Shown here: one piece after another, positions 1 through 64,000 of the stretch
Numbering within the stretch: the first letter of the stretch is position 1
How the letters are laid out: every line of letters starts with the position of its first letter
Source: a virus
Taxonomy: Duplodnaviria; Caudoviricetes
DNA: 64,000 nt
IMG/VR virus record: IMGVR_UViG_3300028832_000127
Location: 1-64,000 of that record
Direction: 5' to 3' (one strand)
Notes under the pieces: model-generated
Seen by the model: the letters and a program-made list of their open reading frames with translations, nothing else
Told to the model about the DNA's origin: nothing
Database searches by the model: none
Translations under genes and position numbers: made by a program

Positions 1-127
1 AACACTGATTTTAAACAAGTTGAAAAATATTTTGTAAAAACCTACAAAAATATTTTTGATTTTATGAAACATTTTTAATAATTTTGCGTTTAAATAAGTA
101 CAAACAACAAACAAAGTAACTAACTTT
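1..127 (+). repeat. Repeated promoter cassette, copy A (cut by the window edge)
   Basis: Identical to 55311-55437; TTTG (55-58), 20 nt spacer, TAATTTTG (79-86); contains TTTATGAAACATTT. Confidence 0.95.
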
Positions 128-141
128 AAAACGCAAAGAAA

Positions 142-411
142 ATGAAAAACATAAACGACACATTAATCGGTATGGCAGCCGCCAACGTTGCCAAACTTGA
201 AGGCACACTTGACGGCTGCAAAAAAGCACTTGCCAACTGCGAATTTTGCTATAACGACTTGACCGCAACGCAAAAACGCAACAAATATGGCAAGTTTTTA
301 AAATCGCAAATCGACCGCCTGAAAGACAAAATTTTTAGGCGTGAAGAGCCCGCGCTGTATGCTGCAAACGAACAAGCTCTCCGTGAATTTATCGAAAATA
401 CACACATCTAA
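142..411 (+). CDS. Hypothetical protein, first gene after promoter copy A
   Basis: 89 aa ORF with A-rich leader directly after the repeat. Confidence 0.75.
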   Translation: MKNINDTLIGMAAANVAKLEGTLDGCKKALANCEFCYNDLTATQKRNKYGKFLKSQIDRLKDKIFRREEPALYAANEQALREFIENTHI

Positions 412-423
412 TACTATACGACT

Positions 424-615
424 ATGAAAACTTACTTTGGACTATCTAAGGCGGACGCTATCGCCAACCTGCAACTCTCTGTCAGGATTTACGGCGCAGA
501 GTACACGCGGGAGATACAGCGCCGCCACCCCGACCGCGAGCGCGCAATCAGGCTGCGCAATCTCTACAAACACGCCGAGAAGTCGCTTGCTTGGCTTATG
601 ACACAACCTGAATAA
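424..615 (+). CDS. Hypothetical protein
   Basis: 63 aa ORF in a tight operon. Confidence 0.7.
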   Translation: MKTYFGLSKADAIANLQLSVRIYGAEYTREIQRRHPDRERAIRLRNLYKHAEKSLAWLMTQPE

Positions 616-627
616 AAGGAGGCTATT

Positions 628-807
628 ATGTTTAAAATTAAAGATTGGGCGCGTATTGCCGCCCTGCAATTCGACAAACTTTATAAAGTTGACAAGACCG
701 CCGACTTAGTAAAGTTTTGCCACGAATTTTACGACGCAAACCACATAACAGGTTGCACCGTCCCCGAGTTTGAGTGCGCTTGTTATGCTGAGTACGCAAA
801 AATTTAG
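628..807 (+). CDS. Hypothetical protein (59 aa, not in the ORF track)
   Basis: MFKIKDWARIAALQF...YAKI*; preceded by AAAGGAGG; followed by hairpin 820-849. Confidence 0.65.
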   Translation: MFKIKDWARIAALQFDKLYKVDKTADLVKFCHEFYDANHITGCTVPEFECACYAEYAKI

Positions 808-975
808 TAAATCACCGACGGCTGCGCCCTGCATCACCACGGCGCAGCCTTATCAAAAAATTTTTTTCACAAAGGCTACATTAAGCAAAATTAACATAAA
901 TATTTTGATTAATGTAATACATATTCAAAATATTTTATATATCTTTGCACCGTAAAAAAAACAAAGGAGGCTACT

Positions 976-1179
976 ATGGACGACTACACAAAACGACTGA
1001 ATGATTTTGTCTATCACGGTAACGGACAGTTCGTTGACCCTGAGCGGGTGTCCGCCGTTGAAATCCTCGGATTAGACAAGGCGGAGGAGTTGTACGCTAA
1101 GTACGACGGCAAACTGCCCACAAGATTGATAAACGACTTGCGCACATACGCCGTCGCATCTTATTTGTGTGGCAAATAA
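976..1179 (+). CDS. Hypothetical protein
   Basis: 67 aa ORF; own -7 box TATCTTTG upstream and AAAGGAGG leader. Confidence 0.7.
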   Translation: MDDYTKRLNDFVYHGNGQFVDPERVSAVEILGLDKAEELYAKYDGKLPTRLINDLRTYAVASYLCGK

Positions 1180-1282
1180 ATTATCCACAAATACACCAAA
1201 ATTTAGAACAGGGCGCAATAAAAACACGGCAAAAATACCTATTGCGCCCGAAAAATAATCCACAAAAACACGTAAAAACAGA

Positions 1283-2479
1283 ATGACACCCATACGCACC
1301 GACATAGCACCCGCCCTGACTTCCAAGTACACGCTCCGCCCCTACCAACAGGCGGCGGTGGACGCTGCCGTGGCGTTCTTCCGTGCAAAGACCGCCGACG
1401 GCATCAACGCCATAGAGGTGCTGCCGACCGGAGCGGGCAAGAGCCTTGTCATCGCCAACATCGCCCTTGCACTTGGCGAGCCTGTGCTGATATTTCAGCC
1501 GTCGAAAGAAATATTGGAGCAGAACTACAAGAAAATCTGTTCCTATGGCTTTGTACAATGCGCGATTTATTCAGCATCGTTCAACAGCCGCCGTATTTCC
1601 ACCGTAACATTCTGCACGATAGGCAGCGTTATCCGCCACTTGAAAGAGTTGCGTGGCATAAAATACTGCATCATAGACGAGTGCCACGGTGTCAATGCAA
1701 AGGGCGGAATGTATGAGGAAATGATACACACCCTCGGAGTCAAGGTGTTGGGACTGACCGCCACACCGTACCGCCTGACAAGCACAAGCGACGGCGCAAT
1801 TATAAAATTCCTGACGAGGACAAGACCGTGCATCTTTAACCGTGTTATCCACGTTACGCAGGTGCGCGAACTTCTAAACGCAGGTTTCCTTGCCAAACTC
1901 GACTATTGGGCGTTGGAGTGTGGCTTCAACCTCAACAATGTCAAGTTGAACAGCACGGGCTGCGACTATGACGAGGACAGCCTGAAAGCGGAATATAAGC
2001 GGTCGCGCTTTGAGGACAGCATCGAGATGTGGGTGCGCCGATTGTTGGCGAAACGTTCCCGCATCCTTGTCTTCACAAAGTTTGTAGATGAGGCTCGGAT
2101 GCTCGCCGAGCGCGTTCCAAACACGGCTTATGTGTGCGGAGAAACGCCGAAAGATGAGCGCGACCGCATCCTCAACGACTTTAAGGCGGGCAAAATTCAT
2201 TGTTTAGCCAACGCAGCCACGCTGGTTTGTGGCTTCGACTACCCCGAACTTGACGTGGTTTTACTTGCCAAGCCCACACGTTCCTTGGCTATGTACTATC
2301 AAATGGTCGGTCGTGCCATCCGTCCCTGCCCTGACAAGTGGGGGTGGATAGTGGACTTGTGCGGCACGTACAAACGGTTTGGCAAGGTAGAGGATTTAGA
2401 ACTCCGCTGCGAGGGTCGCTACAAATGGGCGGTATGGAACGCCGCCACTAACAGACAATTAACAAATATTACATTCTAA
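1283..2479 (+). CDS. Superfamily 2 (DEAH-box) DNA helicase
   Basis: Motif I LPTGAGKS, motif II IIDECH, motif III LTATP, motif VI QMVGRAIR. Confidence 0.93.
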   Translation: MTPIRTDIAPALTSKYTLRPYQQAAVDAAVAFFRAKTADGINAIEVLPTGAGKSLVIANIALALGEPVLIFQPSKEILEQNYKKICSYGFVQCAIYSASFNSRRISTVTFCTIGSVIRHLKELRGIKYCIIDECHGVNAKGGMYEEMIHTLGVKVLGLTATPYRLTSTSDGAIIKFLTRTRPCIFNRVIHVTQVRELLNAGFLAKLDYWALECGFNLNNVKLNSTGCDYDEDSLKAEYKRSRFEDSIEMWVRRLLAKRSRILVFTKFVDEARMLAERVPNTAYVCGETPKDERDRILNDFKAGKIHCLANAATLVCGFDYPELDVVLLAKPTRSLAMYYQMVGRAIRPCPDKWGWIVDLCGTYKRFGKVEDLELRCEGRYKWAVWNAATNRQLTNITF

Positions 2480-2484
2480 TCAAT

Positions 2485-2676
2485 ATGAAACAATCAGACG
2501 ACATTATCACCACACAACTCACGATGGGCGACTTGCAACGGCTCTGCAAGTACATAAGGGAAGGCTTCTGTATGACAGGCGCAAACCAAGGCGGGGCGTG
2601 TATGCAGTCCAAATGCCCGATAATAAACAAAAGAGAGGTAAAACCATACGCTAAAAAGCCAAAGGAACTAAAATGA
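2485..2676 (+). CDS. Small Cys-containing hypothetical protein
   Basis: 63 aa ORF coupled to its neighbours. Confidence 0.55.
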   Translation: MKQSDDIITTQLTMGDLQRLCKYIREGFCMTGANQGGACMQSKCPIINKREVKPYAKKPKELK

Positions 2677-3278
2677 AACTGACAGAAAAACAGACGGCGT
2701 GGCTTATCCGCCACTTCAAACACACCAAAAACGACGAGATATGCGCCAAGTTGAACATTTCCTCCTCTTACCTCCACCGCCTCGCAAGGCTGCACGGTCT
2801 GACCAAGACACGGCAGTTTATGCGGAAGATGCAACTTGCTGCGTCACGGGCGGGCGTGATTGCCATCGCCAATGAGGACGATGAGGCAAAGGAGCGCAGA
2901 CGGCAACAAGCAAACAAGAACCGCAACCCCGAGCGCAGTTTCCGCAAGGGTGTTTACGCCCTCGCCAACAAGACACCCGAGGAGTTGGCAGCAATCCACG
3001 CTAAACAGGCGGCAAAGTGGAAAGCAACGCGCCGTGCCGACGAAATCCGCCTGAATTGGGGCTACGAGCAGCAGACCAAGTTTCGGTTCAGGCGGCTGCA
3101 AGACCCCGACCAAAACACGGAAGCCTGCAAGTTGCGTTCTTATATGCGGCGTATAGGCTACAAAATAGAGGGGCGGAGCGGTATGGTGGCGTATATCACC
3201 CCCGACACAAAGCGCAGCGAAAGGTGCGAAAATAAGGCGATAAAATTAGGTTTTAGGGTGCGCCTGATGTCTGCATAA
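2673..3278 (+). CDS. Basic protein with N-terminal HTH-like segment
   Basis: NDEICAKLNISSSYLHRLARLHGL resembles a helix-turn-helix; very Arg/Lys rich. Confidence 0.65.
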   Translation: MKLTEKQTAWLIRHFKHTKNDEICAKLNISSSYLHRLARLHGLTKTRQFMRKMQLAASRAGVIAIANEDDEAKERRRQQANKNRNPERSFRKGVYALANKTPEELAAIHAKQAAKWKATRRADEIRLNWGYEQQTKFRFRRLQDPDQNTEACKLRSYMRRIGYKIEGRSGMVAYITPDTKRSERCENKAIKLGFRVRLMSA

Positions 3279-3520
3279 TTCTTTGATTTTCGACACGTAA
3301 AGCGGTCTTTACTTTTTGGATTAATCCACTTTACATTTTAGATGTTAGAATGTTGAAAAACAGCATTTTAGCAAAGAACAAAAATGTATTGTAAACATTT
3401 ACATTTTATCAAGTTGGTTTTACTTGTATTTTTGAGAGAGTTTTTTTTAACTTTATATTGCTTTTTATATGAATGTTTCAGGGGTGCAAGATTTTCTTTT
3501 TAGGGTGCATTTTGGGGCAA

Positions 3521-3795
3521 TTTAGGCATTTATAAAAGATTGTTGATTATTACATCAATACAGACAAAAACACCCCTAAAATCGAAAATCTTAAAATATT
3601 ATTATATATATGTAAGTCAGAAACAAAGAAAATACAAAATATTTTCAAAATTTTTATCTTTATAAAACACTGATTTTAAACAAGTTGAAAAATATTTTGT
3701 AAAAATCTACAAAAATATTTTTGATTTTATGAAACATTTTTAATAATTTTGCGTTTAACAAAGTACAAACAACAAACAAAGTAACTAACTTTAAA
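3521..3795 (+). repeat. Repeated promoter cassette, copy B
   Basis: Near-identical to 14369-14645 and 55182-55442. Confidence 0.95.
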
Positions 3796-3807
3796 AAGCA
3801 TAAGAAA

Positions 3808-4221
3808 ATGATAACAGCACGACAGATAAACATTAAAAGCGACAATGGCGCAATCAGCATTAATGCAAAACTTGTATCCGATGCAGACTATTACACGCAG
3901 GAGTTTGGCAAGGCATACAAGGGTAGCCATTGGGAGATAAAATTAAGCGACCCAAAATGTCTAATTTCTTGCAGTTCTGCGGCGTATGATGCAATACACC
4001 ACACTTCAAAGGCTGCAATAATCACGATGGCACACGAAAGCAACCAATTCAAAGATGCACTCAAAAATATTGATGTGCAAAAGTATGTTGCATTCTATTA
4101 CAAAGAATGGGCGAAACGCAACGAAGAGCGAGAGGCTGCAATCTACGGACAAGCGTATGTTGACTATGTTAAAGAGTTCGACAGACAGATGTTTGCAGAG
4201 CGCAAATCGGCAAAAAAGTAA
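3808..4221 (+). CDS. Hypothetical protein after promoter copy B
   Basis: 137 aa ORF followed by hairpin 4226-4243. Confidence 0.75.
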   Translation: MITARQINIKSDNGAISINAKLVSDADYYTQEFGKAYKGSHWEIKLSDPKCLISCSSAAYDAIHHTSKAAIITMAHESNQFKDALKNIDVQKYVAFYYKEWAKRNEEREAAIYGQAYVDYVKEFDRQMFAERKSAKK

Positions 4222-4314
4222 CCACGGGCGGCTGCGGTCGCCCTAAAAACGCAATACGACGGCGGCAAATGTGCGCTGCAACGGCAAATATTAAACGTTT
4301 TAAAGCAATAGACT

Positions 4315-4509
4315 ATGGGAGAGTATAACGGTGTATTTACAACGCTTATGTTGTATTTATTGATGGTTTGCGACTTTGACGGTCAACTTGCCGCCGAGGT
4401 CTTTGCAGACGCGGCAGAAAATCTTAATTTATACGGCAAACGCCTGACGAAAGAGGACGGCTACGCCGTGGTGAAATATGTTGAAAACATCATAAAAGAA
4501 AATTGCTAA
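4315..4509 (+). CDS. Hypothetical protein
   Basis: 64 aa ORF in operon. Confidence 0.6.
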   Translation: MGEYNGVFTTLMLYLLMVCDFDGQLAAEVFADAAENLNLYGKRLTKEDGYAVVKYVENIIKENC

Positions 4510-4510
4510 A

Positions 4511-4786
4511 ATGAAAACAAACAAAGAAATGGACTATAAAACAATGTTATCAAAGGCTTGCGATTATAGCGCACGCGCCGATTACTGGGCGACAAGAGCC
4601 GTCCAAGAAGTCGTAAGGCAAAAGGGATTTTCCGACGAGCAAATACAACTTTTTTGCGGTCAGTTTGCTACTGGCGATGAGGTTCTTGTTATATACAACG
4701 ATGTCGACGATGGGCGCGAGATGCTCATTGAAACGATGGCTGGTATGACAAAATCCGAAATTATGTCTTATTTTTTTATTTCGTAA
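4511..4786 (+). CDS. Hypothetical protein
   Basis: 91 aa ORF in operon. Confidence 0.7.
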   Translation: MKTNKEMDYKTMLSKACDYSARADYWATRAVQEVVRQKGFSDEQIQLFCGQFATGDEVLVIYNDVDDGREMLIETMAGMTKSEIMSYFFIS

Positions 4787-4789
4787 ATT

Positions 4790-5335
4790 ATGACCATCAT
4801 ATATTCCAATATGGGCGACGTTGACTGCTCGCTGCTGCCGCTGATGTGGCGCGGGCTGTCAAACGCCCGAACAATCGAAATCACCCCGCGCTCCGTGGAC
4901 TGGGAGAGCCAAGTACACGCCGCCCTTGCCGCCGAGACCGGCACCCTCATACTGACGGGACACGGCACACAATACAGCTTGCTGTTCCCCGACATACAAA
5001 AGGGCGACTACATAATCCACGAAAACAACATGGACGACATTATGGCGCGTAACGTCTTTTGCTGCTGGTGCAATGCGTCCGAGTTTTGCGCCGAGCATCA
5101 CCTGTCCGCCGTGGCTACGTCTATGTTTATTTCCAACGTGGACGAGGCGTATAACTGCGGCTATTGCGAGTACGACCAATCCGACATCAACGCCGTATGC
5201 ACCGCCTTCTACAACGAAATAAACGGCTTGCTGTCCCGCCGTGTTCCGCTGCCGCAGTGGGTTCAATCCTTGCAGCGGCACTTCGCCAACGGCATTGATG
5301 TTTTCAATCGGCGCGGCGTGATGGACTTTACTTAA
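4790..5335 (+). CDS. Hypothetical protein, possible His/Cys (caspase/gingipain-like) hydrolase
   Basis: LILTGHG followed about 35 aa later by VFCCWCNA. Confidence 0.45.
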   Translation: MTIIYSNMGDVDCSLLPLMWRGLSNARTIEITPRSVDWESQVHAALAAETGTLILTGHGTQYSLLFPDIQKGDYIIHENNMDDIMARNVFCCWCNASEFCAEHHLSAVATSMFISNVDEAYNCGYCEYDQSDINAVCTAFYNEINGLLSRRVPLPQWVQSLQRHFANGIDVFNRRGVMDFT

Positions 5336-5357
5336 TCCGTGGAACTCGACACAATCT

Positions 5358-5522
5358 CTATCGGGTCGTCTTTGAGCCTACGGACAGCCGACCCGTGGGT
5401 AGCCACATTTCGACGCGTACAAAATCCACGTCTTTGATGCAGGAAAAATAAGTGATTGCGTCGATGTCAATGGCGGCGAAACGCTTGCCGCCCTCGTTCC
5501 TTAAAAATAGTTTGTTCTTCAT
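5358..5522 (-). CDS. Small hypothetical protein after terL (54 aa, not in track)
   Basis: MKNKLFLRNEGG...KTTR* starting 12 nt after the terL stop. Confidence 0.45.
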   Translation of the reverse strand: MKNKLFLRNEGGKRFAAIDIDAITYFSCIKDVDFVRVEMWLPTGRLSVGSKTTR

Positions 5523-5534
5523 ATTGTATTTGTT

Positions 5535-7658
5535 TTAGAATATTCCTAATGCCCCGCCATCGTACCTGACGGGTTTTGTGATTTGACCCAAAATTTGCCC
5601 CAAGACATAATAGCGTGACGCATCTAAACAATTGTGAACGAGTACGCCGTTTGCAAAAAATTCGTGCCGTTCCTCTACCTCAATATCGTACACCTGACGC
5701 ATCGCGTAGGCTCTGTATTCTATCGCGGTGAGCGTATAACTGAATATGCCGCGTGATTTGCCGCTCTCGAACACGAAAACAACGTCCCCGACCTTCAATT
5801 TCTCCAATTCCACCCACCCGCGCAAAGTGCGCACCTTGTGGTCGGGCGTGGCTGTCAACTCCACATAAGAGCCGCCAAAGATGAGGCGCACCGTGACAGC
5901 CTTTTTAGTTCCTTGGTTGAAAAACCGCGTTATCCTGCGGTAGCCGCCGACGGTCAGCACCTTGTCGGAAAGTTTGAGACGGTCAAAACGCACCGCCCCC
6001 CTCTTGGTGATTACCAGCGTCTCGCCAACAAAGCAGTGGTTATCCCTGTCCACGGGCTTGTTGATGTAGTTTCCGTTCTTATCCCTGTCCCACACGTAAT
6101 TTCTTAGTTCGTTTTGTAAGTTCAGGCTGTTCCGCGTTACAAACATCTCCATATCCTTCATTTTCTCGATGCCCGCAAGGATAGAGCCGCCGCCTTTGAT
6201 AACGGGGTAAATCAATATTCCCGCGTTGAAAATCTCCTGTATCAGTCGGGGGTCTGCGCTGTCTGCAATTACGGTCGTGCCTTTATAGGGTTTGAGAGCC
6301 GCCACGATGTCAGAAACGAGCATTTTTGTCTGATAGCAAATCTCCTCAATATACAGCCTGTTATCGACGATTCCGCACCGTACAATGGCGGTGAAATCTG
6401 CGGCATACCCAAAGTCCACACCGAGTGCAATCTTCTTTGCGTAATCGGGGAACTCATCAACCACACCCCAGTTCTTGAACACTGCGCCCTCGGCAACGTC
6501 CGCCCACTGACCCATAACCGTGTGCGCGTACTTTTCGGGGTTCTCCGCCTTGATGCGCTCCGTTTCCTTTATGAAGTCCTCGCTCAAATTCTTGATGTTG
6601 TCGAGGTAGGTGGTGTGTATGTGCAGCACGTTAGGATGTGTGGAGATTTGGACGGGAACGCCGTCAAAGTCCACCACCTTGTGCGTGTCCTTGATGAAAC
6701 GCCGATAGACGAAGTGGTTGCTGTCCGTCGGGTTCATAATGATAATGATGCGGTTCTTGATGCCCTTTTGACGAATTGACAGCATAATCTTGTCAAATTC
6801 CGCTTCACTCGTCCACTCCTCCGCCTCATCAACCACAAAGGTCGTAATGCCGTGTATTGACTTCAATTTAGCGGTTTGGTTGCCGCTTGACGTGTGGATG
6901 CCTCGGAACATTATCTTGGCACCCGTCAGGATGTTGCGCACGTCCCCCCTCGACGATGAAAAATACTTAGACACGCCGTCAAGTTCTATCTTCTCCATCA
7001 TTTCGGGAATGACGGACATATTGGCGGATACCATTGTGTATCGGGTGTAAAGGATTGTGTGGGTTATCTTCTCGTCGGGGTTGTCGGGTTTGGGGAACGC
7101 CTCAAACGTCAGACGCTCGATGAACGCGCCCGTGGCGAAGGACTTGCCGCTGTTGTGCGTCACCGTGCCGTCGGCGTGGAGGTAGCGTTGGTTGCCGTCG
7201 AGGGATATTCCGCACCATACGTCCTTGCCGTGGGGGGTGATTGTAAGGTCTGAATAGACGCGGCGTATGCCGTCGGCTGTCCTTTCCACCCTGAAACCCT
7301 TGAAATTTCGCCAAGCATAGCGGTTTTTTATGAAGTCGATGATGTTAACGTCGTCAACGTATTTCCCGTCCGAAACGGTCAGAATGTGGCTCGCGTTGAC
7401 AAGGTAGTCCTCGCCGTCCGACTGCTGGACGCGGTACATCATACCCCTGCCCTGCATCGTGCCGATTACGGTGCGCGGCGTGAAGTCGTCGCCCATCACC
7501 TGTTCGCCCACGTGGATGTCCTTAATCATCTTTACGGAATTGTCCGCCATAATGATTTTCTGTGTCGGTGTCTCGCAGCCACGCCCGCCCGTGACAAGTA
7601 TTATCATCTTGTCCTTTTCCAAGTACATCGGATTATATACGTCCGCAAGTTGTATCAT
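5535..7658 (-). CDS. terL: Terminase large subunit (PBSX-like) interrupted by two inteins
   Basis: After removing inteins: Walker A GGRG|SGKS, Walker B FVVDEAEE, nuclease GVDFG and DNH|CLDASRY; predicted spliced length 430 aa. Confidence 0.95.
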   Translation of the reverse strand: MIQLADVYNPMYLEKDKMIILVTGGRGCETPTQKIIMADNSVKMIKDIHVGEQVMGDDFTPRTVIGTMQGRGMMYRVQQSDGEDYLVNASHILTVSDGKYVDDVNIIDFIKNRYAWRNFKGFRVERTADGIRRVYSDLTITPHGKDVWCGISLDGNQRYLHADGTVTHNSGKSFATGAFIERLTFEAFPKPDNPDEKITHTILYTRYTMVSANMSVIPEMMEKIELDGVSKYFSSSRGDVRNILTGAKIMFRGIHTSSGNQTAKLKSIHGITTFVVDEAEEWTSEAEFDKIMLSIRQKGIKNRIIIIMNPTDSNHFVYRRFIKDTHKVVDFDGVPVQISTHPNVLHIHTTYLDNIKNLSEDFIKETERIKAENPEKYAHTVMGQWADVAEGAVFKNWGVVDEFPDYAKKIALGVDFGYAADFTAIVRCGIVDNRLYIEEICYQTKMLVSDIVAALKPYKGTTVIADSADPRLIQEIFNAGILIYPVIKGGGSILAGIEKMKDMEMFVTRNSLNLQNELRNYVWDRDKNGNYINKPVDRDNHCFVGETLVITKRGAVRFDRLKLSDKVLTVGGYRRITRFFNQGTKKAVTVRLIFGGSYVELTATPDHKVRTLRGWVELEKLKVGDVVFVFESGKSRGIFSYTLTAIEYRAYAMRQVYDIEVEERHEFFANGVLVHNCLDASRYYVLGQILGQITKPVRYDGGALGIF
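5631..6035 (-). mobile_element. Mini-intein 2 (135 aa) in the TerL nuclease domain
   Basis: Starts CFVGET, block B TPDHKV, block F VYDIEV, ends VHN, +1 residue Cys. Confidence 0.95.
7152..7577 (-). mobile_element. Mini-intein 1 (142 aa) in the TerL Walker A loop
   Basis: Starts C (CETPTQKIIMAD), block B NASHIL, ends THN, +1 residue Ser; no endonuclease motif seen. Confidence 0.92.
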
Positions 7659-7661
7659 CTT

Positions 7662-8396
7662 CTATCCGTTTATGTTAGTTGCCGCCGCCTCTTGTATGTC
7701 GTCGGGGGCGGCTGTGTTGTTGGCTACGATTGCAAGTTTCTGCGTCGCCGTGAGTTCCTTGTCCGTGACCATTGCAGTCACCCAAGCCTCGATGTCGATG
7801 CCTTTCTTCGCTTCCTGTATCTCCTTAGTGTCAGACACGCCCGCCTCCGTCTTGACCCACTCGGGGTCGTGGTGGTGCAGCCAAGTAGCCAACGCCTGCA
7901 TGTTCGGCGGCATTTCCGCCTCCGTCTCCTGAATTATGCACTTGTCCGTCACAACCTTGCCGATGCCGCCGCAGTAAGGGCAGTGGGGGTCTTGACCGCC
8001 ACACTCGCACCTGTCCTCTATGTACCGCCGCGTCACGTTAGTTAATTTTTTTGCGCCAAGTGCCATTTTCAGATACGTGGAACGCACAAGGCTGTTGGTC
8101 TTGCGCCTTGCCACCTCCAAGGTGGTGCGTATCCGTGCGCTGACCCGCTCGCGCTTTTCCTCGTCCCATTTGTCGTACTTGCCGTTCTTCATTCGGCTGA
8201 ACACCTCGGGCGCGAGTTGGAGTTCGTCGGCTATCTCGTTGTCGTAATAGCCTGAACGCGCCAACGCTGCCAAGGCGATGTAGAAGTCGTCCGATTCGTA
8301 GTCGTGTTTCGGGTATCGACCCACGCCGTCCTTTACGCCCCTTTCCTTTACCTTGGCTTTGTCTTTAACTTTGACTTTGCCCTTGCTGTTTGCCAT
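7662..8396 (-). CDS. terS: Probable terminase small subunit
   Basis: Directly upstream of terL; HTH (DNEIADELQLAPEVFSR) and PPNMQALATWL segment typical of phage TerS; CxC...CPYC insert. Confidence 0.75.
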   Translation of the reverse strand: MANSKGKVKVKDKAKVKERGVKDGVGRYPKHDYESDDFYIALAALARSGYYDNEIADELQLAPEVFSRMKNGKYDKWDEEKRERVSARIRTTLEVARRKTNSLVRSTYLKMALGAKKLTNVTRRYIEDRCECGGQDPHCPYCGGIGKVVTDKCIIQETEAEMPPNMQALATWLHHHDPEWVKTEAGVSDTKEIQEAKKGIDIEAWVTAMVTDKELTATQKLAIVANNTAAPDDIQEAAATNING

Positions 8397-8421
8397 TGCC
8401 TTGTGTTTTTAGGTTGTTGTG

Positions 8422-9177
8422 CTATCGGCTCTCCAATAACTCTATGACCTTGCCGCCGTCGCATACGTCCACCTCGCCCTCCTCGCCTATCAGGGAGCAG
8501 AAGTATTCCTTTGCCTCCAAGTCCTGAAAACTGAGGATTACCTGCGCACGGGCGGTCGCGTCGTACCTTTCGGAGTTCTCGCGGTTGAGAGCCTTGCCCT
8601 CCAAGACCTTTGCCTTCTTCTCATCATCGGTGAGGTTCTCCGTGCCTTTGACGGGAACGGTGGCGGACGGCAGGAAGTTGAAGAACTCCTCGACTTCTTT
8701 GGATGCGCCGCCCTCTTTTGTCGGCACGTTGAACACGTCGTCGTCGGTGATGTTGAACATTTCCAACGCCTTAATTTGTGCGTCGGTCAGTCCGATGTCC
8801 TTGGTGTCGATGTCGCCGATGTACTTTGCTATCAAGTCGAGGTCGGCGGCTGTGTTCCCGACCGCCATATACGTCATTTGCTCCTTCTCCGCCTTTTCGG
8901 AGAGTTCGCAGACCTCAACCTTTACATCGTAGTCCGTCTCGGGCGTTCCGTCATACCTGTTCAGTTGGTCGAGGGCGAGAAGTCGGCGGTGTCCGTCCAA
9001 GAGGTTGTTTGTGGTGGAGTTTACCACGATGCCGCCAAGTATGCCCACTTTCCTGATGTTTCGCGCCTGAGTGTTGATTGCGTCCTCCAAGTGCCGCTTG
9101 GGGTTCAGGGCGTTGAGGTTGATTTGCGAGCGTTTGACGGTCTTAGTCACGCTCTGTTTTATGTTGGTTGCTGCCAT
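8422..9177 (-). CDS. ParB/Srx-like domain protein
   Basis: NPKRH...GIVVN...LLDGHRRL; start moved to MAATNIKQ. Confidence 0.85.
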   Translation of the reverse strand: MAATNIKQSVTKTVKRSQINLNALNPKRHLEDAINTQARNIRKVGILGGIVVNSTTNNLLDGHRRLLALDQLNRYDGTPETDYDVKVEVCELSEKAEKEQMTYMAVGNTAADLDLIAKYIGDIDTKDIGLTDAQIKALEMFNITDDDVFNVPTKEGGASKEVEEFFNFLPSATVPVKGTENLTDDEKKAKVLEGKALNRENSERYDATARAQVILSFQDLEAKEYFCSLIGEEGEVDVCDGGKVIELLESR

Positions 9178-9248
9178 TGGTCGGAAAATGTTGAAACTAT
9201 TTTGATTGTGCAAATATAAATCAAACACAGACGGCTGCAAAGTCGGTG

Positions 9249-10220
9249 CTATGCCTCCGCGTCGTCAGTGTCAGGCATAACATATTGCGCCATCGTCGCG
9301 TCGAAATCGTGCAGAAGCCGCCGTGCGTCGGGATATTGGGCGAAAACACGCTCCAAATCAGAGGGAAAGTTGTTGCGCAGGTAGTTAAGAAACACGGGGC
9401 TATCCACGCTCTCGCCGCTTGATGTCGCCTTTTTGAACATTCCCTCGCCATAGTCAACGTTGGTGATGAGGCTCTTGTCCTTGATGTACTTCTCTATGTC
9501 CTTGTGCTTGTAGAGGTGCAGGGGGTATGCCTTTTTAGTCTTCCAGTTGATGCCGTCGCTGTCCTTGAAACCCACCTTGTACAGCACCTGTGGGGCAAGC
9601 GGCGCGTCGTCTTTGACGTTGGCGAAGATGTCGGGCAGTTCTGCGGCGGACAGCGCATCTTTGAGGTCGCGGAACGTCGCGTCTTTCTGTGCCTTTGTCA
9701 CCGTCACCTTGTCCGCGTCTTGGTCTGCGGGGCGGTAGGTTATGACAATTTCGTTCTGCTTGTCCACGGTGATTGTAACGCCGTTTTTTTGGTAGCACGG
9801 CACGGTGTAGGTTCTAAGGAAGACGCGCCGTTGCAGGGAGTCCGCCTCCTTCATTCCGAAGAACGCCCATTGTACGCCTGTCTTCTGCCGCGCTATCTCA
9901 GTGATGTCGGCAAGGTTGAGGAGTTTTTGGTCGGGGTTGGTCTCGCAGCCAAGATAGCCGTACTTGACGTAAGAGGAAACGTTGAAGTGGGGGCATTGGA
10001 TAAAGTGCGCATTCGGGTACATAGCCTCCGCCCACCTGATGTAGCGGTTCACGCATTGCAAGTCGGGGACAACGTACATAAACACGCACACAATTTCCTT
10101 GAAGTAAGGGGCGCAAAGGTCGAGCATTACGATGCTGTCCTTGCCCGTCGCGGAATGGAATAATAAAATTTTGTCCGTCTGTTCCGCAATTCGTTTGATG
10201 CAGTCGGTAGCCTTGCTCAT
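9249..10220 (-). CDS. PAPS-reductase-like PP-loop protein
   Basis: PP-loop LFHSATGKDS, FFGMKEADSLQRR, C-terminal YPL motif; apparent ~80 aa insertion. Confidence 0.85.
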   Translation of the reverse strand: MSKATDCIKRIAEQTDKILLFHSATGKDSIVMLDLCAPYFKEIVCVFMYVVPDLQCVNRYIRWAEAMYPNAHFIQCPHFNVSSYVKYGYLGCETNPDQKLLNLADITEIARQKTGVQWAFFGMKEADSLQRRVFLRTYTVPCYQKNGVTITVDKQNEIVITYRPADQDADKVTVTKAQKDATFRDLKDALSAAELPDIFANVKDDAPLAPQVLYKVGFKDSDGINWKTKKAYPLHLYKHKDIEKYIKDKSLITNVDYGEGMFKKATSSGESVDSPVFLNYLRNNFPSDLERVFAQYPDARRLLHDFDATMAQYVMPDTDDAEA

Positions 10221-10398
10221 AATTATTGTTTGTTTTGTTTGATTTTTTCGGCTGCGAATTTAGGGGACGGCGGCAAAAATGAAAAGTCAGAGGGGCGAAA
10301 AAAGTGGGGAGCGGAACAACGCCCGCGCCCCACAATCGAGTTTGGTTTTAGGTTGGTTTGTTTGGTTTAGATGCCGTTAGCCATCAGCGAGAAAAAGA

Positions 10399-10542
10399 CT
10401 ATTTCCTGTTGCCCCTTCTCATCTGCCTTACTCGTCTGGTGTACGACGTACTCGGATTTGTGCCACGATTCGGACGCTTAACCTCCTCCTCGGCTTCGCC
10501 GTTGTCTTTTGGCGGCTCTTTCATAAGCATTTCTCTTGTCAT
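10399..10542 (-). CDS. Small basic protein (47 aa, not in track)
   Basis: MTREMLMKEPP...RRVRQMRRGNRK* between the ASCH-like and PP-loop genes. Confidence 0.5.
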   Translation of the reverse strand: MTREMLMKEPPKDNGEAEEEVKRPNRGTNPSTSYTRRVRQMRRGNRK

Positions 10543-10617
10543 AGTTGCAACATTTTTAATGATTAAACAATTTGTGGCGCGATTATGCTTTCAATCGCGC
10601 CACAAATATACATCAGG

Positions 10618-11199
10618 CTAAGTTGTGAGAAAAGTCGCACGCTGTTTTTGCTGCCTTTTTTTTGCCGTTTCGTATTCTTTTATCTTGGCGACGGCGACAT
10701 CAGCGGGTATTTCGTACCCTTCGGGGATAGCGTGAGTATAGACCTCCACCCCCTTGGGGAGTACCGACAAGTCGAGGTTTGTGTCTATGACTTCTAACAC
10801 AGGCAGGGCGAACATCCAGTGCGCCTTATTCTCAGGGATACGCTTCGGCACTCTGTTTATGTCCTCGTCATACTCATAATGCCCGTATTTGTGCAAGTAC
10901 GGCAACGAGTTGGCGTGAAAAGTGAACGTATCCACATATTCAATGCCTATGTCAAGAAACCAACGGTTGCCGTAGTCGTGGAAGTGTACGCACCGAATGT
11001 CCTTCGGCACGAAATAGTCGGGGTCGTGTCGGTCTGCATACCGCCATTTTTTTAAAAACTTTGCGCAATACAGCGGTATTGGACGCCTGAACTCCAATTT
11101 CTTTTTGCCCGTCAGGATTGGATATGCGAACTCTTTTCGCATAATCAGGTCAAACGCCTCGCCATATTGTCCAAAACAATCTTTTATTATTGTTGGCAT
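10618..11199 (-). CDS. ASCH/PUA-like domain protein
   Basis: LIMRKEFAYPILTGKKKLEFR matches the ASCH G-x-K-x-x-E-x-R pattern. Confidence 0.7.
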   Translation of the reverse strand: MPTIIKDCFGQYGEAFDLIMRKEFAYPILTGKKKLEFRRPIPLYCAKFLKKWRYADRHDPDYFVPKDIRCVHFHDYGNRWFLDIGIEYVDTFTFHANSLPYLHKYGHYEYDEDINRVPKRIPENKAHWMFALPVLEVIDTNLDLSVLPKGVEVYTHAIPEGYEIPADVAVAKIKEYETAKKRQQKQRATFLTT

Positions 11200-11333
11200 A
11201 TTATTATGGTTTTGTTTAACTTATTAATTGCAAAGATATGATATTATTTTTGATTGTGCAAACATTTTTCAAATTATTTTTAAGCGGTTTTAATGCCATC
11301 GTTTCAGCATCAAAACCGCCTTTTTACGCGCAC

Positions 11334-11657
11334 TTATGCCGCAACAAGATTGATGCGTTTGAAGCATCGCCAGCCTTGCTGTTTAACGTCAAAATATCTC
11401 TGTACGTTATAGTCAATATCGCCCGCATTGCGGCTTTTTTCGGGCAGCATCGAGGGTTTGAGCGTACCCACAGCCACCTTGACCGTACCGTCCACCTTGA
11501 CGAAGGTGAACTTGCATATTGTCCTTTTGAGAGCGTCGGCGAGTTTGACGTTAGCCCAAGCCATCGCCATAGCCTCGCTTTTTGTCATATTGCCCTGCAC
11601 CATCAGGCTGTGCATCATCTTGCAAACAACCGCCCTTGTTTCTTTTGTCGTTTTCAT
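11334..11657 (-). CDS. SH3 beta-barrel (WYL_2/DUF2693-like) protein
   Basis: FTFVKVDGTVKVAVGTL...YFDVKQQGWRCFK. Confidence 0.75.
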   Translation of the reverse strand: MKTTKETRAVVCKMMHSLMVQGNMTKSEAMAMAWANVKLADALKRTICKFTFVKVDGTVKVAVGTLKPSMLPEKSRNAGDIDYNVQRYFDVKQQGWRCFKRINLVAA

Positions 11658-11659
11658 TG

Positions 11660-11760
11660 CTTTAAGTTTTAAAAGTTAGTGTTTTTGTTTATTGTCTGTT
11701 TTCATTTTGTTTAACGATGCAAAGTTATAAAATGTTTCATAAATCACAAAATATTTTTGC
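11660..11760 (-). promoter_or_regulatory. Short variant of the repeated promoter, inverted (copy F)
   Basis: Minus strand TTTATGAAACATTTTATAACTTTG...AAAAACACTAACTTTTAAAAC. Confidence 0.8.
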
Positions 11761-11881
11761 ACTTTTTTGAAATATAATGCAAAACATTAATTTACAATGC
11801 TTTATTTACTCTAAAATAAACGTAACTTTATACAAAAAAAAACAAGTATTAAATTTGCAAAATTTAAATCAATAATAAATT

Positions 11882-12583
11882 ATGGCAGACAACACACAAA
11901 GAACACCACACGAACAATACGCCACGAAGCCGCGTTCACGTGAGGAACGCAAAAGGATAAGGAAAAAACTGCGTGAATACAAGGAGGCTTGGTCTTATGT
12001 CAAGCAAGTCAGAGCCGCCGCCCCCGAAATGCAAGCAAAGTGTGAAAGCATAGCAAAGGAATTGGGGGTTGACGTTTCGCCTATTAATTTCAAGTCCTTA
12101 AACAGCGCACTCCGCAAAATGAAAGCCGACACCAAGGAGAACGCGGAAAAGGAACAGCCAGCCGTAACCATACGCGACATAAAAGACCTTGCTCGTAATA
12201 CCTTTATTTGCGACGAAAGTCAACGCGAAGCGGTAATTGAAGCGTTAAACAAAAACTTTAAAGTTACAAGGGAGAAGAAGCAAGAGCCTGAAAATTTTAT
12301 CGGCTATCAGGGATATATTGCGAATGTCAACGTAGGGGGACACACGATGGAAATACAAGTGGTGACGCCGCAAATGTTTTACGCCAAGATGCCAGTAGAG
12401 GACAGCCGCGCCATCCTGCCCGAAAGGATATTCAACAAACTCCAAGCCACGGGATTCCCTGCGGGATTAGGGCATAAATACTATGAGGAGCATCGCGTAT
12501 TAAAGGCAACCTCCCGAAAGGCAAAGAAAATAGAGCAACAATCCCGTGAATACTACGAAAAAGCGCGGCAACTGAAAATTTAG
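11882..12583 (+). CDS. Stand-alone RelA/SpoT-like nucleotidyltransferase (small alarmone synthetase-like)
   Basis: KSLNSALRK, IKDLARNT, GYQGY, MEIQVVT and HKYYE appear in the order of the RelA_SpoT synthetase motifs; own -7 box TAAATTTG. Confidence 0.75.
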   Translation: MADNTQRTPHEQYATKPRSREERKRIRKKLREYKEAWSYVKQVRAAAPEMQAKCESIAKELGVDVSPINFKSLNSALRKMKADTKENAEKEQPAVTIRDIKDLARNTFICDESQREAVIEALNKNFKVTREKKQEPENFIGYQGYIANVNVGGHTMEIQVVTPQMFYAKMPVEDSRAILPERIFNKLQATGFPAGLGHKYYEEHRVLKATSRKAKKIEQQSREYYEKARQLKI

Positions 12584-12864
12584 TCGTCGTACAGACTGCT
12601 GGCTATTCTGTCCTGCTCGCGTTTCGACAACTTAGCCCACCGCCCCGTTATCGTCAAATCATCAACGGGGTGGTTTTTCAATTCGTCTGCCGTTGGCTTG
12701 TAATTGTCCGCCACAAACTTGATTATTTCGTGAAACTCGTCCACGGTTACGCCCAGCCCTTGTCTGCACATCTGACTGATGTCGCCGCCGTTTTTTTCGT
12801 GGCTGGCAACATTAATCCAATATGCAGGATGGGGGGTAATTTCGGATATTGAAGTGTATTTCAT
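12580..12864 (-). CDS. Hypothetical protein convergent on the RelA-like gene
   Basis: 94 aa ORF; stop codons overlap by 4 nt. Confidence 0.7.
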   Translation of the reverse strand: MKYTSISEITPHPAYWINVASHEKNGGDISQMCRQGLGVTVDEFHEIIKFVADNYKPTADELKNHPVDDLTITGRWAKLSKREQDRIASSLYDD

Positions 12865-12948
12865 AATATTTGATTTTTTAGTATCACAAAATTACATTTT
12901 TTTTCTGATATAACAATATTTAGATGCCATCATAAACGTTAATTTTTG

Positions 12949-13233
12949 TTAACCGTAAACAAACCGCCGCCGCAGGTCGGCTATCAGTTCTTTGTACGAT
13001 GTATTGTAGAGCCGTTTCATAGTCAGAAAATCCACGCCCTTGCAATATCGTAACAACGCCTCGATGTCTTGCACCATTTGGGCTGATGCTTTTTTGATGC
13101 CGCCCTTGCGCACCCATTGCTTGCAGAAGGCGTCCTTGTCGAGGTCTGATGCCATATATTGCCGCTCGATTTGGCGGTATATTTTGTCGGTGGGTACAAA
13201 CCCCGTCCGCGCTGTAAACTCTGATTTTAACAT
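12949..13233 (-). CDS. Hypothetical phage protein
   Basis: EFTARTG...IERQYMASDLDKDAFCKQW resembles a common gut-phage small protein. Confidence 0.7.
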   Translation of the reverse strand: MLKSEFTARTGFVPTDKIYRQIERQYMASDLDKDAFCKQWVRKGGIKKASAQMVQDIEALLRYCKGVDFLTMKRLYNTSYKELIADLRRRFVYG

Positions 13234-13285
13234 AATTTTTGCGGTTTTTATGGCGGTTTGATGCTATCGCCCCGCCTGTTAATAT

Positions 13286-13585
13286 TTAGTCTTCGTTTTG
13301 GCTGTTTATAAAGTCCGCCAATGCAGCCAAATCGCGGTGTTTCAGGAGTTCGTCGCGCAATTTCGGCACGGCGTTTTTAACGTCCGCGATTGTCATTTGG
13401 CGTTGGTCGGTGGTGTTTTTGATGTTGCCGTCGTTGTCAACGGTGACTTGCAGAAAACTGCCGCCAAATCGGTCTGTTTCAAAGGTGAAGAAACAAAATC
13501 CGTAGGGGGTGTCGCTTTTGTGCCAAAGGACTTGCGCATCGTGCGCAATACCTGTAAGGATAAGCAAAACTGCATATTGTTTCAT
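13286..13585 (-). CDS. Hypothetical protein
   Basis: 99 aa ORF in the leftward cassette. Confidence 0.7.
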   Translation of the reverse strand: MKQYAVLLILTGIAHDAQVLWHKSDTPYGFCFFTFETDRFGGSFLQVTVDNDGNIKNTTDQRQMTIADVKNAVPKLRDELLKHRDLAALADFINSQNED

Positions 13586-13605
13586 AGTCGTATGGTGTTA
13601 AATGA

Positions 13606-14103
13606 TTAATCAAACTCGCCGTGCAAAAATTCACAACTTACCGTCAACGTTGACTCGCTGTAATTTTTAGGGTACTCCCTAAACCACAGCCAACCGTTGT
13701 AAACCTCGCATTCGTGCTGTATCATATTAGCGTAGTCGTAATCTGTCAAGTTAGCCTCCAAAACGCCCTCCGCCTTATATTTGGGATTTTGGCTCAGGGT
13801 GTAAGTAACAGGGCTCAGGGTGCGCTTAGCGTTTTCAAACGCCTCCATATATGCTTTTTCGTTGTCATAATACACCGTTTGGGACAGCGTGCCGTTTTCA
13901 CGTACACAATAGGTGGGGTGGCTGTCGGAGTACCACTCAATTTTGTTTTGCTTTACATAGTCCTCAGACACAACCCTGATGCCGTATGTGCCATAAGGCA
14001 GGGGGTAAACTTTTTTGGGGACTTTGCAAGCCTCTTTGTACGTGTTTGCATCAATCTCAAACATTATGTAAACATAGTTGCAAGTTGCAAAATATTTTTT
14101 CAT
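13606..14103 (-). CDS. Hypothetical protein, first gene after inverted promoter copy E
   Basis: 165 aa ORF with ATG directly after the repeat leader. Confidence 0.75.
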   Translation of the reverse strand: MKKYFATCNYVYIMFEIDANTYKEACKVPKKVYPLPYGTYGIRVVSEDYVKQNKIEWYSDSHPTYCVRENGTLSQTVYYDNEKAYMEAFENAKRTLSPVTYTLSQNPKYKAEGVLEANLTDYDYANMIQHECEVYNGWLWFREYPKNYSESTLTVSCEFLHGEFD

Positions 14104-14190
14104 TTTAGTAGTGTTTTTAAAGTTAGTTACTTTGTTTGTTGTTTGTACTTTATTAAACGCAAAATTATTAAAAATGTTTCATAAAACACA
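14101..14190 (-). repeat. Repeated promoter cassette, inverted partial copy E
   Basis: Reverse complement of the 3' ~85 bp of copies A, B and D. Confidence 0.92.
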
Positions 14191-14368
14191 AACTTTTTTC
14201 AAACTTTTTTTTAAAATATTTTTCAAATGCCTAAAAATAAGCAATTTACAAAGACATTTTTTTTAAATATTTTTTTTGATTGATTGATATTTATATAAAT
14301 CTTACATCTATATATATATGAATGTTTCAGGGTGCAAATTTTCTTTTGTATGCCTGTTTTTCTTTGAT

Positions 14369-14645
14369 TTTAGGCATTTATAAAAGATTGTTGATTATTG
14401 CATCAATACAGACAAAAAACACCCCTAAAATCGAAAATCTTAAAACATCATTATATATATGTAAGTCAAAAACAAAGAAAATATAAAATATTTTCAAAAT
14501 TTTTATCTTTATAAAACACTGATTTTAAACAAGTTGAAAAATATTTTGTAAAAATCTACAAAAATATTTTTGATTTTATGAAACACTTTTAATAATTTTG
14601 CGTTTAAATAAGTACAAACAAAACAAAAACACTAACTTTTAAAAT
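14369..14645 (+). repeat. Repeated promoter cassette, copy C (divergent from E)
   Basis: Near-identical to copies B and D. Confidence 0.95.
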
Positions 14646-14660
14646 TTGGAGGGCTGAAAA

Positions 14661-14852
14661 ATGAAAACGACATTAGAAAAAATATTCAAAGACTACAACA
14701 AAACCATCCGCCATCTTGGGTACAGCGACACTTGGGTGGTAAAGATAGAAGGCGTGCTGAAAACCGACACCATAATGGAGTTGGTAGCCGAGGGTTATCA
14801 GTTTGAAGTAGAGCCACAAGGCGATCGCCGTCTTAACGTAAAAATTGTCTAA
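14661..14852 (+). CDS. Hypothetical protein
   Basis: 63 aa ORF after copy C. Confidence 0.7.
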   Translation: MKTTLEKIFKDYNKTIRHLGYSDTWVVKIEGVLKTDTIMELVAEGYQFEVEPQGDRRLNVKIV

Positions 14853-14873
14853 CATTCAAAAAACGCAAAGAAA

Positions 14874-15332
14874 ATGAAAACAGACGACGCAACATACATT
14901 AAGTCAAACACGGTGGTGGCGGTTGCCCTCTCCAAATTCTCAAAAAAAGAATTTCAGGCTGTCCTGAACTCCAACGAAACAGCCGCCAACCGCCAAAAAA
15001 CGGCGCAATCACTTTGCGACTACCTTTGCGGCAAATTCAAAATGCCGCGTGTTTCGGTGGTCGTAACAGACAGGGCGCAGCCTCATTCTACAAACAGCCG
15101 AGGCAGCCTGCACTCAAAGACGCTCGGCAATTACGCCCCTTTGTCTATGGTGATAACGCTGTTTAACAAAACCGCCGTAAAACGGCAAATTGTGGCGATA
15201 AAGACACTTGCAGACACTTTGCTGCACGAATTTATCCACCACTACGACTACACCCGCCTGAATTTGGGCGCATCGCCGCACACGGCGGGATTTTACCGCC
15301 GTATCGGAGACCTGAAAACGAAATTAAGTTAA
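14874..15332 (+). CDS. SprT-like zincin metalloprotease
   Basis: TLLHEFIHHYDY followed by HTAGFY. Confidence 0.7.
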   Translation: MKTDDATYIKSNTVVAVALSKFSKKEFQAVLNSNETAANRQKTAQSLCDYLCGKFKMPRVSVVVTDRAQPHSTNSRGSLHSKTLGNYAPLSMVITLFNKTAVKRQIVAIKTLADTLLHEFIHHYDYTRLNLGASPHTAGFYRRIGDLKTKLS

Positions 15333-15351
15333 ACATTCAAAACACAACATT

Positions 15352-15588
15352 ATGACCGTACAACAAATCATCGACGCCCTCAGTCAGTTTGACCCTGACA
15401 CCGAGGTAATGACCGCCGCACCGTCCCACGACTATTGGGGCACGGTAACCGCCAACAAGGTCGGCACAATCGACACCGCCAACGTAACGTACAGCGACTA
15501 CCACAACACTCACAAGGTCGTGGACGACGAAAAAATTTACAATTACGACGGCGACGAAGTAAAAGAAGTCGTATTACTCTCAATGTAG
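15352..15588 (+). CDS. Small acidic hypothetical protein
   Basis: 78 aa ORF followed by a G/C hairpin. Confidence 0.7.
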   Translation: MTVQQIIDALSQFDPDTEVMTAAPSHDYWGTVTANKVGTIDTANVTYSDYHNTHKVVDDEKIYNYDGDEVKEVVLLSM

Positions 15589-15635
15589 ACCACGGGGGGG
15601 ACGGCAATCCCCCCCCCACTAAAAACCGCTAAATT

Positions 15636-15878
15636 ATGGCACAAAAAAGCATTGTTAACAAAGTAATTTTGTGGTGCTACAACTATTCACGCCCCGAAGA
15701 TTTTATCGCAGAAATCGAGCCAAGGGGCAGCGTGATGTACGCCCACTACCTCAACAAGTGGACGGCAATCGCCCACCGTTATTCAGGAGCGGACGTTTTC
15801 TGCCGTTTCTATCTTGAACTCGACATCGAACACCGCGAAAAATTCGATAAGTTTTTAACAGAAAAATACAAAGGATAA
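15636..15878 (+). CDS. Hypothetical protein
   Basis: 80 aa ORF. Confidence 0.7.
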   Translation: MAQKSIVNKVILWCYNYSRPEDFIAEIEPRGSVMYAHYLNKWTAIAHRYSGADVFCRFYLELDIEHREKFDKFLTEKYKG

Positions 15879-16081
15879 TGGCAACAATGACTAAAAACGG
15901 CGTTTCTACCTGCAACGCCAACGGCACGGAGAAATACGAAAAATTTTCTACCCACAGCCGCAAAACACCCACCGCATATCACTACGACTACCGCACGTCT
16001 GACGGCGAACTCTTCTCAATCGTCCGTCCCACCCTTGCGGAGTGCCGCGCCGAAAGGGACAAGTGGCTTGCAAACAGGTAA
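15878..16081 (+). CDS. DUF3873-like protein
   Basis: NGVSTC...GTEKYEKF...YDYRTSDGELFSIVRPTLAECRAERDKWL, recognised from Bacteroides elements. Confidence 0.7.
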   Translation: MATMTKNGVSTCNANGTEKYEKFSTHSRKTPTAYHYDYRTSDGELFSIVRPTLAECRAERDKWLANR

Positions 16082-16128
16082 CAGACAGACAAACAAAGGG
16101 ACACCGCAGCAATGTGATGCCCCTTGTT

Positions 16129-16374
16129 TTACAATTTTATTCCTTGTTTTTCGACCCATAGGCGCAATGCCGCCTCTATCACTTCCGACTTGTTGGGTTG
16201 CATCTGCATAAATGCGTACAAGTCGGGGGACAGCCGTGCCGCCACGGTCTTTTTTGCGCCTGCGAATTGCGATTTTCGACCCGCGCCGCGCCTATATCCG
16301 CCCCATCCGTTGTTCTTGGGTTTTTCCGCCTGAGCGGGTGCCTCGGTTGCTGTGATGTTGTCCTTTTCTTCCAT
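16129..16374 (-). CDS. Ribbon-helix-helix-like DNA-binding protein
   Basis: GGYRRGAGRK then TVAARLSPDL...KSEVIEAAL. Confidence 0.65.
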   Translation of the reverse strand: MEEKDNITATEAPAQAEKPKNNGWGGYRRGAGRKSQFAGAKKTVAARLSPDLYAFMQMQPNKSEVIEAALRLWVEKQGIKL

Positions 16375-16416
16375 AGTATTAAAATTTGGGTGCAAAGTTA
16401 ATAATTTGATTTAATT

Positions 16417-17148
16417 TTACAAATTCAAACCGTAAATTCGGCATATTTCCGCCTTGACCGTCTCGCTCTGTATCTGCGCCGCCCTTGCCCTGCGCTCGCT
16501 GGTGTCCTTCACCCTTGCAAACGCCCTTTTGACGGACAGCAACTCCCTCGCCTCATCGTCCGTCATTCCTTGGATTTGGAACGGCTTTTTTGTCGGTGTC
16601 TGCGTCGCCACGGTCTGCATCATAGGCAGTTCAGGCTCGGCTGTCTGTGTCGCCGAGATAGCCGCCCTTGCCTCCGTGGTAGGTGCGGGAATGGGTGTCG
16701 GTTCGGCAATTTCGTTGACGGGCTGTTTTGCTTTGTCGGCACGGTCTTTTTGGAACAAAAAACACTTGTACCAATACGCCGCATCGTGACCATCCACCTT
16801 GTCGGTAGTCGCCGCCTTATCTTCCTGACGCTTGATTATGTAGGCTACAATGAGGGTGTAAGTGGTGTAAATGCCGAAATACACGCCCACCACGGTCTTG
16901 AAGTTCTCGCCGTGTACGCTCAAATGGGAATACACGGCGAAACCGTCCAAAATCGCAAAACACACCGCCGTAAAAGCCGACTGCAACTTGAACAATGAGA
17001 GGGTGGAGATGAGGCTGTATGTCAGCGCGAAAAAGACCATAAGGGCGGTCATTCCACGCGACACCTCCGCGCTCGCCTCTATCATCAGGCTTGCATTTGT
17101 GTATAAAAGGTTAGCACATAAGGCGATTAAAATTATTTTTAGTATCAT
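16417..17148 (-). CDS. Membrane protein with four N-terminal hydrophobic helices and a soluble C-terminus
   Basis: Start moved to MILKIILIAL; hydrophobic stretches over the first ~110 aa. Confidence 0.65.
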   Translation of the reverse strand: MILKIILIALCANLLYTNASLMIEASAEVSRGMTALMVFFALTYSLISTLSLFKLQSAFTAVCFAILDGFAVYSHLSVHGENFKTVVGVYFGIYTTYTLIVAYIIKRQEDKAATTDKVDGHDAAYWYKCFLFQKDRADKAKQPVNEIAEPTPIPAPTTEARAAISATQTAEPELPMMQTVATQTPTKKPFQIQGMTDDEARELLSVKRAFARVKDTSERRARAAQIQSETVKAEICRIYGLNL

Positions 17149-17159
17149 TTTTCCATTTT

Positions 17160-17954
17160 TTAAAATAATTCCAATACATATTGACCGTGTTTGTCGGTCT
17201 TTGTTGTGGTCTTTGGTTGTGCAGTTGATTTCACAACCACCGCCGTGTAGGGGTAACTTCCGTCCCCTATTTGGCGGTAAAAGTGCGCACAATTGAAGAT
17301 GTAGGCAGGTGTGAACCACGCCTCGGTGTATTTCAACATCAGCGCGTCGCCCTTTCGCACCACGGCAGGAACGCCAAGCACTGATAAGACAAGATACGTC
17401 ATGTGTACGCATCGGCTGTCTATGTCGCCACAATCAACGAAGATGTTATGGGCGTAGTTTATCCGCAGTTGCATCAGTTTTTCGATTGCGGCGATAATAA
17501 GACCGCCCGCGCCGCAGGTCGGCTCGTAGAGAGTGAACACGGCATCGGGGTTTCCGTTTAGTTTCGCCCTCACCTCGTCCTCACGCACCGCCATCTGCGC
17601 CGTAACCTTTGACACGGTGTAGGGCGTGAAGTACTGCCCCATTCGGGAGTTGGAAGTGCCGCTCTCCATATAGAGTTCGCCGCACCAATCGCACAACTCG
17701 CCCGCGTCCATTGATGCCTTGATGTCGTCCATCAAAAGACCAAGAGCCACCGTAAACTTGTGGAATTGCTCATCTGTGTACTTTTTGCGTGTGTTTTCGT
17801 ACCGCTCCTCATACACTTGCCGCGTTTTGCCGAGGTGTACGGCGTTGCGGAAACTGATTGCGGACAACTCGAAAAAGTCGGCAATCACCGTGTAGAAGTC
17901 GCGGTCGGTGAAACTCTCGAAGATACGCCTTATATCTCGCTTGTGATTGAACAT
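17160..17954 (-). CDS. N6-adenine DNA methyltransferase-like protein (HsdM-type, short)
   Basis: GQYFTP, YEPTCGAGGL and GDID; no NPPY/F motif visible. Confidence 0.8.
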   Translation of the reverse strand: MFNHKRDIRRIFESFTDRDFYTVIADFFELSAISFRNAVHLGKTRQVYEERYENTRKKYTDEQFHKFTVALGLLMDDIKASMDAGELCDWCGELYMESGTSNSRMGQYFTPYTVSKVTAQMAVREDEVRAKLNGNPDAVFTLYEPTCGAGGLIIAAIEKLMQLRINYAHNIFVDCGDIDSRCVHMTYLVLSVLGVPAVVRKGDALMLKYTEAWFTPAYIFNCAHFYRQIGDGSYPYTAVVVKSTAQPKTTTKTDKHGQYVLELF

Positions 17955-17978
17955 TTTTCATTTCTTTGGGTGGGTATA

Positions 17979-18311
17979 TCAGAACAGGCGGAACTCAAAC
18001 GGCTCGCCCTTATTGCCTTTCATTTCGTTGATGTCGGACTTGATTACGTCCAACTTCCAACTATTCTCGCGTACTTGGTTTTTTATAGTGTCAGAATTAC
18101 ACTCAATAGCCTCAACCTTGACCGTGAGGGTGTCAATCTTGCGCTCCACGATGCCGAGGTGCGCCGTTAAAGTGTCAATTTTACACTCAATAGCGTTAAT
18201 CCTTTCGTCAAAGTACGCCTTGCTAACGCTGCCGCTGCAAAGGTCTATGACGAAGTTGGCGGCGACGGCGATAATCACCACCGCCACCACAATTCCAATT
18301 ATTCCTTTCAT
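17979..18311 (-). CDS. Membrane-anchored coiled-coil protein
   Basis: N-terminal hydrophobic helix, then repeated (E/R)KIDTLT and AIEC heptads. Confidence 0.6.
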   Translation of the reverse strand: MKGIIGIVVAVVIIAVAANFVIDLCSGSVSKAYFDERINAIECKIDTLTAHLGIVERKIDTLTVKVEAIECNSDTIKNQVRENSWKLDVIKSDINEMKGNKGEPFEFRLF

Positions 18312-19249
18312 TTCTGCATAGCCTTTATCATTTCGTTGTATTGGCGGCTAATCTCCGCCGTGAGTTCGTATTCGTCCGCAAAGGTCTTTTTGAGGATGAG
18401 GCTGACACGGTAGTCCGTGAGTTGCCACCCCTTAGCCTTGCAGATGCTTTTGATTTTATCGGCATCAAAAACAAAAACAACGTTGTTTTGATTTGTTTTT
18501 GATGTTTGTCGCGTCGTTTCCGTTTGTTTCGGCGTAGATGTCGATGTCGTAAGATAGTTGCACCCCCTTGTCAACAAAACCGCCAACAAAACCGCCAAAA
18601 CAACCGTGTAGATAATTTTGATTTTTGACGGTCGGCTTTCGGTTTTGTAAGCCGAAACAACGGGGGAGAGTGTTTCCTGCGTGTACGCCCTGCCGTCGGG
18701 TCGCACAATGCCGAGCGCGTTGATTGCGTCCACGATGTACTGCGGCACGTTGCTCGGCAAGGCGTACACGTTGCTGTAAACGCCTTCGGAAATGCTTTTC
18801 ACCCAGCCTTTCTCAGTGATTTTCTCCAACGCCTGCGCGTGAAGTTTCACAATCTTTTTCGTAGTCAACGGCGGCTTTTTGGCGTTCCTTGCCGCCGTTG
18901 TGTCGCGGTATGACGACGTGCTGGATGCTGTCGCGGTGTTGTCGTGATGCTGTGGCGGCGTTGTCGTGATGCTGTCGCATTCCTGTCGCATTTCTGTCGT
19001 ATCGTTGTCGCAACGTTGTTGTAGGGCAAGTTGAGCGTTTTGCTTTGCGGCGATGATGAACACCCCCAATAGGGTGGAGAAGTCGCGGTAAGGAATTAAG
19101 AAGTCCCCCACCCCGACGGCGTGGCTGTCCGTGCCGTTTTCGGAGTGAAACCACGGCTCGCCCTCGTCGGCATACCTCACCGTCCCCACCGTATTGGTTG
19201 AGGTGTCGAAGTAACGCTGCGCCTCATCATATCTCATCAACTCTTCCAT
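18308..19249 (-). CDS. Hypothetical protein with an internal hydrophobic helix
   Basis: 313 aa; IIYTVVLAVLLAVLLTRGC segment. Confidence 0.65.
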   Translation of the reverse strand: MEELMRYDEAQRYFDTSTNTVGTVRYADEGEPWFHSENGTDSHAVGVGDFLIPYRDFSTLLGVFIIAAKQNAQLALQQRCDNDTTEMRQECDSITTTPPQHHDNTATASSTSSYRDTTAARNAKKPPLTTKKIVKLHAQALEKITEKGWVKSISEGVYSNVYALPSNVPQYIVDAINALGIVRPDGRAYTQETLSPVVSAYKTESRPSKIKIIYTVVLAVLLAVLLTRGCNYLTTSTSTPKQTETTRQTSKTNQNNVVFVFDADKIKSICKAKGWQLTDYRVSLILKKTFADEYELTAEISRQYNEMIKAMQK

Positions 19250-19812
19250 TATTCCGTGTATATGTATGTTAAAAATTTGTCTTTGTCAAAATTTTTTCCG
19301 CAACAACTTGTTCCGCCTTGACCGTCCCAATCTCTGTGGATTTTGATTTTGTCTTTTGTCAGGTCGTACTTCCAAGCAAGGTAGTTGACCAAACATATTA
19401 ACAAAATTTGTTGTTTGAGGGTCGGACGCTCAACATCAAAATTGCCGTGCAGACAAATTCCGATGTTGGCGGTGTTGTTGTTCAATACGTGCGCACCTTT
19501 GTTTTTGTCGTAGCGCACCTTGTAGATGCGGTCGGGGGTGATGTAGTAGTTGTAGGCGAACCCACAAGACCACTTGCGCACCTCCTCGTGGAACTTGTCA
19601 ATGTCTTTAAGAGACACCTTTTTTGCAAGTTCTACCGCGTCGTGGTGTATGGTGATGGTCAGCACGGTGTCGGCGGCGTTCCCCTGATTGAAACAGGTCG
19701 TAACGTCCTGATAGTAATGGTTGACCACCGCAAGGCAGCCGAGCCACACCACCAAGACGACTACTGACAGCCGCCACACAATCCGTACTATTTTCCTGAG
19801 CCACTTAACCAT
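19249..19812 (-). CDS. N-acetylmuramoyl-L-alanine amidase (Amidase_2), probable endolysin, with N-terminal signal anchor
   Basis: ITIHH, YNYYI, GAHV...NIGICLHGNF, IHRD and TSCCG Zn-amidase motifs. Confidence 0.88.
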   Translation of the reverse strand: MVKWLRKIVRIVWRLSVVVLVVWLGCLAVVNHYYQDVTTCFNQGNAADTVLTITIHHDAVELAKKVSLKDIDKFHEEVRKWSCGFAYNYYITPDRIYKVRYDKNKGAHVLNNNTANIGICLHGNFDVERPTLKQQILLICLVNYLAWKYDLTKDKIKIHRDWDGQGGTSCCGKNFDKDKFLTYIYTE

Positions 19813-20246
19813 TCACACATAGTTTTGTATAGGGCGTTTAGACCGTCCCACCCTTGATTGCTTAAAAAAAGCGTTACGAGGACGACCGCAGCCGCGCCCA
19901 TTATGATTTTTGCAAACGGCTTGATGCCGTCAATGACAAAATCAAACAGCCGTTTGAGGACGTAAAAAACCACGTTCCTTATGAAAAGGATGGCGAGGTC
20001 TATGCCGAACAATGTTGTCAGCACGGGCAGGAATACAAGGGGGTAGTATCCGAACTTGTAGCCTATCCATACGCTGTCCGACATTACGCCGAAGTTTGAG
20101 CATACCCACGCGGAGCATGGGAAATACTCGCTGCGGAGGGTGCGCTGTACGAACACCCCGCCATCCGTCACGTCGTCAACGGGAACGTAGCCATCCGCAT
20201 CGTTGCCGATTGTGTCGGCGGCTATTTCAGAAAACTTCAAATCCAT
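19788..20246 (-). CDS. Membrane protein
   Basis: Several hydrophobic helices; start moved to MDLKFSE. Confidence 0.6.
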   Translation of the reverse strand: MDLKFSEIAADTIGNDADGYVPVDDVTDGGVFVQRTLRSEYFPCSAWVCSNFGVMSDSVWIGYKFGYYPLVFLPVLTTLFGIDLAILFIRNVVFYVLKRLFDFVIDGIKPFAKIIMGAAAVVLVTLFLSNQGWDGLNALYKTMCEWLSGSGK

Positions 20247-20541
20247 AATTTCCTTTTTTTGTTTTTGATTGCGCAAAAATAAATCAAAATATTTGATTGT
20301 GCAAACTTTTTTCAAAAAATATTATAAAAATTTTTCTTTTTTTCGGTCTGCATACGCGCATTTTTTTTCTGTTTTTGCGTGAAAGAGATATTTTTTTATA
20401 ACATCAAAGGGCGTTTGTCTCCAAAAATGCCGAGAAAACACCAAGCCTCACCCCCACAATGTCATATTTTTTTATCACTTTGCCCTGACTTTTGGAAATT
20501 GCCGCCACCGTGTATTTTTGCGGTGTAAATCATAAAAAAAT

Positions 20542-20988
20542 ATGTCTTTTTCGATACATACAGCCGAGAACGCCGTGCGCCTCCTGATGATGCAGGGGGA
20601 GAAAGAGCCGACGGAGATATGCCGCCGCCTTTTCCACGCCGATATGCTCCACCTCTCCAAGTACGGTCGCAGCATATTGCGGGACACCTACACGCGCCAA
20701 GGCACGACACCCATACCGCAAAGGACAGCCGCCGCACTCAGCAACCCCGACTTCGACCCAAAGGAATACGACGGCGACTACTTGTCTGTGTCAGACGTGG
20801 AATGCCTGAAAGCGTCCACCGCCGAAGGGACGGCGCAAACGCAGAAAGCGATAGGGGACACGCCCGACGGCTGCGCTATCACCACGGAAACGATGCTCCG
20901 CGCAATGGGGGAGGACGATGGCTTCATTGATTACGTCCTTGAACAAGAGGAGTTGGAGCGTTGGCTCTCAGGCAAAACGAAATTATGA
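20542..20988 (+). CDS. Hypothetical protein
   Basis: 148 aa ORF; -7 box TATTTTTG at about 20512. Confidence 0.65.
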   Translation: MSFSIHTAENAVRLLMMQGEKEPTEICRRLFHADMLHLSKYGRSILRDTYTRQGTTPIPQRTAAALSNPDFDPKEYDGDYLSVSDVECLKASTAEGTAQTQKAIGDTPDGCAITTETMLRAMGEDDGFIDYVLEQEELERWLSGKTKL

Positions 20989-21014
20989 CACGAAACCCTT
21001 AAAATATCAAGATT

Positions 21015-21344
21015 ATGACGATAAGAGAATCCCTGCGGCAGATTAACCTGTTTCCTATCCCCGACGCGACCATTGAGGACGTATGCGAGAAACGCGGACT
21101 GACACCCGACGCGACCACGGACGCGGAGACACGCGCAGCCGCATCTTTCCGCCTTGCCACCGCCGACATCTACAAGTGGCTCGCGTTCTGCCCCTCGTCA
21201 GTGAGCGAAAACGGCATTTCTTTCTCCATTTCGGAGAGCGACCGCCGACGCTTCCTCGACGAGGCTAACAAGATTTACGGCGAGTTAGAGCCTGACGAAA
21301 TCTACGGTCTGAGCACGATTACCGACCGCTCGTATATGTGGTAG
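21015..21344 (+). CDS. Putative head-tail connector (DUF6706-like)
   Basis: MTIRESL...FPIP...RGL...ADIYKWLAFCPSSVSENGISFS resembles Bacteroides phage neck proteins. Confidence 0.6.
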   Translation: MTIRESLRQINLFPIPDATIEDVCEKRGLTPDATTDAETRAAASFRLATADIYKWLAFCPSSVSENGISFSISESDRRRFLDEANKIYGELEPDEIYGLSTITDRSYMW

Positions 21345-21452
21345 GGTCTGCGATGAGGCAAAGGAAAGGGGGACACCGTTTGTGCGATGCCCCCCTCGTT
21401 TTTGGGCTGCGTCCCCTTAAAACGCCGCCCGATTGTGGGTCTTGCCAAGTAC

Positions 21453-22230
21453 CTAAAATAATGTCTTTTGCATCTGTTCGGCTTTTATGCGCCTGATGGA
21501 TGCGTCGTAGTATTCCTTGTTGAGTTCAAAGCCGATGAAGTGGCGTTTTTCTCTGATTGCGGCGACCGCCGTCGTGCCGCTGCCAGAGCAGTTGTCTAAA
21601 ATTACCTCCCCCTCGTTGGTGTAAGTCGCTATTAGATAGCGTATTAGCGAAATAGGCTTTTGCGTGGGGTGGAATCCGTCTGCATCACGGTCGTATTGAA
21701 TGATGTCGATAGGGTAACGCTCGCCGCTGCTGATTGTCTTGACCTTCTCAAACTTGCCGTAATTCGTGCCTTGTCTGCCTGTCTGACATTTGTACGGCTC
21801 AAACCCTTTCCGCATTATGGGGTTGTACGTCGGCAGGTCTTTGTAGAACACAACGATATTTTCGTGTATTTTTAGCGGCATTTTCTTTGCGTTCAAGAAC
21901 CCCGTGCCGTTTTGCTTCTCCCATATCCATTCATATCGGAACATTTTCGGGTTGCTCATCACCAACGCCGAGGTGAACGGCTGCTGGCTGAACAGCACGA
22001 TGGGCGCGGACGGCTTGCAGATGCGCTTGTATTGCGCCCACAGCTTGTCGAGCGGAATCACGCAGTCCCACGGGTTGCGGGTCGTGCCGTTATCCGTAGG
22101 GCAAGTCGCAAATTATCGCGTCAACCGAGTGGTCGGCGATAAACGACATACCATCCAAGCAATCGCAGTTGTAGATGGAATCCGTCTCGACTTGCCCTAC
22201 GTTCTTCAAATAGTCTAAATCCTTAGTCAT
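21453..22230 (-). pseudogene. N4/N6 DNA methyltransferase disrupted by a 7 bp insertion
   Basis: 5' part MTKDLD...CDCLDGM...IICDLPYG* joins in frame to TTRNPWDCVIPLDKLW...HPTQKP...DNCSGSGTT if 7 bp at 22087-22097 are removed (778-7=771 nt). Confidence 0.88.
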
Positions 22231-22240
22231 TGCGTTTTAT

Positions 22241-22405
22241 TTAGTCCATTTGCGCCTTGATAAACTTAATCGCCACCTCCACCTCCCTTATACGCTCCAT
22301 ATTGTCGGCTGTGCGGGGGCGCAACTTTTTGAGGTAGAGGATTTGTTGGAGTTGCGGCAGCGTCATCTGCTTGTAAACCTCACTAAGAGGTAATTTGTTT
22401 GTCAT
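22241..22405 (-). CDS. Small hypothetical protein (54 aa, not in track)
   Basis: MTNKLPLSEVY...KAQMD* fills the gap in the operon. Confidence 0.55.
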   Translation of the reverse strand: MTNKLPLSEVYKQMTLPQLQQILYLKKLRPRTADNMERIREVEVAIKFIKAQMD

Positions 22406-22425
22406 TTTCGTGATTTTTTGGGGGG

Positions 22426-22944
22426 TTAACGTCCTGTCGAACCGTAGCCGCCTGAGCCACGATCCGTTGTTCCGAGTTCTTCAAGTGTGGCGACCTGCTC
22501 CCATTCGATGTCCTCGCCGTTGGAGAGGGCGATTTGCACAATTTTGTCGCCGATTTCGTAGTCTGAGCCACCGACAACGCGATAATATACGGCTTTGTAC
22601 TCACCGCGATAGCCTGCATCGCCTACGCCCACACCGTTGGAAAGAACCATATCATCGCCCGACAAAACGCCGTTTTCGGGATAGTTCAGGCTAATGCCAA
22701 CGCCGTTTGTCAGCATCAAACCCTTTTTGCAGATAGAACTGCGGGCGAACAGAAGGAGGCTTACCTTTTTGCCATCCTTGTCGATAGGCGGAAACGCCAA
22801 GTGTATGCCTGTGCCGTAGGTAACACAGCCTTTTAGCGGTGTGTTGTCGTGCTTGGACGTTGCCTTTACGTCCCATCCGAAGTCGTCGTCGTGCGCCCTT
22901 TGGGGCATCGTTGCACCCTCTTCAAGGTAAATTTTTACTTTCAT
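22426..22944 (-). CDS. dut: dUTPase (trimeric type)
   Basis: ARSS, GVGDAGYRGE, GDKIVQ and RGSGGYGSTG motifs. Confidence 0.92.
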   Translation of the reverse strand: MKVKIYLEEGATMPQRAHDDDFGWDVKATSKHDNTPLKGCVTYGTGIHLAFPPIDKDGKKVSLLLFARSSICKKGLMLTNGVGISLNYPENGVLSGDDMVLSNGVGVGDAGYRGEYKAVYYRVVGGSDYEIGDKIVQIALSNGEDIEWEQVATLEELGTTDRGSGGYGSTGR

Positions 22945-22956
22945 ATTTGTAGTTAT

Positions 22957-23460
22957 TTAGAATGGCAGCGGTTCGCCTGTCTGCTGTTGGTAGGACGGCT
23001 GCTGCTGTTGGGCGGAATACGCCGCCTGCGGTTGCTGATAGTAGGGCTGCTGCGGTGGTTGCTGATACGTCGGCTGTTGGTACGTCGGCTGTTGGTACGC
23101 TCCGCCTTGTTGCGGCTGTTGTGCGCCTTGTTGCGGGTGCTTCGTGCAGAGGTCAACCTGCTGCCCGATAATCTCAGTTATCTGCCTTTCCGCGCCGCTT
23201 TGGTCGTTGTACTTGCGGTAGGTGAGTTTGCCCACCACGTTGAGTTTGTCGCCCTTGTGGATGTAAGGGACGACACCGCCCATATTTTTCAATACGATGC
23301 GGTGGAAGTCGGTGCGGTCAGGGACTTGCTGTCCGCTCTTGGTCGTGTAGCCTTTCTCGGTGGTGGCGAGGCTGAACGTGGCTATCGCGCCGCCGTTGTC
23401 AAACGTTTTTACGTCGGGCTCGCCACAGACGTTGCCACTCAGGAATACTTGATTAATCAT
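22957..23460 (-). CDS. ssb: Single-stranded DNA-binding protein
   Basis: NQVFLSGN...FSLAT OB fold, Gln/Pro-rich linker, C-terminal EPLPF. Confidence 0.95.
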   Translation of the reverse strand: MINQVFLSGNVCGEPDVKTFDNGGAIATFSLATTEKGYTTKSGQQVPDRTDFHRIVLKNMGGVVPYIHKGDKLNVVGKLTYRKYNDQSGAERQITEIIGQQVDLCTKHPQQGAQQPQQGGAYQQPTYQQPTYQQPPQQPYYQQPQAAYSAQQQQPSYQQQTGEPLPF

Positions 23461-23996
23461 TTGTCGTTGTGTTTATATGTGTTAATAATTGCTGATGCTG
23501 CAATATAGACGATGAACGCACCAAGGAAGATGTAAATATATTCCACGTCCCACGCTTGGGCGGCGTCCTCTACCTCCCACTCCCATTGTTGGAAGTTGGC
23601 GAAGGTGTCGTATATTTGTTGCAGCGTGCCTGTCATAGCGTTTTGTCGCTGCCCATTTCGGACAGCATTTTGTTTATTGTTCCGTTTGCTGTTTCTTTCA
23701 GAACTACGAATTTGTTAGCTTCTTGCGGAAGTAACTCGCAGTATTTTTTCAAAAACAAGAAATTCTTGTCTTGTATGTTGTTTGTAATGTTCATTGTCCT
23801 ATCATTTTAAGTTCAACCATTTTTTCGCGAGTTCGTCGGGTATCTGCATCACGGTTTTGTACCCTGCCTTGATGCCCTCTGTCACGATTGTTCGCACCTC
23901 TCTGTCCTTCAACTCACGCCCTTCAAGCGTGATGTAGCCGTGGAGGTTTTTGCGCCAATGTGGGCTTTGACGTAAGCCTTGTAAGTTGCAGTCCAT
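23457..23996 (-). CDS. Three small hypothetical genes (23457-23636, 23633-23794, 23802-23996)
   Basis: Coupled short ORFs between the YopX-like gene and ssb. Confidence 0.5.
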
Positions 23997-23998
23997 TT

Positions 23999-24418
23999 TT
24001 ACTCTGTTTTAGTGGTTAGTAATTCGGGGTTGTCATGTATGTTGCCTACTATTTGCAAATAGGCAGATGCGAGAGACAAGTGTTCAATCGGTCTAAATGC
24101 ACACTTGTCGAATTTTACAACAAACCTTTCAATTTTCGGCTTCCACGGGTCATTTTTTGACTCGCGATATTCGCCTACTACGTAGTCGATGATGTCTCCA
24201 TCGTATATAGGATTTTCATCACAATCTTTTAAGTCGGCATACTTGCCGACGGTTTCAGGCTTGACCACCGCCCAACTTTCAATGCAAAGTGCGCCGTTGT
24301 AAATGTAAGCGTCGTAATCAAAGGGGACAATGATACACTCGCCCTTGTCGTCTTGAATTAGATTGCCGTACACCCACTTGCCGTTCTCGTCTTTACCTCT
24401 GTATTTGTTTTGTGTCAT
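23999..24418 (-). CDS. YopX family protein
   Basis: YRGK...WVYGNL...PETVG...IYDGDI...IVGNIHDNPELL. Confidence 0.88.
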   Translation of the reverse strand: MTQNKYRGKDENGKWVYGNLIQDDKGECIIVPFDYDAYIYNGALCIESWAVVKPETVGKYADLKDCDENPIYDGDIIDYVVGEYRESKNDPWKPKIERFVVKFDKCAFRPIEHLSLASAYLQIVGNIHDNPELLTTKTE

Positions 24419-24498
24419 AGTGCAAAAGTTTTTAGTGTTTCTTTACACCGCAAAGATATATCTTTTATCTTGATTGTGCAAACTTTTTTCAAAATATT

Positions 24499-24933
24499 TT
24501 AGTTAATTTTTGTTAACGGCTTTTTTCGCCGTCTTTTGAGGATTTCGGCAACAAAGACCGCCGAGTTCGCCTCGAACATAGCCTCCTGAAACTCTCGAAA
24601 GACTACCATAAAATGGTCTTTTTGTGCGTAGATTAAAAACATATTGCGCAGCCTTTTCCATCGCGCATAGGTGTATTTTTTTTGAAATAAGTGCTTCACG
24701 CCCTCATACCCCGACACTTCGGCGTACTCTGCGACAACGGCAAGCACCTGATAGCGCGGAAAGTATTTCTTCGCCTTGTCGGTGGCTCGTTTCAGCACAC
24801 CCCTGCCCCACCGTTCCTGTTTCTCGGCGTAATAGCCGCCGCCGACGATGCGCGGAGTGCCGTCCTTTTTCAAAGCCGCCACGCTGCCGTCCTTGCGTAT
24901 GCAGCGACCGTCTATCTGTGAACCGTCAACCAT
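24499..24933 (-). CDS. Hypothetical protein
   Basis: 144 aa ORF downstream of the Dam-like gene. Confidence 0.6.
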   Translation of the reverse strand: MVDGSQIDGRCIRKDGSVAALKKDGTPRIVGGGYYAEKQERWGRGVLKRATDKAKKYFPRYQVLAVVAEYAEVSGYEGVKHLFQKKYTYARWKRLRNMFLIYAQKDHFMVVFREFQEAMFEANSAVFVAEILKRRRKKPLTKIN

Positions 24934-24947
24934 ACTCGCCCCCTTTT

Positions 24948-26135
24948 TTAGAATAACAAACCTATCCTTTTTTTATACTCGGCTAACTGATGCCGTGGCA
25001 CGTATAGCCTTTCCGTCGCTGTCTTTGCATTGTTGTACGCAGACAAAGTGCAAACAACTTTTGTCTGCGCGACCGCCACGAAATCGGGCTCGGGCATATT
25101 GTATTCCGATATTATCACTAATGGCTTTTGCCTCATCGCCCAATCGTAAAACGCCGCGTGGTCAAAGTCTCCCGTGACATATCCCGCTGCGGAAGAATAG
25201 GGGATGTCGCAGTACACCACCGAGTTAGGCGCAATGTCCACATCGTAATAGTTTTCACGCAGACCACGCAGACGCTGTATTTTCTGCCAATGTTCCAACG
25301 AATAAAAAGACGTGATTTTTTCAAGGCTGATGAGGCTGCGGATGTCAACGTCCGCCGTGTATCCGTCAAGCCCAAACAAGCTTTCATAAGAACGCGGCAG
25401 CGGCATAAACTCCTGCATCTTGGCGTATGCCTCCGCTGTCGGGAACTCCCACTGCGACCGTCCGAAGTAATGCCGCTCCATATTTGTGCCGAGCCTTATG
25501 CCTACCTCGCGCTTGGATTTTAGACCTGATTGTTTAAATGCGTCGCAAAGATATTCGCGCAGTTCTTCCTCACGCTGTTTGATTTGCGTGTGTAGTTTGC
25601 CCTTGTAGTCTGCGTATGTAAGGTCTGTTTTTAGCACCTCGGACAGATACCAATCGGTGTAGGCGTGTTTTACAGTCTCCAAATGCTCAAAAATCCACTT
25701 CCTTGATGCCGACGGACAGCCCATTTCTTTGAGGTCTGACATATCGCCGAAAACCCGCGCCTTGTGCAGCGCAGCCTTGAAAGGTTCGAGTTCCTTGGCG
25801 TAAAGATAGTTCTCGCCGTTGCCGCCAAAACTATAACAGAAAAAGGCGATTTCGTCGGTGGTGCGCGTGCGGTCGTACTCCTCGCGGCTTATGAAGTGTT
25901 GCAGCCTCTCGTCGGAATATTCGCCGTTTGCCGCCTTGACAAAGCCTTGGCACAAGGGGTTGAGGTCGTTGAATACGAAGTTGCGGAACTTGCCGCTGCG
26001 GATTGCCGCGTGGGTGACAGCACCCCCACCTCCGAACAGGTCGTAGAAGTTGTCGGCGTGGGGGATGTTGTCTAACACCCATTCCGCTATCTTGTTTTTA
26101 CTACCTTGGTAATTCAGACCGTACTTTATTAGCAT
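24948..26135 (-). CDS. D12-class (Dam-like) N6-adenine methyltransferase with internal insertion
   Basis: YQGSK, DLFGGGG, FNDLN and YCDIPY; start moved to MLIKYG. Confidence 0.88.
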   Translation of the reverse strand: MLIKYGLNYQGSKNKIAEWVLDNIPHADNFYDLFGGGGAVTHAAIRSGKFRNFVFNDLNPLCQGFVKAANGEYSDERLQHFISREEYDRTRTTDEIAFFCYSFGGNGENYLYAKELEPFKAALHKARVFGDMSDLKEMGCPSASRKWIFEHLETVKHAYTDWYLSEVLKTDLTYADYKGKLHTQIKQREEELREYLCDAFKQSGLKSKREVGIRLGTNMERHYFGRSQWEFPTAEAYAKMQEFMPLPRSYESLFGLDGYTADVDIRSLISLEKITSFYSLEHWQKIQRLRGLRENYYDVDIAPNSVVYCDIPYSSAAGYVTGDFDHAAFYDWAMRQKPLVIISEYNMPEPDFVAVAQTKVVCTLSAYNNAKTATERLYVPRHQLAEYKKRIGLLF

Positions 26136-26225
26136 TTTTGGCGTGGTTTGTAATGATGCGCAAAAATACATCAATTTTTATGATTTTGCAAACATTTATC
26201 AAAAATTGCAAAAAAAATTATCATA

Positions 26226-27347
26226 TCAGAACAGCGTCAACTGCGCGTCCTCGTTGGATGTGTCGATAAACATTTTGCGGAATATCGCCTCCAACACGTC
26301 CACGACGATAGAGTTGCCCGCGAGTTTGTATTGTTGTGAGTTGCTTATCCCTGCGGCTTGGATGCGGTCTATGTAGATGTCGTCCACGTCCATAAGTCTG
26401 AAACATTCGCGAGGGGTAAGGCGGCGGATGCGGTCGCCGTGTTGCTTGCTGAGGATTTTCGGTTGTAAGTTGCCGCCCTCGCAGCAATTGAGGGTGGGGG
26501 ATATGCCGTCGGGGGAATAGACGCGGCGTGTAGATTCGTGCGCGTTCATATTTGCAATGCTGTCGACGCACTCTATCTGAGGCTCGTTGACTTTAAGCAA
26601 GAGCGGTTCTATGCCCTCGTGCGCGGTGATGCAACGGCTTATCTTGTCGCCGTAGGCATCTTGCACGTACTTTCGCATTTTGTATTTCGAGGCGAAGCGT
26701 CCCTCTAACTGCGCGTCGGTGTAGTAGAAGTGCTCGGGTACGCCGTCAACTTCGAGGACGTGGCAGAGCCTTTTTTCGAGCCGTTTTTTCTTTGGAAAAA
26801 AGAACGGCGCTTTGCCGAGCGCCGAAACAACAAAGAGGCGGTTTCTTGATTGCGGCACTCCGTAGTCTTTCGCGTTGAGGCATTTGGCGTAGTTGGTGTA
26901 GCCGTAGCGCGTGAGGGTGTCGAGCCAACGTCGCAAAAGGGGCATAAAGGTCTTGGTGGTGAGTGCAGGGACGTTTTCCATCAAGAGCCATTGGGGCCTC
27001 TTGGCTTGGATGGCTCTTTCGACTTTCCATAACAGGCTCGACCTCGTGCCGCTGCCTTTCTCTCCCCCTGCTTGCAGTCCTGCGATGGAGAAGTCTTGGC
27101 AGGGGCTGCTGTAAGTCAAAAGGTCGAAGTCAGGCACTTTGTCCCAGTCTATCTTGCTGATGTCGCCGTAGTTTGGAACATCCTCGCCGTGTACCGCGTG
27201 GTAGGCTTTGATTGCGTGGGGGTCAATCTCCGAAATGCCGACGGGGACGACCTTGATTTTGTCGGGGTGGGCGCGTTCCAAACGCCGCAACGCCATCAAC
27301 TGCGAGCCATAGCCCGCGAAACTCTCAAAAACTCTGATTGTCTGCAT
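26226..27347 (-). CDS. C5-cytosine DNA methyltransferase
   Basis: FAGYG, SPCQDFS, ENV, PQSRNR and AGNSI motifs. Confidence 0.95.
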   Translation of the reverse strand: MQTIRVFESFAGYGSQLMALRRLERAHPDKIKVVPVGISEIDPHAIKAYHAVHGEDVPNYGDISKIDWDKVPDFDLLTYSSPCQDFSIAGLQAGGEKGSGTRSSLLWKVERAIQAKRPQWLLMENVPALTTKTFMPLLRRWLDTLTRYGYTNYAKCLNAKDYGVPQSRNRLFVVSALGKAPFFFPKKKRLEKRLCHVLEVDGVPEHFYYTDAQLEGRFASKYKMRKYVQDAYGDKISRCITAHEGIEPLLLKVNEPQIECVDSIANMNAHESTRRVYSPDGISPTLNCCEGGNLQPKILSKQHGDRIRRLTPRECFRLMDVDDIYIDRIQAAGISNSQQYKLAGNSIVVDVLEAIFRKMFIDTSNEDAQLTLF

Positions 27348-27358
27348 TTTATATGTTG

Positions 27359-28033
27359 TTATTTATTTAAAAACTTTACACTTAATCCGTTTGCGTCGAT
27401 AATGCGCAAAAGGAGCGTCTCGTCGGTCTCAAACTTCGCGTCGAGGATGTGGAACGCATCGACCACCTGCGACATATCGAAGTTTTTGTCTATCACGTTG
27501 TCATAACATAGCGAGATAGACGTTATGTGCTTGTTGATTGCGGTTATCCCCGTGTTCGTGCCGTCCACGCCCGCCATATTCGCAAAGCGAGCGATTCCGT
27601 TGTCTTGAATGATTAACTGCGAGAGTTTGGATAATAGCCAACACTGCATAAAAGCCGCCACAAGGTTGGCGCGTTCCGTGAAAGCGTGGTGGAGATTGTT
27701 GGTAATCGTGCATTTCATAATCGTTTCGTCGGCGAGGATAGGCTGCGCGATTTCGAGGTACTTCTGCCGCATCACCGCCTCGTCGCCTTGGAATTGTTGG
27801 TATTCGTAGTTCTTGATTGCCTCCCTGAGTTGTCTAACGTACTTCCGCACGTTCTTGTAGTTGCTGCGATATTCGGGTGTGGTCTCGACTATCTCGATGA
27901 ACTCCTCCGCCCTGATGTCGGCGAGGATGCCGATGAACATCGCCTGATAGAGAAAAGCGAGTTTCCGCGTCTGCGCTTCGGTGAGCCATTCGCCCTGATT
28001 TTGTGCGTTTTGTGTTTGTTTGTTTGTATCCAT
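27359..28033 (-). CDS. Hypothetical protein
   Basis: 224 aa ORF. Confidence 0.7.
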   Translation of the reverse strand: MDTNKQTQNAQNQGEWLTEAQTRKLAFLYQAMFIGILADIRAEEFIEIVETTPEYRSNYKNVRKYVRQLREAIKNYEYQQFQGDEAVMRQKYLEIAQPILADETIMKCTITNNLHHAFTERANLVAAFMQCWLLSKLSQLIIQDNGIARFANMAGVDGTNTGITAINKHITSISLCYDNVIDKNFDMSQVVDAFHILDAKFETDETLLLRIIDANGLSVKFLNK

Positions 28034-28172
28034 TTTTTTAAGTGTATTTTTTACACGCGCTAACCCTTGACCTTTTAAGCTGTTTTAGCGCATTAAATTT
28101 TAAAGATGATTATTTTATTTGCTCCGCCATAAAAACCGCTAATTTTTGAGATTTTGCGGTAAATATGGGATT

Positions 28173-28925
28173 TTATACATAGTCACGGATGTCCTTGCCG
28201 CTCTCTTTTACTTTCTCAAAAAATTTTATGACAAGTGCGGTCTTGCTTTTTATGACCGCATGCAACTTGGCAATGTCGGTGTCGGCAACGCCAATTGTGA
28301 CAATCCCCTTCCTACTTCTCGCTGCCACCCTGCTGCATTCACTCTTGAAGTGATAGGCAAAAAGTCTGTTTTTTTCCTCGTCGGTGGGCTTAATCGCCTT
28401 GATAGCGATTAGGTAGTCATAGGACATGCCGTGGAAGTCTAAGAACTCGCCTTTTTTAAGCCATGATTGGTAACTCATGTAAATAAGTTTGCGCCGTTGC
28501 TCGTTGTCCTCCGCCTCGGTCACGGTCGCTTTCTGCGGAAGTGCTGCTACGGCTGCGGCTTTTTTTGCGTTGTTTTGCGCAGCTATGCGGTCGGGGTCGG
28601 TAATGTAGGCGTTGAGCCAGTCCACGATGGCGCACACCGACACGCTGTAAACTTCGCCGTACTTGCCCAGCACACCGTCACCGATTGCCTTTTTGATGTC
28701 ATACGGCGTAAGGGAGCGAAATTGCTGGTTTATGATTTGGCGGAGGTCTGTGCAGACCATATCCAGCGTTCTCGGTTCTATGGACTGCCCCTTGCGGAAG
28801 TATGCGAGGGAGACAGCCTGTCGGAGGTCGTCGTTAGAAATTGCCGATTGCGGCAAGGTATTGGGTTGCTGCGTCGGTTGTGTCGCCACCGCTTGTGTTG
28901 TCTGTGGTTCCATTTTGTTGTTCAT
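28173..28925 (-). CDS. Hypothetical protein, possibly a replication partner of the initiator
   Basis: Overlaps the 3' end of the initiator gene; 250 aa. Confidence 0.6.
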   Translation of the reverse strand: MNNKMEPQTTQAVATQPTQQPNTLPQSAISNDDLRQAVSLAYFRKGQSIEPRTLDMVCTDLRQIINQQFRSLTPYDIKKAIGDGVLGKYGEVYSVSVCAIVDWLNAYITDPDRIAAQNNAKKAAAVAALPQKATVTEAEDNEQRRKLIYMSYQSWLKKGEFLDFHGMSYDYLIAIKAIKPTDEEKNRLFAYHFKSECSRVAARSRKGIVTIGVADTDIAKLHAVIKSKTALVIKFFEKVKESGKDIRDYV

Positions 28926-29916
28926 AAATTTGCGTTAATGTTTCGTATGCTGCGAGTGCCGCCCCTGCGCCTGAGAGTTTGGCGGGTCTTGGCTGCATTG
29001 GTGCGCGTTCTCGGTTGTACTTGCCTTCTAAGACCTTGACGAAGTTTTCGGGTCTGAAAAGCCAGTTGAAGTCGGCGAGGAAGTTTTCGGATGTCTCGGC
29101 GTTCAGGAACTTGGACTTTGCGGCGTTCTCGATTACCGTGGCGATTGCGTTCTTGCCGTGTTCTCTTGCCCTTGCCGCCACCGCTTGTTGCCGTTTGCCC
29201 GTGATGGAGGTGATTTGGTGTATTCCGCGTCCCTGCATCGTGTTGTTGAAAAAATCTTTGAGGGCGTCGAAGTCGATGGCGTCGTCTTTTTTTCTTTTGG
29301 CGCAACTTTTCTTTTTTTCTGCGTCGGCGGTCGGGGGTATAAGTGTGAGGGTGTCCGCGTCCTCGTTTTTCGGCTCGTTTTCGGGAATGTCGGTGGGGGT
29401 GTCCCCTTGCGCCGTCGTCCCCGACGACAAAGGTGCGTTAGCACCTAAATTTTGATATATATTTTTTTGTTTTTTGTTTATTGTTATATTGTTTATTGTT
29501 ACGTTGTTGTCAGTCGGCGTGTCACTTGGCGTGTCGGTCGGCGTGTCAGTCTGTATGTCACTTGGCGTGTCGGTCTGCGTGTCGCTTTCCGTTTTTTGAT
29601 TTTGGTAAGCATCATAATTACAGATAGTTATGATACTATTTTTGTTTGTCGCTTTTATCGAAATTTCACCCGTTTTTTCGAGGTGTGAAAGGACGGTTCT
29701 GACGGCACGAATTGTAAGCCCTGTGTCGGAACAAATGGTGCTTAAACTCGTTATCAACTGACCGCGTTTTACGTCATATTTTGCTTGCCATTTTTTGTCC
29801 CCCGTGTTGGCGTTGAACACAAGATAGACAAACACCTTGAAGATGTCGGAATTGGATTTGAACCACTCCCAATTCTGCATTTTCCGATGAAGGCATATCC
29901 AACCGTTGACTAACAT
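28834..29916 (-). CDS. Phage replication initiator (lambda O/DnaD-like)
   Basis: GWICLHRK...RGQLITSL wHTH...SIITICNYD and C-terminal ADFNWLFRPENFVKVLEGKY; internal iteron-like repeats. Confidence 0.85.
   Translation of the reverse strand: MLVNGWICLHRKMQNWEWFKSNSDIFKVFVYLVFNANTGDKKWQAKYDVKRGQLITSLSTICSDTGLTIRAVRTVLSHLEKTGEISIKATNKNSIITICNYDAYQNQKTESDTQTDTPSDIQTDTPTDTPSDTPTDNNVTINNITINKKQKNIYQNLGANAPLSSGTTAQGDTPTDIPENEPKNEDADTLTLIPPTADAEKKKSCAKRKKDDAIDFDALKDFFNNTMQGRGIHQITSITGKRQQAVAARAREHGKNAIATVIENAAKSKFLNAETSENFLADFNWLFRPENFVKVLEGKYNRERAPMQPRPAKLSGAGAALAAYETLTQIYEQQNGTTDNTSGGDTTDAATQYLAAIGNF
29513..29584. repeat. Six tandem 12 bp repeats (putative iterons/origin)
   Basis: gtcggcgtgtca, cttggcgtgtcg, gtcggcgtgtca, gtctgtatgtca, cttggcgtgtcg, gtctgcgtgtcg next to an AT-rich tract at 29455-29500. 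Confidence 0.75.
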
Positions 29917-29921
29917 TTTTT

Positions 29922-30161
29922 TTAGTATTTTTCGTTAGCGATTGCCACCAACTCCGCATTTGTCGCCTGACGATTGCGGAACAGGTAGTCCATTATCTCC
30001 GACGGCTTGAAAAACACGGTCTTGCCGCCGTCGGGCTTGTAGCAAGGAATCTGCCGCAGGCTTATCTTGTTGTAGATGGTTTTTTTTGTCCACCCCGTCA
30101 CTGACATAAGGTCGGCGACCGTCCATACTACTTTCGTGTGTATTTCCTCTGTCCTGCCCAT
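29922..30161 (-). CDS. Excisionase-like HTH protein
   Basis: WTVADL...WTKKTIYNK...IPCYKPDGGKTVFFKPSEI. Confidence 0.8.
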   Translation of the reverse strand: MGRTEEIHTKVVWTVADLMSVTGWTKKTIYNKISLRQIPCYKPDGGKTVFFKPSEIMDYLFRNRQATNAELVAIANEKY

Positions 30162-30418
30162 AATCCCAGTTTTTTAATGATGTTGATTACGCCTTGGGGT
30201 GTTTGCACGCCGTCGGCAAGGCGTGTTTCTGTCTTTGCAACATATTCCGCTATGCGGGAGGGGCGGAGCGTCGGGTATTGTGCGCGCAATTCGAGGAATT
30301 TTGTTTTTATGCGCTCCCTGCGTTTCTCCGTTGCGATTTCGCGCCTTGTCTTGATGTCGTCGGGGATTGCCATGCCGATGCTGTCAGGCGTGGGTGTTTG
30401 GTTGGTTTTTTCGTCCAT
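30128..30418 (-). CDS. Small basic DNA-binding-like protein
   Basis: 96 aa; first gene of the leftward replication operon. Confidence 0.55.
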   Translation of the reverse strand: MDEKTNQTPTPDSIGMAIPDDIKTRREIATEKRRERIKTKFLELRAQYPTLRPSRIAEYVAKTETRLADGVQTPQGVINIIKKLGLWAGQRKYTRK

Positions 30419-30788
30419 TTTTCTGTCTGTTTTTTATGTTATTGTAATATTTTACCTATGACTATTAATGCCGCGCCGATTACCACTAAAACAAGGGCAA
30501 GACGTGTTGGTTTTTCGTCCACCACGGTCGCGGGCGAGGGCAGCAACATACCCCCACCGAATAGGGCGAGGGCGATGCCGCCAAATTGGAGAAGTGCCGC
30601 TATCATTTGTCGCCTCCGTCTTTTACGTCCATAATGCCGCAGCAAAGAATGATGCTGCAAATTATAAAGCCGTACAACCAAAATTGGTTTATGTAGGGCG
30701 ATGCGTCGATTGGCAGGTTGATGAGTTTGTAGCCGAGGGCGAGCGTGCCGATGCCGCCAAAAATCAATTTTTTCATATTCAGATAGTT

Positions 30789-31226
30789 TTAAGCGTTAAT
30801 AAATTTTTTGTAGGGGTATGCTTTACGGTCGAACACTATGCTGTCAGTGTCGGCAGTGTACCTGATGCCGTGGCGTGTGCCGTCCGCGCCGATTTGCATA
30901 GAAAAAAACTCGTCCGCGTGTGCCTTGCAGAACTGCGCCACCTCCGTCCGCGTGTTGCAAAATTCAGAGCGTTTGTCGTTGTCGAGGTAGAACTTGAAAG
31001 GGTCGGTGTGGTATTTCGCCTCAATTTTTTTGCATGTGAAACACTTTAACTCGTTGTCTCGATTGAATTTAAAACTAAATTCGTAGCGATTGCCCTTGTC
31101 GTCGAAAATGTCGTCAAAATCACGGGAGAGATTAACGGCATTGTGGCGGTAGTTGTTTAGGCAAAATTGAAACAAATGAGCCACCAAACCCGTCTGCGTG
31201 TATTCTTTGTTGTTGTGCCTGTACAT
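30789..31226 (-). CDS. Hypothetical protein
   Basis: Start moved to MYRHNNK, downstream of the ERF-like gene. Confidence 0.55.
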   Translation of the reverse strand: MYRHNNKEYTQTGLVAHLFQFCLNNYRHNAVNLSRDFDDIFDDKGNRYEFSFKFNRDNELKCFTCKKIEAKYHTDPFKFYLDNDKRSEFCNTRTEVAQFCKAHADEFFSMQIGADGTRHGIRYTADTDSIVFDRKAYPYKKFINA

Positions 31227-31290
31227 GATAGCGATTTTTTTAACGGTGGTGGGGGCGGTTGTGGATGTCCCCACCACCGTGGTGATTGTG

Positions 31291-31977
31291 TTACAAGTTG
31301 AGCAACTGCATTTGCGCAATGTCGTCCATGTATCGTGGGTCGTTGCTAAAATTCTGCACGATGTAGTCGTACCACGCCTTCGCATTGTCCGTCTTTTTCT
31401 CGTTGTAAAAGGCGTACAACTTGTTTTTTGCCGTGGCAAAGTCGTACTTAGGCTGTGCAGGGGCAGCGGTCGGTGCTGATGCAGGGGCGGCTTGTTGTGT
31501 CTTTTTGCCGCCGTTGCCGTTGGAGAAGGTAGCGTCAGGGTCGAGTTCGGTTTGCAGACCGAGTGCCATGCCGAGCAGATAACGCTGTGCGTAGGTTATC
31601 GTTGAGCCGTCGGATTTGATGGCTTCGGGATTGTTTGCGAGCCGAAACGGGTACATAAGCGGCTCGGTGCGCTCCCCCGTCACGGTGTCCACGAAATTAA
31701 GCGCAAATACGCGAAAATTCGAGGCGAGGAGCGGCAGGGTGTGTTCGTTCAAAACCGCCGTGATTTCGTAATCGAGTTGGTTCTCCGCAAGGATGGGTGT
31801 CACCACTTTGAGGATGGCGGTGAGGGAGGCGTAGTTGATTTTTTTGCCGCCACCGACTATTGCGTCGCTGTCCTTGCCTATCACCCCCACCGCGTTCTTT
31901 ACGGCGAGGATTTTGGCGGCGAGCGACGGCGTGGTGGTCGTCGCTGCCGCAGGTGCCTGTGTTTCTTTTGTTGCCAT
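31291..31977 (-). CDS. ERF family single-strand annealing protein
   Basis: KINYASL...GSTITYAQRYLL...ELDPDA signature. Confidence 0.88.
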   Translation of the reverse strand: MATKETQAPAAATTTTPSLAAKILAVKNAVGVIGKDSDAIVGGGKKINYASLTAILKVVTPILAENQLDYEITAVLNEHTLPLLASNFRVFALNFVDTVTGERTEPLMYPFRLANNPEAIKSDGSTITYAQRYLLGMALGLQTELDPDATFSNGNGGKKTQQAAPASAPTAAPAQPKYDFATAKNKLYAFYNEKKTDNAKAWYDYIVQNFSNDPRYMDDIAQMQLLNL

Positions 31978-32146
31978 ATTCGTAAAGTGTTAAAGTGTTT
32001 AACTTCAAAAAAATTGCCCCTTCTTGCGTCACGGGCGGGGCGTGACCTGTGCCGCTGCACATCAATCCGTCAGGGTGGAGAGTATGCGGTGCAACCAGTC
32101 CCCCGATTAGAGTTTTTTGCGTGGTTCTAATACGACTCCCACATTT

Positions 32147-32257
32147 TTTTTGTGAATTAAAATTTTGGTCTTATCTTTGCACCTTATTATTAAAAGTGTT
32201 TTAATATTTCTTTTAATTCACTTTGCAAATGTATAAACTTTATACGTAACCTACAAA
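32147..32257. promoter_or_regulatory. Face-to-face promoter pair with palindromic operator
   Basis: Rightward -7 TATCTTTG 32172-32179; leftward -7 TACATTTG 32233-32226 with -33 at 32257-32254; GTATAAA-C-TTTATAC at 32231-32245. Confidence 0.7.
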
Positions 32258-32311
32258 TTTTTGTTTAGGTTTTTTAGTTAATTAATGTTAATTACCTATA
32301 AAACGTTTATT

Positions 32312-32770
32312 ATGAATAAGTTAGAACGAATAAAAAAGGCTGTAAAAATGGCTGTTGCGCTTGGTTATGGCAAAAATCAGGCAGAAATAGGGCGATTGTT
32401 AGGATATAACAACGGCGCGGCGTTTTCGCACGTCCTAAATGGCGTTGACAAAATGCCTACTAATTTTATAGATAAATTACAAAGTGTTTTACCTACACTA
32501 AATATAGAATGGATTGAGACTGGGCAGGGCGAGATTTTCAAAGACAAGGCGATACCGCAAAAAACACCCCCCGCCATCCATTCCGCTGGCGACGTGGCAA
32601 TGTTCAATTCGCAGATTAACCACGACAACCTTGCCGCCACGCTGCAACGCCTGACCGACGAGATAGCCGAGCAACGCCGGACATACACGGAACTATTAGC
32701 CGCAAAAGACGAACAAATCGCCAAAAAAGACACGCAGATTGACCAACTTTTAAAAATCATATCAAAATGA
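32312..32770 (+). CDS. CI-like XRE HTH repressor
   Basis: NQAEIGRLLGY...FSHVLNG...IEWIETGQGEIF plus C-terminal coiled coil. Confidence 0.8.
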   Translation: MNKLERIKKAVKMAVALGYGKNQAEIGRLLGYNNGAAFSHVLNGVDKMPTNFIDKLQSVLPTLNIEWIETGQGEIFKDKAIPQKTPPAIHSAGDVAMFNSQINHDNLAATLQRLTDEIAEQRRTYTELLAAKDEQIAKKDTQIDQLLKIISK

Positions 32771-33165
32771 CACTGAAAGACCGCATCAACAAGATAATAG
32801 ACCTCAAATCCAACGGAAACACCACGCACTTCGCAAAATTGACGGGGTGGTCGTGCGAGACCGTCCGCAACGTCAGACGCGCAGGAACAAACAACGTTAC
32901 TCTGATAACAGACTTGCTCCGCGCAGTGCCTGAAATTTCCGCGCGTTGGCTGCTGCTTGGAGAGGGCGAGATGCTCCGACCCTTCGGTCTTGCCTACGCC
33001 GAGGGCGAGTTCCTTAAAAGGCTTGCGCGCCTTGCCGACATAGCAACCCTTGTGCCGCGCATGGACGCCGCGCAGTTGCGTAAGTTTCAGGTAGCCGTAG
33101 CGCAGGGCAACTTCCCCGACTTCACGCCTGACGAAATCGCCGCCCTGAAAGATAACAAGCGATGA
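32767..33165 (+). CDS. Second XRE-like HTH regulator
   Basis: FAKLTGWS...PEISARWLLLGEGEML. Confidence 0.75.
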   Translation: MTLKDRINKIIDLKSNGNTTHFAKLTGWSCETVRNVRRAGTNNVTLITDLLRAVPEISARWLLLGEGEMLRPFGLAYAEGEFLKRLARLADIATLVPRMDAAQLRKFQVAVAQGNFPDFTPDEIAALKDNKR

Positions 33166-33337
33166 GGCGAGGGTGTGGGGATAGGAAACAAAAACGGCGG
33201 ACATTTCACAACGCCGCCGAAAAAATCGCTTCTTTAATGTAGCAAGAAACACATCTTAACACTTAATACTCTAAAAATCTATCCTTCCCTACTGAAAAAT
33301 GAAAATGAAAAACTTTAACGATGCAAAAATACACAAT

Positions 33338-33724
33338 TTATTTGAATTTGCAAACATATTCCACCTTGTCTATCTCCATAAGCCAAAACCTAATGAGGTT
33401 GTAGAATTGGGGGAAATTGCGGCAAATGACGTATTTGTAGCCTTGTTGCTCCACCGCTGCCTGCCATTCCTTTTGATGCTCCGACTGAACCCCGTCTTTT
33501 GTTTTCATTTCGATACACAGACCGTGGTAGCCTCGGCTCGGGTACAGGAACAACAAGTCGGACACGCCCGCCACAATGCCCTCTTTGGTCATTATAACCG
33601 CCGTTATGCGGTCTCTCTTGCCCCCATTCGGCACGGAAAAAAGGAGTGGTCGCAGGTCTTTGTATTGCAGCCTGAACCACTCCACACACTTCTGCTGGAT
33701 ATGGCTTTCTAAGTATCTTGGCAT
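33338..33724 (-). CDS. VRR-NUC domain nuclease
   Basis: ESHIQ...VPNGG...GVSDL...IEMK...QSEHQKEW PD-(D/E)xK pattern. Confidence 0.9.
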   Translation of the reverse strand: MPRYLESHIQQKCVEWFRLQYKDLRPLLFSVPNGGKRDRITAVIMTKEGIVAGVSDLLFLYPSRGYHGLCIEMKTKDGVQSEHQKEWQAAVEQQGYKYVICRNFPQFYNLIRFWLMEIDKVEYVCKFK

Positions 33725-33834
33725 AATTCCTTTCTTTACGGCTGCAAAGATATATATTAAATTTTGATTATGCAAAACATTTTCAAACTTTTTTTTGCAT
33801 ATTTTTCTTCGACTTAGACCGCCTCATCAGTCAG

Positions 33835-34899
33835 TCAGATTAACTGCGGTATCTTTCCGACCGCCTCGCGTTTTGACTTGTCCACAACCTTTGCATAAAT
33901 CATCGTCGTGGCGAGCGACTTATGCCCCAACAGCTTCTGTATCGTCGCAATGTTTACATCAAGTTCTAACATCATAACCGCGAATGTGTGCCTTGCGGTG
34001 TGGAACGTTACGTGCTTGCCCGTGATGCCCGCCGCCGCCGCCCAATCCGACAGATAGTCATTCGGGCGTGTCCGCATCTTGAAAACCTTGTCCGCGTCCC
34101 CCCTGCGCTCCCCCATGAGTTCCACAGCCTGCGGCGTGATGTCGAGCCATTCGCGCTTCTTTGTCTTGTGCTGCCTGAACATAATGCGCGTTATCCCGCC
34201 CTCGCCCATCTGCACGTTGCCCCACGTCAGGGCGTTGATGTCGATGCAGCGCAGCCCCGTCAGGCAGGAGAACAGGAATGCCCGCTTGACCACCTCGGCA
34301 CGGCACGGCGCGGCTGCAAGTCTGCGCACCTCGTCCATAGTCAGGTACTCGCGCTCGGTGTCCGTGAGCGCAAAGCACTTTACCGCCGCCACCGTTTCAA
34401 GCCTCATCTTGCCCTCTTTCACTGCCTTAAAAAGCGCGGTTCGGAGTTTGGCGAAATAGATTGCCTTCGTGTTCCGTGCAATGGGCAGTGCGCCGATGTA
34501 GTCCTTTATGTCCGACAGGGTGTCCGCGCCTATGTTCGCAAGCCTCTTGCCGCCGTACTTCTTCGCGATGGTGTTTATCAGTGTGCGCAATATCTCCGTC
34601 CTCTTGCCCTGCGTCTTCAATTCCTCTCTGTACGCCCTGAGATAGCCATCGAGCGTGGTCTTGTCGTCCGTGGACAAGTCATACCGCCGCCGCTCCACCT
34701 CAACGGTGCGCTGCGACCTGATTATTTCCGCGAGCCTCATCGTCTCCGCGTTCTTCTGCCTGTCCGCCCTTGTCCGCTCAGGGACGAGGTAGAGTTTGAG
34801 GAACTCATAGCACCGCTCGCCGTCTGCGTAGATGTCGAGATATAAGGAGCGCGAGCCGTCCTTCAACTTTTTTTCTCTAAGCCTAACCTTGTCTTTCAT
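33835..34899 (-). CDS. int: Tyrosine integrase (Bacteroidetes type)
   Basis: Arm-binding SLYLDIY; catalytic TGLR, QHKT, HTARH, LGH and IYA. Confidence 0.95.
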   Translation of the reverse strand: MKDKVRLREKKLKDGSRSLYLDIYADGERCYEFLKLYLVPERTRADRQKNAETMRLAEIIRSQRTVEVERRRYDLSTDDKTTLDGYLRAYREELKTQGKRTEILRTLINTIAKKYGGKRLANIGADTLSDIKDYIGALPIARNTKAIYFAKLRTALFKAVKEGKMRLETVAAVKCFALTDTEREYLTMDEVRRLAAAPCRAEVVKRAFLFSCLTGLRCIDINALTWGNVQMGEGGITRIMFRQHKTKKREWLDITPQAVELMGERRGDADKVFKMRTRPNDYLSDWAAAAGITGKHVTFHTARHTFAVMMLELDVNIATIQKLLGHKSLATTMIYAKVVDKSKREAVGKIPQLI

Positions 34900-35286
34900 T
34901 TTCTGTTTCAATTTCTGTTTTAAAAATTGTAGATTTTCGGGTAACAAAGGAATAACAAAAATTTTAGAAAAAAAAGGAAAATAGGGGAAAAATAAGGAAT
35001 AAAGCAAAATTAACTGCAAGAGCCTAAAAAGGCGTTTTATTCCCTTTGTATGTCGTTTTGTTCCCGATTGTCTGAACGAAACAAAATTTATAATAAAAAT
35101 TGTGCTTTTATTGCAACTATCTATACATCAACATATTACAACAATCAATTTTTTGTCAGTAACAAGGGGGAAACAAAACGGCTTGCGCTATCTAACATTA
35201 ATTACGACAAAAAAAAATATGAATTTTGTTTGCAAAATCAAAAGTTTTTTTGTATATTTGCGGAAACAATTTAACACAAAAGTTAT

Positions 35287-35670
35287 ATGGAGCAAGATAA
35301 ATTACAATCTGCAATAGCCTATTTCCACGGTCAGGCGGAAATATCACCATTCGCCGCCGAGGTGGAGGGGTATCTGCAAGAGTTGCACGACCTCAAATTC
35401 GGCGACAAAAAGCCGTTGAAAGTGTATAAGTTCGTTGGTGATGACGATATACGATGTGGCGACGGTCTTGCAATCGTCGCTGCGGAAAACGACAGCCAAG
35501 CGTGCAGACTGATGGATGATGCGGCAAAGGGCGACATCACCGACGCGGACGACAACGACATCCAACATCTTATCAGTACATTAGATACGATTAATCCTAT
35601 TGAAATTCCGTGCCTGTCAGCGTCGTTGTCAGAGCCGACAATCATTGCTATACGCGCATACGAGGAATAA
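35287..35670 (+). CDS. Acidic hypothetical protein
   Basis: 127 aa; promoter TTTG...TATATTTG upstream. Confidence 0.7.
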   Translation: MEQDKLQSAIAYFHGQAEISPFAAEVEGYLQELHDLKFGDKKPLKVYKFVGDDDIRCGDGLAIVAAENDSQACRLMDDAAKGDITDADDNDIQHLISTLDTINPIEIPCLSASLSEPTIIAIRAYEE

Positions 35671-35673
35671 AAA

Positions 35674-35877
35674 ATGAAGGTATATATTATGTCGGCGACA
35701 GAAAAATATTATGGCAATATGTTCATCGCCGCTGAAACCGAGGAACAGGCACGAGGTCTAACGAACAAAGGCAAGGGGGTATTCTCCGACGATAGGATAG
35801 TCGTAGAAGAACCTATGCTGTCGGCAAACGTGGACACGCCGCGAATTATAGCTGATTTGATGTTTGTCCGTCAATAA
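35674..35877 (+). CDS. Small protein resembling the C-terminal half of the preceding gene
   Basis: KVY...IAAE...QARGL...LSA...PRII parallels KVY...VAAE...QACRL...LSA...PTII in 35287-35670. Confidence 0.6.
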   Translation: MKVYIMSATEKYYGNMFIAAETEEQARGLTNKGKGVFSDDRIVVEEPMLSANVDTPRIIADLMFVRQ

Positions 35878-35987
35878 TAATCCTTGCAACTTTTTTGCTA
35901 CATTTGCGGAAACAGACAACAGCATCGGAAGAACCGTTGGTAAAACCTTTTGGTTAACTCCTTTTCAAATCGGGACACGTAGAGTGA

Positions 35988-36073
35988 GGGAACGTTATTC
36001 GAGTTCGAGTAAACGAGACCCGCATTCGCACCGTTATTCGTGTTACCCCCAAACAACAGACCGCGAAGGGACG
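35988..36073 (-). repeat. DGR template repeat (TR), 3'-truncated
   Basis: 86 bp, 79/86 identical to 36218-36303; 6 of 7 mismatches are at TR adenines in AAT/AAC/TAC codons. Confidence 0.92.
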
Positions 36074-36117
36074 GCGTCGCCGCCCGACCAACCCTGTTAA
36101 CTATATTTTACATTTTG

Positions 36118-36134
36118 CGCCCCTTCCGAGGGCG
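36118..36134 (-). promoter_or_regulatory. GC hairpin downstream of VR (candidate DGR homing hairpin)
   Basis: CGCCCTC-GGAA-GGGGCG, 35 nt after the target stop codon. Confidence 0.45.
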
Positions 36135-36169
36135 TGGACGGTCGCCGCCTTTGGGCTGGCTCCGACGCT

Positions 36170-36303
36170 TTACGCGACAAAGCAGAGACGCGAGCCGACA
36201 GCCGGATTCGTATACGTGGGAACGTGATGCGAATTCGAGGAAACGAGACCCGCAGTCGCACCGTTAAGCGTGTTACCCCCAAACAACAGACCGCGAAGGG
36301 ACG
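36170..36303 (-). repeat. DGR variable repeat (VR) at the 3' end of the target gene
   Basis: Encodes SLRGLLFGGNTLNGATAGLVSSNSHHVP...GSRLCFVA. Confidence 0.9.
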
Positions 36304-37435
36304 TACTATCTATATTAACGTAATGATAGTCGTGATAGTATGTGTCCGCGCTGCCACCGACTTTTTTTGCCGTGATGTCGCCGTACTGCCCAAAGTGGAT
36401 TTCCTTGACGTAACCGTTGCTTCTTGCTTCGTTGCCGACGGAGCGGTAGTTTGAATAAGAAGTTGAGGAAAACAGCGAGGGACGGCTGCAAGCATAGACC
36501 GCGCTTGTGCCGCTTGTCCCCGACACTACGTTGACAAGTACGCCGTCCGTCCACTTCCAAATGTGTCCAAACGGGTTTTCTATGCCACGGTAACGAGGCA
36601 CGGACACAGTTACAAGGGTGCTGTTGTTTGCGTCCTTGACGGCGAGGGATTTTACGCCTGTGCCGTTGCCGAGTTCGTCGGTGTAGCCGCAGGGGACGAT
36701 GGGATAACGACCGTTGTAATTATTCCACGATGTGTCGTTCCAATCTGTTACGCCCGCGCCGAGACCGCCTTGGTGGTAGCCGTTTGCGTCCAAATTAGCG
36801 TTAAATGCCGCCTGTGAATTGAACGTGCAATACTCGACCGCGAAGAGCCAAAACAGCCACTTGTGCGCGTCGTACACATTGCAGTTCCACCGCGTGTCGC
36901 CGTTATTTCGGTTGCGTGCGTAGGTGCGAAAGTTGGTAAGGCTGATGCTTGTTGCGGGCATACCGAGTTGGCTGCGGTACGTGCCGTCCCACGCGGATTG
37001 ATTGTTTCCGCCACGGTAGTCTGCGGTGGTGTTGACGATGCTGCAAAGTTTGTTTGTGGAGCGTTGGAGCGATGCTTCGTATGCGCCGACGTAGTAGCGC
37101 GGAATGTGGGTGAAGCCCGACCGAGGTGTCGCCGAGAGCCAAACGCGGTTGATTGTGTTCGATGCGCGTGTGCCGTCGAACTTTATCCAATGTTCTGGGA
37201 CGCGCACCATCACCTGTCCGAGCGAGCCGTCCCTTGTCGCCGAAGTCCAGTCGTCGTAGGGAAGCTCCATAACCTCGTTGCCGAGGTCGTCGAGGATAAC
37301 GCCTTTCATCTCCGACTGCACTGGTAGCAATCGGTGCGCGTCCTTGTCGCCGATGCGGTGCATCACGTCGTTCACCGTGTCGAAGTCGATGCCGTAGGGG
37401 GCGAGTTTTTCATATATTTTACGTCCTGTTATCAT
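36170..37435 (-). CDS. DGR target protein, C-type-lectin-fold (Mtd-like) putative receptor-binding protein
   Basis: C-terminal VR, YVGAYEA and YRGIENPFGHIWKW motifs; last gene of the tail-fibre operon. Confidence 0.85.
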   Translation of the reverse strand: MITGRKIYEKLAPYGIDFDTVNDVMHRIGDKDAHRLLPVQSEMKGVILDDLGNEVMELPYDDWTSATRDGSLGQVMVRVPEHWIKFDGTRASNTINRVWLSATPRSGFTHIPRYYVGAYEASLQRSTNKLCSIVNTTADYRGGNNQSAWDGTYRSQLGMPATSISLTNFRTYARNRNNGDTRWNCNVYDAHKWLFWLFAVEYCTFNSQAAFNANLDANGYHQGGLGAGVTDWNDTSWNNYNGRYPIVPCGYTDELGNGTGVKSLAVKDANNSTLVTVSVPRYRGIENPFGHIWKWTDGVLVNVVSGTSGTSAVYACSRPSLFSSTSYSNYRSVGNEARSNGYVKEIHFGQYGDITAKKVGGSADTYYHDYHYVNIDSTSLRGLLFGGNTLNGATAGLVSSNSHHVPTYTNPAVGSRLCFVA

Positions 37436-37446
37436 AGTGTAATGTT

Positions 37447-38151
37447 TTATTCGTTTGATACCGTGAAAGTTCCGCTACTTGCAACGTTGCCGTAGAACTT
37501 GCCGCTCACAGCATCGTACATTCCGCACTCGTCTGCCTGACGCGCTATGCCATTGCCGTCCAAAGATGCGGGTATTGCATGGAGTAGCCGGCAGGGGGTG
37601 AGGTTCATTATTGTAGCGTTGTTTTTAATAAAACGGAAGTAGGCACATTTGACATTATTAGAATCAGCATAAGCAACAAATTCAGAATAGAACAATCGAA
37701 ATTCTTTTGAACCTAACGCTCCCTTAGTTACCTGATGGGAATCCCCATTTATAACTATTGTATTCGATTGTGTGCTGATAGTCACATTAGTGGCTGCGAA
37801 AGGATTAATATTAATCTCAGATGAGTTGTTGGCAACTCGTAGCCCTTGATAATAGTCCACCGTCTTGCCAACCATTGTATTTCTTCCATCATCTGAACCA
37901 GAGCCAAAGCGTCTCCAAAACAGACACTTCCTATCAGACAAGTTATCTACTTGCGTTTCCCAATCTAAGTCTTCATTAAGATTATGCAGTGTGTCAATAT
38001 ACGCTGTCCCATCCCCCATCAGCCACGGGTACGACGCGAAGTCGTCTCCCTCGACGAGCCGCGTGAGTTCCTTGCCGATGCGCACCGTGCTGACATCAAC
38101 GCCGTTGCGGACGATGCGCTTAATCTTGTGTCCGTTGTAGTATATCGACAT
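37447..38151 (-). CDS. Tail-fibre-associated protein
   Basis: GDGTAYIDT...PC...GMYDAVSGKFYGN ends typical of gut-phage tail domains. Confidence 0.6.
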   Translation of the reverse strand: MSIYYNGHKIKRIVRNGVDVSTVRIGKELTRLVEGDDFASYPWLMGDGTAYIDTLHNLNEDLDWETQVDNLSDRKCLFWRRFGSGSDDGRNTMVGKTVDYYQGLRVANNSSEININPFAATNVTISTQSNTIVINGDSHQVTKGALGSKEFRLFYSEFVAYADSNNVKCAYFRFIKNNATIMNLTPCRLLHAIPASLDGNGIARQADECGMYDAVSGKFYGNVASSGTFTVSNE

Positions 38152-38154
38152 AGC

Positions 38155-41100
38155 CTAATAGATGTTATCGTATGTAAAATATACTTGATTCTGCACCACC
38201 GTTCCTGCTGTTTCAAGGTCGGCGTAGTCGTCCTCGGTGATAAGGTTCTGCCCCACCCACTGATTGCAAAGGGTGTTGATGTTAACGCCGACAAGCCGCT
38301 GATTTGTTGCGTCCCACACCATCACCTGTCCGTTGCTAAGGTTGCCGCTCTCATCCCTTGTCGCTATCGGTTCGAGCGTGCCACCTTCATCTCCAATACG
38401 GAATACACCCGATGCGTCTGTGCCGAACAGCAAGTCGTTGCTAAGACCGTCGTAATTCTCGACTTTCGTGCCGCTTAACGAGCCGCTTGCAATTGCCGTC
38501 TGCGCACCGTCGCGTAGCGTGATAAAGTTGTTTTCGGACTTGATGTTTACGATTTCCTCGACCGTCTCCTTGCCTGTAACGTTTAGATTACCGCTGACGG
38601 AGAGGTTGCCCGACACCGAGCCGTTGCCCGTTATCGCCGTGCCGCTTGACGAAACCTCGACCTTGTTGTTTCCGCTCTGTATCTTCGTGTCGGTGTTCTG
38701 CGTGTGCCTTTTCGACACCGCGTCGGCTGCATCTGTTGTCGCAATCGAAGTCGCCGCAACCTTGCCGCTGCTGTTGCTTTCGAGGATTTTCGACGCTGTG
38801 AGGTCTGCGGTCGTGATGCTTGTCGCAGCACCCGTGATTGTCGCTTGTTTGCCTTGTATTGCAGTCTCCGCCGCCGTCATTCGCGTTTCGAGGTCGGAAA
38901 CCGCGCCCTCACTCGACGGCTGCACGTTGATGCGCTGCCAGCCACCCGTGCGAATAACGATGTCGGCTGACGGTGTAATACGCTGCACTCCGCCATTCCA
39001 CAAGTTGCCAATAGGCTGTGACGCCTTGATTACGTGAGGGTATGAATAGTCGGAATAAAACTCGTTGGACACGACATTGTTGCTCATCAGACCCAAAGAA
39101 TAATATTCCACACCGTGTTCGTCGAGCCATACAGACGGATAGCCTTCACCACCCGTCGCCGCCGTGTTTATGATTTCCACGCCGTTGTCAAGTTGCACAG
39201 CGTCCACATCCCATACGTTTTCGGCATATTGATATTGATGATAAATTACATTGACAATCTTGTGCGCGTCGCCGTTTGCGTCTGCCGTGTACGTTCCTAT
39301 CAACTGCTTGCATCCGTCCTCGGTTTGATAACTTGCGGGGTACGTAATATAGTATTTTAGACCGCTGACCATTATTTCTCGCATATCTTGCCGCACCTTG
39401 AAGTCCTTTGTGATTGAAGTTGCGCGGTAAATGTAGCCGCCGTTTGGGTTTGGATAAACGAGAACCTGCTGACCTGCTGGGATAGTTGCGACTACTTCCC
39501 CTGCCGTGTATTGATACACATATCCGTCGGTGTAGTTCGCTGTGGTCGTTCCCCTGTGCTGCACGATTTCGCCATTTGTCGTGCCTTGGTAGGTCGTCAA
39601 GTCAACTTGTTTTAGCGCGTCGGGAACGTTGCCGACCGCTGCGTCAATCGCCGCCTTAATGCCGCCGCTCGTTACGGGGTTGGTGCTTGCCGCCGTCGGT
39701 GTGCTGTCAAAGGTGAGGGTGTCTTGTTTATTTGCTATCGCCGCCACGTTGTCCTCGTGTCCCTTCAACAACTTGCCGATTGCAACGTTCATACTGTCGC
39801 CAATTGCTGGTGCGGAATAGGTCGAAGCCTTGACAAACGCGCTTGTAAGGTTGACGTTTGAGCCGTCGTAGATGTCCACCAAGTCTTTAAGCGACACCCT
39901 GATAACAGACTTGCCGCTGGCTACATTGAACGTGAATTTGAGGTAGGGGACTTCCACCGTTACGCCTTGCTCCGCCGTTGTGTATAGTTGCACGTTGTCG
40001 AGCATACCGTCCACGATGAACTGCGACATATCCACATACGACACCACCGCGCCGCCCTTGCCTTTCAGTTCAAGATGCTGATTTGAGGAGTTGTAGGCGA
40101 TGTCGATGGACGAGCCTATTGCGTCGTTTGTGAGGGTCAGGAAGTTGTCGCCTGATGCCACGCCCGTCGGTGGCTGTGTCGGTGATTGCGTCCACGACTG
40201 CGAGCGGATAATGATGTCAGCCGTTGCCGTTATCATTTGTGTGGTCGCGCCCAAAGCCGTGCCGAGGGGTGCTGTGGCGAGTAGGTAATGCTGCGTTTCT
40301 GCCGCGTTTGTGGCGAAGTCTTTGGAGAGGAGCGTATATTGCGCCCCTGCATAGTATTTCGTGCCGTTTTTGGCGTAAAAGTCGTATATCGCTTGCGTTG
40401 TATGCTGTGTCCCCGAAATCGGCAGCACAACGCCGTTGTCGAGGGTAACGGAATTAATCGTAGTGTCCGTCGCGCTGACGCTTGCTATCTGATGCAAGTC
40501 GCCCTCGCTGTCGGGTACGTAACAGCCAACCAACTTCGATTGCTCCGCCGTCGGCAGCGTGGCGTTTGTGAATATCGTGTAGGTGATGCCCGACACTTCC
40601 GCCGTGTAGTAGGACAGCATCTTTGTTGTCGATGCGTCAACGGTCATGTCAGACACGTACTCCACGCCGTCTTGCATCAATGACACATACCGCGTTCCTT
40701 GCGTTATGGTCTTGACGGTCGCGCCAAGTGCGCATTTGTAGGTGTAGCCGTTGACGAGTTGCGCCGTTGTTGCGCCGTTGTGCATCACAATCTCGTCGTC
40801 CTCGCCCGTGTAGGCGTTGATGTCGCGCTGTTTGAGAGCGTCGGACGTTCCACCGCCACCCTCGTTGTTCTCCAATACTTCAATCCGCCTTTCGTGGTCG
40901 GTCAGGGTATCGGAGAGGTTGGCGATGTCGGAAATTTCGTGTGTGTGCTGTGCCGCCGCCTTGCCGTCGAGTGCTGTTTGCAAACCGTTAACGTCACTTA
41001 TATTATGTGTGTGGCTTGCCGCCGCCTTGCCGTCCAACGTGGTTTGCAAATTGTTGATTTCGGAGATGTTGTGGGTGTGTACTGCCGCAGCCTTGCCGTC

Positions 41101-41487
41101 CAATGCAGCCTTGACACCGCCCGACTTCACGGGATTTGAGGAATTGGCGGTCGGCTCGTTGTCGAATGTCAGCGTGGCTTGCTTGCCGTCGAGTGCGGTC
41201 TGCAACCCGTTAACGTCCGCGATGTTGTGGGTGTGCGCTGCATTTGCCTTGCCGCTCAATGCGGATTGTAATGCGCTGATTGCCGCCTCGTTGTTTCCGC
41301 AGCGTTCCTGCAATGCGCTGATTGCCGCCGAGTAGTCCTCGCCGCTGCCCGTAATCACAGACACCGCTATCTTGACGCTGTTTCCGTTGCTGTCTATGCC
41401 ATAGACGTAAGCACCCGTCACTGACGTTATCGCCGTACACTCCTGCACGAAGACATTAATTTTTTTATATTCTACCGCCGCCGCCAT
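38155..41487 (-). CDS. Long tail fibre protein
   Basis: Repeated GKAAAxHTHxIxDxxxLQTxLD units, duplicated ~220 aa module, trimer-like beta repeats. Confidence 0.85.
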   Translation of the reverse strand: MAAAVEYKKINVFVQECTAITSVTGAYVYGIDSNGNSVKIAVSVITGSGEDYSAAISALQERCGNNEAAISALQSALSGKANAAHTHNIADVNGLQTALDGKQATLTFDNEPTANSSNPVKSGGVKAALDGKAAAVHTHNISEINNLQTTLDGKAAASHTHNISDVNGLQTALDGKAAAQHTHEISDIANLSDTLTDHERRIEVLENNEGGGGTSDALKQRDINAYTGEDDEIVMHNGATTAQLVNGYTYKCALGATVKTITQGTRYVSLMQDGVEYVSDMTVDASTTKMLSYYTAEVSGITYTIFTNATLPTAEQSKLVGCYVPDSEGDLHQIASVSATDTTINSVTLDNGVVLPISGTQHTTQAIYDFYAKNGTKYYAGAQYTLLSKDFATNAAETQHYLLATAPLGTALGATTQMITATADIIIRSQSWTQSPTQPPTGVASGDNFLTLTNDAIGSSIDIAYNSSNQHLELKGKGGAVVSYVDMSQFIVDGMLDNVQLYTTAEQGVTVEVPYLKFTFNVASGKSVIRVSLKDLVDIYDGSNVNLTSAFVKASTYSAPAIGDSMNVAIGKLLKGHEDNVAAIANKQDTLTFDSTPTAASTNPVTSGGIKAAIDAAVGNVPDALKQVDLTTYQGTTNGEIVQHRGTTTANYTDGYVYQYTAGEVVATIPAGQQVLVYPNPNGGYIYRATSITKDFKVRQDMREIMVSGLKYYITYPASYQTEDGCKQLIGTYTADANGDAHKIVNVIYHQYQYAENVWDVDAVQLDNGVEIINTAATGGEGYPSVWLDEHGVEYYSLGLMSNNVVSNEFYSDYSYPHVIKASQPIGNLWNGGVQRITPSADIVIRTGGWQRINVQPSSEGAVSDLETRMTAAETAIQGKQATITGAATSITTADLTASKILESNSSGKVAATSIATTDAADAVSKRHTQNTDTKIQSGNNKVEVSSSGTAITGNGSVSGNLSVSGNLNVTGKETVEEIVNIKSENNFITLRDGAQTAIASGSLSGTKVENYDGLSNDLLFGTDASGVFRIGDEGGTLEPIATRDESGNLSNGQVMVWDATNQRLVGVNINTLCNQWVGQNLITEDDYADLETAGTVVQNQVYFTYDNIY

Positions 41488-41620
41488 TGTTATAGTTATA
41501 AAATTTTAACACATTTTTAATGTTTTGATGTTGCAAATATATAAAAAAATATCTATGTTTGCAACATCTTGTAGTGAAATATTTGTTGTTTTTAAGCCTA
41601 TATTAAGATGTTTGATTGTA

Positions 41621-41650
41621 ACCGCTCTGTCTCACGACGGGGCGGTTTTT
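41621..41650. terminator. Intrinsic terminator-like hairpin
   Basis: ACCGCTCTGTC-TCAC-GACGGGGCGGT followed by a T-run. Confidence 0.6.
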
Positions 41651-42556
41651 TTATTTTGTCAGTGGTGTGCCGCCGTCCGTTGTAAGCACGAACTCCGCCT
41701 CATCGTCCGACAGCACCGCCATAGAGTAGCGGTTCACCACCGTAAAGGTCAGGGTGAAGGCTATGCCCGCGTTTCCGCTGTTTAGTTTCAGGCAGACATC
41801 CTCGCAGGTCGCGGATTTGTAGTAACAATCAATCATTTCCGAGAGAGAGCCGACGAACAGACAGCGCAATTCGGGAGCCACGATGCGGTTAAGCAACGTG
41901 TAATAATTCCTTACGCAGACGGGCATAGATGCCGCACGAATAAGGCATTTTACGCTTATCTCGTTGCTTGCTATCTGAATAGTGCCGCCGCCGTCATACA
42001 CCGCACCATTCTCGCTGTTATCGTCGATTGTAAGGCGTTGTTTGACCTTTCCTTGCTGCCTTATCTTGTCGGTCGTGCCGTCCAAGACGTACACGCCGAA
42101 CTTGTCGAGACCCTCGTCGTCGAGCGTGATGCCGCCGCCGCCAAGATGCCACTGCGGAACAAGGAGCGAATTTGGAGAGTATGGCTCGTCGTCATAGAAC
42201 GATATGCTAAAAGACTGCCATTTTTCGCTTGTGTGTTTCAGGCTGTTACTATCGACACGCAGGACGATAAACACGCCCAAATCGGCAAAATTCCATTCAA
42301 AATTTGCCTTTGTTTCGAGATGCGCCATAAACCGCTCGTAGCCGTCCAAGCCGTTAGCGTGGAAGTTGAGCGTTACGGTGCGTTTTGACAGCGTGGGGTT
42401 GTGCAAGTCCGCCTCTATGTAGTCGTGCTCCGCCCAATCGTTTGTTTTAACCGATTTCAAGGCGGGAAACTGCAAGAGCGACTTGTAACTATCAGGGGCG
42501 AGAATTACCCCCAAGTCCTCCAACGGTGCGCCGTCTATGTATAATTGTGCGCTCAT
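41651..42556 (-). CDS. Putative distal tail / baseplate hub protein
   Basis: Two-domain pattern LYIDGxPLEDLGV...NDW.E...EADL seen in Bacteroides siphophage tail genes. Confidence 0.6.
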   Translation of the reverse strand: MSAQLYIDGAPLEDLGVILAPDSYKSLLQFPALKSVKTNDWAEHDYIEADLHNPTLSKRTVTLNFHANGLDGYERFMAHLETKANFEWNFADLGVFIVLRVDSNSLKHTSEKWQSFSISFYDDEPYSPNSLLVPQWHLGGGGITLDDEGLDKFGVYVLDGTTDKIRQQGKVKQRLTIDDNSENGAVYDGGGTIQIASNEISVKCLIRAASMPVCVRNYYTLLNRIVAPELRCLFVGSLSEMIDCYYKSATCEDVCLKLNSGNAGIAFTLTFTVVNRYSMAVLSDDEAEFVLTTDGGTPLTK

Positions 42557-43291
42557 TTCAGATACTTGTTAAAAAGTTCGTCAATTGTCACCTTTCCCCC
42601 TTTTTCGTACAGCAACAACTTCATTCTGTACGCCTGCGCCTTTGCCGCCACTTTCAGGTTGTGGCGTTTCTGCAAGTCCTTTGCCTGTTCCGCCGCGCTC
42701 ATCAGCCGCTTGTACTCGGCGCGGATGGCTTCAATCTGTGTGTCCTCACTCATTGTCTTTCAGTGATATTAATTGCCTTAATAAACCGTCTGTCATTTCG
42801 CCGTCTGAATAGAACAGCATTTTGAACATCTCGAAGTACACCGCAGCCGCGCCGAGGTGGTAGTTCCTTGCCGCGCCGTCCTCTGTCTGTTCAGACCTCG
42901 CGATGCACTCCGCGTATTCTCGTTTAATGTGGCGTTTTACCGCCGCCATTTTTGTTTTTTCTGATATTGTCATTGCTTGCCAAATAAACGTTTGTAAATT
43001 TCCGAGTATGCCTTTAACAGACAATCCCACTTGTCCGCCGACACGCTGTCGTGTATCGTCTGACTTGCAATCATCAGCCGCTCCGTTTCCTTTATCTGCA
43101 AACGCAAATAAAGTTCTACCTCTCGCATTTTGTCCGCCATTTCATGCCTCCTTTTTTGCCTTGTAATCATTGCAAGATTGTGAGCCGTATTTCCGCGTTT
43201 CCTGATACAAACAAGCATACTTAATTCGCCGACCATCACGGTACGGATAACGGTTCGCGCAACCCTTGCAAATGTCGTTCTTTTTGTTCAT
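42553..43291 (-). CDS. Four small hypothetical genes (42553-42753, 42746-42973, 42970-43140, 43142-43291)
   Basis: Coupled short helical ORFs inserted between two tail genes. Confidence 0.55.
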
Positions 43292-43380
43292 AGTCTTATA
43301 TTTTTTTATCAGTTTTTGGCGTGATGTCTCCAAAATCTCCGAGAAAGCACCAAACCGCCAACCGAAAATGTTATATTTTT

Positions 43381-46300
43381 TTATGATGTAGCATCTTTCA
43401 ATATGAAAATCTGCAAGTCGAAGTCACCGTTGTCGGGCGTTTCGACCGCAAAAGTCCAATTGGAAGACCGCTCGTCCGTGTATCGCGGTCTGTTCACGTC
43501 GTTATAGTGCCAATAGCGGCAGAACGCGGAATACCTCGGCTGACAGACAACAAAGCCGCTGAACAGAGAGAAGGCGTTGTACCAACCGCCGACACCGACC
43601 AAGACGCAGTCATTTTGCGGAGAGCCGACGGCAAGGGTCATGTTTCCGCTGCCGACAACCGCAGAATAGAACGTATCAAACGGCACGTTGCCCTTGTACG
43701 TCTTGTTGTTTTGCGTCATACTTGCGTTCCACCTTACGCGCCTGTTCGCGCTCCTGAGCCAAATGCGCCCCGACCATATCAATGTCGGCACAAGACCCGC
43801 GACGGGTTGCAGGCTAACATATTTCAATTTCTTTACCCCCTCCATGTTTCCGCTAAAATGCGAGAACGAGGGCTGAATGTAGGACGACACGCGGTCGGCT
43901 GCGTCTATGTCGGTGGCAACCTCTATTTTTTGCCTTGCGAACAGCCGACGGCTGTCTATGTCGTAAGCGCGGAAAGAGGTCGTTGAGCGCATCGCCCACG
44001 TCGAGAGGGTCGTATCCATGAAGAACCTGCCCTCAACACCACGGAATAAAAACGAGCCGTCCGCAAAGAACACTATTTTCGCGTCAGTGAGGATTTTTTC
44101 AATGTGGCTGAACACCTCGCCCGTGTTCGGGTCAACATAGTCTATCACGGTCGAAATCGTCAACTTTGCGCGGTTTCCAATCCAAAACCTGACAAGCCGA
44201 CGGTAGAAACCCTCGACTTGCTCGCCGAACAGCACGTTGCCGCCCGTAAATCCGCCGTAGTTGCGGTCGTTTTCCTTGCCGATAACGAGGTCGGACGTCA
44301 GCGCACCGTCTTTTATGTTGATGTTGCCTTGTATGACGTTGTTTACAAGGTCAATAAACGTGTTTGTATCATTGCTTACAATCTGCGACAGCCGAATTTG
44401 GCTGCCTGAAATTTCCACAGACCCAAAGACGTTTGAGTAAGACCGCGAGCCGTTCACCTCAGAGTTCAGGATACCACAAAGGAAATAGTAATATTCAGGC
44501 GTGGACTGCGGCAGGTAGGTGTCCTCCTTGATTTCGACAAGTTCAAAGGATGCGTATATGGTCGAAGGCTTGTACTTTCCTATGTATTGCGAAACGGCGC
44601 GTGTGTCCGCCTTGATGTATAGGTAGTAAGGCGACTGCGGATGCTCGGGGTGCAGCCTTGATGCGCCGTACAATCCCCAATAGGGGAACTCTCCGTCCGT
44701 GAATTGCTTTACCTCGCCGTCATTGCCGCCGCCGTCGGGGTTGGTGTAGTAGCGGTGGCGCAGCACAAAGTCCGTTGCATCCGCACCCTCGCCGTACCTG
44801 AAAGGCAGCACTATGTCGCCGTGCGCCTCATCCCATTGCGGGTTCCACGATTTTACTTCATAGCCGCCGTCGGGGACTTCTCCATCCTCGCCAAGCGTAC
44901 CCGTGATGATACCAAACTGATATTGCAGCGACTTGTCGCCGACAAGCAACTGCATCGTTTGGACGGTCACGGGGGATATTCCGCTTGTCCAATAGTTGTT
45001 AATAGTCTCCCCCCACTCCTGCAACGCCTTCTGCGTTTCCTCTTGGTCTCGGAAACTGCGCCTTTGGGCAAAGTTCATTGCCTCGGCGACCTTTGTGTCG
45101 GTGTAGGTCTGATTTTGCGCGATTTTCTTTAATTCGCTACTGATGCCCTGCGACACGGTGGAGTTCGAGAGCGTCAGTTCGGGCGCGTGGGGGTTCGTAA
45201 GGTAGGTTTTTATGGAGAGTATGCGGAGCAACCGCCCTGCGGAACAGAAGGCGTCGTCCTTGAAGTTGATATAGCCGCCGAGGACAAAATAACGCTCGAT
45301 TTCGTCCCACTTGTTGACGCTCCAAATGGGGTCAACCGTGCCGGAGAACTCGACCTCAACCTCGGAATGTTTGTAAAGGTAGTGGCAAGCCTCCAAAAGA
45401 AGTTCACGCTCCGCCTCCTCGATATACTCATTTGGCAGCATTACGTGAAAAACGGCAAACTCATCGCCGACCTTGGGAACATAACCCGTGCCGCTCTTGC
45501 CGTCCTTGTCGGTCACGATGTTGGGCGGCTCTTGTTGGTCATAGTAAGGCAGGTCGGGCATCGTGATGCCGTCAATCTCGGTGGGTTGTATCAGGAACTT
45601 GTGCGTTGCGGGGTCGTAACATTTGCCGTCGCCCATGTCCGCAAGGTTGAACTCCTTGCCCGCCAACATTCCCGTATTGAATACGATTGTCACCTGTTCG
45701 CCGCCTATAAGATAGTCGTTATAGTTCACCTCGTTGGCATCGGCGAAGATGTCCCAAAAACGGTTTGACATTTCCGCCACCTGTTCGGTGGTCATTGTGG
45801 AGCGGTCGCCCGTGTAGCCGTGCAGATAGACGGACGAGATTGTCAGCACCTTGTGGGGGTAGATGTCGGTGAGGTCGGTGCTGTCCTCATAGCCGTTGTT
45901 TATGTAGTCCTGCGGTCTGCGGTGGATGCCGAAGCCGTCCGCGTCCGTGGTAACAACCATTGAAGTCGCCATTATGCCCTCGCGGACAGAGGGAATGAAA
46001 GCGTCAACCTCAGCCTGAGAATACACCGTGCCTTTTTCGGTCGGCTCGGTCGGTTGCACATAGTAGAACGTGCCACTCCTCGGAAGTCGGAGTTTGTTTG
46101 CGTGGAGCGTCTGCGGTTGTCCTTCTATTACCTTGTCGTAGGTGTAGGTCTGCGCGTTTATGTTGCGGTCGCCGCCCTCGACCCACAGCACGTCAACCGC
46201 TTTTTCTCCGCTGTTTTGGCGCGATACGCCCGTCAAAAAGCCTTTGCCCTTGCCGTACTGCAAAGTGTTTCTGTCTGACTTTATTTTGTTATATTCCGCC

Positions 46301-46836
46301 TTGCGTAGATTGATAGTATAGCCGTCGGTAATCTCCCATTCGGTCTCAAAGAGTTGCGCAATCTGATTTAGCGCGTCCATTAGCGTGTTATGGCTGAAAG
46401 ACGCGGTTTTTTCCGCAGATTGGACGCACTCGCCCACCGTCCACGTATTGCCGCCGTCGCGGTAGTTCATATTGTCCACGATGTGTTGGACGTACTCAAA
46501 GGGCTGCGCAGTCAAGGTGAAGTTCAGCCGACCGTCAACCATATTGCGGAACTTGTATGAGTTTAGGCGTTTTTGCGGTGCTTCAAAGGTCAGGGTGTAG
46601 TCGTACTGCCGCTCGTTTACTTTTGTGACTGCGCCGAGTTCAAGCAGTGTATATTCGCGGCTGTTAAAGGAGATGTGACAGCCAATGGGAAAGTCGTAAA
46701 ACTCCGCCATCGAGAATTGTAGGACAATATTGTCGTCGCCCATAATCTCCTGATAGGAATATGAGCCGTCCGATATTGCGGGCGTTTTTAACACCGTCCG
46801 CTCCTGTCCTCGTCCTGTGTAGATTTCTATCTCCAT
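43381..46836 (-). CDS. Large tail tip / baseplate protein
   Basis: EIMGDDNIVLQF...YDYTL.FE...TRL..YG..RNI pattern of Bacteroides phage tail proteins; 1151 aa. Confidence 0.8.
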   Translation of the reverse strand: MEIEIYTGRGQERTVLKTPAISDGSYSYQEIMGDDNIVLQFSMAEFYDFPIGCHISFNSREYTLLELGAVTKVNERQYDYTLTFEAPQKRLNSYKFRNMVDGRLNFTLTAQPFEYVQHIVDNMNYRDGGNTWTVGECVQSAEKTASFSHNTLMDALNQIAQLFETEWEITDGYTINLRKAEYNKIKSDRNTLQYGKGKGFLTGVSRQNSGEKAVDVLWVEGGDRNINAQTYTYDKVIEGQPQTLHANKLRLPRSGTFYYVQPTEPTEKGTVYSQAEVDAFIPSVREGIMATSMVVTTDADGFGIHRRPQDYINNGYEDSTDLTDIYPHKVLTISSVYLHGYTGDRSTMTTEQVAEMSNRFWDIFADANEVNYNDYLIGGEQVTIVFNTGMLAGKEFNLADMGDGKCYDPATHKFLIQPTEIDGITMPDLPYYDQQEPPNIVTDKDGKSGTGYVPKVGDEFAVFHVMLPNEYIEEAERELLLEACHYLYKHSEVEVEFSGTVDPIWSVNKWDEIERYFVLGGYINFKDDAFCSAGRLLRILSIKTYLTNPHAPELTLSNSTVSQGISSELKKIAQNQTYTDTKVAEAMNFAQRRSFRDQEETQKALQEWGETINNYWTSGISPVTVQTMQLLVGDKSLQYQFGIITGTLGEDGEVPDGGYEVKSWNPQWDEAHGDIVLPFRYGEGADATDFVLRHRYYTNPDGGGNDGEVKQFTDGEFPYWGLYGASRLHPEHPQSPYYLYIKADTRAVSQYIGKYKPSTIYASFELVEIKEDTYLPQSTPEYYYFLCGILNSEVNGSRSYSNVFGSVEISGSQIRLSQIVSNDTNTFIDLVNNVIQGNINIKDGALTSDLVIGKENDRNYGGFTGGNVLFGEQVEGFYRRLVRFWIGNRAKLTISTVIDYVDPNTGEVFSHIEKILTDAKIVFFADGSFLFRGVEGRFFMDTTLSTWAMRSTTSFRAYDIDSRRLFARQKIEVATDIDAADRVSSYIQPSFSHFSGNMEGVKKLKYVSLQPVAGLVPTLIWSGRIWLRSANRRVRWNASMTQNNKTYKGNVPFDTFYSAVVGSGNMTLAVGSPQNDCVLVGVGGWYNAFSLFSGFVVCQPRYSAFCRYWHYNDVNRPRYTDERSSNWTFAVETPDNGDFDLQIFILKDATS

Positions 46837-46837
46837 A

Positions 46838-47347
46838 TTATTTAAGCGTACACGGTTTGATTTCGTGGCATTTGCCCCGATAAACGCACTCTTTTACCAT
46901 AAACTCCGCCATTATGTGGTCGTGGTCTCTCATCTTGTCTTTTACCGCCTCCCACACCTTGCGCGTTTCTGCGTGTGCCTTTCCGCACAGCCTTTTGCGG
47001 CTGATGTTTATGAGTGCCTGCGCGTTGGCGGAGATAAGGAGATTTACGGGCGCGTCTTGCGGCAATTCGGAGCGCGGTGTCTGCGTTGCCGTTCTGTCCT
47101 CCCTCGACGTTGACATATAGTAGTTTACGCCTATGAAGTGGGTGCGGAAGTGGTTCGCAACCCAGTACGGCACACCCACCAGCTCTATGTGGTAGATTTT
47201 CTCGCGTAAGGGCGAATGTTCCGCCATTAGCATCGTGCGCACCCACTCCTCTGTCGCCGAGTTTACGACCGTGGTCTTGCCGACGGTGTAAAGTGCCGCC
47301 TTCTTCACGGTGTCCCAAGTGGTAATATCAGTAATTTTAACTTCCAT
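46838..47347 (-). CDS. ThyX (FAD-dependent thymidylate synthase)-like protein
   Basis: EHSPLRE, VANHFRTH (RHR-like), SREDR and RKRLC; start moved to MEVKITD. Confidence 0.7.
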   Translation of the reverse strand: MEVKITDITTWDTVKKAALYTVGKTTVVNSATEEWVRTMLMAEHSPLREKIYHIELVGVPYWVANHFRTHFIGVNYYMSTSREDRTATQTPRSELPQDAPVNLLISANAQALINISRKRLCGKAHAETRKVWEAVKDKMRDHDHIMAEFMVKECVYRGKCHEIKPCTLK

Positions 47348-47429
47348 AATCTCAAAAATAAAAATGGCGGCGTTGCGACGCTCATTGCTGCCAATGTCTG
47401 CGGTTGATTCCGCCCGCCGCCATCGTGGT

Positions 47430-47609
47430 TTATCTCCGTGGTTCGCCAAACGGCAAAACAACGCCGTTTTTGGGCGTTTTGTCCTGTGCCTCGACCTCTG
47501 CGCCCTTGATGATGAATTGCGCCAATTCCGCCCGCATTTCAGGCGGCAGAGACATAACATCATACAGGACGCCATCCGATGCCTTGACTAATATTTGGAC
47601 TATCTCCAT
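47430..47609 (-). CDS. Small hypothetical protein
   Basis: 59 aa ORF after the holin. Confidence 0.5.
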   Translation of the reverse strand: MEIVQILVKASDGVLYDVMSLPPEMRAELAQFIIKGAEVEAQDKTPKNGVVLPFGEPRR

Positions 47610-47616
47610 AATCAAC

Positions 47617-48069
47617 CTATTTTTTTTCGTCCAACTTCTCGCTGATTGCATCAATCAACGCCTTTGCGTCATTGTCCTTTGCCGCCTTAGCCAAGAACTT
47701 CGCCACCATCTCCATGTTCGCACGTTCCTTGTCCGAGGTGCGCTCATAGATGCTCTTTAATTCTATGATGCACAAGAAAATAGTGCCGACAAAGGAAAAA
47801 AACGGCATCTTTACAACATCAAAGCCGCCCTGCCAAATGCCGACCATTTGCACGGCATCTATGACCGACACGACGAACATCATATTGTAATACTGCCCTA
47901 TTTTCCTGACGGTCTGCCGCAGACCTTTCGACGACCAAATGAAGCCGTCCTTCTTCGCCTTGCGCCACCCCGCCACAAAGTCGGCGATGATTGCAAGGAA
48001 TACTGCCGCATAAAGACCTGCAAATATGATTAAATGCGGCAAAATTACGTTTATAATGTCTCTTATCAT
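47617..48069 (-). CDS. Phage holin (family 4-like)
   Basis: Three hydrophobic helices, ADFVAGWRKA...SSKGLRQTVRK and IELKSIYE. Confidence 0.85.
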   Translation of the reverse strand: MIRDIINVILPHLIIFAGLYAAVFLAIIADFVAGWRKAKKDGFIWSSKGLRQTVRKIGQYYNMMFVVSVIDAVQMVGIWQGGFDVVKMPFFSFVGTIFLCIIELKSIYERTSDKERANMEMVAKFLAKAAKDNDAKALIDAISEKLDEKK

Positions 48070-48102
48070 TGTTTTTGTTGTCTTGGTTGATGAGGCTGTA
48101 AA

Positions 48103-48495
48103 TTAGCCGTTTTGGGTTGTTTCCGTGGTTGTGCCGTCCGTGGTGTCCGTGCCTGTCGTTTCGGGTGTTTCCTCGTTGTCAGGCTCTAAAAGCGCGTCCA
48201 ACTTGTCGTACATGTCCGCCTTGCTCTCGAAGAAGTCCCACTTTCTGCTGCCCATCGTGTAGTCGTTGTTCTCGGTCTCCGACGGCGAAACATTCAGGAA
48301 CACTTCGCCGCTGCGGTATGCCACACGGTTAACGATGCCGTGGCGTATGCGTATCTCCGCCTTTTCCGCCCTGACGCAGAACACCTCGTCGCCCCTCTCG
48401 AACTGCTCCGAAATGCGCTCCATCTCGTCGAACTGACCGTCCACCTTGTCGTGGTCTGCGCGTATAAGGTCTGTTATAGTCGTGTTTTCTGCCAT
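48103..48495 (-). CDS. Acidic hypothetical protein
   Basis: 130 aa ORF upstream of the holin. Confidence 0.65.
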   Translation of the reverse strand: MAENTTITDLIRADHDKVDGQFDEMERISEQFERGDEVFCVRAEKAEIRIRHGIVNRVAYRSGEVFLNVSPSETENNDYTMGSRKWDFFESKADMYDKLDALLEPDNEETPETTGTDTTDGTTTETTQNG

Positions 48496-48619
48496 TTTTC
48501 GTGGTTTTATTGGTTAACGTCTGCGCAAAGTTAAGGGAAGAAATGCGGCGTAAAAAGTTAGGATATTTGCCTACTTGAAAAATGTAAACAAATTAACTTT
48601 TTTTAACTCAAAATGTTTT

Positions 48620-48700
48620 TCGATTTATGAAACATTTTATATATTTGCATCGTTAAACAAATAGAAACAAAAAAACACTAACACTTAATATATAGGCTTA
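48620..48700 (+). promoter_or_regulatory. Short variant of the repeated promoter (copy G)
   Basis: TTTATGAAACATTTTATATATTTG...ACACTAAC. Confidence 0.8.
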
Positions 48701-48936
48701 TGAAAAAGATACACATTTTTGAAACGGGCGACGCATCAGTCGGCATCCAAGGACAGACCATTGCGACGCTTCAAATTGAGGACGAGTACATAACTCCAAT
48801 ATTAGAGGAGGAGGACGGCTTGTCAAATCTTAACGAATTTGAAAAAAAGTTGGCACAATTAGTAGAACAATATTTTGGTGCTGACACAAAAATAGACGTT
48901 GAGGACGACATCACCCCCACGCCTGATTGGTACTAA
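48700..48936 (+). CDS. Very acidic small protein
   Basis: 78 aa, rich in Asp/Glu. Confidence 0.7.
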   Translation: MKKIHIFETGDASVGIQGQTIATLQIEDEYITPILEEEDGLSNLNEFEKKLAQLVEQYFGADTKIDVEDDITPTPDWY

Positions 48937-48957
48937 CTATCTAAAACATCAAAGAAA

Positions 48958-49305
48958 ATGAACACGAACAGAACAAAATTTTGCCGCAATTTGACGGCAG
49001 CCGAGCGCAAAGAGTTAAAAAAGGTCGGCGAGATTGACGGCATCGACAACACCGCGCCGTTGCTGTCTTGGTGTCATCAGAAAAAGACAAAAGACCGCGA
49101 TTTTGACAACGCAATATACTTCTTTGAGGTATGGGCAAACTGCCTTATGTTGGATTACGTTGCCACGGCGGGCGGCATCGTGATTGTCATGCAGACGGCG
49201 GGCGGCGTGGAGAGGCTGTACCACTTTGAGGAGAGCGAATACGCCGAGGCTATCGACTTTTACAACAAGATGCAGGTGGCTCTCGAAAAAAACAACAATT
49301 TTTAA
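48958..49305 (+). CDS. Hypothetical protein
   Basis: 115 aa ORF. Confidence 0.7.
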   Translation: MNTNRTKFCRNLTAAERKELKKVGEIDGIDNTAPLLSWCHQKKTKDRDFDNAIYFFEVWANCLMLDYVATAGGIVIVMQTAGGVERLYHFEESEYAEAIDFYNKMQVALEKNNNF

Positions 49306-49319
49306 CAAAGGAGGCAATT

Positions 49320-49438
49320 ATGCACGAAGTACCCCCAAACTATTTGGTAGAGGTTGAGCCGTTTGGCACTCTACTTCGCAAAGAGGCTGCGCCTAACGTA
49401 CACAGATGTACGGGCTGCGTCGGACTAATAAACGCTCC
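49320..49438 (+). pseudogene. 3'-truncated copy of gene 55638-55859
   Basis: Nearly identical DNA including the AAAGGAGGCAATTATG leader; homology stops at 49438. Confidence 0.85.
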
Positions 49439-49440
49439 CG

Positions 49441-49639
49441 TAGCCTCCGCCCACTTGATGTAGCGAGTGGTGCAGGCGAGGTTTGGCACTACCCACATAT
49501 ATACGCAGACAATTTCCTTGAAAAATGGGGCGCAGAGGTCGAGCATCACAATGCTGTCCTTGCCTGTCGCCGAGTGGAACAGCAAAATTTTGTCTGTCTG
49601 TTCCGCAATCCTTTTGATGCAGTCTGTCGCTTTACTCAT
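49441..49639 (-). pseudogene. 3'-truncated paralogue of the PAPS-reductase-like gene
   Basis: MSKATDCIKRIAEQTDKILLFHSATGKDS...WAEA colinear with 10022-10220, then breaks. Confidence 0.9.
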
Positions 49640-49820
49640 GTTATAATGTGTATTGATTTCGGTGCAAAGATAGGGGGCGGGGACGGATTGTAAAAGTTGC
49701 TTTGATTGTGCAATTAATTAACATCTTTTAAGTATTTTATTTTGGTAGATTGTAACATTTATAATAATTTTGCGTTATAGAAAATAGAAAACAAAGTTAC
49801 TAACTTAAACACTTAAAGAA

Positions 49821-50066
49821 ATGAAAGAAGTTGACAATATCAAAAACGTTGATTTTTCAAATTGCGGCGGCGTATTGGATATGCAAGAGGCAATTTTGAG
49901 CGAATATTTTGGCGACAGGTTTCGTGCCGACGCAAACGGTACTTTTGTAAACCGCACAAACCAAAATTATTATTCTGCAACGACCTTGCAACTTTGCGAC
50001 AAAGAAGATGCAGAATGGCATTTTCAGGGCGCAGTCAAGGGCGGTTTCTACATAAAGACATTGTAA
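49821..50066 (+). CDS. Hypothetical protein after divergent promoter variant H
   Basis: 81 aa; TAATTTTG box and leader similar to the repeat family. Confidence 0.7.
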   Translation: MKEVDNIKNVDFSNCGGVLDMQEAILSEYFGDRFRADANGTFVNRTNQNYYSATTLQLCDKEDAEWHFQGAVKGGFYIKTL

Positions 50067-50107
50067 ACCACGGGCGGCACACCACCGCCCACAAAACACA
50101 AACGAAA

Positions 50108-50563
50108 ATGGCAAAGAAACAAATAAGCGAGGATTACGTCTTATTTAAGACCGCCGAACTTCTGAAACAAAAGGGGTTTGACGAGCCGACAATAGGCTAT
50201 TACATCGCCGAAACATCGCAATATATGGGACAGACCTTCAAGCGAGGCGAGTTTGCAGAGTCAATTTCAAGAGTTCCGTGGAATCACGGCATCAAGGAGA
50301 CAGGCGTACAACACCTTGCCGCCCCTACTGTGCAAATGACTATCGAATGGCTGCGCGTGAGGTACGGTCTGTTTGTTACCGTAAAATTCGACGGCTGCAC
50401 CGACAAGACACACCAATATTATTTCACCGTGCAATGGGTGGGAGAGGGCGAGCCGACTTATGCGCGTGAAAAATTAGACGGGCTTGGGCGTTTTCTGCGG
50501 CACGAAACGCCGTCAGACGCTTACAGAGCCGCAATAGACGAAGTATTAACCAAAATAATATAA
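50108..50563 (+). CDS. Hypothetical phage protein
   Basis: EDYVLFKTAELLKQKGFD...APTVQMTIEWLR resembles a common Bacteroides phage family. Confidence 0.7.
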   Translation: MAKKQISEDYVLFKTAELLKQKGFDEPTIGYYIAETSQYMGQTFKRGEFAESISRVPWNHGIKETGVQHLAAPTVQMTIEWLRVRYGLFVTVKFDGCTDKTHQYYFTVQWVGEGEPTYAREKLDGLGRFLRHETPSDAYRAAIDEVLTKII

Positions 50564-50791
50564 ACGTACGGCGACATCTTGCAAGACGACGATGATTGGA
50601 AATTTGTCGTATTTTGGAATGAAATGTATATGGAGTGGGCGTACCGCCGTATTGACACGGGACAAACGTTTGCCTTCGCAATGTCGTCACAGGCACTCCG
50701 CCACTTTACGGTGGTGGGCAACATTCACGACAACTCCGAAATGTTAACCGCTAAAACACTACAAGAATGTACGATATACGAAAGGAAATAA
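50564..50791 (+). pseudogene. 5'-truncated YopX fragment
   Basis: GDILQ...VVFW...VVGNIHDNSEML with no ATG start; 19 bp identity 50568-50586 with 57494-57512. Confidence 0.65.
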
Positions 50792-51360
50792 TCAACACCC
50801 TCGCCGTCCTGAACCTTAACCGCTCGCAGTTCTGCAAGAAGTTCGGCTTCGACCTGCCGAACTTCTCAACATTCCTCAATGGCGGCAACACCCTCGGCAC
50901 GGACAAGATACAGCAAATTTTCAACATTCTCGCCACCGAAAAAGAGAAGTTGCGGTGGTTTGAGATAACATTACTTCTCGCTAACGGCAACCGCCTGAAC
51001 GTGCGCGTGGAGGCGATAGACGGCGACACGGCAATAAAGCGCATCAGCCGACAGCCTGAATTTCTGCAAATGCTGCATCAACTGGGCGACGCAGAAATTA
51101 TCAGCACGACATTCAAGGAATTTAAACCGCCGAAACTTGACCCTAAAAACTACGTATTGCAGCCGTCCGAGGACGAGGGCTGGTGGGTAGTTACGGACAC
51201 GGTGCGCAATATCGTGTGCAAGTTCCACGAGGGCAACTTCAACAACACGCAGACGATAACGCCGCTTTTCGACAGCACCGACATCGACGAATTAGACCAC
51301 GCCACGGCGATGAGGCAGATGGGCGACTTTATCCACGACTACCACAAGGAATTGCTCTAA
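50767..51360 (+). CDS. XRE-HTH protein fused to a C-terminal phage domain
   Basis: LNRSQFCKKFG...FSTFLNG; C-terminal LQPS...WWVVTDT...VCKFHEGNFN.TQ. Confidence 0.7.
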   Translation: MYDIRKEIINTLAVLNLNRSQFCKKFGFDLPNFSTFLNGGNTLGTDKIQQIFNILATEKEKLRWFEITLLLANGNRLNVRVEAIDGDTAIKRISRQPEFLQMLHQLGDAEIISTTFKEFKPPKLDPKNYVLQPSEDEGWWVVTDTVRNIVCKFHEGNFNNTQTITPLFDSTDIDELDHATAMRQMGDFIHDYHKELL

Positions 51361-51375
51361 CTCCCATAAAAGCGA

Positions 51376-51411
51376 CCGCCACACGCAGGGGACACCCCTA
51401 CAATGTGGCGG
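51376..51411. terminator. Long GC hairpin, probably a bidirectional terminator
   Basis: CCGCCACA...AGGGG-ACA-CCCCT...TGTGGCGG. Confidence 0.65.
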
Positions 51412-51676
51412 CTTTCCTTATCTGTGTAGATACGGGGTTTTCCCAGGCTTTTTAGAATGTGGATGATGTTAATCGGCTGCAAATATACAAAACCCTTCCG
51501 CCGTTGCAAAGTCGCAACAAAACGCAGGGCGCGATATGTGCCAAGACAGACCGCGCCCCGAAACTCTCACCGTTTGCGGCGGAGCATCTTTAACAAGGCA
51601 ACTTGTACCATTTCGCGGTACAGCCTCATCGTCCCGAATGTAAAGTGCAATCAACTTCCTGACGTCAGCAAAATGA

Positions 51677-52144
51677 TTACAGGTATTTGTAGTGCTGTTT
51701 TCCGCAGTTGCACTTGGGGCATACCGCCTCGGCGACCAAGGGGTACATTCCCTCGCCTATCTCGCCCTGAATGTATGCAGATTTCTCGCCGTCCGTGGCA
51801 TACCCGAACCGCTCGCAGATGTGCGCCGTCAGGTGGTTGATTTCGTGGGTTACAGTGTTGAACAATTCGGCGTAATTGGTTGCGTGTGATATGGCGATGA
51901 GGGAAAAGCATTTGCCGCTGTCCGTGAATATGTAGCCCGTGTTTGGCTTGCATAAGGTTTCCACGGCGTTCCGCGCCCTCTCACGCCCCGCACCTGCCGA
52001 TAATATCGCACCCCACACCTTGTCCAAGTCCTTGTCCGTGTTGATGCCGCAATAGACCATCACCCACCACGGCTGCGGTATTTCCTTTTTTACGTAAAAG
52101 CCCTGTTCTATCATTTTTTTATCTCCTTTTTTACCATACTCCAA
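51677..52144 (-). CDS. HExxH zincin-like protein, last gene of the CCC operon
   Basis: TVTHEINHL...EKSAYIQG. Confidence 0.65.
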   Translation of the reverse strand: MEYGKKGDKKMIEQGFYVKKEIPQPWWVMVYCGINTDKDLDKVWGAILSAGAGRERARNAVETLCKPNTGYIFTDSGKCFSLIAISHATNYAELFNTVTHEINHLTAHICERFGYATDGEKSAYIQGEIGEGMYPLVAEAVCPKCNCGKQHYKYL

Positions 52145-52356
52145 AACTCTGTTTTTCAGGTCTTTGCGCCGTTCTTATCTTTTTATTTGATTTTCTGCCA
52201 CAAAAAGGAAAATAAAAACCGCCAAAAATCTGATTTGCAGCGTTTTGTTTAACTTGCCTACAACTTGCCGAAACGTCCAATATTGCGTCCAATTCCGCCG
52301 CCTTTTTGGACGTATTCTTGGTCATTTCAAACGGTTACAAAATGTCACCGTTTGAA

Positions 52357-52755
52357 TTAGATGTAGTTTTCCCAAAATATTGGGACACGCATCGCGCACA
52401 TTTTCGCCGTGAAGCACTCCAACACCGCCGACGGTGTGCAGTCGGGGTCGCAGATTGTCTCCTCGACAAACGCCGCCCTCGCCTCATCGGTCTTTAATGA
52501 CTTGGGGTAGTCGGCAAGCGACATATTGTAGAGATACCACGCCGTGTATTCCGCGCCGTCGGGCAGTCTGACATTGTTTTCTTTCAGGATTTCGCGCACG
52601 TCCGCCCATTCCACAGACTGCAACTTCTTCAACTTGCCCGTGGTGGGGTCTGCGGTCTGCATGTTGCCAATCGCCCACTCCGCCAACCGTTTCGAGAAGA
52701 ACCCGTGGTTGTTGTCCTCATAGGCTGCGCGCCCCTCGCTTATGTATTCCTTCAT
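52357..52755 (-). CDS. Conserved hypothetical protein (CCC operon)
   Basis: Start moved to MKEYISEG; NHGFFSKRLAEWA...YNMSLADY...ICDPD. Confidence 0.7.
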   Translation of the reverse strand: MKEYISEGRAAYEDNNHGFFSKRLAEWAIGNMQTADPTTGKLKKLQSVEWADVREILKENNVRLPDGAEYTAWYLYNMSLADYPKSLKTDEARAAFVEETICDPDCTPSAVLECFTAKMCAMRVPIFWENYI

Positions 52756-52850
52756 TTGATTGCCATATTTAAAAAAAGGCGGTCGGCACACGTACCAACC
52801 GCCCCAAACATTTAACAATAATTATAATTGAAAAACAAAAAAGGACTTAA

Positions 52851-53084
52851 TTACAAGTATCGTCCCGAGCCGCGACCGCTGCGGAACTCATCGTCTTTCT
52901 CCGCCTCGCAGTCCTCGAAACCGTGCTTGTAGCCCTCGCGGTAGCCGTCCTCGTAGGACATCATTCCGCTGTTGTTGCGGTAGTAGCCGCCACCGCTGCG
53001 CCTGCGCCTCATCTCTTCGCGCATTTGGGAACGCATCTGCGACTGACCGCCCTGACCGTCCCTGTCAACAAAAATGTAGCTCAT
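52851..53084 (-). CDS. Low-complexity Gly/Arg/Tyr-rich small protein (CCC operon)
   Basis: MRRRRSGGGYY...YEDGYREGYKHGFED. Confidence 0.7.
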   Translation of the reverse strand: MSYIFVDRDGQGGQSQMRSQMREEMRRRRSGGGYYRNNSGMMSYEDGYREGYKHGFEDCEAEKDDEFRSGRGSGRYL

Positions 53085-53090
53085 AGTTCC

Positions 53091-53636
53091 TTATGGTTTT
53101 TTGGGGTTCTCACCCGTCAGTTTTTTGAGCATCGCAAGCATCTGCGCGTTGTCGGTTTCAAGTTTTGCGAACCTCTTGGACATATCAGAATAGCCTTTTT
53201 CAAGGTCGGAAATGGTCTGCGCCTGTTTCTTCTCCTCCGCGTATTTGGGGTTCAAGACTTCAAGCATCTTGTCGCCCTCGGCTATCATCGTCTTGTGGTA
53301 TTCCACATCGCCCAACGCCTTTTTGGACTGAGAGATGAGGCTGTCAATCACCGAAATCATAGCGTCCCGACTGCCCGAAAACACCTTGTCGCCTGACTGA
53401 GCGACCTCGACGTTGAAAGGAATGTCCGTAAATGTCTCGTCCCTGCCGTCTATTGTCGCCGTGACGTTTATTACTTGCTGTATGTTCGTGCCGTTGAAAG
53501 CCGTGGGGACGGATTGCGCCTGATACTTCGGCTGCGGCTGCGTCTTTGACTTCACCGTGCCGATTTGCAGGGCGGGTGTCCCCGACTTCCTAAGCACATA
53601 GAACGGAGAACCGTTCACTAACGAGTTGAAATCCAT
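53091..53636 (-). CDS. Beta-domain plus coiled-coil protein (CCC operon)
   Basis: 181 aa; beta-rich N-terminal half and heptad-rich C-terminal half. Confidence 0.75.
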   Translation of the reverse strand: MDFNSLVNGSPFYVLRKSGTPALQIGTVKSKTQPQPKYQAQSVPTAFNGTNIQQVINVTATIDGRDETFTDIPFNVEVAQSGDKVFSGSRDAMISVIDSLISQSKKALGDVEYHKTMIAEGDKMLEVLNPKYAEEKKQAQTISDLEKGYSDMSKRFAKLETDNAQMLAMLKKLTGENPKKP

Positions 53637-53661
53637 TGTTATTTACTTTGTTTAGTTGAGT

Positions 53662-54024
53662 TTAAGCACCGCCGCTTGCCGCCGCAGGTGCCGTCTGTAT
53701 CAGTTGCAGTATTCCGTTGTACTTGTCGTTGAAAACGAGCAAAACGCCCGTGCCTGACAAGTCCGCGACCGTTACAGCCGCGCCGCCAAAATACGTGAGC
53801 GGTCTCGTCGTGCCGTTGAGCGTCAGGCTGACGGGCAGCGTCCCCGTCGTTCCCGTAGGGATTGCGCTTGTCACCCTGACCACGAACAAACCGACGGGCG
53901 ACAAGGGTCTGAAACCAAGGGCGAGGTTAACCGCCGTGTCAGACACAAGCACGTTTGTCGTCGGGATGTACGGAACGCCCTCCGTGTTTGCCGTTATGAT
54001 GTTGTTACACGCCATATTTCTCAC
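53662..54024 (-). CDS. Small beta-rich protein (CCC operon)
   Basis: Alternating hydrophobic pattern, Thr/Gly/Val rich. Confidence 0.75.
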   Translation of the reverse strand: MRNMACNNIITANTEGVPYIPTTNVLVSDTAVNLALGFRPLSPVGLFVVRVTSAIPTGTTGTLPVSLTLNGTTRPLTYFGGAAVTVADLSGTGVLLVFNDKYNGILQLIQTAPAAASGGA

Positions 54025-54033
54025 GTTTTTAGG

Positions 54034-54990
54034 TTAGAAGTTGTAATAGTTGCCGTTTCCGTAGCCGTAGCCGAAACCGCCTGTGTAGGGGGTGTTGTTG
54101 ACAGCCACGAGGTTGGGGTATTGGACGGGGACGGTGTTGGGCATACGGTTCTCAATTTCCGTCACCTTGTTGGCGAGTGCCGAAATCTGCGCGTTGAGCG
54201 GAGCGACCGCCTGACCTACCACGCCCGCGAAGTAGTTGTTTTGGTTAGCCTGCGAAATCTCGCCCGAAAGTTTGGTGTTTTCCGCCCTTGCAGCGTCGAG
54301 TTTGTCTTGCAGCGTCTGCGTCTGCATCTCGGACAACTTGTTGAGGATAGCCTGAGTGTTGGCGTTTCCGCTGTTTTGGAGGGTGTTGGTCTGTTGACAG
54401 ATTGCGAGGGTGTCTGCTGCGCCAAATGCCGCCACCTGCTGCCCCACGCCGTTGATTGCAGACTGCAAGGCGTTGGTCTGATTGCAGATTGCCAACTTGT
54501 TTTCGCAACAGCAATTTGCGAACTGCGATGCGAGCGAGGAATTGCCCGCTTGGATTGCGTTCTGAATTTGCAGTGTTGACATTCCCTGCTGCGCTGCGAG
54601 GGTCGAAAGGCTGTTCTGTACGTTCTGCACGGCAGCGTTGACGGTTGCGTAGTCCTGACCGAGCATCGTCGCAAGGTTCTGAATTGCAGACCTTGACGCT
54701 TCACCGTTGCCGTTTATGGCGTTCATAAGAAGTTCACGTCCGCTGTCGTTGTTGAGTTGGTTTGCGAGGTATGCGCCGTTCATACCGTTGTTTCCGCCGA
54801 AGCCGAAGCCGCCGTTGCCCCAGCCGAAGATGCTCGCGATGATGGCGAACCCGAACAGGTCGAGGAGGTTGGTGTTTCCGTTGCCACCGAACAGACCGTT
54901 GCCGTTGCCTCCGATAGGAATGGAGAAGGGCAGTCCGCCGACATTTCCGCTGTTGCCTCCTCCGTCGGGGAGTTGATAGATTTCTGCCAT
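54034..54990 (-). CDS. Gly/Asn/Gln-rich helical protein with CCC motif
   Basis: Gly/Asn-rich N-terminus with a hydrophobic helix, FANCCCENKLAIC, long heptads, Tyr/Gly-rich tail; -7 box TAACTTTG upstream. Confidence 0.8.
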   Translation of the reverse strand: MAEIYQLPDGGGNSGNVGGLPFSIPIGGNGNGLFGGNGNTNLLDLFGFAIIASIFGWGNGGFGFGGNNGMNGAYLANQLNNDSGRELLMNAINGNGEASRSAIQNLATMLGQDYATVNAAVQNVQNSLSTLAAQQGMSTLQIQNAIQAGNSSLASQFANCCCENKLAICNQTNALQSAINGVGQQVAAFGAADTLAICQQTNTLQNSGNANTQAILNKLSEMQTQTLQDKLDAARAENTKLSGEISQANQNNYFAGVVGQAVAPLNAQISALANKVTEIENRMPNTVPVQYPNLVAVNNTPYTGGFGYGYGNGNYYNF

Positions 54991-55181
54991 TTGATTTTAG
55001 GTTTAAGTTGGTTTTATTAGGTTGATAATGTTGCTTGCAAGCGGTGGCAAAAGAACAGCATAAAAGAGGGGCGCAAAAGTCGGAGCGCGAGGGGCGGCGT
55101 TTAAGTTTAAGGCAAACACAAAGTTACAGCGAAAAAAAATTTATTGTTGGTTTTTCTTTTGTTTTTGGCGATGTTTTAAGG

Positions 55182-55442
55182 TTGTTGATTATTGCATCAA
55201 TACAGACAAAAAACACCCCTAAAATCGAAAATCTTAAAACATCATTATATATATATGTAAGTCAGAAACAAAGAAAATACAAAATATTTTCAAAATTTTT
55301 ATCTTTATAAAACACTGATTTTAAACAAGTTGAAAAATATTTTGTAAAAACCTACAAAAATATTTTTGATTTTATGAAACATTTTTAATAATTTTGCGTT
55401 TAAATAAGTACAAACAACAAACAAAGTAACTAACTTTTAAAA
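55182..55442 (+). repeat. Repeated promoter cassette, copy D
   Basis: Near-identical to copies B and C; 3' 127 bp identical to copy A. Confidence 0.95.
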
Positions 55443-55453
55443 CACTTACTAAA

Positions 55454-55621
55454 ATGAAAACAGACAACACAATGCCGAGATATACGGCGCAAGAGATTGC
55501 AGACGATTTTTTCACTGATGGCGTATTGTGGGACGTGTGGGGTCATTCGTCCTGCATTGAGGGCGACAAACTCAAAGTAACAACCCCCGACGGTGTGTCT
55601 TATTACGACATCAACAAGTAA
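55454..55621 (+). CDS. Small hypothetical protein (55 aa, not in track)
   Basis: MKTDNTMPRY...YDINK* directly after copy D. Confidence 0.65.
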   Translation: MKTDNTMPRYTAQEIADDFFTDGVLWDVWGHSSCIEGDKLKVTTPDGVSYYDINK

Positions 55622-55637
55622 AACAAAGGAGGCAATT

Positions 55638-55859
55638 ATGTACGAAGAACCACAAAACTATCACGAAGTACCACCAAACTATTTGGTAGAGGTTGAGCCG
55701 TTTGGCACTCTACTTTGCAAAGAGGCTGCGCCTAACGTACACAGATGTACGGGCTGCGTCGGACTTACAAACGCTCCTATTTGCCACATACTGAATTGCC
55801 GCGCAACGGCACGAAAAGACGGCAAAAATGTAATTTTAGTGCCGTACAAAGAGGATTAA
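55638..55859 (+). CDS. Small Cys-rich protein
   Basis: CTGCVG...CHILNCRATARKDGKNVIL; 21 bp tandem duplication at the 5' end. Confidence 0.7.
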   Translation: MYEEPQNYHEVPPNYLVEVEPFGTLLCKEAAPNVHRCTGCVGLTNAPICHILNCRATARKDGKNVILVPYKED

Positions 55860-55896
55860 CAACGGGGCGGCAACGCCCCACAAAAACAAATAGAAA

Positions 55897-56499
55897 ATGA
55901 AAGCGAAACATTTAGTACGTGGTAAAGACACCGTGACAGGCGCGTGGCGGGTCGGCTATCTTGTAATGATAGACGGCAAACCGCACATCATAGAAAACCG
56001 CGACATCAGCGAGGTGGGACACCACTTCCAACAAGATGGCGACAGACCAACGTGGGTTGCCCCCAAGACGGTGGGCAGCATTGCACCGCGCCAAGACACC
56101 GACGGCAAAAACGTTTTCGAGGGGGACGTGGTGGAGTACACCGACGAAATTTATTCATTCCGCATCCGTGCCTTCGTCGAGTACGGCGAGTTCAGGGCGG
56201 ACAATAGCGACGGCGAGTACGCGGGCGCGAGGGTGTACGGCTGGCACGTTTCGCTGATTTCGGCGACACCGCCCGAATGGGACAAGGAGGCAGAATTACC
56301 GCAATGGTTGAGGGTGCAGAGTTTGCTCGAAATTCCCGACTTCAAGGTCGTAAGCAACGAGTGGGATATGTCCGTTAATGCCCCCGTGGGCGGTATGAGC
56401 CAAAACACGGCAGAAGAACTGATTGAAAGGCTCGGCAAGGTACAGCGAACAATGCAGAAAACAGCAGAGAACGCGCTCCGCTATATCAACAACTATTAA
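55897..56499 (+). CDS. YopX-like protein
   Basis: RGKD..TGAWRVGYL...PKTVG...KNVFEGDVV. Confidence 0.7.
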   Translation: MKAKHLVRGKDTVTGAWRVGYLVMIDGKPHIIENRDISEVGHHFQQDGDRPTWVAPKTVGSIAPRQDTDGKNVFEGDVVEYTDEIYSFRIRAFVEYGEFRADNSDGEYAGARVYGWHVSLISATPPEWDKEAELPQWLRVQSLLEIPDFKVVSNEWDMSVNAPVGGMSQNTAEELIERLGKVQRTMQKTAENALRYINNY

Positions 56500-56595
56500 A
56501 AAGGCTGCAATTAACATTTTTTTTACAAAAATAATTTGATTTTTGTTTTGCGAAATCAAATTATTTGCTTAAATTTGCAGCATAAAACAAGACAC

Positions 56596-56737
56596 GATGG
56601 CTTAGTTTAAGCGTCCCAAGACGCTATATCCGACGAGTAGCCTACGGAGCGGTGCGGAGACACCGAGCAAGAGGCGAAAGGGAGACGAAAAAACGCCGCC
56701 GAAAGGGTGGACGATGCTGTGCGAGCCAGCAGCCATC
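56596..56737 (+). ncRNA. Candidate multibranched structured RNA or leader
   Basis: Closing stem GATGGCT/AGCCATC around hairpins AGCGTC/GACGCT, CGGTG/CACCG, GGCG/CGCC and TGCTG/CAGCA; starts just after a TAAATTTG box. Confidence 0.55.
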
Positions 56738-56759
56738 ACTAACAAAAAAAACAGACGCT

Positions 56760-56951
56760 ATGAGAGTTCCCAAGCATAAGACCTGTGCCGCCTGTCTGTG
56801 GTACGCAGCCGCCAAGCAGACCGCAAACGGCGTTATTGACGGCGAGTTTTTCTGTCACCACGCCGCGAACAGCCACAAAAGCAAGGGGTGGGGCGGTCGG
56901 GTGCATAAGAACGACCGAGCGTGTGAGAATATGGAAAAAACTAAAAACTAA
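56760..56951 (+). CDS. Small Cys-rich protein
   Basis: CAACLWY...FFCHH...ACEN. Confidence 0.55.
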   Translation: MRVPKHKTCAACLWYAAAKQTANGVIDGEFFCHHAANSHKSKGWGGRVHKNDRACENMEKTKN

Positions 56952-56957
56952 AATGCT

Positions 56958-57275
56958 ATGAAAAAGATGTTTTATCAGGTAACGGTGGCAGCCCCTACGC
57001 TGCCCGACGGTTACGACGAGGAGACAAAGACGGGACAGATGCTTATTGCCAACTATGACAATTCCGCGTCCGTCTATGCAAACCTGAAAGCGTTTTTTAA
57101 TGTGGCGATACCTGAGCCGTCCAAAGACACCGCTTTTAGCATCGTAAGGCAAATAGTAAACATTGCGGACAAGGCGTTCAAACCCGATTTTGTCGGCTGC
57201 GACGTGGACATTCCGCTTTGTGGCAGCCAATACAAGCGAATACACTTCAAATGCACACCCTTACAAGACTACTAA
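56958..57275 (+). CDS. Hypothetical protein
   Basis: 105 aa ORF. Confidence 0.65.
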   Translation: MKKMFYQVTVAAPTLPDGYDEETKTGQMLIANYDNSASVYANLKAFFNVAIPEPSKDTAFSIVRQIVNIADKAFKPDFVGCDVDIPLCGSQYKRIHFKCTPLQDY

Positions 57276-57288
57276 ACGCTATGAAAAA

Positions 57289-57678
57289 ATGAAACCCAAA
57301 CTATACAGAAAATTCCGAGCCGTTGAGCATAAAACCTACAAATTCGTGTACGGTGCTTATGTCGAGTACATCGACCAAGACAGACCCGACGAAATCATAG
57401 AGGACAACGGAACGGTTCACAAAGTGGCAAGTTGGACGGTCGGCGAGTTTACGGGTTTTGTTGACGGTTCAAGTCCGCGCCGTGAAATATACGACGGCGA
57501 CATCTTGCAAGAGCCTGACCACTCCGACACCTACGTTGTCTTTTGGGACAAGGGCGAGGGGCAGTGGGCGGTCAAATTCCGCGATACCACAATGCCGCTG
57601 GCAAGGTTGCGCCGCGCTTATGGCTTCGTCGCCAAGGTAATCAGTACGACAACAGCAGACATAACCACAGAAAAATGA
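57289..57678 (+). CDS. YopX-like protein
   Basis: RKFRA...FVYG...TVGEFTG...EIYDGDIL...VVFWD. Confidence 0.8.
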   Translation: MKPKLYRKFRAVEHKTYKFVYGAYVEYIDQDRPDEIIEDNGTVHKVASWTVGEFTGFVDGSSPRREIYDGDILQEPDHSDTYVVFWDKGEGQWAVKFRDTTMPLARLRRAYGFVAKVISTTTADITTEK

Positions 57679-57848
57679 CACAAGACCACCCCGACATAAT
57701 CGCCGCGCTTAACGAGACGGTGGCAAGGCTGACAGCGGAAAACGCCGCCAAGGACGCGCAAATACAAGCCTTGCAGGACAAACTCAACCGCGCAAACGAC
57801 GCTCTCACGCAGATGGTGGAGAGCAGGAAAGAATATTACGACGTATAA
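57675..57848 (+). CDS. Small coiled-coil protein
   Basis: MTQDHPD...LTAENAAKDAQIQALQ. Confidence 0.55.
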   Translation: MTQDHPDIIAALNETVARLTAENAAKDAQIQALQDKLNRANDALTQMVESRKEYYDV

Positions 57849-57859
57849 ACATTAAGACT

Positions 57860-58150
57860 ATGGCAACAAAAAGACCCCTATTCTCCAACGGCACGGAGTT
57901 TATGTTTTGGAGTTCCCGAAACTGCGAACACTGCCACAAAGCCGTGCAATACAACGAGGGCAAAAACTATATGCCCAAGTATCGGTGCGCGATACAGCGC
58001 GACATCGAATTTGCGGCGATAGACGACGGCTGCGGCAACGATAGGGCGTACAATGCCGCAAGGTCGCCACGCTGTCCCTACTTTGTAGAAAAGGGCAGCG
58101 TAAAGCGGAAACGAGCAAAAAAGAACGACACACAGCCGACGCTGTGGTAA
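57860..58150 (+). CDS. Cys-rich hypothetical phage protein
   Basis: FSNGTEFMFW...NCEHC...RCAIQ. Confidence 0.65.
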   Translation: MATKRPLFSNGTEFMFWSSRNCEHCHKAVQYNEGKNYMPKYRCAIQRDIEFAAIDDGCGNDRAYNAARSPRCPYFVEKGSVKRKRAKKNDTQPTLW

Positions 58151-58364
58151 AAATATTGACACTATGGAAAGAAAAGCAACTAACGAGTGGGAGTTTCGCC
58201 GAATGTGTGCAAACATAGACAGCGAGGACGGCAAGCAAACATAATAGTACATTTTAGTTTTTTTGGCGGAGGCGTTGTAAAACGCGCTCCGTCTTTTTTT
58301 TGCCCCGAAACAGCCTTATTTTTGCGCCAAAAGTACGACAACCTATCAAACTCTCAATACGACA

Positions 58365-61300
58365 ATGGCAGCGGAAAATTTAGGCGAATTAGAGGCGGGC
58401 GTGAAACTCACCCCCGACACCTCGGATTTTGATAAAGCCTTCGGCGATACCATATCAAAGGCAAAGGCGCAACTCGACAGCCTCAGCGGTCAGACCCTCA
58501 CGCAATTAACTAACAATTTCAAGGGGTTTGCGAACTCCGTGACGGGCGGTCTCGACGCTATCAACGCGAGCATCGCCAAGGTGCAGAGCATCGCATCCCT
58601 CGGAATATTAGGCGGCGGCTTGGCGGGTCTTGTGCATCAAGTCTTCCAAACTCGCTCCTACTTTCAGGATGCAGCCTCATCAATGAAAACGTTTCTCGGC
58701 GATGCGGAGAAAGGCGCGAAGTTCACCAAGGAATTGCAGGACTATGCGTTCTACAATATGTACGAATTTCAAGACCTCGTGGGCGCGTCGCAGCAACTCA
58801 TAGCCTACGGCACAAAGGACAGCAAGGAGATAATCGGCGTTATCGACCAACTCTCCAACATCGCCACAGGCACGGGCGCGTCGCTCAACGGAATGATAGA
58901 CATATACAACAAGATAAAGGCGCAGGGCAAGGCTAACGGAATAGTGTTAGACCAATTGGCGAGCCGTGGTCTTTTGGTGAAACAGACACTTAAAGACATG
59001 GGCGAGACGGTCAACGGCAACACCGTAACGTTTGAGCAATTCCAAAAGGTTTTGAAGCACGTCACGGACGAGGGCGGCATGTTCCACAACCTTATGAAGG
59101 AGCAGTTGAACAACCTGTCGGCGAGCGCGGCGCAGTTGTCGGACGTGATGACCAATATGTGGAACGAGATAGGCGAACAGGCAGAGCCGTATATGAAGGA
59201 GGCGATAGATTTGGCGGCTATGGTTGTCGAGAATTACAAGGAGATTGCGGCGGTGCTGTTCGACATAGCCAAAGCGTATGCAATCTACAAGGTGGCGGCA
59301 TCCGCTATTGAGTGGAACAAGAACACGATAGCGGCGGAGCAGTTCGAGATGGAGAAGGCAGCGTTAGAGGGTGCGACGGAGGCGTTAGAGGGTGCGACGG
59401 AAGCAACTGAGGACAACGCGGAGGCAGACATCAAGGCGCGTGTCGCAAAGGGACAACTGACAGAGGCGCAGGCAAAGGAACTTATAGCGATACAGCAAGG
59501 ATTGGAGAAACGCAAGCAGGAGTTGATGTTAGTGCAGCGTCAGGCGACGGCGGAGGCGACGGCGGCGGAAAAGGAGATTGCAGCCCTGAAAGCCAAGATA
59601 GCGATGCAGGAGCGGTCGCTAAAAATCACGGGTGACTTGTCGAGGGCGTCAGAAATCAACGCTATGAAGACGCAGGTGGAGACGTTGGAGAAAGGGCGGC
59701 TTGCGGCGGCTGAACGTGCGGAGAACGCGCAAAAACAGATTTCCGCAATCAATACGGCGAGGGATGCGGCGGCGCAGGTAGCGGATGCCAACGCCACAAG
59801 CCTATTGACAAGGGCAAAGTTGGCGGCTGGGGCAGCAATCAAAGGCATAGGCAGCAGCATAATGTCGATGATAAACCCCACGGCACTTGCGACGGCGGCA
59901 GTCGGTTTCCTTGTTACCAAACTGATTGAGATGGCGATGGCGGACACCACGTTGGAAAAGGAAATGAAGAAACTCCGCGACATTGAGAGCGAGTATTTCA
60001 ACAACGTAAGGAAAGAGCAGGCTACGCTTGATGAGGCTTACGGCAAGACGCTTAACCTGAAAGAGGGAACAGAGGAATACAACAAGGCTAAGACTGATTT
60101 GATTAATCAGTATAGCGAGTATCTGTCGGGTCTGTCAGCCGAGGAGACGAAGTTAATGTCCATAAAAGACCTTTACGAAAAAATAACGGTTGCGATTATG
60201 GACAAGTACAAGGCGCAGGCGTTGGAAAAGGCAAGGGACACATTCGGACAGACGGTCGGCGACGCCAAGACAGAGGCGATAAAAACGATGTTTACCGAGC
60301 TTGACAAGGGAACGGATGACGTTCAAAAGGCGGCTATCAAGCAACAAGCGGACAAGATGTTCGACGACTACATTGCAGCCACAAAGAAAATAAAGGAAAT
60401 ACAAAGGGAGAACGCTATGATACAATTTAGCGACCCCGACGCATATAGTGAAAACTTACAAAAAATGAGGGTGATTGTTGACGAGTACAAAAATACTTAT
60501 CAGAATTACTTTGACTATATTAAAAAATTCAAATTAGGCAATAAATTTGCCTTTGACTACGAAATAAGCAAAGCCTTTTTTGGAATATTTGAATCTGACA
60601 AAAATGCCGCTACGGACTTTATCGACACGGAGACTGCGGCAATGAAAGCCTTGTCAGATGCCGAGGCTATGTTTGCGAACAACTGGAACAAGGCGACAGG
60701 GGGCGGCACTACCCCCGAAGTCCCCCCCGCAGCCCCAAGGATAAAAAAAGCAAAGGAAGAGGACAAAAAATTCATTGAGGCTTATGCAAAACTCGTTGAG
60801 GAGCGAAACAAAAAAATAGCCGACATTGAAAAGGAATACGGCACTTCCGATGAAGTCAAACAGTACAAAATCCAACAAATTGAAGTCCAATATGATTGGA
60901 AAATCAAGGATTTGGCTGCGGGCAACGGTCTGACTGAAAAACAAGAGCAGGCACTTGTAGAGAAATATGAGGCTGCCGCAAATTCTGAACTTGACATTGC
61001 AAAGGAACAGTACCTCAAAATCAAAGATGAGATTGCCAAATATCAGAAACTACAATCAAACATTCAACTCACCGACAAAAACGCAAATCAGGCAGAACTG
61101 GACAAGAGGATGGCGACATTCAACGCCTACACTAAGAAAATAGCCAGCCTAACGGCGGAAATGGAGGGCTATGAAGCTGTCATCAACAAGTCTTTTGATA
61201 AGACTGATTACGCAAAAAAAGCGTCAGCGTACACAAAGTTTGCCGAGGATTATTCCGCCAGCCTCATCGCTGTTAAGGCGAAAGAGGTGGAAATCAAAAA

Positions 61301-63209
61301 GAAAATAGCAGACCTTGACAATCAAGCAGCCAAAACATCCGACACGGATGCATTGGCTGACATCAACAGGCAGAAGGCAAACGCGCAGACAGAACTGGAC
61401 AACTTCAAGATAGAGCAGGAAACCAAACGGCAGATTTTGGTGGAGGGGTTTGACGGCACGGCGACCGACGTTACCGACATCATAAACAAAATGATGGAGC
61501 AGACGTCAAATCTGACATTTGACCAGTTGCAAAAGGAAATTGTCAAGGTAACGGGGAAGCTCCGACAACTGCAAGCACGGCAGCAAATGGGTGAGGATGT
61601 GTCGCAGGAGATAGCCGAAACGTCGGCACAATTAAAGATTTTGGAGGGTGCGAGCGAGGCAGCCAAGAAAGCCATGCAGATTGAAAAAGGCGACGACCCG
61701 ATAGACTATTGGAAAGACAGCAAAAAAGCAGTCGGACAACTTGCCAACGCCTTTAAGGATTTGGGCAGTGCGATAGGCGGTTCTACCGAGGAAGCACTCA
61801 ACACGGCAAGCATGGTGCTTACAACCACCGTTTCCCTTGTTGACAACATCGTAACTTTCACCACGACGAGCATATCCGCCATCAAGACGGCGGAAACGGC
61901 AGGTGTGGCGGCGGTAAAGGCGGTGGAGGCGGCATCGGTCATTTTGGCGATAATTTCCGCCGTCATCCAGTTGGGACAGGCGATAGCCAGCCTTTTCAAT
62001 AAAAAAGACCCTATCGACGAACTTAAAGACAGCCTCCACGACTTCAACCTCGAATTAGAGGAAACAAAACGCCTTGCCGCAAACGAAGCAAGTTTCAAGC
62101 CCTTTGAAACAATATTCGGAGACGATGCATGGGGAGCAATGACCAACAACATACGCATAGGAGCGGAGGCGTTGGAAACATACGAAAAGACGCAGCAAGA
62201 CATAATTAAGAACGCCCAGACTATGACGGGGCAGATGAAACAGGGCGTAGGTGGAGCAATCGGCTCGGCTATTCTCACGGGCGGTTGGTGGTCGGGAGGA
62301 AATCACAGTGCGGTTACCGCAGCAGGACAATACGACAATGTGGACGATACCGTGGCGAACATGAAAGTCAAGGTGCAGCACAAGACGTGGATTAGGAACG
62401 AGAAATCATCAACTTTAAAAGACTTTGTTCCGTCCCTTTTCGACGACCAAGGCAAACTTGACAAGGACGCGCTGCATAAGTTTGTCGAAAGCAACAACGA
62501 TGCTTTTCAAAAGTTGAGCCAAGACAACCAAGACTACCTCAAAAAAATGGACGAAAGTTGGCAGGAGTACCAAGAGGCTGTCGCGGCGGTTAAGGACACC
62601 TTCTCCGAGTTCTTCGGGGATTTGGGAAGTCAGATACAGGATGTGTGGACAAATGCGTTCCGCAGCGGTGAGGACGGACTGGCGGACTTTGAAAAGTCGT
62701 GGGACAGCGCAATCGAGAATATGATACAGTCGATGGCATATTCCAAGACGCTGGGCAAGGTTATGAGCGACATGGAGAACGACTTAGACGAGGCTGGCTT
62801 TTTTGACGACCCAAACGCAAACATGGATAAAGCCGTGGGCATTATGGAAGAATACGAGCAGAAATCGCTTGCCACAAAAGAGGCTTACGACCAAATCCTT
62901 GAAACTTGGCGCAAAAAAGGCTACTTCAAAGAGGAAGAAGCACAACGTCAAGCCGTGTCGGGCGGCATAGCCAACGTAACGCAAGACACCGCCGAGGAAA
63001 TGAATGGTCGGCTCACGCAGATACAAAGCCACACGTTCTCAATCAACGAGGGCATGAAACAAATGGTAACAATGCAGACCACGCAACTGGCGATACTGCA
63101 AGGAATACACACCGACACGGCACGACTGGCGACGATACAGGGCGAAATCACCGCTGTAAGGGCGGCGGTCGCAGACATCCAAATCAAGGGCATCAAGTTG
63201 AAGTCGTAA
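58365..63209 (+). CDS. Tail tape measure protein
   Basis: 1614 aa, Ala/Glu/Lys helical, N-terminal tape-measure domain (LQDYA...FQDL..ASQQLIAYG), C-terminal TQDTAEEMNGRLTQIQ. Confidence 0.93.
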   Translation: MAAENLGELEAGVKLTPDTSDFDKAFGDTISKAKAQLDSLSGQTLTQLTNNFKGFANSVTGGLDAINASIAKVQSIASLGILGGGLAGLVHQVFQTRSYFQDAASSMKTFLGDAEKGAKFTKELQDYAFYNMYEFQDLVGASQQLIAYGTKDSKEIIGVIDQLSNIATGTGASLNGMIDIYNKIKAQGKANGIVLDQLASRGLLVKQTLKDMGETVNGNTVTFEQFQKVLKHVTDEGGMFHNLMKEQLNNLSASAAQLSDVMTNMWNEIGEQAEPYMKEAIDLAAMVVENYKEIAAVLFDIAKAYAIYKVAASAIEWNKNTIAAEQFEMEKAALEGATEALEGATEATEDNAEADIKARVAKGQLTEAQAKELIAIQQGLEKRKQELMLVQRQATAEATAAEKEIAALKAKIAMQERSLKITGDLSRASEINAMKTQVETLEKGRLAAAERAENAQKQISAINTARDAAAQVADANATSLLTRAKLAAGAAIKGIGSSIMSMINPTALATAAVGFLVTKLIEMAMADTTLEKEMKKLRDIESEYFNNVRKEQATLDEAYGKTLNLKEGTEEYNKAKTDLINQYSEYLSGLSAEETKLMSIKDLYEKITVAIMDKYKAQALEKARDTFGQTVGDAKTEAIKTMFTELDKGTDDVQKAAIKQQADKMFDDYIAATKKIKEIQRENAMIQFSDPDAYSENLQKMRVIVDEYKNTYQNYFDYIKKFKLGNKFAFDYEISKAFFGIFESDKNAATDFIDTETAAMKALSDAEAMFANNWNKATGGGTTPEVPPAAPRIKKAKEEDKKFIEAYAKLVEERNKKIADIEKEYGTSDEVKQYKIQQIEVQYDWKIKDLAAGNGLTEKQEQALVEKYEAAANSELDIAKEQYLKIKDEIAKYQKLQSNIQLTDKNANQAELDKRMATFNAYTKKIASLTAEMEGYEAVINKSFDKTDYAKKASAYTKFAEDYSASLIAVKAKEVEIKKKIADLDNQAAKTSDTDALADINRQKANAQTELDNFKIEQETKRQILVEGFDGTATDVTDIINKMMEQTSNLTFDQLQKEIVKVTGKLRQLQARQQMGEDVSQEIAETSAQLKILEGASEAAKKAMQIEKGDDPIDYWKDSKKAVGQLANAFKDLGSAIGGSTEEALNTASMVLTTTVSLVDNIVTFTTTSISAIKTAETAGVAAVKAVEAASVILAIISAVIQLGQAIASLFNKKDPIDELKDSLHDFNLELEETKRLAANEASFKPFETIFGDDAWGAMTNNIRIGAEALETYEKTQQDIIKNAQTMTGQMKQGVGGAIGSAILTGGWWSGGNHSAVTAAGQYDNVDDTVANMKVKVQHKTWIRNEKSSTLKDFVPSLFDDQGKLDKDALHKFVESNNDAFQKLSQDNQDYLKKMDESWQEYQEAVAAVKDTFSEFFGDLGSQIQDVWTNAFRSGEDGLADFEKSWDSAIENMIQSMAYSKTLGKVMSDMENDLDEAGFFDDPNANMDKAVGIMEEYEQKSLATKEAYDQILETWRKKGYFKEEEAQRQAVSGGIANVTQDTAEEMNGRLTQIQSHTFSINEGMKQMVTMQTTQLAILQGIHTDTARLATIQGEITAVRAAVADIQIKGIKLKS

Positions 63210-63212
63210 CGC

Positions 63213-63683
63213 CTATTTTGCCTTAAATGTCATTTTGATAGGGGTTTCGTTATGGTAATAGGAAACCTCTATCTGTGACATTGCCATAAGATTGGGAACA
63301 GACCCGTCTAAGCCTATATCATAACCGCAAGGAAAACCAAGTAAAGGCTCGGCATCGTGCGTATGTATAGGCATCAGATACCAATATTTGATGCCGTTAA
63401 TTACCACATAGTCATCCACAACCAACTTCTCATCAAAAGAGAATTGCGAACTTTTTGAGGGAAGAAATATGGAATATGTCGTGTCATTTTTTGATGATAC
63501 GCCCGCAGTCAACAACGCCTTGCCATTCAAAGTGTCGTTTTGGATTACTTCCTCACTTTCGATAAAGTAACCAACATACGTTTTACCCTCAAACTCGATG
63601 TGTTTTTTCTGCCATCCGCCCTTTTGTGCGCATCCTGACATTGCGGAAACTGCCAACGCCGCGAGAAATAGTTTTAGTTTCAT
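63213..63683 (-). CDS. Lipoprotein convergent on the tape measure gene
   Basis: Signal peptide II MKLKLFLAALAVSAMSG-C; lower GC than neighbours. Confidence 0.7.
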   Translation of the reverse strand: MKLKLFLAALAVSAMSGCAQKGGWQKKHIEFEGKTYVGYFIESEEVIQNDTLNGKALLTAGVSSKNDTTYSIFLPSKSSQFSFDEKLVVDDYVVINGIKYWYLMPIHTHDAEPLLGFPCGYDIGLDGSVPNLMAMSQIEVSYYHNETPIKMTFKAK

Positions 63684-63780
63684 TTGTTCGTTGATTATTG
63701 TTAATGTTTTCGTTTATCCAAGTTGCAGCAAAGACCTTGCCCCGCCCCGACGATTAACACATTTTAACTAATTTTTCTTT

Positions 63781-63830
63781 GTGCTTTATGAAACATTTTG
63801 TAATTTTGTGTCGTTAAATAGAATAGAACA
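63781..63830 (+). promoter_or_regulatory. Short variant of the repeated promoter (copy I)
   Basis: TTTATGAAACATTTTG-TAATTTTG. Confidence 0.7.
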
Positions 63831-64000
63831 GCCAAAATTGAGCAACGCAAAAAAGAGTATGATAATTTTATGCAACGAGAGCCTGACGCGCAGTTTCCTG
63901 AGTGCGAAAAGGCTGAATTACCATTTTAATGACAATCTAAAAAACAAAATTATGTTTAGAGAGATAATCGCGGCACGTTTCGCCGCAGAAAAAGTTTCAT

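Follow-up and report, generated by a model that had tools for sequence, protein, structure and literature searches.

Few features in phage genomics are as strongly conserved as the order of the late genes in temperate siphophages, and annotation tools, prophage finders and module-based classification depend on it. The nearest isolated phage by TerL to the genome described here, Bacteroides phage BS-TP2 (PQ571275; temperate, host B. salyersiae), has TerL, portal, head, tail, tape measure (TMP) and distal tail genes co-linear on one strand and a holin that adjoins the endolysin, in a genome of 57.6 kb. The canonical order is also found in the Riemerella phage RAP44 group and in uncultured IMG/VR relatives such as UViG_2548877171_000004 (L006), in which TerL abuts the portal gene and TMP lies on the portal strand; these phages share portal, TerL and TMP families with our genome at 45–60% identity. 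We retrieved 80 IMG/VR loci through the portal for a family comparison. A TerL homologue is present in 62 of them, in most cases immediately ahead of the portal, and all 21 loci that have a TMP homologue carry it on the portal strand. Judged from these loci, the arrangement of the wider family is canonical.

Our genome resembles BS-TP2 in its TerL exteins (69% identical), in the order of the PAPS-reductase, ParB, TerS and TerL genes, in a TMP of about the same size (~1610 aa in BS-TP2), in a Phage_holin_4_1-type holin and an integrase, and in an SPP1-type portal and HK97/lambda-E-type capsid. However, identity beyond TerL is only 21–35%, the TerL of BS-TP2 has no inteins, and the late region is laid out differently. 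The sequence makes it probable that our phage is a complete and functional temperate siphophage whose fragmented late region is inherited and descends from the canonical order. In other respects it is an ordinary representative of a known kind.

Genome and late-gene order

The record is a stand-alone virus contig of 76,469 bp with neither host flanks nor host genes at its ends; the window, the stretch of DNA analyzed, is 64 kb of that contig, and features beyond it are given by genome position. The last bases and the first 151 bases of the contig form a single repeat copy from which ~136 nt are absent, and in a 77.2-kb relative both contig ends adjoin across a divergent promoter region. The genome would be ~76.6 kb and circular or circularly permuted, and the contig is apparently complete. 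A search for the portal and capsid outside the window, which the earlier note had suggested, found both intact in the last 12 kb of the contig: genome 68077–75123 (−) holds the portal, a scaffold-like gene, the capsid, four small connector genes, the tube gene and a 174-aa gene. Profile searches matched SPP1_portal (E 2.5e−24) and Phage_cap_E (E 1.5e−9), and TerL, portal and an HK97-fold major capsid protein are all present. The tail tube gene (244 aa, BACON-tagged) is assigned by position only, and no sheath family was matched among the ORFs scanned, which included part of the small ORFs. A tyrosine integrase (33835..35019, −; Phage_integrase, Arm-DNA-bind_5, SAM_5) marks a temperate lifestyle. 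Open frames also encode regulators, an ERF recombinase, an O-like replication initiator, SSB and a helicase, TerS and TerL, a full head, neck and tail set, a holin and an amidase. Gene transfer agents and domesticated particle loci lack their own replication, integration and regulatory genes and are host-embedded, which does not describe this genome. A tRNA scan found no tRNA genes in the window. The host is probably a member of the Bacteroidales from a gut or rumen habitat.

On the circular map the late genes follow one another as TerS-TerL, portal-head-tube, TMP, tail tip, hub and fibers, all on the minus strand except for the inverted TMP unit, and the canonical relative order of packaging, head, tail tube, TMP, tip and fiber genes is retained. 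Three nonstructural segments of 7.0, 4.9 and 11.5 kb break this order. The earlier note described the morphogenesis and lysis genes as scattered islands. All the genes that it named are present where it placed them, as PHROG and Pfam matches, and they do form separate blocks; the blocks are not randomly scattered, however, because their circular order is canonical.

The packaging block contains a TerL of 707 aa (5535..7658, −; phrog_2, E 3e−44; Pfam Terminase_3 and Terminase_3C) that carries two mini-inteins, at residues 28–169 in the Walker A loop and at residues 542–676, with Hom_end_hint and Intein_splicing matches. The junctions read C28...HN169|S170 and C542...HN676|C677, and the intein-free TerL of L100 aligns to residues 1–28, 170–541 and 675–707, collinear at both sites. 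The inserts are inteins by their Hint domains, their junction residues and the contiguity of the intein-free protein. TerS (7662–8396, −; phrog_309, E 2e−13), a ParB-like gene (8422–9240, −) and a PAPS-reductase-like gene (9249–10220, −), the latter two with PHROG matches, complete this side, and the gene order over 7662..10220 is identical in BS-TP2 and L006.

TerS and TerL are not adjacent to the portal (genome 73699–75123, −), which lies 7.0 kb downstream of TerL on the circle behind mostly opposite-strand genes. The lack of an adjoining portal was thus a correct observation insofar as there is a real gap and in part an effect of the window edge. This first interruption consists of two opposite-strand cassettes (142..5335, +), with a ResIII/DEAD helicase (1283–2479, +) alongside an HTH protein and small ORFs, and reaches ~7.0 kb once genome 75205–76196 is added. 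Homologous opposite-strand cassettes come after TerL in L093 and L099. The second interruption, between the tube block and TMP (genome 63213–68076), contains a lipoprotein gene convergent on TMP (63213..63683, −; lipobox-like N terminus), an HTH regulator, DUF3846 and small ORFs; a homologue of the lipoprotein gene (59% identity) has the same position in L090.

The third interruption, of 11.5 kb, separates tip and TMP and has genes on both strands (46838..58150). It contains a thyX-like remnant with a low coding score (46838–47575, −), plus-strand accessory genes (48700–51840, +), a 5′ fragment of a PAPS-reductase gene (49340–49639, −), a six-gene block (51677–54990, −), and a class I promoter cassette followed by a YopX cassette (55150–58150, +). 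In L086, L087, L088 and L091 it is missing between tip and TMP, and pieces of it are found elsewhere in L005, L090 and L100.

The TMP (1614 aa; 58365..63209, +; phrog_9959, E 1.5e−88) is encoded on the strand opposite to all other virion genes, and YopX-type genes lie ahead of it (55897–56499 and 57163–57678, +). Its homologues carry PF20155 TMP_3. On the other side of the third interruption is a Tal-like tail tip of 1151 aa (43381..46836, −; phrog_19846, E 7e−114) with a subthreshold Prophage_tail match and homologues annotated as tail proteins in Riemerella phages; homologues with 49% identity divergently abut TMP in L086, L088 and L091. The distal tail block (36170..42556, −; matches to phrog_5302, PTR repeats and phrog_6305) comprises a tail protein (36170–37435, −), a 234-aa ORF, a PTR-repeat fiber of 1110 aa (38155–41487, −) and the phrog_6305 tail protein or “hub” (41651–42556, −). 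The order of hub and fiber N terminus is kept in L086, L087 and L088. Between hub and tip are three small ORFs of 66, 94 and 63 aa (42553..43333, −), not four as had been counted before, and in relatives this slot holds three or four small genes.

Amidase unit, DUF6706 pair and holin

The genome has no single lysis cassette. The amidase (19249–19812, −; Amidase_2, E 8e−13), which has an N-terminal transmembrane (TM) segment and is the only recognizable muralytic enzyme in the genome, belongs to a unit at the distal end of the replication module (17979..20332, −). This unit is headed by a putative class II promoter (20265–20332, −) and also encodes a 2-TM protein (19788–20315, −), a TM protein of 313 aa, and a protein of 110 aa that combines a TM segment with a coiled coil. 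The cluster has the same makeup and place in L095, L096 and L097. The holin (47617–48069, −), the phage's only Phage_holin_4_1 holin, lies far away in the third interruption together with a conserved partner of 130 aa (48103–48495, −). The partner was considered as a hidden endolysin and has no PHROG, Pfam or Atlas match and no TM segment.

Next to the amidase unit and within the replication module, an opposite-strand pair (20542..21344, +) consists of a 148-aa ORF and a DUF6706 gene (21015–21344, +; PF20449), the “neck-like” gene. DUF6706 homologues are found immediately after the capsid gene in four distant relatives (L059, L060, L061 and L065), unlike the gene here, whose place is conserved in L095 to L097. 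The predicted model (pLDDT 81) has as its best PDB match the phiCD508 neck chain (Z 7.1, rmsd 2.9, 72 residues) and matches many adaptor chains at Z 4.2–5.5, with Foldseek E-values of 0.4 or worse. We regard DUF6706, with moderate confidence, as a candidate head-tail-adaptor-like (neck) protein. We hypothesize that the membrane-anchored amidase and the other membrane proteins act as a separate unit that ends the replication module, with DUF6706 beside it.

Promoter cassettes and dispersed repeats

The dispersed repeats comprise families D1 to D3 and I1 to I4, and an nhmmer scan identified 12 copies of a class I cassette, a putative promoter. These are at 1–151, 3566..3816, 14356–14665, 48619–48682, 49751–49806 and 55150–55461 on the plus strand, at 11670–11748 and 14097–14275 on the minus strand, and beyond the window at genome 66114–66182 (−), 66560–66629 (+) and 76209–76278 (−); the weakest copy (63784–63833) overlaps the start of an HTH regulator gene at 63781. 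A TAATTTTG box is inside every copy, and 11 of the 12 end 13–20 nt ahead of a start codon, including those of the head and TMP units. Class II copies, likewise putative promoters, head the amidase unit among others. No Rfam family was found in the genome, so the dispersed repeat is not a known RNA. The host-type motif TAnnTTTG is about 4-fold enriched in intergenic DNA, which makes up 14% of the genome and contains 52 of the 93 boxes. The claim that most islands have their own box was borne out: of the 15 starts that we checked, 7 have a box no more than 150 nt upstream, most island heads among them, namely the head unit, TMP unit, TMP, distal-tail unit, fiber, six-gene block and DUF6706 pair. 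The box of TMP itself, 48 nt upstream, is separate from that of the TMP unit.

We hypothesize that the layout can work because each block would have its own host-type promoter. The conserved class I cassette stands ahead of the head and TMP units and of several small-gene cassettes, and the sharing of this cassette suggests that the late genes may be coordinated via common promoters, not by one long late operon. The relatives with a TMP inversion have no class I repeats in the parts compared, and the shared-promoter idea may therefore be specific to a sublineage.

The proposal that repeats drove the scrambling did not gain support. Promoter cassettes occur at 11 of 53 synteny breakpoints and at 7 of 63 other boundaries (odds ratio, 2.1; p = 0.12), an enrichment that is not significant in a test made noisy by missing homologues, which also produce apparent breaks, and the relatives with an inverted TMP have no flanking inverted repeats. 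A role of the promoter repeats as rearrangement drivers is plausible. An invertible switch for TMP was considered and rejected, as no inverted repeats flank TMP in L086 or L087. In our genome, the TMP segment does lie between oppositely oriented class I copies at 55.4 kb (+) and 66.1 kb (−), but no invertase gene was found. A bolder reading is that in this clade TMP is a self-contained transcription unit that carries its own promoter and can relocate, that the late genes form a promoter-cassette regulon and that recombination at the cassettes, perhaps through the phages' own ERF/RecT-YqaJ systems, reshuffles modules; we consider this possible but doubtful.

Origin of the layout and comparison with known phages

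Close relatives (portal 82–96% identical) from independent assemblies have interruptions, an inverted TMP and the displaced amidase/DUF6706 cluster in common with our phage. In L086, L087, L088 and L091 a minus-strand tip is followed by a plus-strand TMP and then by tube and capsid on the minus strand, with the hub and small genes ahead of the tip. L093 has an intein-bearing TerL, then 12 opposite-strand genes and then the portal. L095 and L099 come from one 77.2-kb scaffold (portal 90%, TerL 91%). Their order equals that of our genome over 0–32 kb and 64–76 kb, and both the amidase unit and the DUF6706 pair are part of this match. TMP lies among VRR-NUC, regulator and ERF/RecT-YqaJ genes in L085, L089, L090 and L092, and in a 71.8-kb scaffold (L089 and L100) it is ~32 kb from the portal and on the other strand. 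The neighbors of TMP, TerS, the PAPS-reductase-like gene, the six-gene block and the integrase differ between close relatives, and distant members are canonical, which agrees with the earlier note's “heavily scrambled lineage.” That note also held that relatives with the same dispersed order would point instead to a stable family trait, and this was found in part: the macro-order is common to three near-full-length relatives from other assemblies. Hence, the dispersal is inherited and persists down to ~60–80% protein identity. Pattern scans found no close relatives of TMP and tip in IMG/VR and none of TMP in GTDB genomes, and a metagenome scan returned one 3.9-kb contig.

We propose that the late region derives from the canonical co-linear order still seen in distant relatives such as BS-TP2. 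In the clade it would have been split into four blocks (packaging; portal, head and tail tube; tape measure; tip, hub and fibers), with accessory or early cassettes of opposite or mixed strand inserted between them, and the tape-measure transcription unit would have been inverted while the circular block order was left canonical. This is a rearrangement-prone lineage, and its layout is an inherited oddity, neither a chimera nor a domesticated remnant. The sharing of the layout by related phages points to inheritance and not to decay.

A composite origin, in which at least one mobile element (a satellite or an integrative island) became integrated into a canonical phage, would best suit the 11.5-kb interruption: the segment at 46.8–58.4 kb is missing from the same slot in four relatives, its GC content ranges from 44 to 51%, and in L005 the six-gene block travels with an integrase, which is followed by the portal. 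We consider this unlikely, since the segment has no integrase, replication gene or flanking direct repeats in our genome, carries the only holin of its family and the genome-wide class I cassette, and has its parts dispersed in related phages, not as one unit. A wrong order caused by misjoining at the dispersed repeats (150–300 nt, 89–97% identical; at 0, 3.6, 14.4, 55.3, 66.3 and 76.3 kb) is a very unlikely explanation. Assemblers do stumble there, as both contig ends lie within a repeat copy and L098 also breaks at that repeat, and the joints unique to our contig, at ~46.8–58.4 kb and at the repeats, come from a single assembly. However, the main features lie away from repeats or recur in independent assemblies from other samples and pipelines: the inverted TMP beside the tip (L086, L087, L088 and L091), the order of TerL, cassette and portal (L093 and L099), the amidase/DUF6706 cluster (L095 to L097) and the end-to-start junction (L099). 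Moreover, TMP and the head genes share one repeat-bounded segment but are on opposite strands, so that no reordering of these segments would give a canonical operon.

Decay or domestication, in which the particle genes of a gene-transfer-agent-like prophage drift apart, was the other suggestion of the earlier note and is extremely improbable. The particle genes are dispersed, and some genes have decayed, as illustrated by the PAPS-reductase fragment, the low-coding thyX-like ORF and a template/variable-repeat pair without a reverse transcriptase. Yet the contig has no host genes at its ends, the replication, integration, packaging, virion and lysis sets are full and have open frames, and relatives of similar size (71.8, 76.4 and 77.2 kb) are present in many metagenomes. 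The dN/dS values of six dispersed genes also argue against decay and show purifying selection: in ascending order, 0.10 (tail tube), 0.11 (capsid), 0.13 (DUF6706), 0.16 (TMP, versus L085), 0.21 (amidase) and 0.26 (TerS).

A whole clade of abundant gut or rumen Bacteroidales phages thus departs from the expected late order, with an inverted or detached TMP, a terminase apart from the portal, and an adaptor-like gene and an amidase placed in the replication module. Because these expectations are broken under purifying selection, co-linearity is not required for function, and such contigs should not be labeled chimeric or defective. The clade offers a natural system for studying late-gene timing and tail assembly without operon linkage. 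If TMP is relocatable, tail assembly would proceed without linkage in cis of the tube, chaperone and TMP genes, contrary to the usual assumption.

In the literature that we searched, neither this clade nor any Bacteroidales phage with an inverted TMP is described, and the metagenomic scaffolds of the clade are undescribed. LIJU20-1 scaffold_18/16 (76.4 and 87.7 kb), scaffold_11 (77.2 kb) and ERZ1667815 scaffold_1060 (71.8 kb), with portals 82–90% identical to ours, belong to the same clade and share the interrupted late region and the inverted or detached TMP; an intein-bearing TerL occurs in some of them and the amidase/DUF6706 cluster in scaffold_11. They differ in the content and size of each interruption, and scaffold_1060 has its TMP in the early genes and its PAPS-reductase gene downstream of the portal. 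Among well-known phages, T4 has its holin gene t far from the lysozyme gene e and its late genes in many units, and virulent phages of this kind spread virion and lysis genes over several units that are coordinated by shared promoters and not by one operon. However, those phages are virulent myoviruses with large genomes and encode a late sigma factor of their own, whereas the phage described here is a 76-kb temperate siphophage that has putative host-type TAnnTTTG promoters and keeps the canonical block order.

Late and lysis genes on a circular map

PHROG and Pfam scans placed the late and lysis genes where the earlier note had put them. On the minus strand lie TerL (5535-7658), TerS (7662-8396; PHROG), an Amidase_2 enzyme (19249-19812), tail proteins with a PTR-repeat fibre (36170-42556), the 1151-aa Tal-like tip protein (43381-46836) and a Phage_holin_4_1 holin (47617-48069; Pfam). 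The plus strand carries the DUF6706 gene (21015-21344; Pfam) and, preceded by YopX-type genes, the 1614-aa tape measure protein (TMP; 58365-63209), whose homologues carry PF20155. Portal and capsid, sought in the remaining genome, are both intact beyond the window. They belong to an intact minus-strand block in the final 12.5 kb of the contig, which comprises an SPP1-type portal (genome 73699-75123), scaffold-like and decoration-like genes, a lambda-E/HK97-type capsid gene (70940-72022), four small connector genes, a BACON-tagged 244-aa protein in tail-tube position (68706-69440) and a 174-aa gene.

The contig, a single sequence catalogued as viral, is 76,469 bp long, the window being its first 64,000 bp; a codon-usage gene call gave about 115 genes, a tRNA scan found no tRNA genes in the window and an Rfam scan matched no family. 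The contig's final 30 bases correspond to 14349-14378 and its initial 151 bases to 14515-14665 of one repeat copy; hence the assembly broke within a dispersed repeat, and about 136 nt are absent. In a 77.2-kb relative the genes of the two ends adjoin across a divergent promoter region, flanked by the helicase cassette and by a 158-aa gene upstream of the portal, an arrangement that speaks for a circularly closed or permuted genome.

Read along the minus strand, the circle runs from PAPS-reductase-like, ParB-like, TerS and TerL genes through 7.0 kb of mainly opposite-strand cassettes, including the helicase, to portal, head, connectors, tube and the 174-aa gene. Then come 4.9 kb of mixed genes (DUF3846, HTH regulator, lipoprotein), the inverted TMP unit, 11.5 kb of mixed genes, the tip, three small genes, hub, fibre and tail proteins, the integrase, VRR-NUC nuclease and regulators, and a 16-kb replication/recombination/methylase module with the amidase unit at its end. 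The late-gene blocks thus remain in canonical sequence. The departures from the norm are three interruptions, the inversion of TMP and the siting of amidase and DUF6706 within the replication module, and to this extent the earlier picture of scattered islands stands.

The 16-kb module holds ERF, an O-like initiator, three or four methylases, YopX, SSB and a dUTPase-like gene. Four minus-strand genes for DNA methyltransferases of distinct classes (N6_Mtase, N6_N4_Mtase, D12 and C5; 17160-17954, 21453-22061, 24948-26174 and 26226-27347) suggest broad anti-restriction protection. The amidase carries a TM segment at its N-terminus, and the genes around it encode a 2-TM protein, a TM protein of 313 aa and a protein of 110 aa that combines a TM segment with a coiled coil. 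We infer that this unit, kept in three relatives, could be a self-sufficient lysis cassette of holin-like protein, signal-anchored endolysin and spanin-like protein. The Phage_holin_4_1 gene travels with a conserved 130-aa partner. The AlphaFold model of DUF6706 (mean pLDDT 81) best matched a neck chain of phage phiCD508 (Z 7.1, rmsd 2.9, 72 residues) and matched many portal-adaptor chains at Z 4.2-5.5, with Foldseek E-values of 0.4 or worse. In four distant relatives, homologues directly follow the capsid gene; together with the phiCD508 match, this makes "neck-like" a reasonable but unproven label for a candidate.

Several further features were observed. TerL contains two canonical mini-inteins (residues 28-169 and 542-676), the first interrupting the Walker A loop GGRG|SGKS; its homologues have none in locus L100 (430 aa), one in L095 (572 aa) and more in L093 (890 aa). 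Two 86-nt direct repeats, 92 % identical (35988-36073 and 36218-36303), lie one at the 3' end of and one just downstream of a tail protein gene (36170-37435), and no reverse transcriptase was found in any ORF scanned. Between holin and tip, a 245-aa minus-strand ORF of low coding score (46838-47575) matches ThyX (Thy1) weakly and solely over its C-terminus, and probably represents a gene remnant. A lipoprotein gene (63213-63683, minus; lipobox-like MKLKLFLAALAVSAMSGC), convergent on the TMP stop codon and conserved at the corresponding site of L090 (59 %), may encode a superinfection-exclusion factor.

Shared and shifting layouts among close relatives

Relatives with the dispersed order, from different samples and assemblers, were found. 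In four loci (L086, L087, L088 and L091) the tip gene and TMP stand back to back on opposite strands, TMP is followed by small genes and then by the tube/connector/capsid block on the tip strand, and the order is hub, small genes, tip. In L093, a 76.4-kb scaffold with an 82 % identical portal, an intein-bearing TerL is followed by twelve opposite-strand genes, one a 69 % homologue of 4790-5335 here, and then by the portal; four further opposite-strand genes separate the portal and scaffold genes. The 77.2-kb relative (L095 and L099; portal 90 %, TerL 91 %, amidase 86 %, DUF6706 92 %) agrees with our order across both 0-32 kb and 64-76 kb, with the amidase unit and the DUF6706 gene pair likewise inside the replication module.

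Other relatives bear out the earlier suggestion of a scrambled lineage, since TMP, PAPS-reductase or a six-gene block is placed differently in them. In L085 (TMP 85 %), L089, L090 and L092, TMP has a VRR-NUC gene on one side and regulator, ERF/RecT and YqaJ genes on the other. L085 and L090 have a TerS homologue (66-69 % identical) near TMP, and no TerL was found in the sequence of L090 (up to 10 kb to each side) or of L085, which ends 177 nt past the gene; in these two, linkage may be lost even between TerS and TerL. On the 71.8-kb scaffold of L089 and L100 (portal 85 %), TMP sits on the strand opposite the portal, about 32 kb away, and the PAPS-reductase gene is just downstream of the portal. 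The six-gene block (51677-54990, minus; phrog_16490, DUF7841 and others) relocates as one unit; in L005 (portal 68 %) it is followed by integrase and portal. A 5' PAPS-reductase-like fragment (49340-49639, minus) duplicates 10022-10220 (minus; 80 % nucleotide identity) and adjoins homologues of the genes flanking the full-length gene in L100, which makes it a probable scar of rearrangement.

We predict that the dispersed repeat serves as a promoter cassette. Searching with a profile built on the 75-nt class I core found 12 copies, 11 of which end 13-20 nt ahead of a start codon; the weakest overlaps the HTH regulator gene start at 63781. One copy (genome 76209-76278, minus) heads the unit leading into the portal and head genes and another (55364-55439, plus) the YopX/TMP unit, while a class II family heads minus-strand units, including that of the amidase. 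Intergenic DNA shows an about four-fold enrichment of TAnnTTTG boxes, one of which lies 48 nt upstream of TMP itself. Class I cassettes also occur in L085, L089, L090, L098 and L099 and were not found in the examined parts of L093, L086 and L087. Promoter cassettes stand at 11 of 53 synteny breakpoints and at 7 of the 63 remaining boundaries (odds ratio 2.1, p = 0.12). This enrichment is not significant; repeat-driven scrambling, as proposed earlier, is thus possible but unproven.

Inheritance, assembly or decay

We consider it probable that this is an intact temperate siphophage of a rearrangement-prone clade that inherited its fragmented late region. Misassembly at repeats could in principle mimic such a layout, and the contig does break inside one; with the same layout in independently assembled relatives, we regard this as improbable. 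That the interruptions derive from foreign integrated elements is slightly less improbable, and overlaps with the inherited-layout reading, so that our estimates are not mutually exclusive. The earlier alternative of a decaying or domesticated element is the least likely of all. In pairwise comparisons with one relative per gene, dN/dS was well under 1 for all six dispersed genes: 0.16 for TMP (against L085), 0.11 for capsid and 0.10 for tail tube (both L093), 0.21 for amidase and 0.13 for DUF6706 (both L095) and 0.26 for TerS (L090). The frame of every gene for the virion, packaging, lysis, replication and integration is open. At the sequence level, these data exclude wholesale decay, nor does the self-contained contig resemble a domesticated element.

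The ancestral order in distant relatives

Bacteroides phage BS-TP2, the nearest isolate (TerL exteins 69 % identical), is wholly co-linear, and its ParB-like and PAPS-reductase-like genes precede TerS/TerL as they do here. Among 80 IMG/VR loci retrieved via the portal (48-82 % identity), 62 have a TerL homologue, in most directly upstream of the portal, and TMP is on the portal strand in all 21 with a TMP homologue. Judged from these sequences, the canonical order is ancestral for the family.

Follow-up and report, generated by a model that had tools for sequence, protein, structure and literature searches.

A free-standing Apk/Tas1-type synthetase gene of a temperate gut-type phage and its convergent 94-aa neighbour, a candidate toxin and neutraliser pair

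The window analysed here, a 64-kb stretch of DNA, is the first part of a 76.5-kb IMG/VR virus record with a completeness estimate of 66%. Its genes encode a small terminase, a large terminase with two Hint/intein segments, a tyrosine integrase (Table 1), ParB-like, PAPS-reductase-like and Erf-like proteins, several DNA methyltransferases, a replication initiator and tail proteins. From this gene set with its integrase the source is a temperate gut-type phage, in line with the prophage setting assumed in a preliminary description of the locus, and a megablast search with 20 kb against GenBank phages gave no match. The pattern TTTG-N17-23-TAnnTTTG, which we take to be the Bacteroidota promoter consensus, occurs 24 times against 2.3 expected occurrences, and as this enrichment indicates a Bacteroidota host the phage probably infects Bacteroidota. 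A single plus-strand gene, encoding the synthetase, interrupts a run of minus-strand genes, the order, read along the minus strand, being genes for proteins of 165, 99 and 94 aa, the small gene for a further 94-aa protein that is the subject of this work, the synthetase gene, WYL_2 and an ASCH-like gene, onward to the terminase. The synthetase gene, 3.5 kb away from those of the terminase, is surrounded by small early-type genes, with no head-gene block around it. Both open reading frames were found where they had been placed before, and the convergent overlap of their stops is real: the plus-strand TAG occupies 12581-12583 and the minus-strand TAA is the complement of 12580-12582.

Table 1: Positions of the synthetase locus, its expression signals and two phage marker genes in the 64-kb window.
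Feature	Position	Strand	Remarks
Terminase	5535-8396		
Full promoter of WYL_2	11720-11750	-	in the 224-nt intergenic region 5' of the synthetase gene
Distal Bacteroidota-type -7 box TATTTTTGC	11752..11760	+	upstream of synthetase
Proximal -7 box TAAATTTGC	11850..11858	+	TAnnTTTG core ends 24 nt before ATG
Apk/Tas1-type RSH synthetase, stand-alone	11882..12583	+	233 aa, ATG start, pI 9.6; residues 1-42 basic helical extension (Lys/Arg-rich), residues ~43-229 catalytic domain
Overlap of both ORFs, TTAG	12580..12583	.	4 nt; stops TAG (+) and TAA (-)
Convergent acidic protein	12580..12864	-	94 aa, ATG start, pI 5.5, all-helical; candidate immunity protein or regulator
-7-like box TAATTTTG	12887..12894	-	22 nt upstream of the 94-aa ATG; consensus match only
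Tyrosine integrase	33835-35019		

The synthetase gene had been credited with a promoter of its own, and this holds in part: two plus-strand -7 boxes, both of the form TAnnTTTGC, lie in the 224-nt divergent intergenic region 5' of the gene, but neither has a -33 TTTG at canonical spacing. The proximal box is, as a consensus match, the candidate promoter of the synthetase; the pattern TANNTTTGC occurs 45 times in the window where 13.4 occurrences would be expected. The 94-aa gene closes an operon whose promoter lies at 14160-14192, and the TAATTTTG box before it is not kept in L001, a contig with a diverged copy of the gene pair in which the small gene starts 18 nt after the preceding gene. As no terminator-like hairpin was found between the convergent genes, the two transcripts should overlap, and an interference between them at the RNA level is plausible from the sequence.

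To place the synthetase we compared it with known proteins by sequence and by structure. Its sole significant match among PDB sequences was Tas1 (6OX6_A; phmmer E 3.2e-18, residues 43-229), a sequence similarity far above chance. The Pfam matches at E <= 1 include no RelA_SpoT model, so that this Tas1-type branch is found only via direct sequence and structure comparison, and in PHROGs the protein matched phrog_7625 (E 5e-15), a ‘head morphogenesis’ family of 504 positions of which the C-terminal third is covered. With the AF2 model (pLDDT 94.2, pTM 0.87) as query, Foldseek against the PDB again ranked Tas1 first (E 9.5e-11, TM 0.83 by target, rmsd 2.5 Å, 30% identity), with SaEAS, SAS1/2, Rel/RelA, CapRel and FaRel2 behind it; there were 50 PDB matches at E <= 0.001, and those listed are RSH synthetases throughout. 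The preliminary description had named a fold other than that of a nucleotidyltransferase as a result that would speak against it. Since AF2 and Foldseek return the RSH synthetase fold, its reading of the protein as a free-standing RelA/SpoT-homologue synthetase of toxic type passes on this point, and the Tas1 match in sequence and fold agrees with it. Judged by the model, the 233-aa protein is an Apk/Tas1-type RSH synthetase with a Pol-beta-like nucleotidyltransferase/RSH fold. Its assignment to the toxSAS has to be narrowed, as the toxic kind of RSH synthetase stands but Foldseek places it in the Apk1/Apk2 (Tas1) family and not in the FaRel/PhRel/CapRel groups: SaEAS fits the model with 18% identity and TM 0.56-0.63, and CapRel and FaRel2 reach only TMq 0.31-0.42 (CapRel 0.40-0.42, FaRel2 0.31) and TMt 0.29-0.35.

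The ordered motifs read earlier from the sequence (K71/K79, D102..R105 in IKDLAR, G141-Y142, E157-I-Q159 and H198..Y201) fall on invariant columns. In an alignment of 48 short family members K71, K79, D102, R105, G141, E157, Q159, H198 and Y201 are invariant, and the motif residues, that is the Lys/Arg phosphate binders, the Asp of D..R, the GY, the catalytic Glu of EIQ and the H..Y, also align with Tas1. The comparison with the diverged relative gave pN/pS 0.26 and dN 0.23 at saturated synonymous sites, which indicates purifying selection on the gene. An inactive pseudo-enzyme was ruled out because all catalytic columns are retained and pN/pS is 0.26.

Scanning 1.84 billion cluster representatives exhaustively with HMMER gave 502 relatives of the synthetase at E <= 0.001, 360 of them at E <= 1e-10; the majority form the C-terminal domain of a protein with 420-1000 aa, and many others have a length of 180-260 aa. 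In IMG/VR 230 stretches encode relatives, the best being 33-44% identical, and the closest fused relative is P0006 with 46% identity. The toxin domain of L009, an Apk2 of Bacteroides type, shows 39% identity (tblastn), and the HD gene that follows it is similar at E 1e-79 to Aph1, a (p)ppApp hydrolase with a crystal structure (7SMG). This makes L009 an Apk2-type locus and connects the group with the Apk2-BcTis1-Aph1 module described in PMC10083569. In a FastTree phylogeny of 159 toxin domains the synthetase forms, together with P0001 and a fragment from L001, a long and well-supported branch of its own. Fused and stand-alone forms are interspersed over the entire tree, showing that the stand-alone state is not unusual in the Apk/Tas1-type family.

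For the characterised Apk1 and Apk2 enzymes (p)ppApp is the sole product (PMC10083569, PMC12226406), and the synthetase most probably works like an Apk toxin. Its product is likely to be (p)ppApp as well, with the reservation that (p)ppGpp is made by more distant members of the wider family and that the Apk1 homologues VpEAS and AaEAS yield nothing else (PMC12691689), so that the product is not readable from family membership alone. These (p)ppGpp-only enzymes of the Apk1-homologous family (PMC12691689) also speak for a different substrate, with growth halted either through (p)ppGpp, as in some exported relatives, or through pyrophosphorylation of tRNA 3' ends as by PhRel2, FaRel2 and CapRel; the pI of 9.6 and the Lys/Arg-rich N-terminal helix, which could bind nucleic acid, would suit the latter. 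We regard this explanation as distinctly unlikely, as the nearest relatives are Tas1 and an Apk2-type domain, whose characterised members make (p)ppApp only (PMC12226406), while SaEAS is far more distant and the tRNA-modifying CapRel and FaRel2 are still further away, and the toxin domain of Apk2 is comparably basic (pI 9.2).

In nearly all relatives the toxin is accompanied by a small immunity gene. A co-directional Tis1-like gene of ~75 aa lies just 3' of the toxin in 69 of the 80 viral loci; in one further locus the Tis1-like gene is convergent, in nine a convergent small ORF of another kind overlaps the toxin stop, and one locus is cut by the contig end. With an iterated HMM of the Tis1 family a Tis1-like gene is recorded in 70 of the 80, and the ~75-aa neighbour family takes in Tis1 itself (6OX6_B, E 0.0046). 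Many viral loci carry an Aph1-like HD hydrolase too, and Tis1-like genes are present in P0079 and P0106, the nearest outgroups of the branch to which our synthetase belongs. In the literature a Tis1/IapK-like immunity gene is reported as always adjoining Apk2 and an Aph1-type hydrolase as variably present, and the delivery parts are PAAR for Apk1, MuF for Apk2 and a signal peptide for EAS.

Over the 76.5-kb contig we could find neither of the two usual antidotes. The Tis1-family HMM reached at best E 0.23 among all ORFs of at least 50 aa, HD_4 (PF13328) had no match and a custom HD (Aph1-like) HMM reached at best E 0.32. The earlier statements that the usual co-directional antitoxin is lacking and that there is no hydrolase domain are thus both correct for this contig, since it holds no Tis1/IapK-like or Aph1-like gene and since an HD domain is absent from the 233-aa synthetase as well as elsewhere. 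Nor does the enzyme have a delivery domain, being only 233 aa long with the Tas1 match from residue 43 and without a hydrophobic leader. We considered and rejected the idea that MuF or another delivery part is encoded separately on the contig, as Phage_Mu_F gave no match to it and no ORF resembles the N-terminal regions of 91 fused relatives. Two features reported as typical of Apk1 and Apk2, the delivery domain and the Tis1-like neighbour, are therefore missing here. These absences hold for the contig at hand, which is 66% complete, and with about one third of the genome outside it a hydrolase, Tis1-like or MuF gene could sit in the missing part.

The same data bear on whether the synthetase could be a virion-delivered effector like the MuF-fused Apk2, taken into the virion non-covalently by its N-terminal helix of 42 residues and delivered by injection to neighbouring or newly infected cells, with the 94-aa protein protecting the producer. 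Such a role would fit the proximity to the terminase genes and the fact that most relatives are C-terminal domains of large phage proteins, and the stand-alone synthetases of L028 and L088 have an N-terminal leader in common with a neighbouring deamidase-type toxin. Yet this leader is absent from the 233-aa synthetase, the first 48 residues of which are shared by no other ORF in the contig, there is no MuF-like or other delivery domain in the contig, and the gene is a lone plus-strand gene amid small early-type genes outside any head-gene block. We therefore consider delivery by the virion very unlikely.

The published Apk2-IapK(BcTis1)-Aph1 modules are MuF polymorphic toxins from prophages of Bacteroides caccae, S. 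pneumoniae and M. haemolytica (PMC10083569, PMC12226406). Our locus shares with them a phage-borne Tas1-type pyrophosphokinase domain (~39% identical to that of L009) with the same motif residues, the temperate phage and the combination of a basic toxin with a small acidic neighbour. It differs from them in that the N-terminal MuF/head-morphogenesis part is missing (233 aa against 525-880 aa), in that neither a Tis1/IapK-like nor an Aph1 gene was found, and in that the partner is convergent, all-helical, 94 aa long and unrelated in sequence. Tas1 (Apk1) and Tis1 are the T6SS effector-immunity pair of Pseudomonas aeruginosa PA14 (PDB 6OX6); although Tas1 is the top match of the synthetase in sequence and structure, the PAAR/T6SS delivery part is absent here and the family of the 77-aa Tis1, which adjoins most relatives, does not adjoin this enzyme. 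The stand-alone synthetases of L028/L032/L034 and L088 on IMG/VR contigs of 85-108 kb are also free-standing with 232-242 aa and are 33-36% identical, but these have retained an Aph1-like HD hydrolase as well as a Tis1-like gene of 76-82 aa in a co-directional, overlapping arrangement, and they have the N-terminal leader that our enzyme lacks.

The gp29/gp30 pair of phage Phrann, in which a temperate-phage RSH toxin is combined with a small neutraliser, serves as a working model for prophage-mediated exclusion. A stand-alone RSH-fold toxin with a small partner is what our locus has in common with PhRel (Phrann gp29)-gp30 and with FaRel, FaRel2 and CapRel (PMC7229694, PMC11782079). These toxSAS belong to different RSH subfamilies, with a much weaker structural match in the case of CapRel and FaRel2, several of them act on tRNA and not on adenine nucleotides, and their antitoxins are either fused to the toxin or encoded co-directionally in the same operon, whereas the partner here is convergent. 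PADLOC gave no model matches.

In contrast to the synthetase, the convergent 94-aa protein belongs to no described family that we could find: it has no significant match in Pfam, PHROGs, NCBIfam, PADLOC or the PDB sequences. Only two relatives are known, P0004 with 98% and P0005 with 55% identity, each of them convergent to a synthetase homologue, and no further ones were present in genome, viral and metagenome contig collections or among longer proteins. The pair occurs in near-identical form (98-99%) in L004, L006-L008 and one record without DNA, and in diverged form in L001-L003, where the synthetase is 65-68% and the small protein 55% identical. Thus every contig with this synthetase subfamily has the convergent 94-aa gene (five near-identical and three diverged), and the 4-nt stop overlap is kept in L001-L003, L004 and L006-L008. 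The ASCH-like gene is found directly upstream of the small gene in L001-L003 and beyond the synthetase and WYL_2 genes in the window, from which it follows that the pair stayed intact through a rearrangement. Because the diverged relative retains both the pairing and the stop overlap although its flanks are rearranged, the foremost candidate for controlling the synthetase is the convergent gene. Sequence-distinct pairs number only two and both come from one phage lineage, so that ordinary synteny retains some weight as an explanation of the linkage.

Compared with its diverged relative the 94-aa gene gave pN/pS 0.38 and dN 0.39, again at saturated synonymous sites, which points to purifying selection, and the protein evolves faster than the synthetase (dN 0.39 vs 0.23). 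An ORF on the plus strand at 12670-12852, antisense to the 94-aa gene, is not kept in the diverged relative and was discarded as spurious. The pI contrast between enzyme and partner (9.6 vs 5.5) resembles that between the Apk2 toxin domain and BcTis1 (9.2 vs 5.05), and P0155, a Tis1-like gene, lies on the opposite strand and convergent to P0006, ~100 nt downstream, providing a precedent for opposite-strand immunity genes in the Apk/Tas1-type family. A relationship to Tis1 was not detected, as hhalign of the 94-aa set against the Tis1-like sets gave probabilities of 0.2% and 0.7% and aligned only a short G..VT.DEF stretch with the ISKxEY motif at the C-terminus of the Tis1 family.

The best AF2 model of the 94-aa protein has seven helices and pLDDT 91.5, the other four only 63-74. 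Its structural neighbours are weak and mostly helix-turn-helix (HTH) DNA-binding domains matching over residues ~7-57 (Foldseek E at least 0.06, VIA Z at most 3.6, Atlas TM at most 0.42, BFVD E at least 0.7), and 6ox6_B (Tis1) is not among the listed matches, which has to be read with the pLDDT of only 63-74 in four of the five models. A MazG-like pyrophosphatase, suggested by a match to phrog_22758 (E 0.087), was dismissed because no MazG-type fold appeared in the structure searches.

We hold it slightly more probable than an even chance that the 94-aa protein is an immunity protein or neutraliser of the synthetase. If it is not, the enzyme would still be of the Apk type and the small gene could encode an HTH-like regulator or be the unrelated last minus-strand gene of an early operon, in which case the synthetase would be kept in check at the level of transcription, through the weakness of its promoter, convergent transcription or antisense RNA, by (p)ppApp hydrolases of the host or by a gene from the third of the genome that lies outside the contig. 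The HTH matches, all of them weak, the lack of similarity to Tis1, the missing hairpin and consequent overlap of the transcripts and the 66% completeness of the contig would all fit this explanation, and Aph1 homologues are common across bacteria (PMC10083569). Nevertheless it appears rather unlikely to us, as the gene is limited to the lineage, is always joined to the synthetase and keeps the same stop overlap despite differing flanks, as nearly all relatives of the enzyme have a small adjacent immunity gene, and as an acidic protein faces a basic enzyme.

The explanation that we prefer, and to which we give about an even chance as a whole, is a two-gene cassette of the toxin/immunity type, composed of an Apk (Tas1)-type (p)ppApp toxin and a convergent 94-aa neutraliser. 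As an adenosine 3'-pyrophosphokinase of the Apk (Tas1) family, the 233-aa enzyme would be active in the cytoplasm, where it would move pyrophosphate from ATP to the 3'-OH of ATP, ADP or AMP, and the resulting (p)ppApp synthesis would drain ATP and lead to growth arrest. Without a delivery domain the synthetase would act inside the producing cell. The acidic helical 94-aa protein would be a lineage-specific neutraliser, most likely working through direct binding, and would stand in for the Tis1/IapK immunity protein of nearly all relatives, and the convergent, overlapping transcription may contribute a control at the RNA level. The cassette might then serve in prophage-borne exclusion, as with Phrann gp29/gp30, in abortive infection or in a timed host shutoff. 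A bolder version, which is conceivable but in our view doubtful, would see in the 94-aa protein a new class of Apk inhibitor that is structurally unlike Tis1/IapK and Aph1 and has replaced the ancestral immunity gene. Together with the synthetase it would form a prophage-encoded (p)ppApp switch for abortive infection or exclusion, in which a disturbance of the partner, by an incoming phage or by prophage induction, frees the toxin and in which convergent, stop-overlapping transcription sets the toxin/antidote ratio.

The theme of toxin and antidote, with an Apk/Tas1 enzyme next to a small gene, is known already. New would be, if the partner does inhibit the enzyme, a free-standing cytoplasmic Apk copy without either of the published antidotes and with a lineage-specific convergent partner. 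So far (p)ppApp synthetase toxins have been the cargo of delivery systems, namely T6SS PAAR proteins, MuF capsid proteins and secreted EAS, and their neutralisation in phages has been ascribed to two families, Tis1/IapK and Aph1. Opposite-strand immunity genes that overlap the toxin stop recur in related loci, an arrangement that could escape routine annotation. The use that phages make of (p)ppApp toxins has been left open in published work (PMC10083569). If the convergent gene encodes an inhibitor, it would represent a third and unrelated means of silencing Apk-type enzymes and the locus would offer a simple two-gene model for the role of (p)ppApp toxins in phages.

Nine fused phage toxins of the Apk/Tas1 family, which carry the toxin domain at the C-terminus of a longer protein, are each followed by a convergent ORF of 74-99 aa that overlaps the toxin stop by 7-10 nt, and at these nine loci we could not find a Tis1-like gene, the usual immunity family of Apk toxins, by HMM search. 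The small ORFs have the motif ...ISKxEYDxFGITW in common, and comparison of this set with the Tis1 family by hhalign gave no more than a weak relationship (probability 42%). In the closest fused relative of the window synthetase, P0006 (477 aa), a clear Tis1-like gene lies about 100 nt past the toxin and is encoded on the other strand.

Features in the window and in other viral contigs (L-handles)
Location	Strand	Feature	Match
L046:6584-6862	-	convergent small ORF	
L066:6632-6856	-	convergent small ORF	
L070:6533-6784	-	convergent small ORF	
L078:6683-6955	-	convergent small ORF	
L084:6533-6832	-	convergent small ORF	
L090:5536-5754	-	Tis1-like gene near P0006, 72 aa	
L088:4494-5627		papain-fold glutamine-deamidase-type toxin, 377 aa	PF15644, E 1e-8
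L088:5914-6642		stand-alone Apk synthetase with N-terminal leader	
L028:5899-6597		stand-alone Apk synthetase, second such case	
window 5535-7658	-	large terminase with two Hint/intein segments	
window 11334-11657	-	WYL_2 Sm-like small protein	PF10902, E 1.7e-18
window 49340-49639	-	99-aa ORF	similar to PAPS-reductase-like protein

Within the window, the WYL_2 gene and the synthetase are transcribed divergently from one 224-nt intergenic region. The Bacteroidota-type promoter pattern TTTG-N17-23-TAnnTTTG was seen 24 times in the whole window with 2.3 expected, and several of these promoters have the longer block TTTATGAAACATTTT in common. The two Hint/intein segments of the terminase (residues ~26-100 and ~542-676) lie on either side of normal Terminase_3/3C domains, and the terminase of the near-identical phage L004 is 1091 aa long and shows an additional faint match to Hom_end (homing endonuclease). 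Over 67 residues the 99-aa ORF matches a section of the PAPS-reductase-like protein encoded by the same sister phage (L004:4046-4996) with 80% identity, which suggests a partial second copy of this gene distant from the one at 9249-10220.

The toxin domain-bearing proteins of 538-610 aa in L009 (5008-6621) and L046 (4762-6591) gave no Pfam match at E <= 0.01, Phage_Mu_F included; they matched a PHROG 'head morphogenesis' family, and proteins of this type are named MuF in the literature. P0002 and P0003, two relatives with 31-32% identity among metagenome proteins (234-238 aa), begin with a lipoprotein-type signal peptide (a hydrophobic stretch followed by Cys) and from their sequences look like exported alarmone-synthetase-like proteins. 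In ~100-kb phage contigs (L088, also L028) the stand-alone Apk synthetase and the adjoining deamidase-type toxin have a 36-residue N-terminal leader in common (69% identical, E 6e-15), and small genes come after each of the two. The leader in L088 and L028 resembles a short tag for trafficking or packaging within a set of phage polymorphic toxins.

Follow-up and report, generated by a model that had tools for sequence, protein, structure and literature searches.

The canonical DGR, that of Bordetella phage BPP-1, comprises mtd with the VR, avd, the TR and brt (PMC3240598, PMC5703328). The Hankyphage of Bacteroides, a temperate phage of the human gut, is reported to carry a DGR that diversifies a tail protein (Benler et al. 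2018, PMC6199706). Among 91 genomes of crAss-like genus I (AlphacrAssvirinae), 16% carry a full DGR cassette and 73% an incomplete one, with a VR in 80 genomes and a TR in 30 (PMC7290462); crAssphage LMMB has a complete cassette (Morozova et al. 2020, PMC7290462). Decay of DGR cassettes is already documented for phages of gut Bacteroidota, and commonly in crAss-like phages (PMC7290462).

The DNA analysed here, a stretch of 64,000 nt (the window), forms the first 64 kb of a linear 76,469-nt IMG/VR record and belongs to an integrase-bearing temperate phage of the gut Bacteroidales type. It carries a tail-protein gene with a VR and, next to it, a TR that is cut short at its 3′ end, and the record holds no reverse transcriptase (RT). 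The locus is probably the remnant of an avd-less DGR that was killed by a deletion/replacement, which left the target intact, its VR fixed in one variant, and a dead TR stub of 86 nt.

The element resembles the DGR of crAss-like phages, an avd-less target(VR-IMH)-TR(IMH*)-RT cassette on a tail fibre or collar protein of a gut Bacteroidota phage. Unlike the crAss-like podoviruses, the phage is temperate, with an integrase and an SPP1-type portal, and its large terminase (TerL) is nearest to that of Bacteroides phage BS-TP2; unlike the incomplete crAss-like cassettes, its target is whole, its RT is wholly gone rather than truncated, and the break lies inside the TR. With BPP-1 it shares a tail receptor-binding gene with adenine-specific TR-to-VR differences at its 3′ end, a temperate phage as carrier and a GC-rich, IMH-like VR end, and it differs in having no avd, which is missing even from its intact relatives, and in the loss of the RT and the TR 3′ end. 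The Hankyphage element, likened to it here by description, in DGR type and host setting, is complete, whereas that of the window is not.

The TR/VR pair and its adenine signature

The DGR target gene (36170–37435, minus strand) is an intact ORF of 421 aa that closes the tail module and whose C-terminal end contains the VR. A repeat search returned an 86-nt direct repeat, 35988–36073 and 36218–36303, with 92% identity (79/86). The coding strand is the minus strand, on which the VR reads from 36303 to 36218 and the TR from 36073 to 35988. The TR remnant has 16 adenines on this strand, all of them kept, and the seven changes from TR to VR are A>C, A>T, A>C, A>C, C>T, A>C and A>C; TR adenines account for six of the seven (hypergeometric P = 1.06e-4). 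The in-frame sequence is GNTNNGANAGLVYSNSNNVP in the TR and GNTLNGATAGLVSSNSHHVP in the VR, the changes sitting in AAY/TAC codons in the manner of a DGR. The target VR has thus been subject to adenine mutagenesis in the past. These counts reproduce those of the initial annotation, all of whose numbers are correct.

The lone mismatch away from adenine is a synonymous third position, AAC in the TR and AAT in the VR. Here the VR has the same base as the TR of the closest relative, L083 (ENA ERZ27279881 k141_1595902; target 81% identical at the amino acid level), which is consistent with no homing having taken place after the mutation arose in the TR stub (or in the VR). A chance repeat, or an ordinary duplication of the target 3′ end in which no DGR took part, would be compatible with a single TR/VR pair that has seven mismatches on a record devoid of an RT. 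Such an origin is contradicted by the adenine bias (P = 1e-4) and is refuted by the comparative data, in which the repeat is orthologous to, and in register with, TR/VR pairs in dozens of relatives that carry an RT and whose TR AAY codons occupy the same places; we consider it practically negligible.

The target ORF continues beyond the shared 86 nt for 48 nt (45 nt and TAA). These were initially described as having no counterpart in the TR, which holds; the part missing from the TR, judged by L083, is however 41 nt and not 48. This 41-nt segment of the VR (36177–36217, minus strand) contains three further variable codons and the GC-rich IMH-like end GTCGGCTCGCGTCTCTGCTTTGT, and it aligns to the L083 VR, where it is covered by L083's own TR. 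From L083, VR/TR homology over 127 nt would be expected (window 36303 to 36177). The TR of the window (35988–36073, minus strand) retains the first 86 of about 127 nt and turns to unrelated DNA right after ...GTTCCC, and so stops 41 nt short of the L083 end without covering the whole VR. In L083 the missing part reads ACGAATACGAACTCGAATGTCGGCTCGCGTCAATACTTTGT and comprises three AAY codons and the IMH*-like end; the lost sequence includes GTCGGCTCGCGTCAATACTTTGT. A full-length TR of this kind would be expected to continue past the stub as ...ACGAAT ACG AAY YCG AAT GTCGGCTCGCGTCAATACTTTG. The stub itself differs from the intact L083 TR at 4 of 86 positions, and the bases peculiar to it lie in GGTAACACG... 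and CGAACTCG (equivalent to GGTAACACGAAT... and CGAACTCGAAT).

Between the target stop and the TR lies a conserved spacer (36074–36169, minus strand) with GC-rich, hairpin-like segments, nearly identical in the window, L083 and a further relative, L084. The predicted fold of the region spanning the VR flank and the TR contains local hairpins, yet its stability equals that of shuffled sequence (z = 0.11).

Intact cassettes in relatives and the breakpoint

The IMG/VR comparison set comprises 80 loci with targets 45–54% identical to that of the window, 72 of them with enough downstream DNA. An RT lies 300–700 nt behind the target in 70 of these 72; the other two, L018 and L077, have neither RT nor TR nearby. 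The TRs of the IMG/VR relatives, 114–116 nt long, extend without exception to a conserved 3′ end, ATCGGYTCTCRCCTWTGCTT, the partner of the VR end ...TCGGYTCTCGSCTTTGCTT.

Two closer relatives, reached through the protein database and then through their contigs, are syntenic with the window and intact. L083 has the same upstream tail genes and the same 91-nt spacer after the stop, followed by a 127-nt TR, a 103-nt TR–RT spacer and a 435-aa RVT_1 protein. In L087 (ENA ERZ27280353 k141_1036429; target 65% identical at the amino acid level) the order is tail module, target, TR, RT, genes of 108 and 115 aa, two small reverse-strand genes, integrase, VRR_NUC and Erf, and the RT, of 349 aa, contains IGNYTSQ and YADD. 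Both share with the window the tail module, the target, the spacer ahead of the TR and the IMH-like end, and L087 shares the integrase module too. They differ from it in keeping a 127-nt TR, a TR–RT spacer (hairpin CGCCNCTTGGCG) and an RVT_1 gene of 349–435 aa, where the window has 317 nt of unrelated DNA.

Alignment to these close relatives places the breakpoint at 35987/35988, as had been anticipated for a position near 35988. Homology of the TR stub to L083, L087 and L084 ends exactly at 35988, and colinearity with L083 and L087 (tblastx/blastn) stops at 35988–35989. Compared with L087, colinearity runs at about 70% nucleotide identity through the tail module, stops at 35988, resumes weakly at 35666, within a small gene (o127), and is strong from 35266 leftwards, where L087 13839–16463 matches window 35266–32723 with 92.7% nucleotide identity (blastn) and the integrase is almost identical. 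Relative to L087 the window is without 11479–13308, about 1.8 kb. What it lacks is exactly the TR 3′ end, the spacer, the RT and two small genes, which bears out a deletion as the cause of the truncation, one of the explanations first put forward.

With respect to L087 the phage is mosaic: identity is 92.7% at the nucleotide level in the lysogeny module (32723–35266) and only 67–83% in the tail module (36170–46617), and the DGR break lies at the border between the two modules.

The replacing DNA (35671–35987, plus strand) is 317 nt long and consists of a small ORF, o67 (35674–35877), a promoter-like motif (35888–35914) and 73 nt of unique sequence. No homologue of the 317 nt was found in L083–L089, the 80 IMG/VR loci or the rest of the record, and an exact 36-mer comparison with IMG/VR was empty; likewise, no source of the 73-nt filler beside the break was found in the relatives, the record or IMG/VR. 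The neighbouring gene o127 (35287–35670, plus strand) is convergent with the target and homologous to an 88-aa reverse-strand gene of L087 (13315–13569; tblastn, 49% identity over 85 aa, E 3e-19). Neither o127 nor o67 matches a Pfam or PHROG family. BLASTP relates o67, as a weak paralogue, to the C-terminal half of o127 (32% over 62 aa, E 7e-5).

A Bacteroidota-type promoter-like motif (…TTTTTTG.TA.ATTTGCGGAAACA) occurs in two plus-strand copies, at 35242–35268 and 35888–35914. The former precedes o127; the latter is followed by no ORF and is directed, antisense, into the TR stub and the target's 3′ end. The 21-nt core of the motif is present also in L087, L086 and L083.

A chimeric assembly joined inside the TR, with the TR 3′ end and the RT lying there in the true genome, would mimic such a break. 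The record is metagenomic, DGR repeats and population variation of the VR often break short-read assemblies, and the contigs of 8 of the 80 IMG/VR relatives end at or just past the VR. Against this, no k-mer at the joint 35987/35988 is repeated elsewhere in the record, promoter cassettes of one repeated family lie to its left and right, and the DNA on the left is the module found behind the DGR in syntenic L087. Moreover, a 55,336-nt contig of ENA assembly ERZ27256849, made by another pipeline but possibly from the same sample, and compared here by protein and gene order, encodes the identical 421-aa protein. The genes there run in the order 1110 aa, 234 aa, target, 62 and 127 aa on the other strand, integrase, VRR_NUC, Erf and methylase, with the same distance of 293 nt from the target to the next gene as in the window and no RT between. 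The identical protein and the same RT-less order argue against misassembly, and an artefact appears highly improbable.

Search for a reverse transcriptase and extent of the record

The initial annotation reported no RT in the window, and the searches extend this to the whole 76,469-nt record. An RVT_1 HMM gave no hit at E ≤ 0.01 in the record and was positive in control genomes in the same search. In tblastn searches of the record, the RT of L009 had no match at E ≤ 1e-5 and those of L083 and L087 none at E ≤ 1, and the RTs of nine relatives had none up to E = 100 within 33000–36400. The L083 TR 3′ end and TR–RT spacer have no copy on the record except the VR's own IMH-like end, in agreement with the original observation that the TR lacks its IMH* end, and the TR–RT spacer conserved in L083 and L087, with its hairpin TCGCCNCTTGGCGA, is absent from the window. 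The suggestion that the TR/RT half had been moved within this genome finds no support, as the 76.5-kb record contains no RT, no RT fragment and no 3′ half of a TR. Of the parts of a functional DGR the window therefore retains an adenine-biased TR/VR pair and is without the RT, a full TR with IMH* and the TR–RT spacer. As in the decayed cassettes of crAss-like phages, a VR target is present, the TR is partial and the RT is absent, with complete relatives (PMC7290462).

Two candidate locations of an RT were rejected. The 394-aa ORF downstream is a tyrosine integrase by Pfam (33835–35019, minus strand; Phage_integrase 1.2e-22, Arm-DNA-bind_5, Phage_int_SAM_5; called 354 aa in relatives) and stands at the start of the lysogeny module. 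An RT relocated together with a six-gene operon, which follows the RT in L083 and lies at 51.7–55.0 kb of the window, was found neither there nor elsewhere on the record. This operon (window 51677–54990, minus strand; L083:10903–14547) comes after RT-sequestin in L083 and directly after the target in L084, L086 and L089. It is 15–19 kb from the target in the window, so the order of modules differs among these phages.

Wider searches yielded little. An exact TR-core pattern had no matches in IMG/VR and JGI metagenomes, sets that may leave out the window's own record and its nearest ones. In a blastn comparison of the region with named phages, the sole match was a 65-nt TR-like stretch in LoVEphage-type genomes. 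The neighbouring proteins (234 aa and o127) retrieved no relatives as queries in IMG/VR.

CheckV estimates the 76,469-nt record to be linear and 66% complete. Its genes include terL, an SPP1-type portal, a major capsid protein, a tape measure, tail genes, an integrase, Erf, a replication initiator and methyltransferases. Both ends of the record (window 1–130; record 76270–76469, equal to L090 13271–13470) lie inside a repeated, back-to-back promoter cassette of about 530 nt, a five-copy repeat with other copies near 3.7, 14.2–14.6, 55.3 and 66.1–66.6 kb. The ends match the right and left halves of one cassette copy, about 136 nt apart in full copies. With terL, portal, capsid, tape measure, tail, integrase and replication genes present and both ends in one cassette, the record looks nearly complete; the contig probably closes on itself with little missing, the assembly having broken within a repeat of a closed genome. 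A segment flanked by promoter cassettes could nevertheless have dropped out of the assembly, so that absence of an RT from the phage as a whole is very likely rather than certain.

The large terminase (5535–7658, minus strand; 707 aa) shows homology to other TerL proteins from about residue 167 onwards, and its residues 21–178 are hit by a PHROG of unknown function, a sign of a possible N-terminal extension or fusion.

The tail protein

PHROG comparison assigns the target to phrog_5302, 'tail protein' (E 7.5e-98); it has more than 6000 homologues and is 35–47% identical to annotated tail proteins of crAss-like phages. Neither the target nor the neighbouring small ORFs matched a Pfam family, and a profile of the target found no match among PDB sequences. 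An AlphaFold2 model built from 32 sequences has a mean pLDDT of 59.8, falling below 35 across the VR, where it is unusable. A Foldseek search of the PDB with this model, of low confidence over the VR, gave nothing at E ≤ 0.001 and the DGR protein TaqVP at E 0.76 only. A C-type lectin (or Ig) fold, the ligand-binding type expected of DGR targets, did not emerge from the model, the Foldseek comparison or the profile search.

The protein retains the invariant C-terminal residues of its family (G387, G392, G396, P406 and G414-S-R-L-C418), and both the C-terminal placement of the VR and the conserved ...GSRLCF terminus are present. The intact ORF together with these residues points to a phage that still makes its tail protein in one fixed variant; the gene would then still be expressed, with a single VR sequence.

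Sister lineages and possible supply in trans

Among lineages with a target identity of at least 65%, four of seven have no RT near the target, versus 2 of the 72 more distant relatives. L084 (3524–3913) and L085 (3545–3935), with targets 78% identical at the amino acid level, carry a full-length mosaic TR and no RT, and the six-gene operon comes next. The first 46 nt of this TR match their own VR and its end is IMH*-like; the middle, of about 60 nt, differs from the VR at many positions other than adenines. The TR may have been swapped by recombination with another cassette. In L086 (3726–4800) the break lies 43 nt past the stop and in L089 (7260–7620) about 70 nt past it; neither has a TR or RT in the DNA read, and for L086 no RVT_1 was found in the first 22.6 of 35.4 kb. 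Within the final 134 nt the target genes of these two phages differ at 13 positions, compared with 3 across the remaining 1126 nt, a concentration which implies that the VRs were rewritten after the genes diverged. Either the TR/RT losses of the sister lineages are very recent and independent, or DGR-positive phages pass on the target as a module, or rewriting of the VRs takes place in trans.

These observations bear on whether the VR of the window is itself diversified in trans by a related, complete TR and RT, located in an unassembled segment, a co-resident prophage or the host chromosome, which would make the local stub irrelevant. From its IMH-like end through the downstream flank the VR is identical to RT-bearing L083 except for one stop-codon base (TAA versus TGA), and it could accept a compatible foreign cDNA; the L083 TR departs from the stub at the four positions mentioned above and no others. 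The rewritten VRs of L086 and L089, the completeness rating of the record and the example of L077 fit the same reading. The L077 record (G001), a 94%-complete provirus, has its target at about 36.2–37.5 kb with no TR nearby, and its sole RVT_1 gene (432–458 aa, 54320–55000) is 17 kb off. However, 3.7 kb around that remote RT contain no VR-matching sequence, and the VR differences between L086 and L089 equally fit recent module exchange from DGR-positive phages, since their upstream neighbours differ. In the window phage itself, neither an RT nor a full TR occurs in 76.5 kb that hold all main phage modules, and the TR-core scans of IMG/VR and JGI metagenomes were empty. Diversification in trans is accordingly considered unlikely.

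A broader form of the idea, that the target is a mobile, DGR-ready module in this clade whose VR, with intact IMH and flank, survives loss of the TR and RT and is rewritten by the TR/RT of co-resident relatives, we regard as a long shot. If it were true, RT-less phages would 'borrow' hypermutation, and the repeated independent losses (in the window, L084/L085, L086 and L089) would be tolerated or even favoured.

Probable loss of the cassette and its consequences

The favoured reading remains a DGR that was cut down in place. An ancestral avd-less element with the layout target-VR, TR, RT would have written the present VR by adenine mutagenesis, to which the six changes at adenine sites in the retained part testify. 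Later, a single illegitimate deletion/replacement would have removed about 1.8 kb, namely 41 nt of the TR, the RNA element of the spacer, the RT and two small genes. Its left end would lie at a mosaic joint by the integrase module, where an L083-like tail module meets an L087-like lysogeny module. The presumed leftover is an intact, expressed tail-protein gene with a fixed VR beside a dead 86-nt TR stub.

In DGRs, the starting point of cDNA synthesis is the TR 3′ end or a site beyond it, and for homing the TR must be homologous to the VR at its IMH end. In BPP-1, priming of the cDNA reportedly occurs at the spacer directly 3′ of the TR, and the IMH end of the VR is said to be needed for homing; to our knowledge, a priming role of the TR–RT spacer is established in BPP-1 only. 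Because the stub has lost its 3′ end and the homology to the IMH end, we infer that it is unable to act as a template for homing, even if a foreign RT were supplied. Most probably, the receptor-binding tip is frozen and the VR static.

The case leaves existing knowledge of DGRs unchanged. It would provide a base-exact example of the death of a phage DGR, through one deletion that ends inside the TR beside a mosaic joint and spares the receptor-binding gene, and such losses recur in this lineage of gut Bacteroidales phages. For annotation, VR/TR pairs that lack an RT should be read as frozen tail variants and not as active hypermutation.
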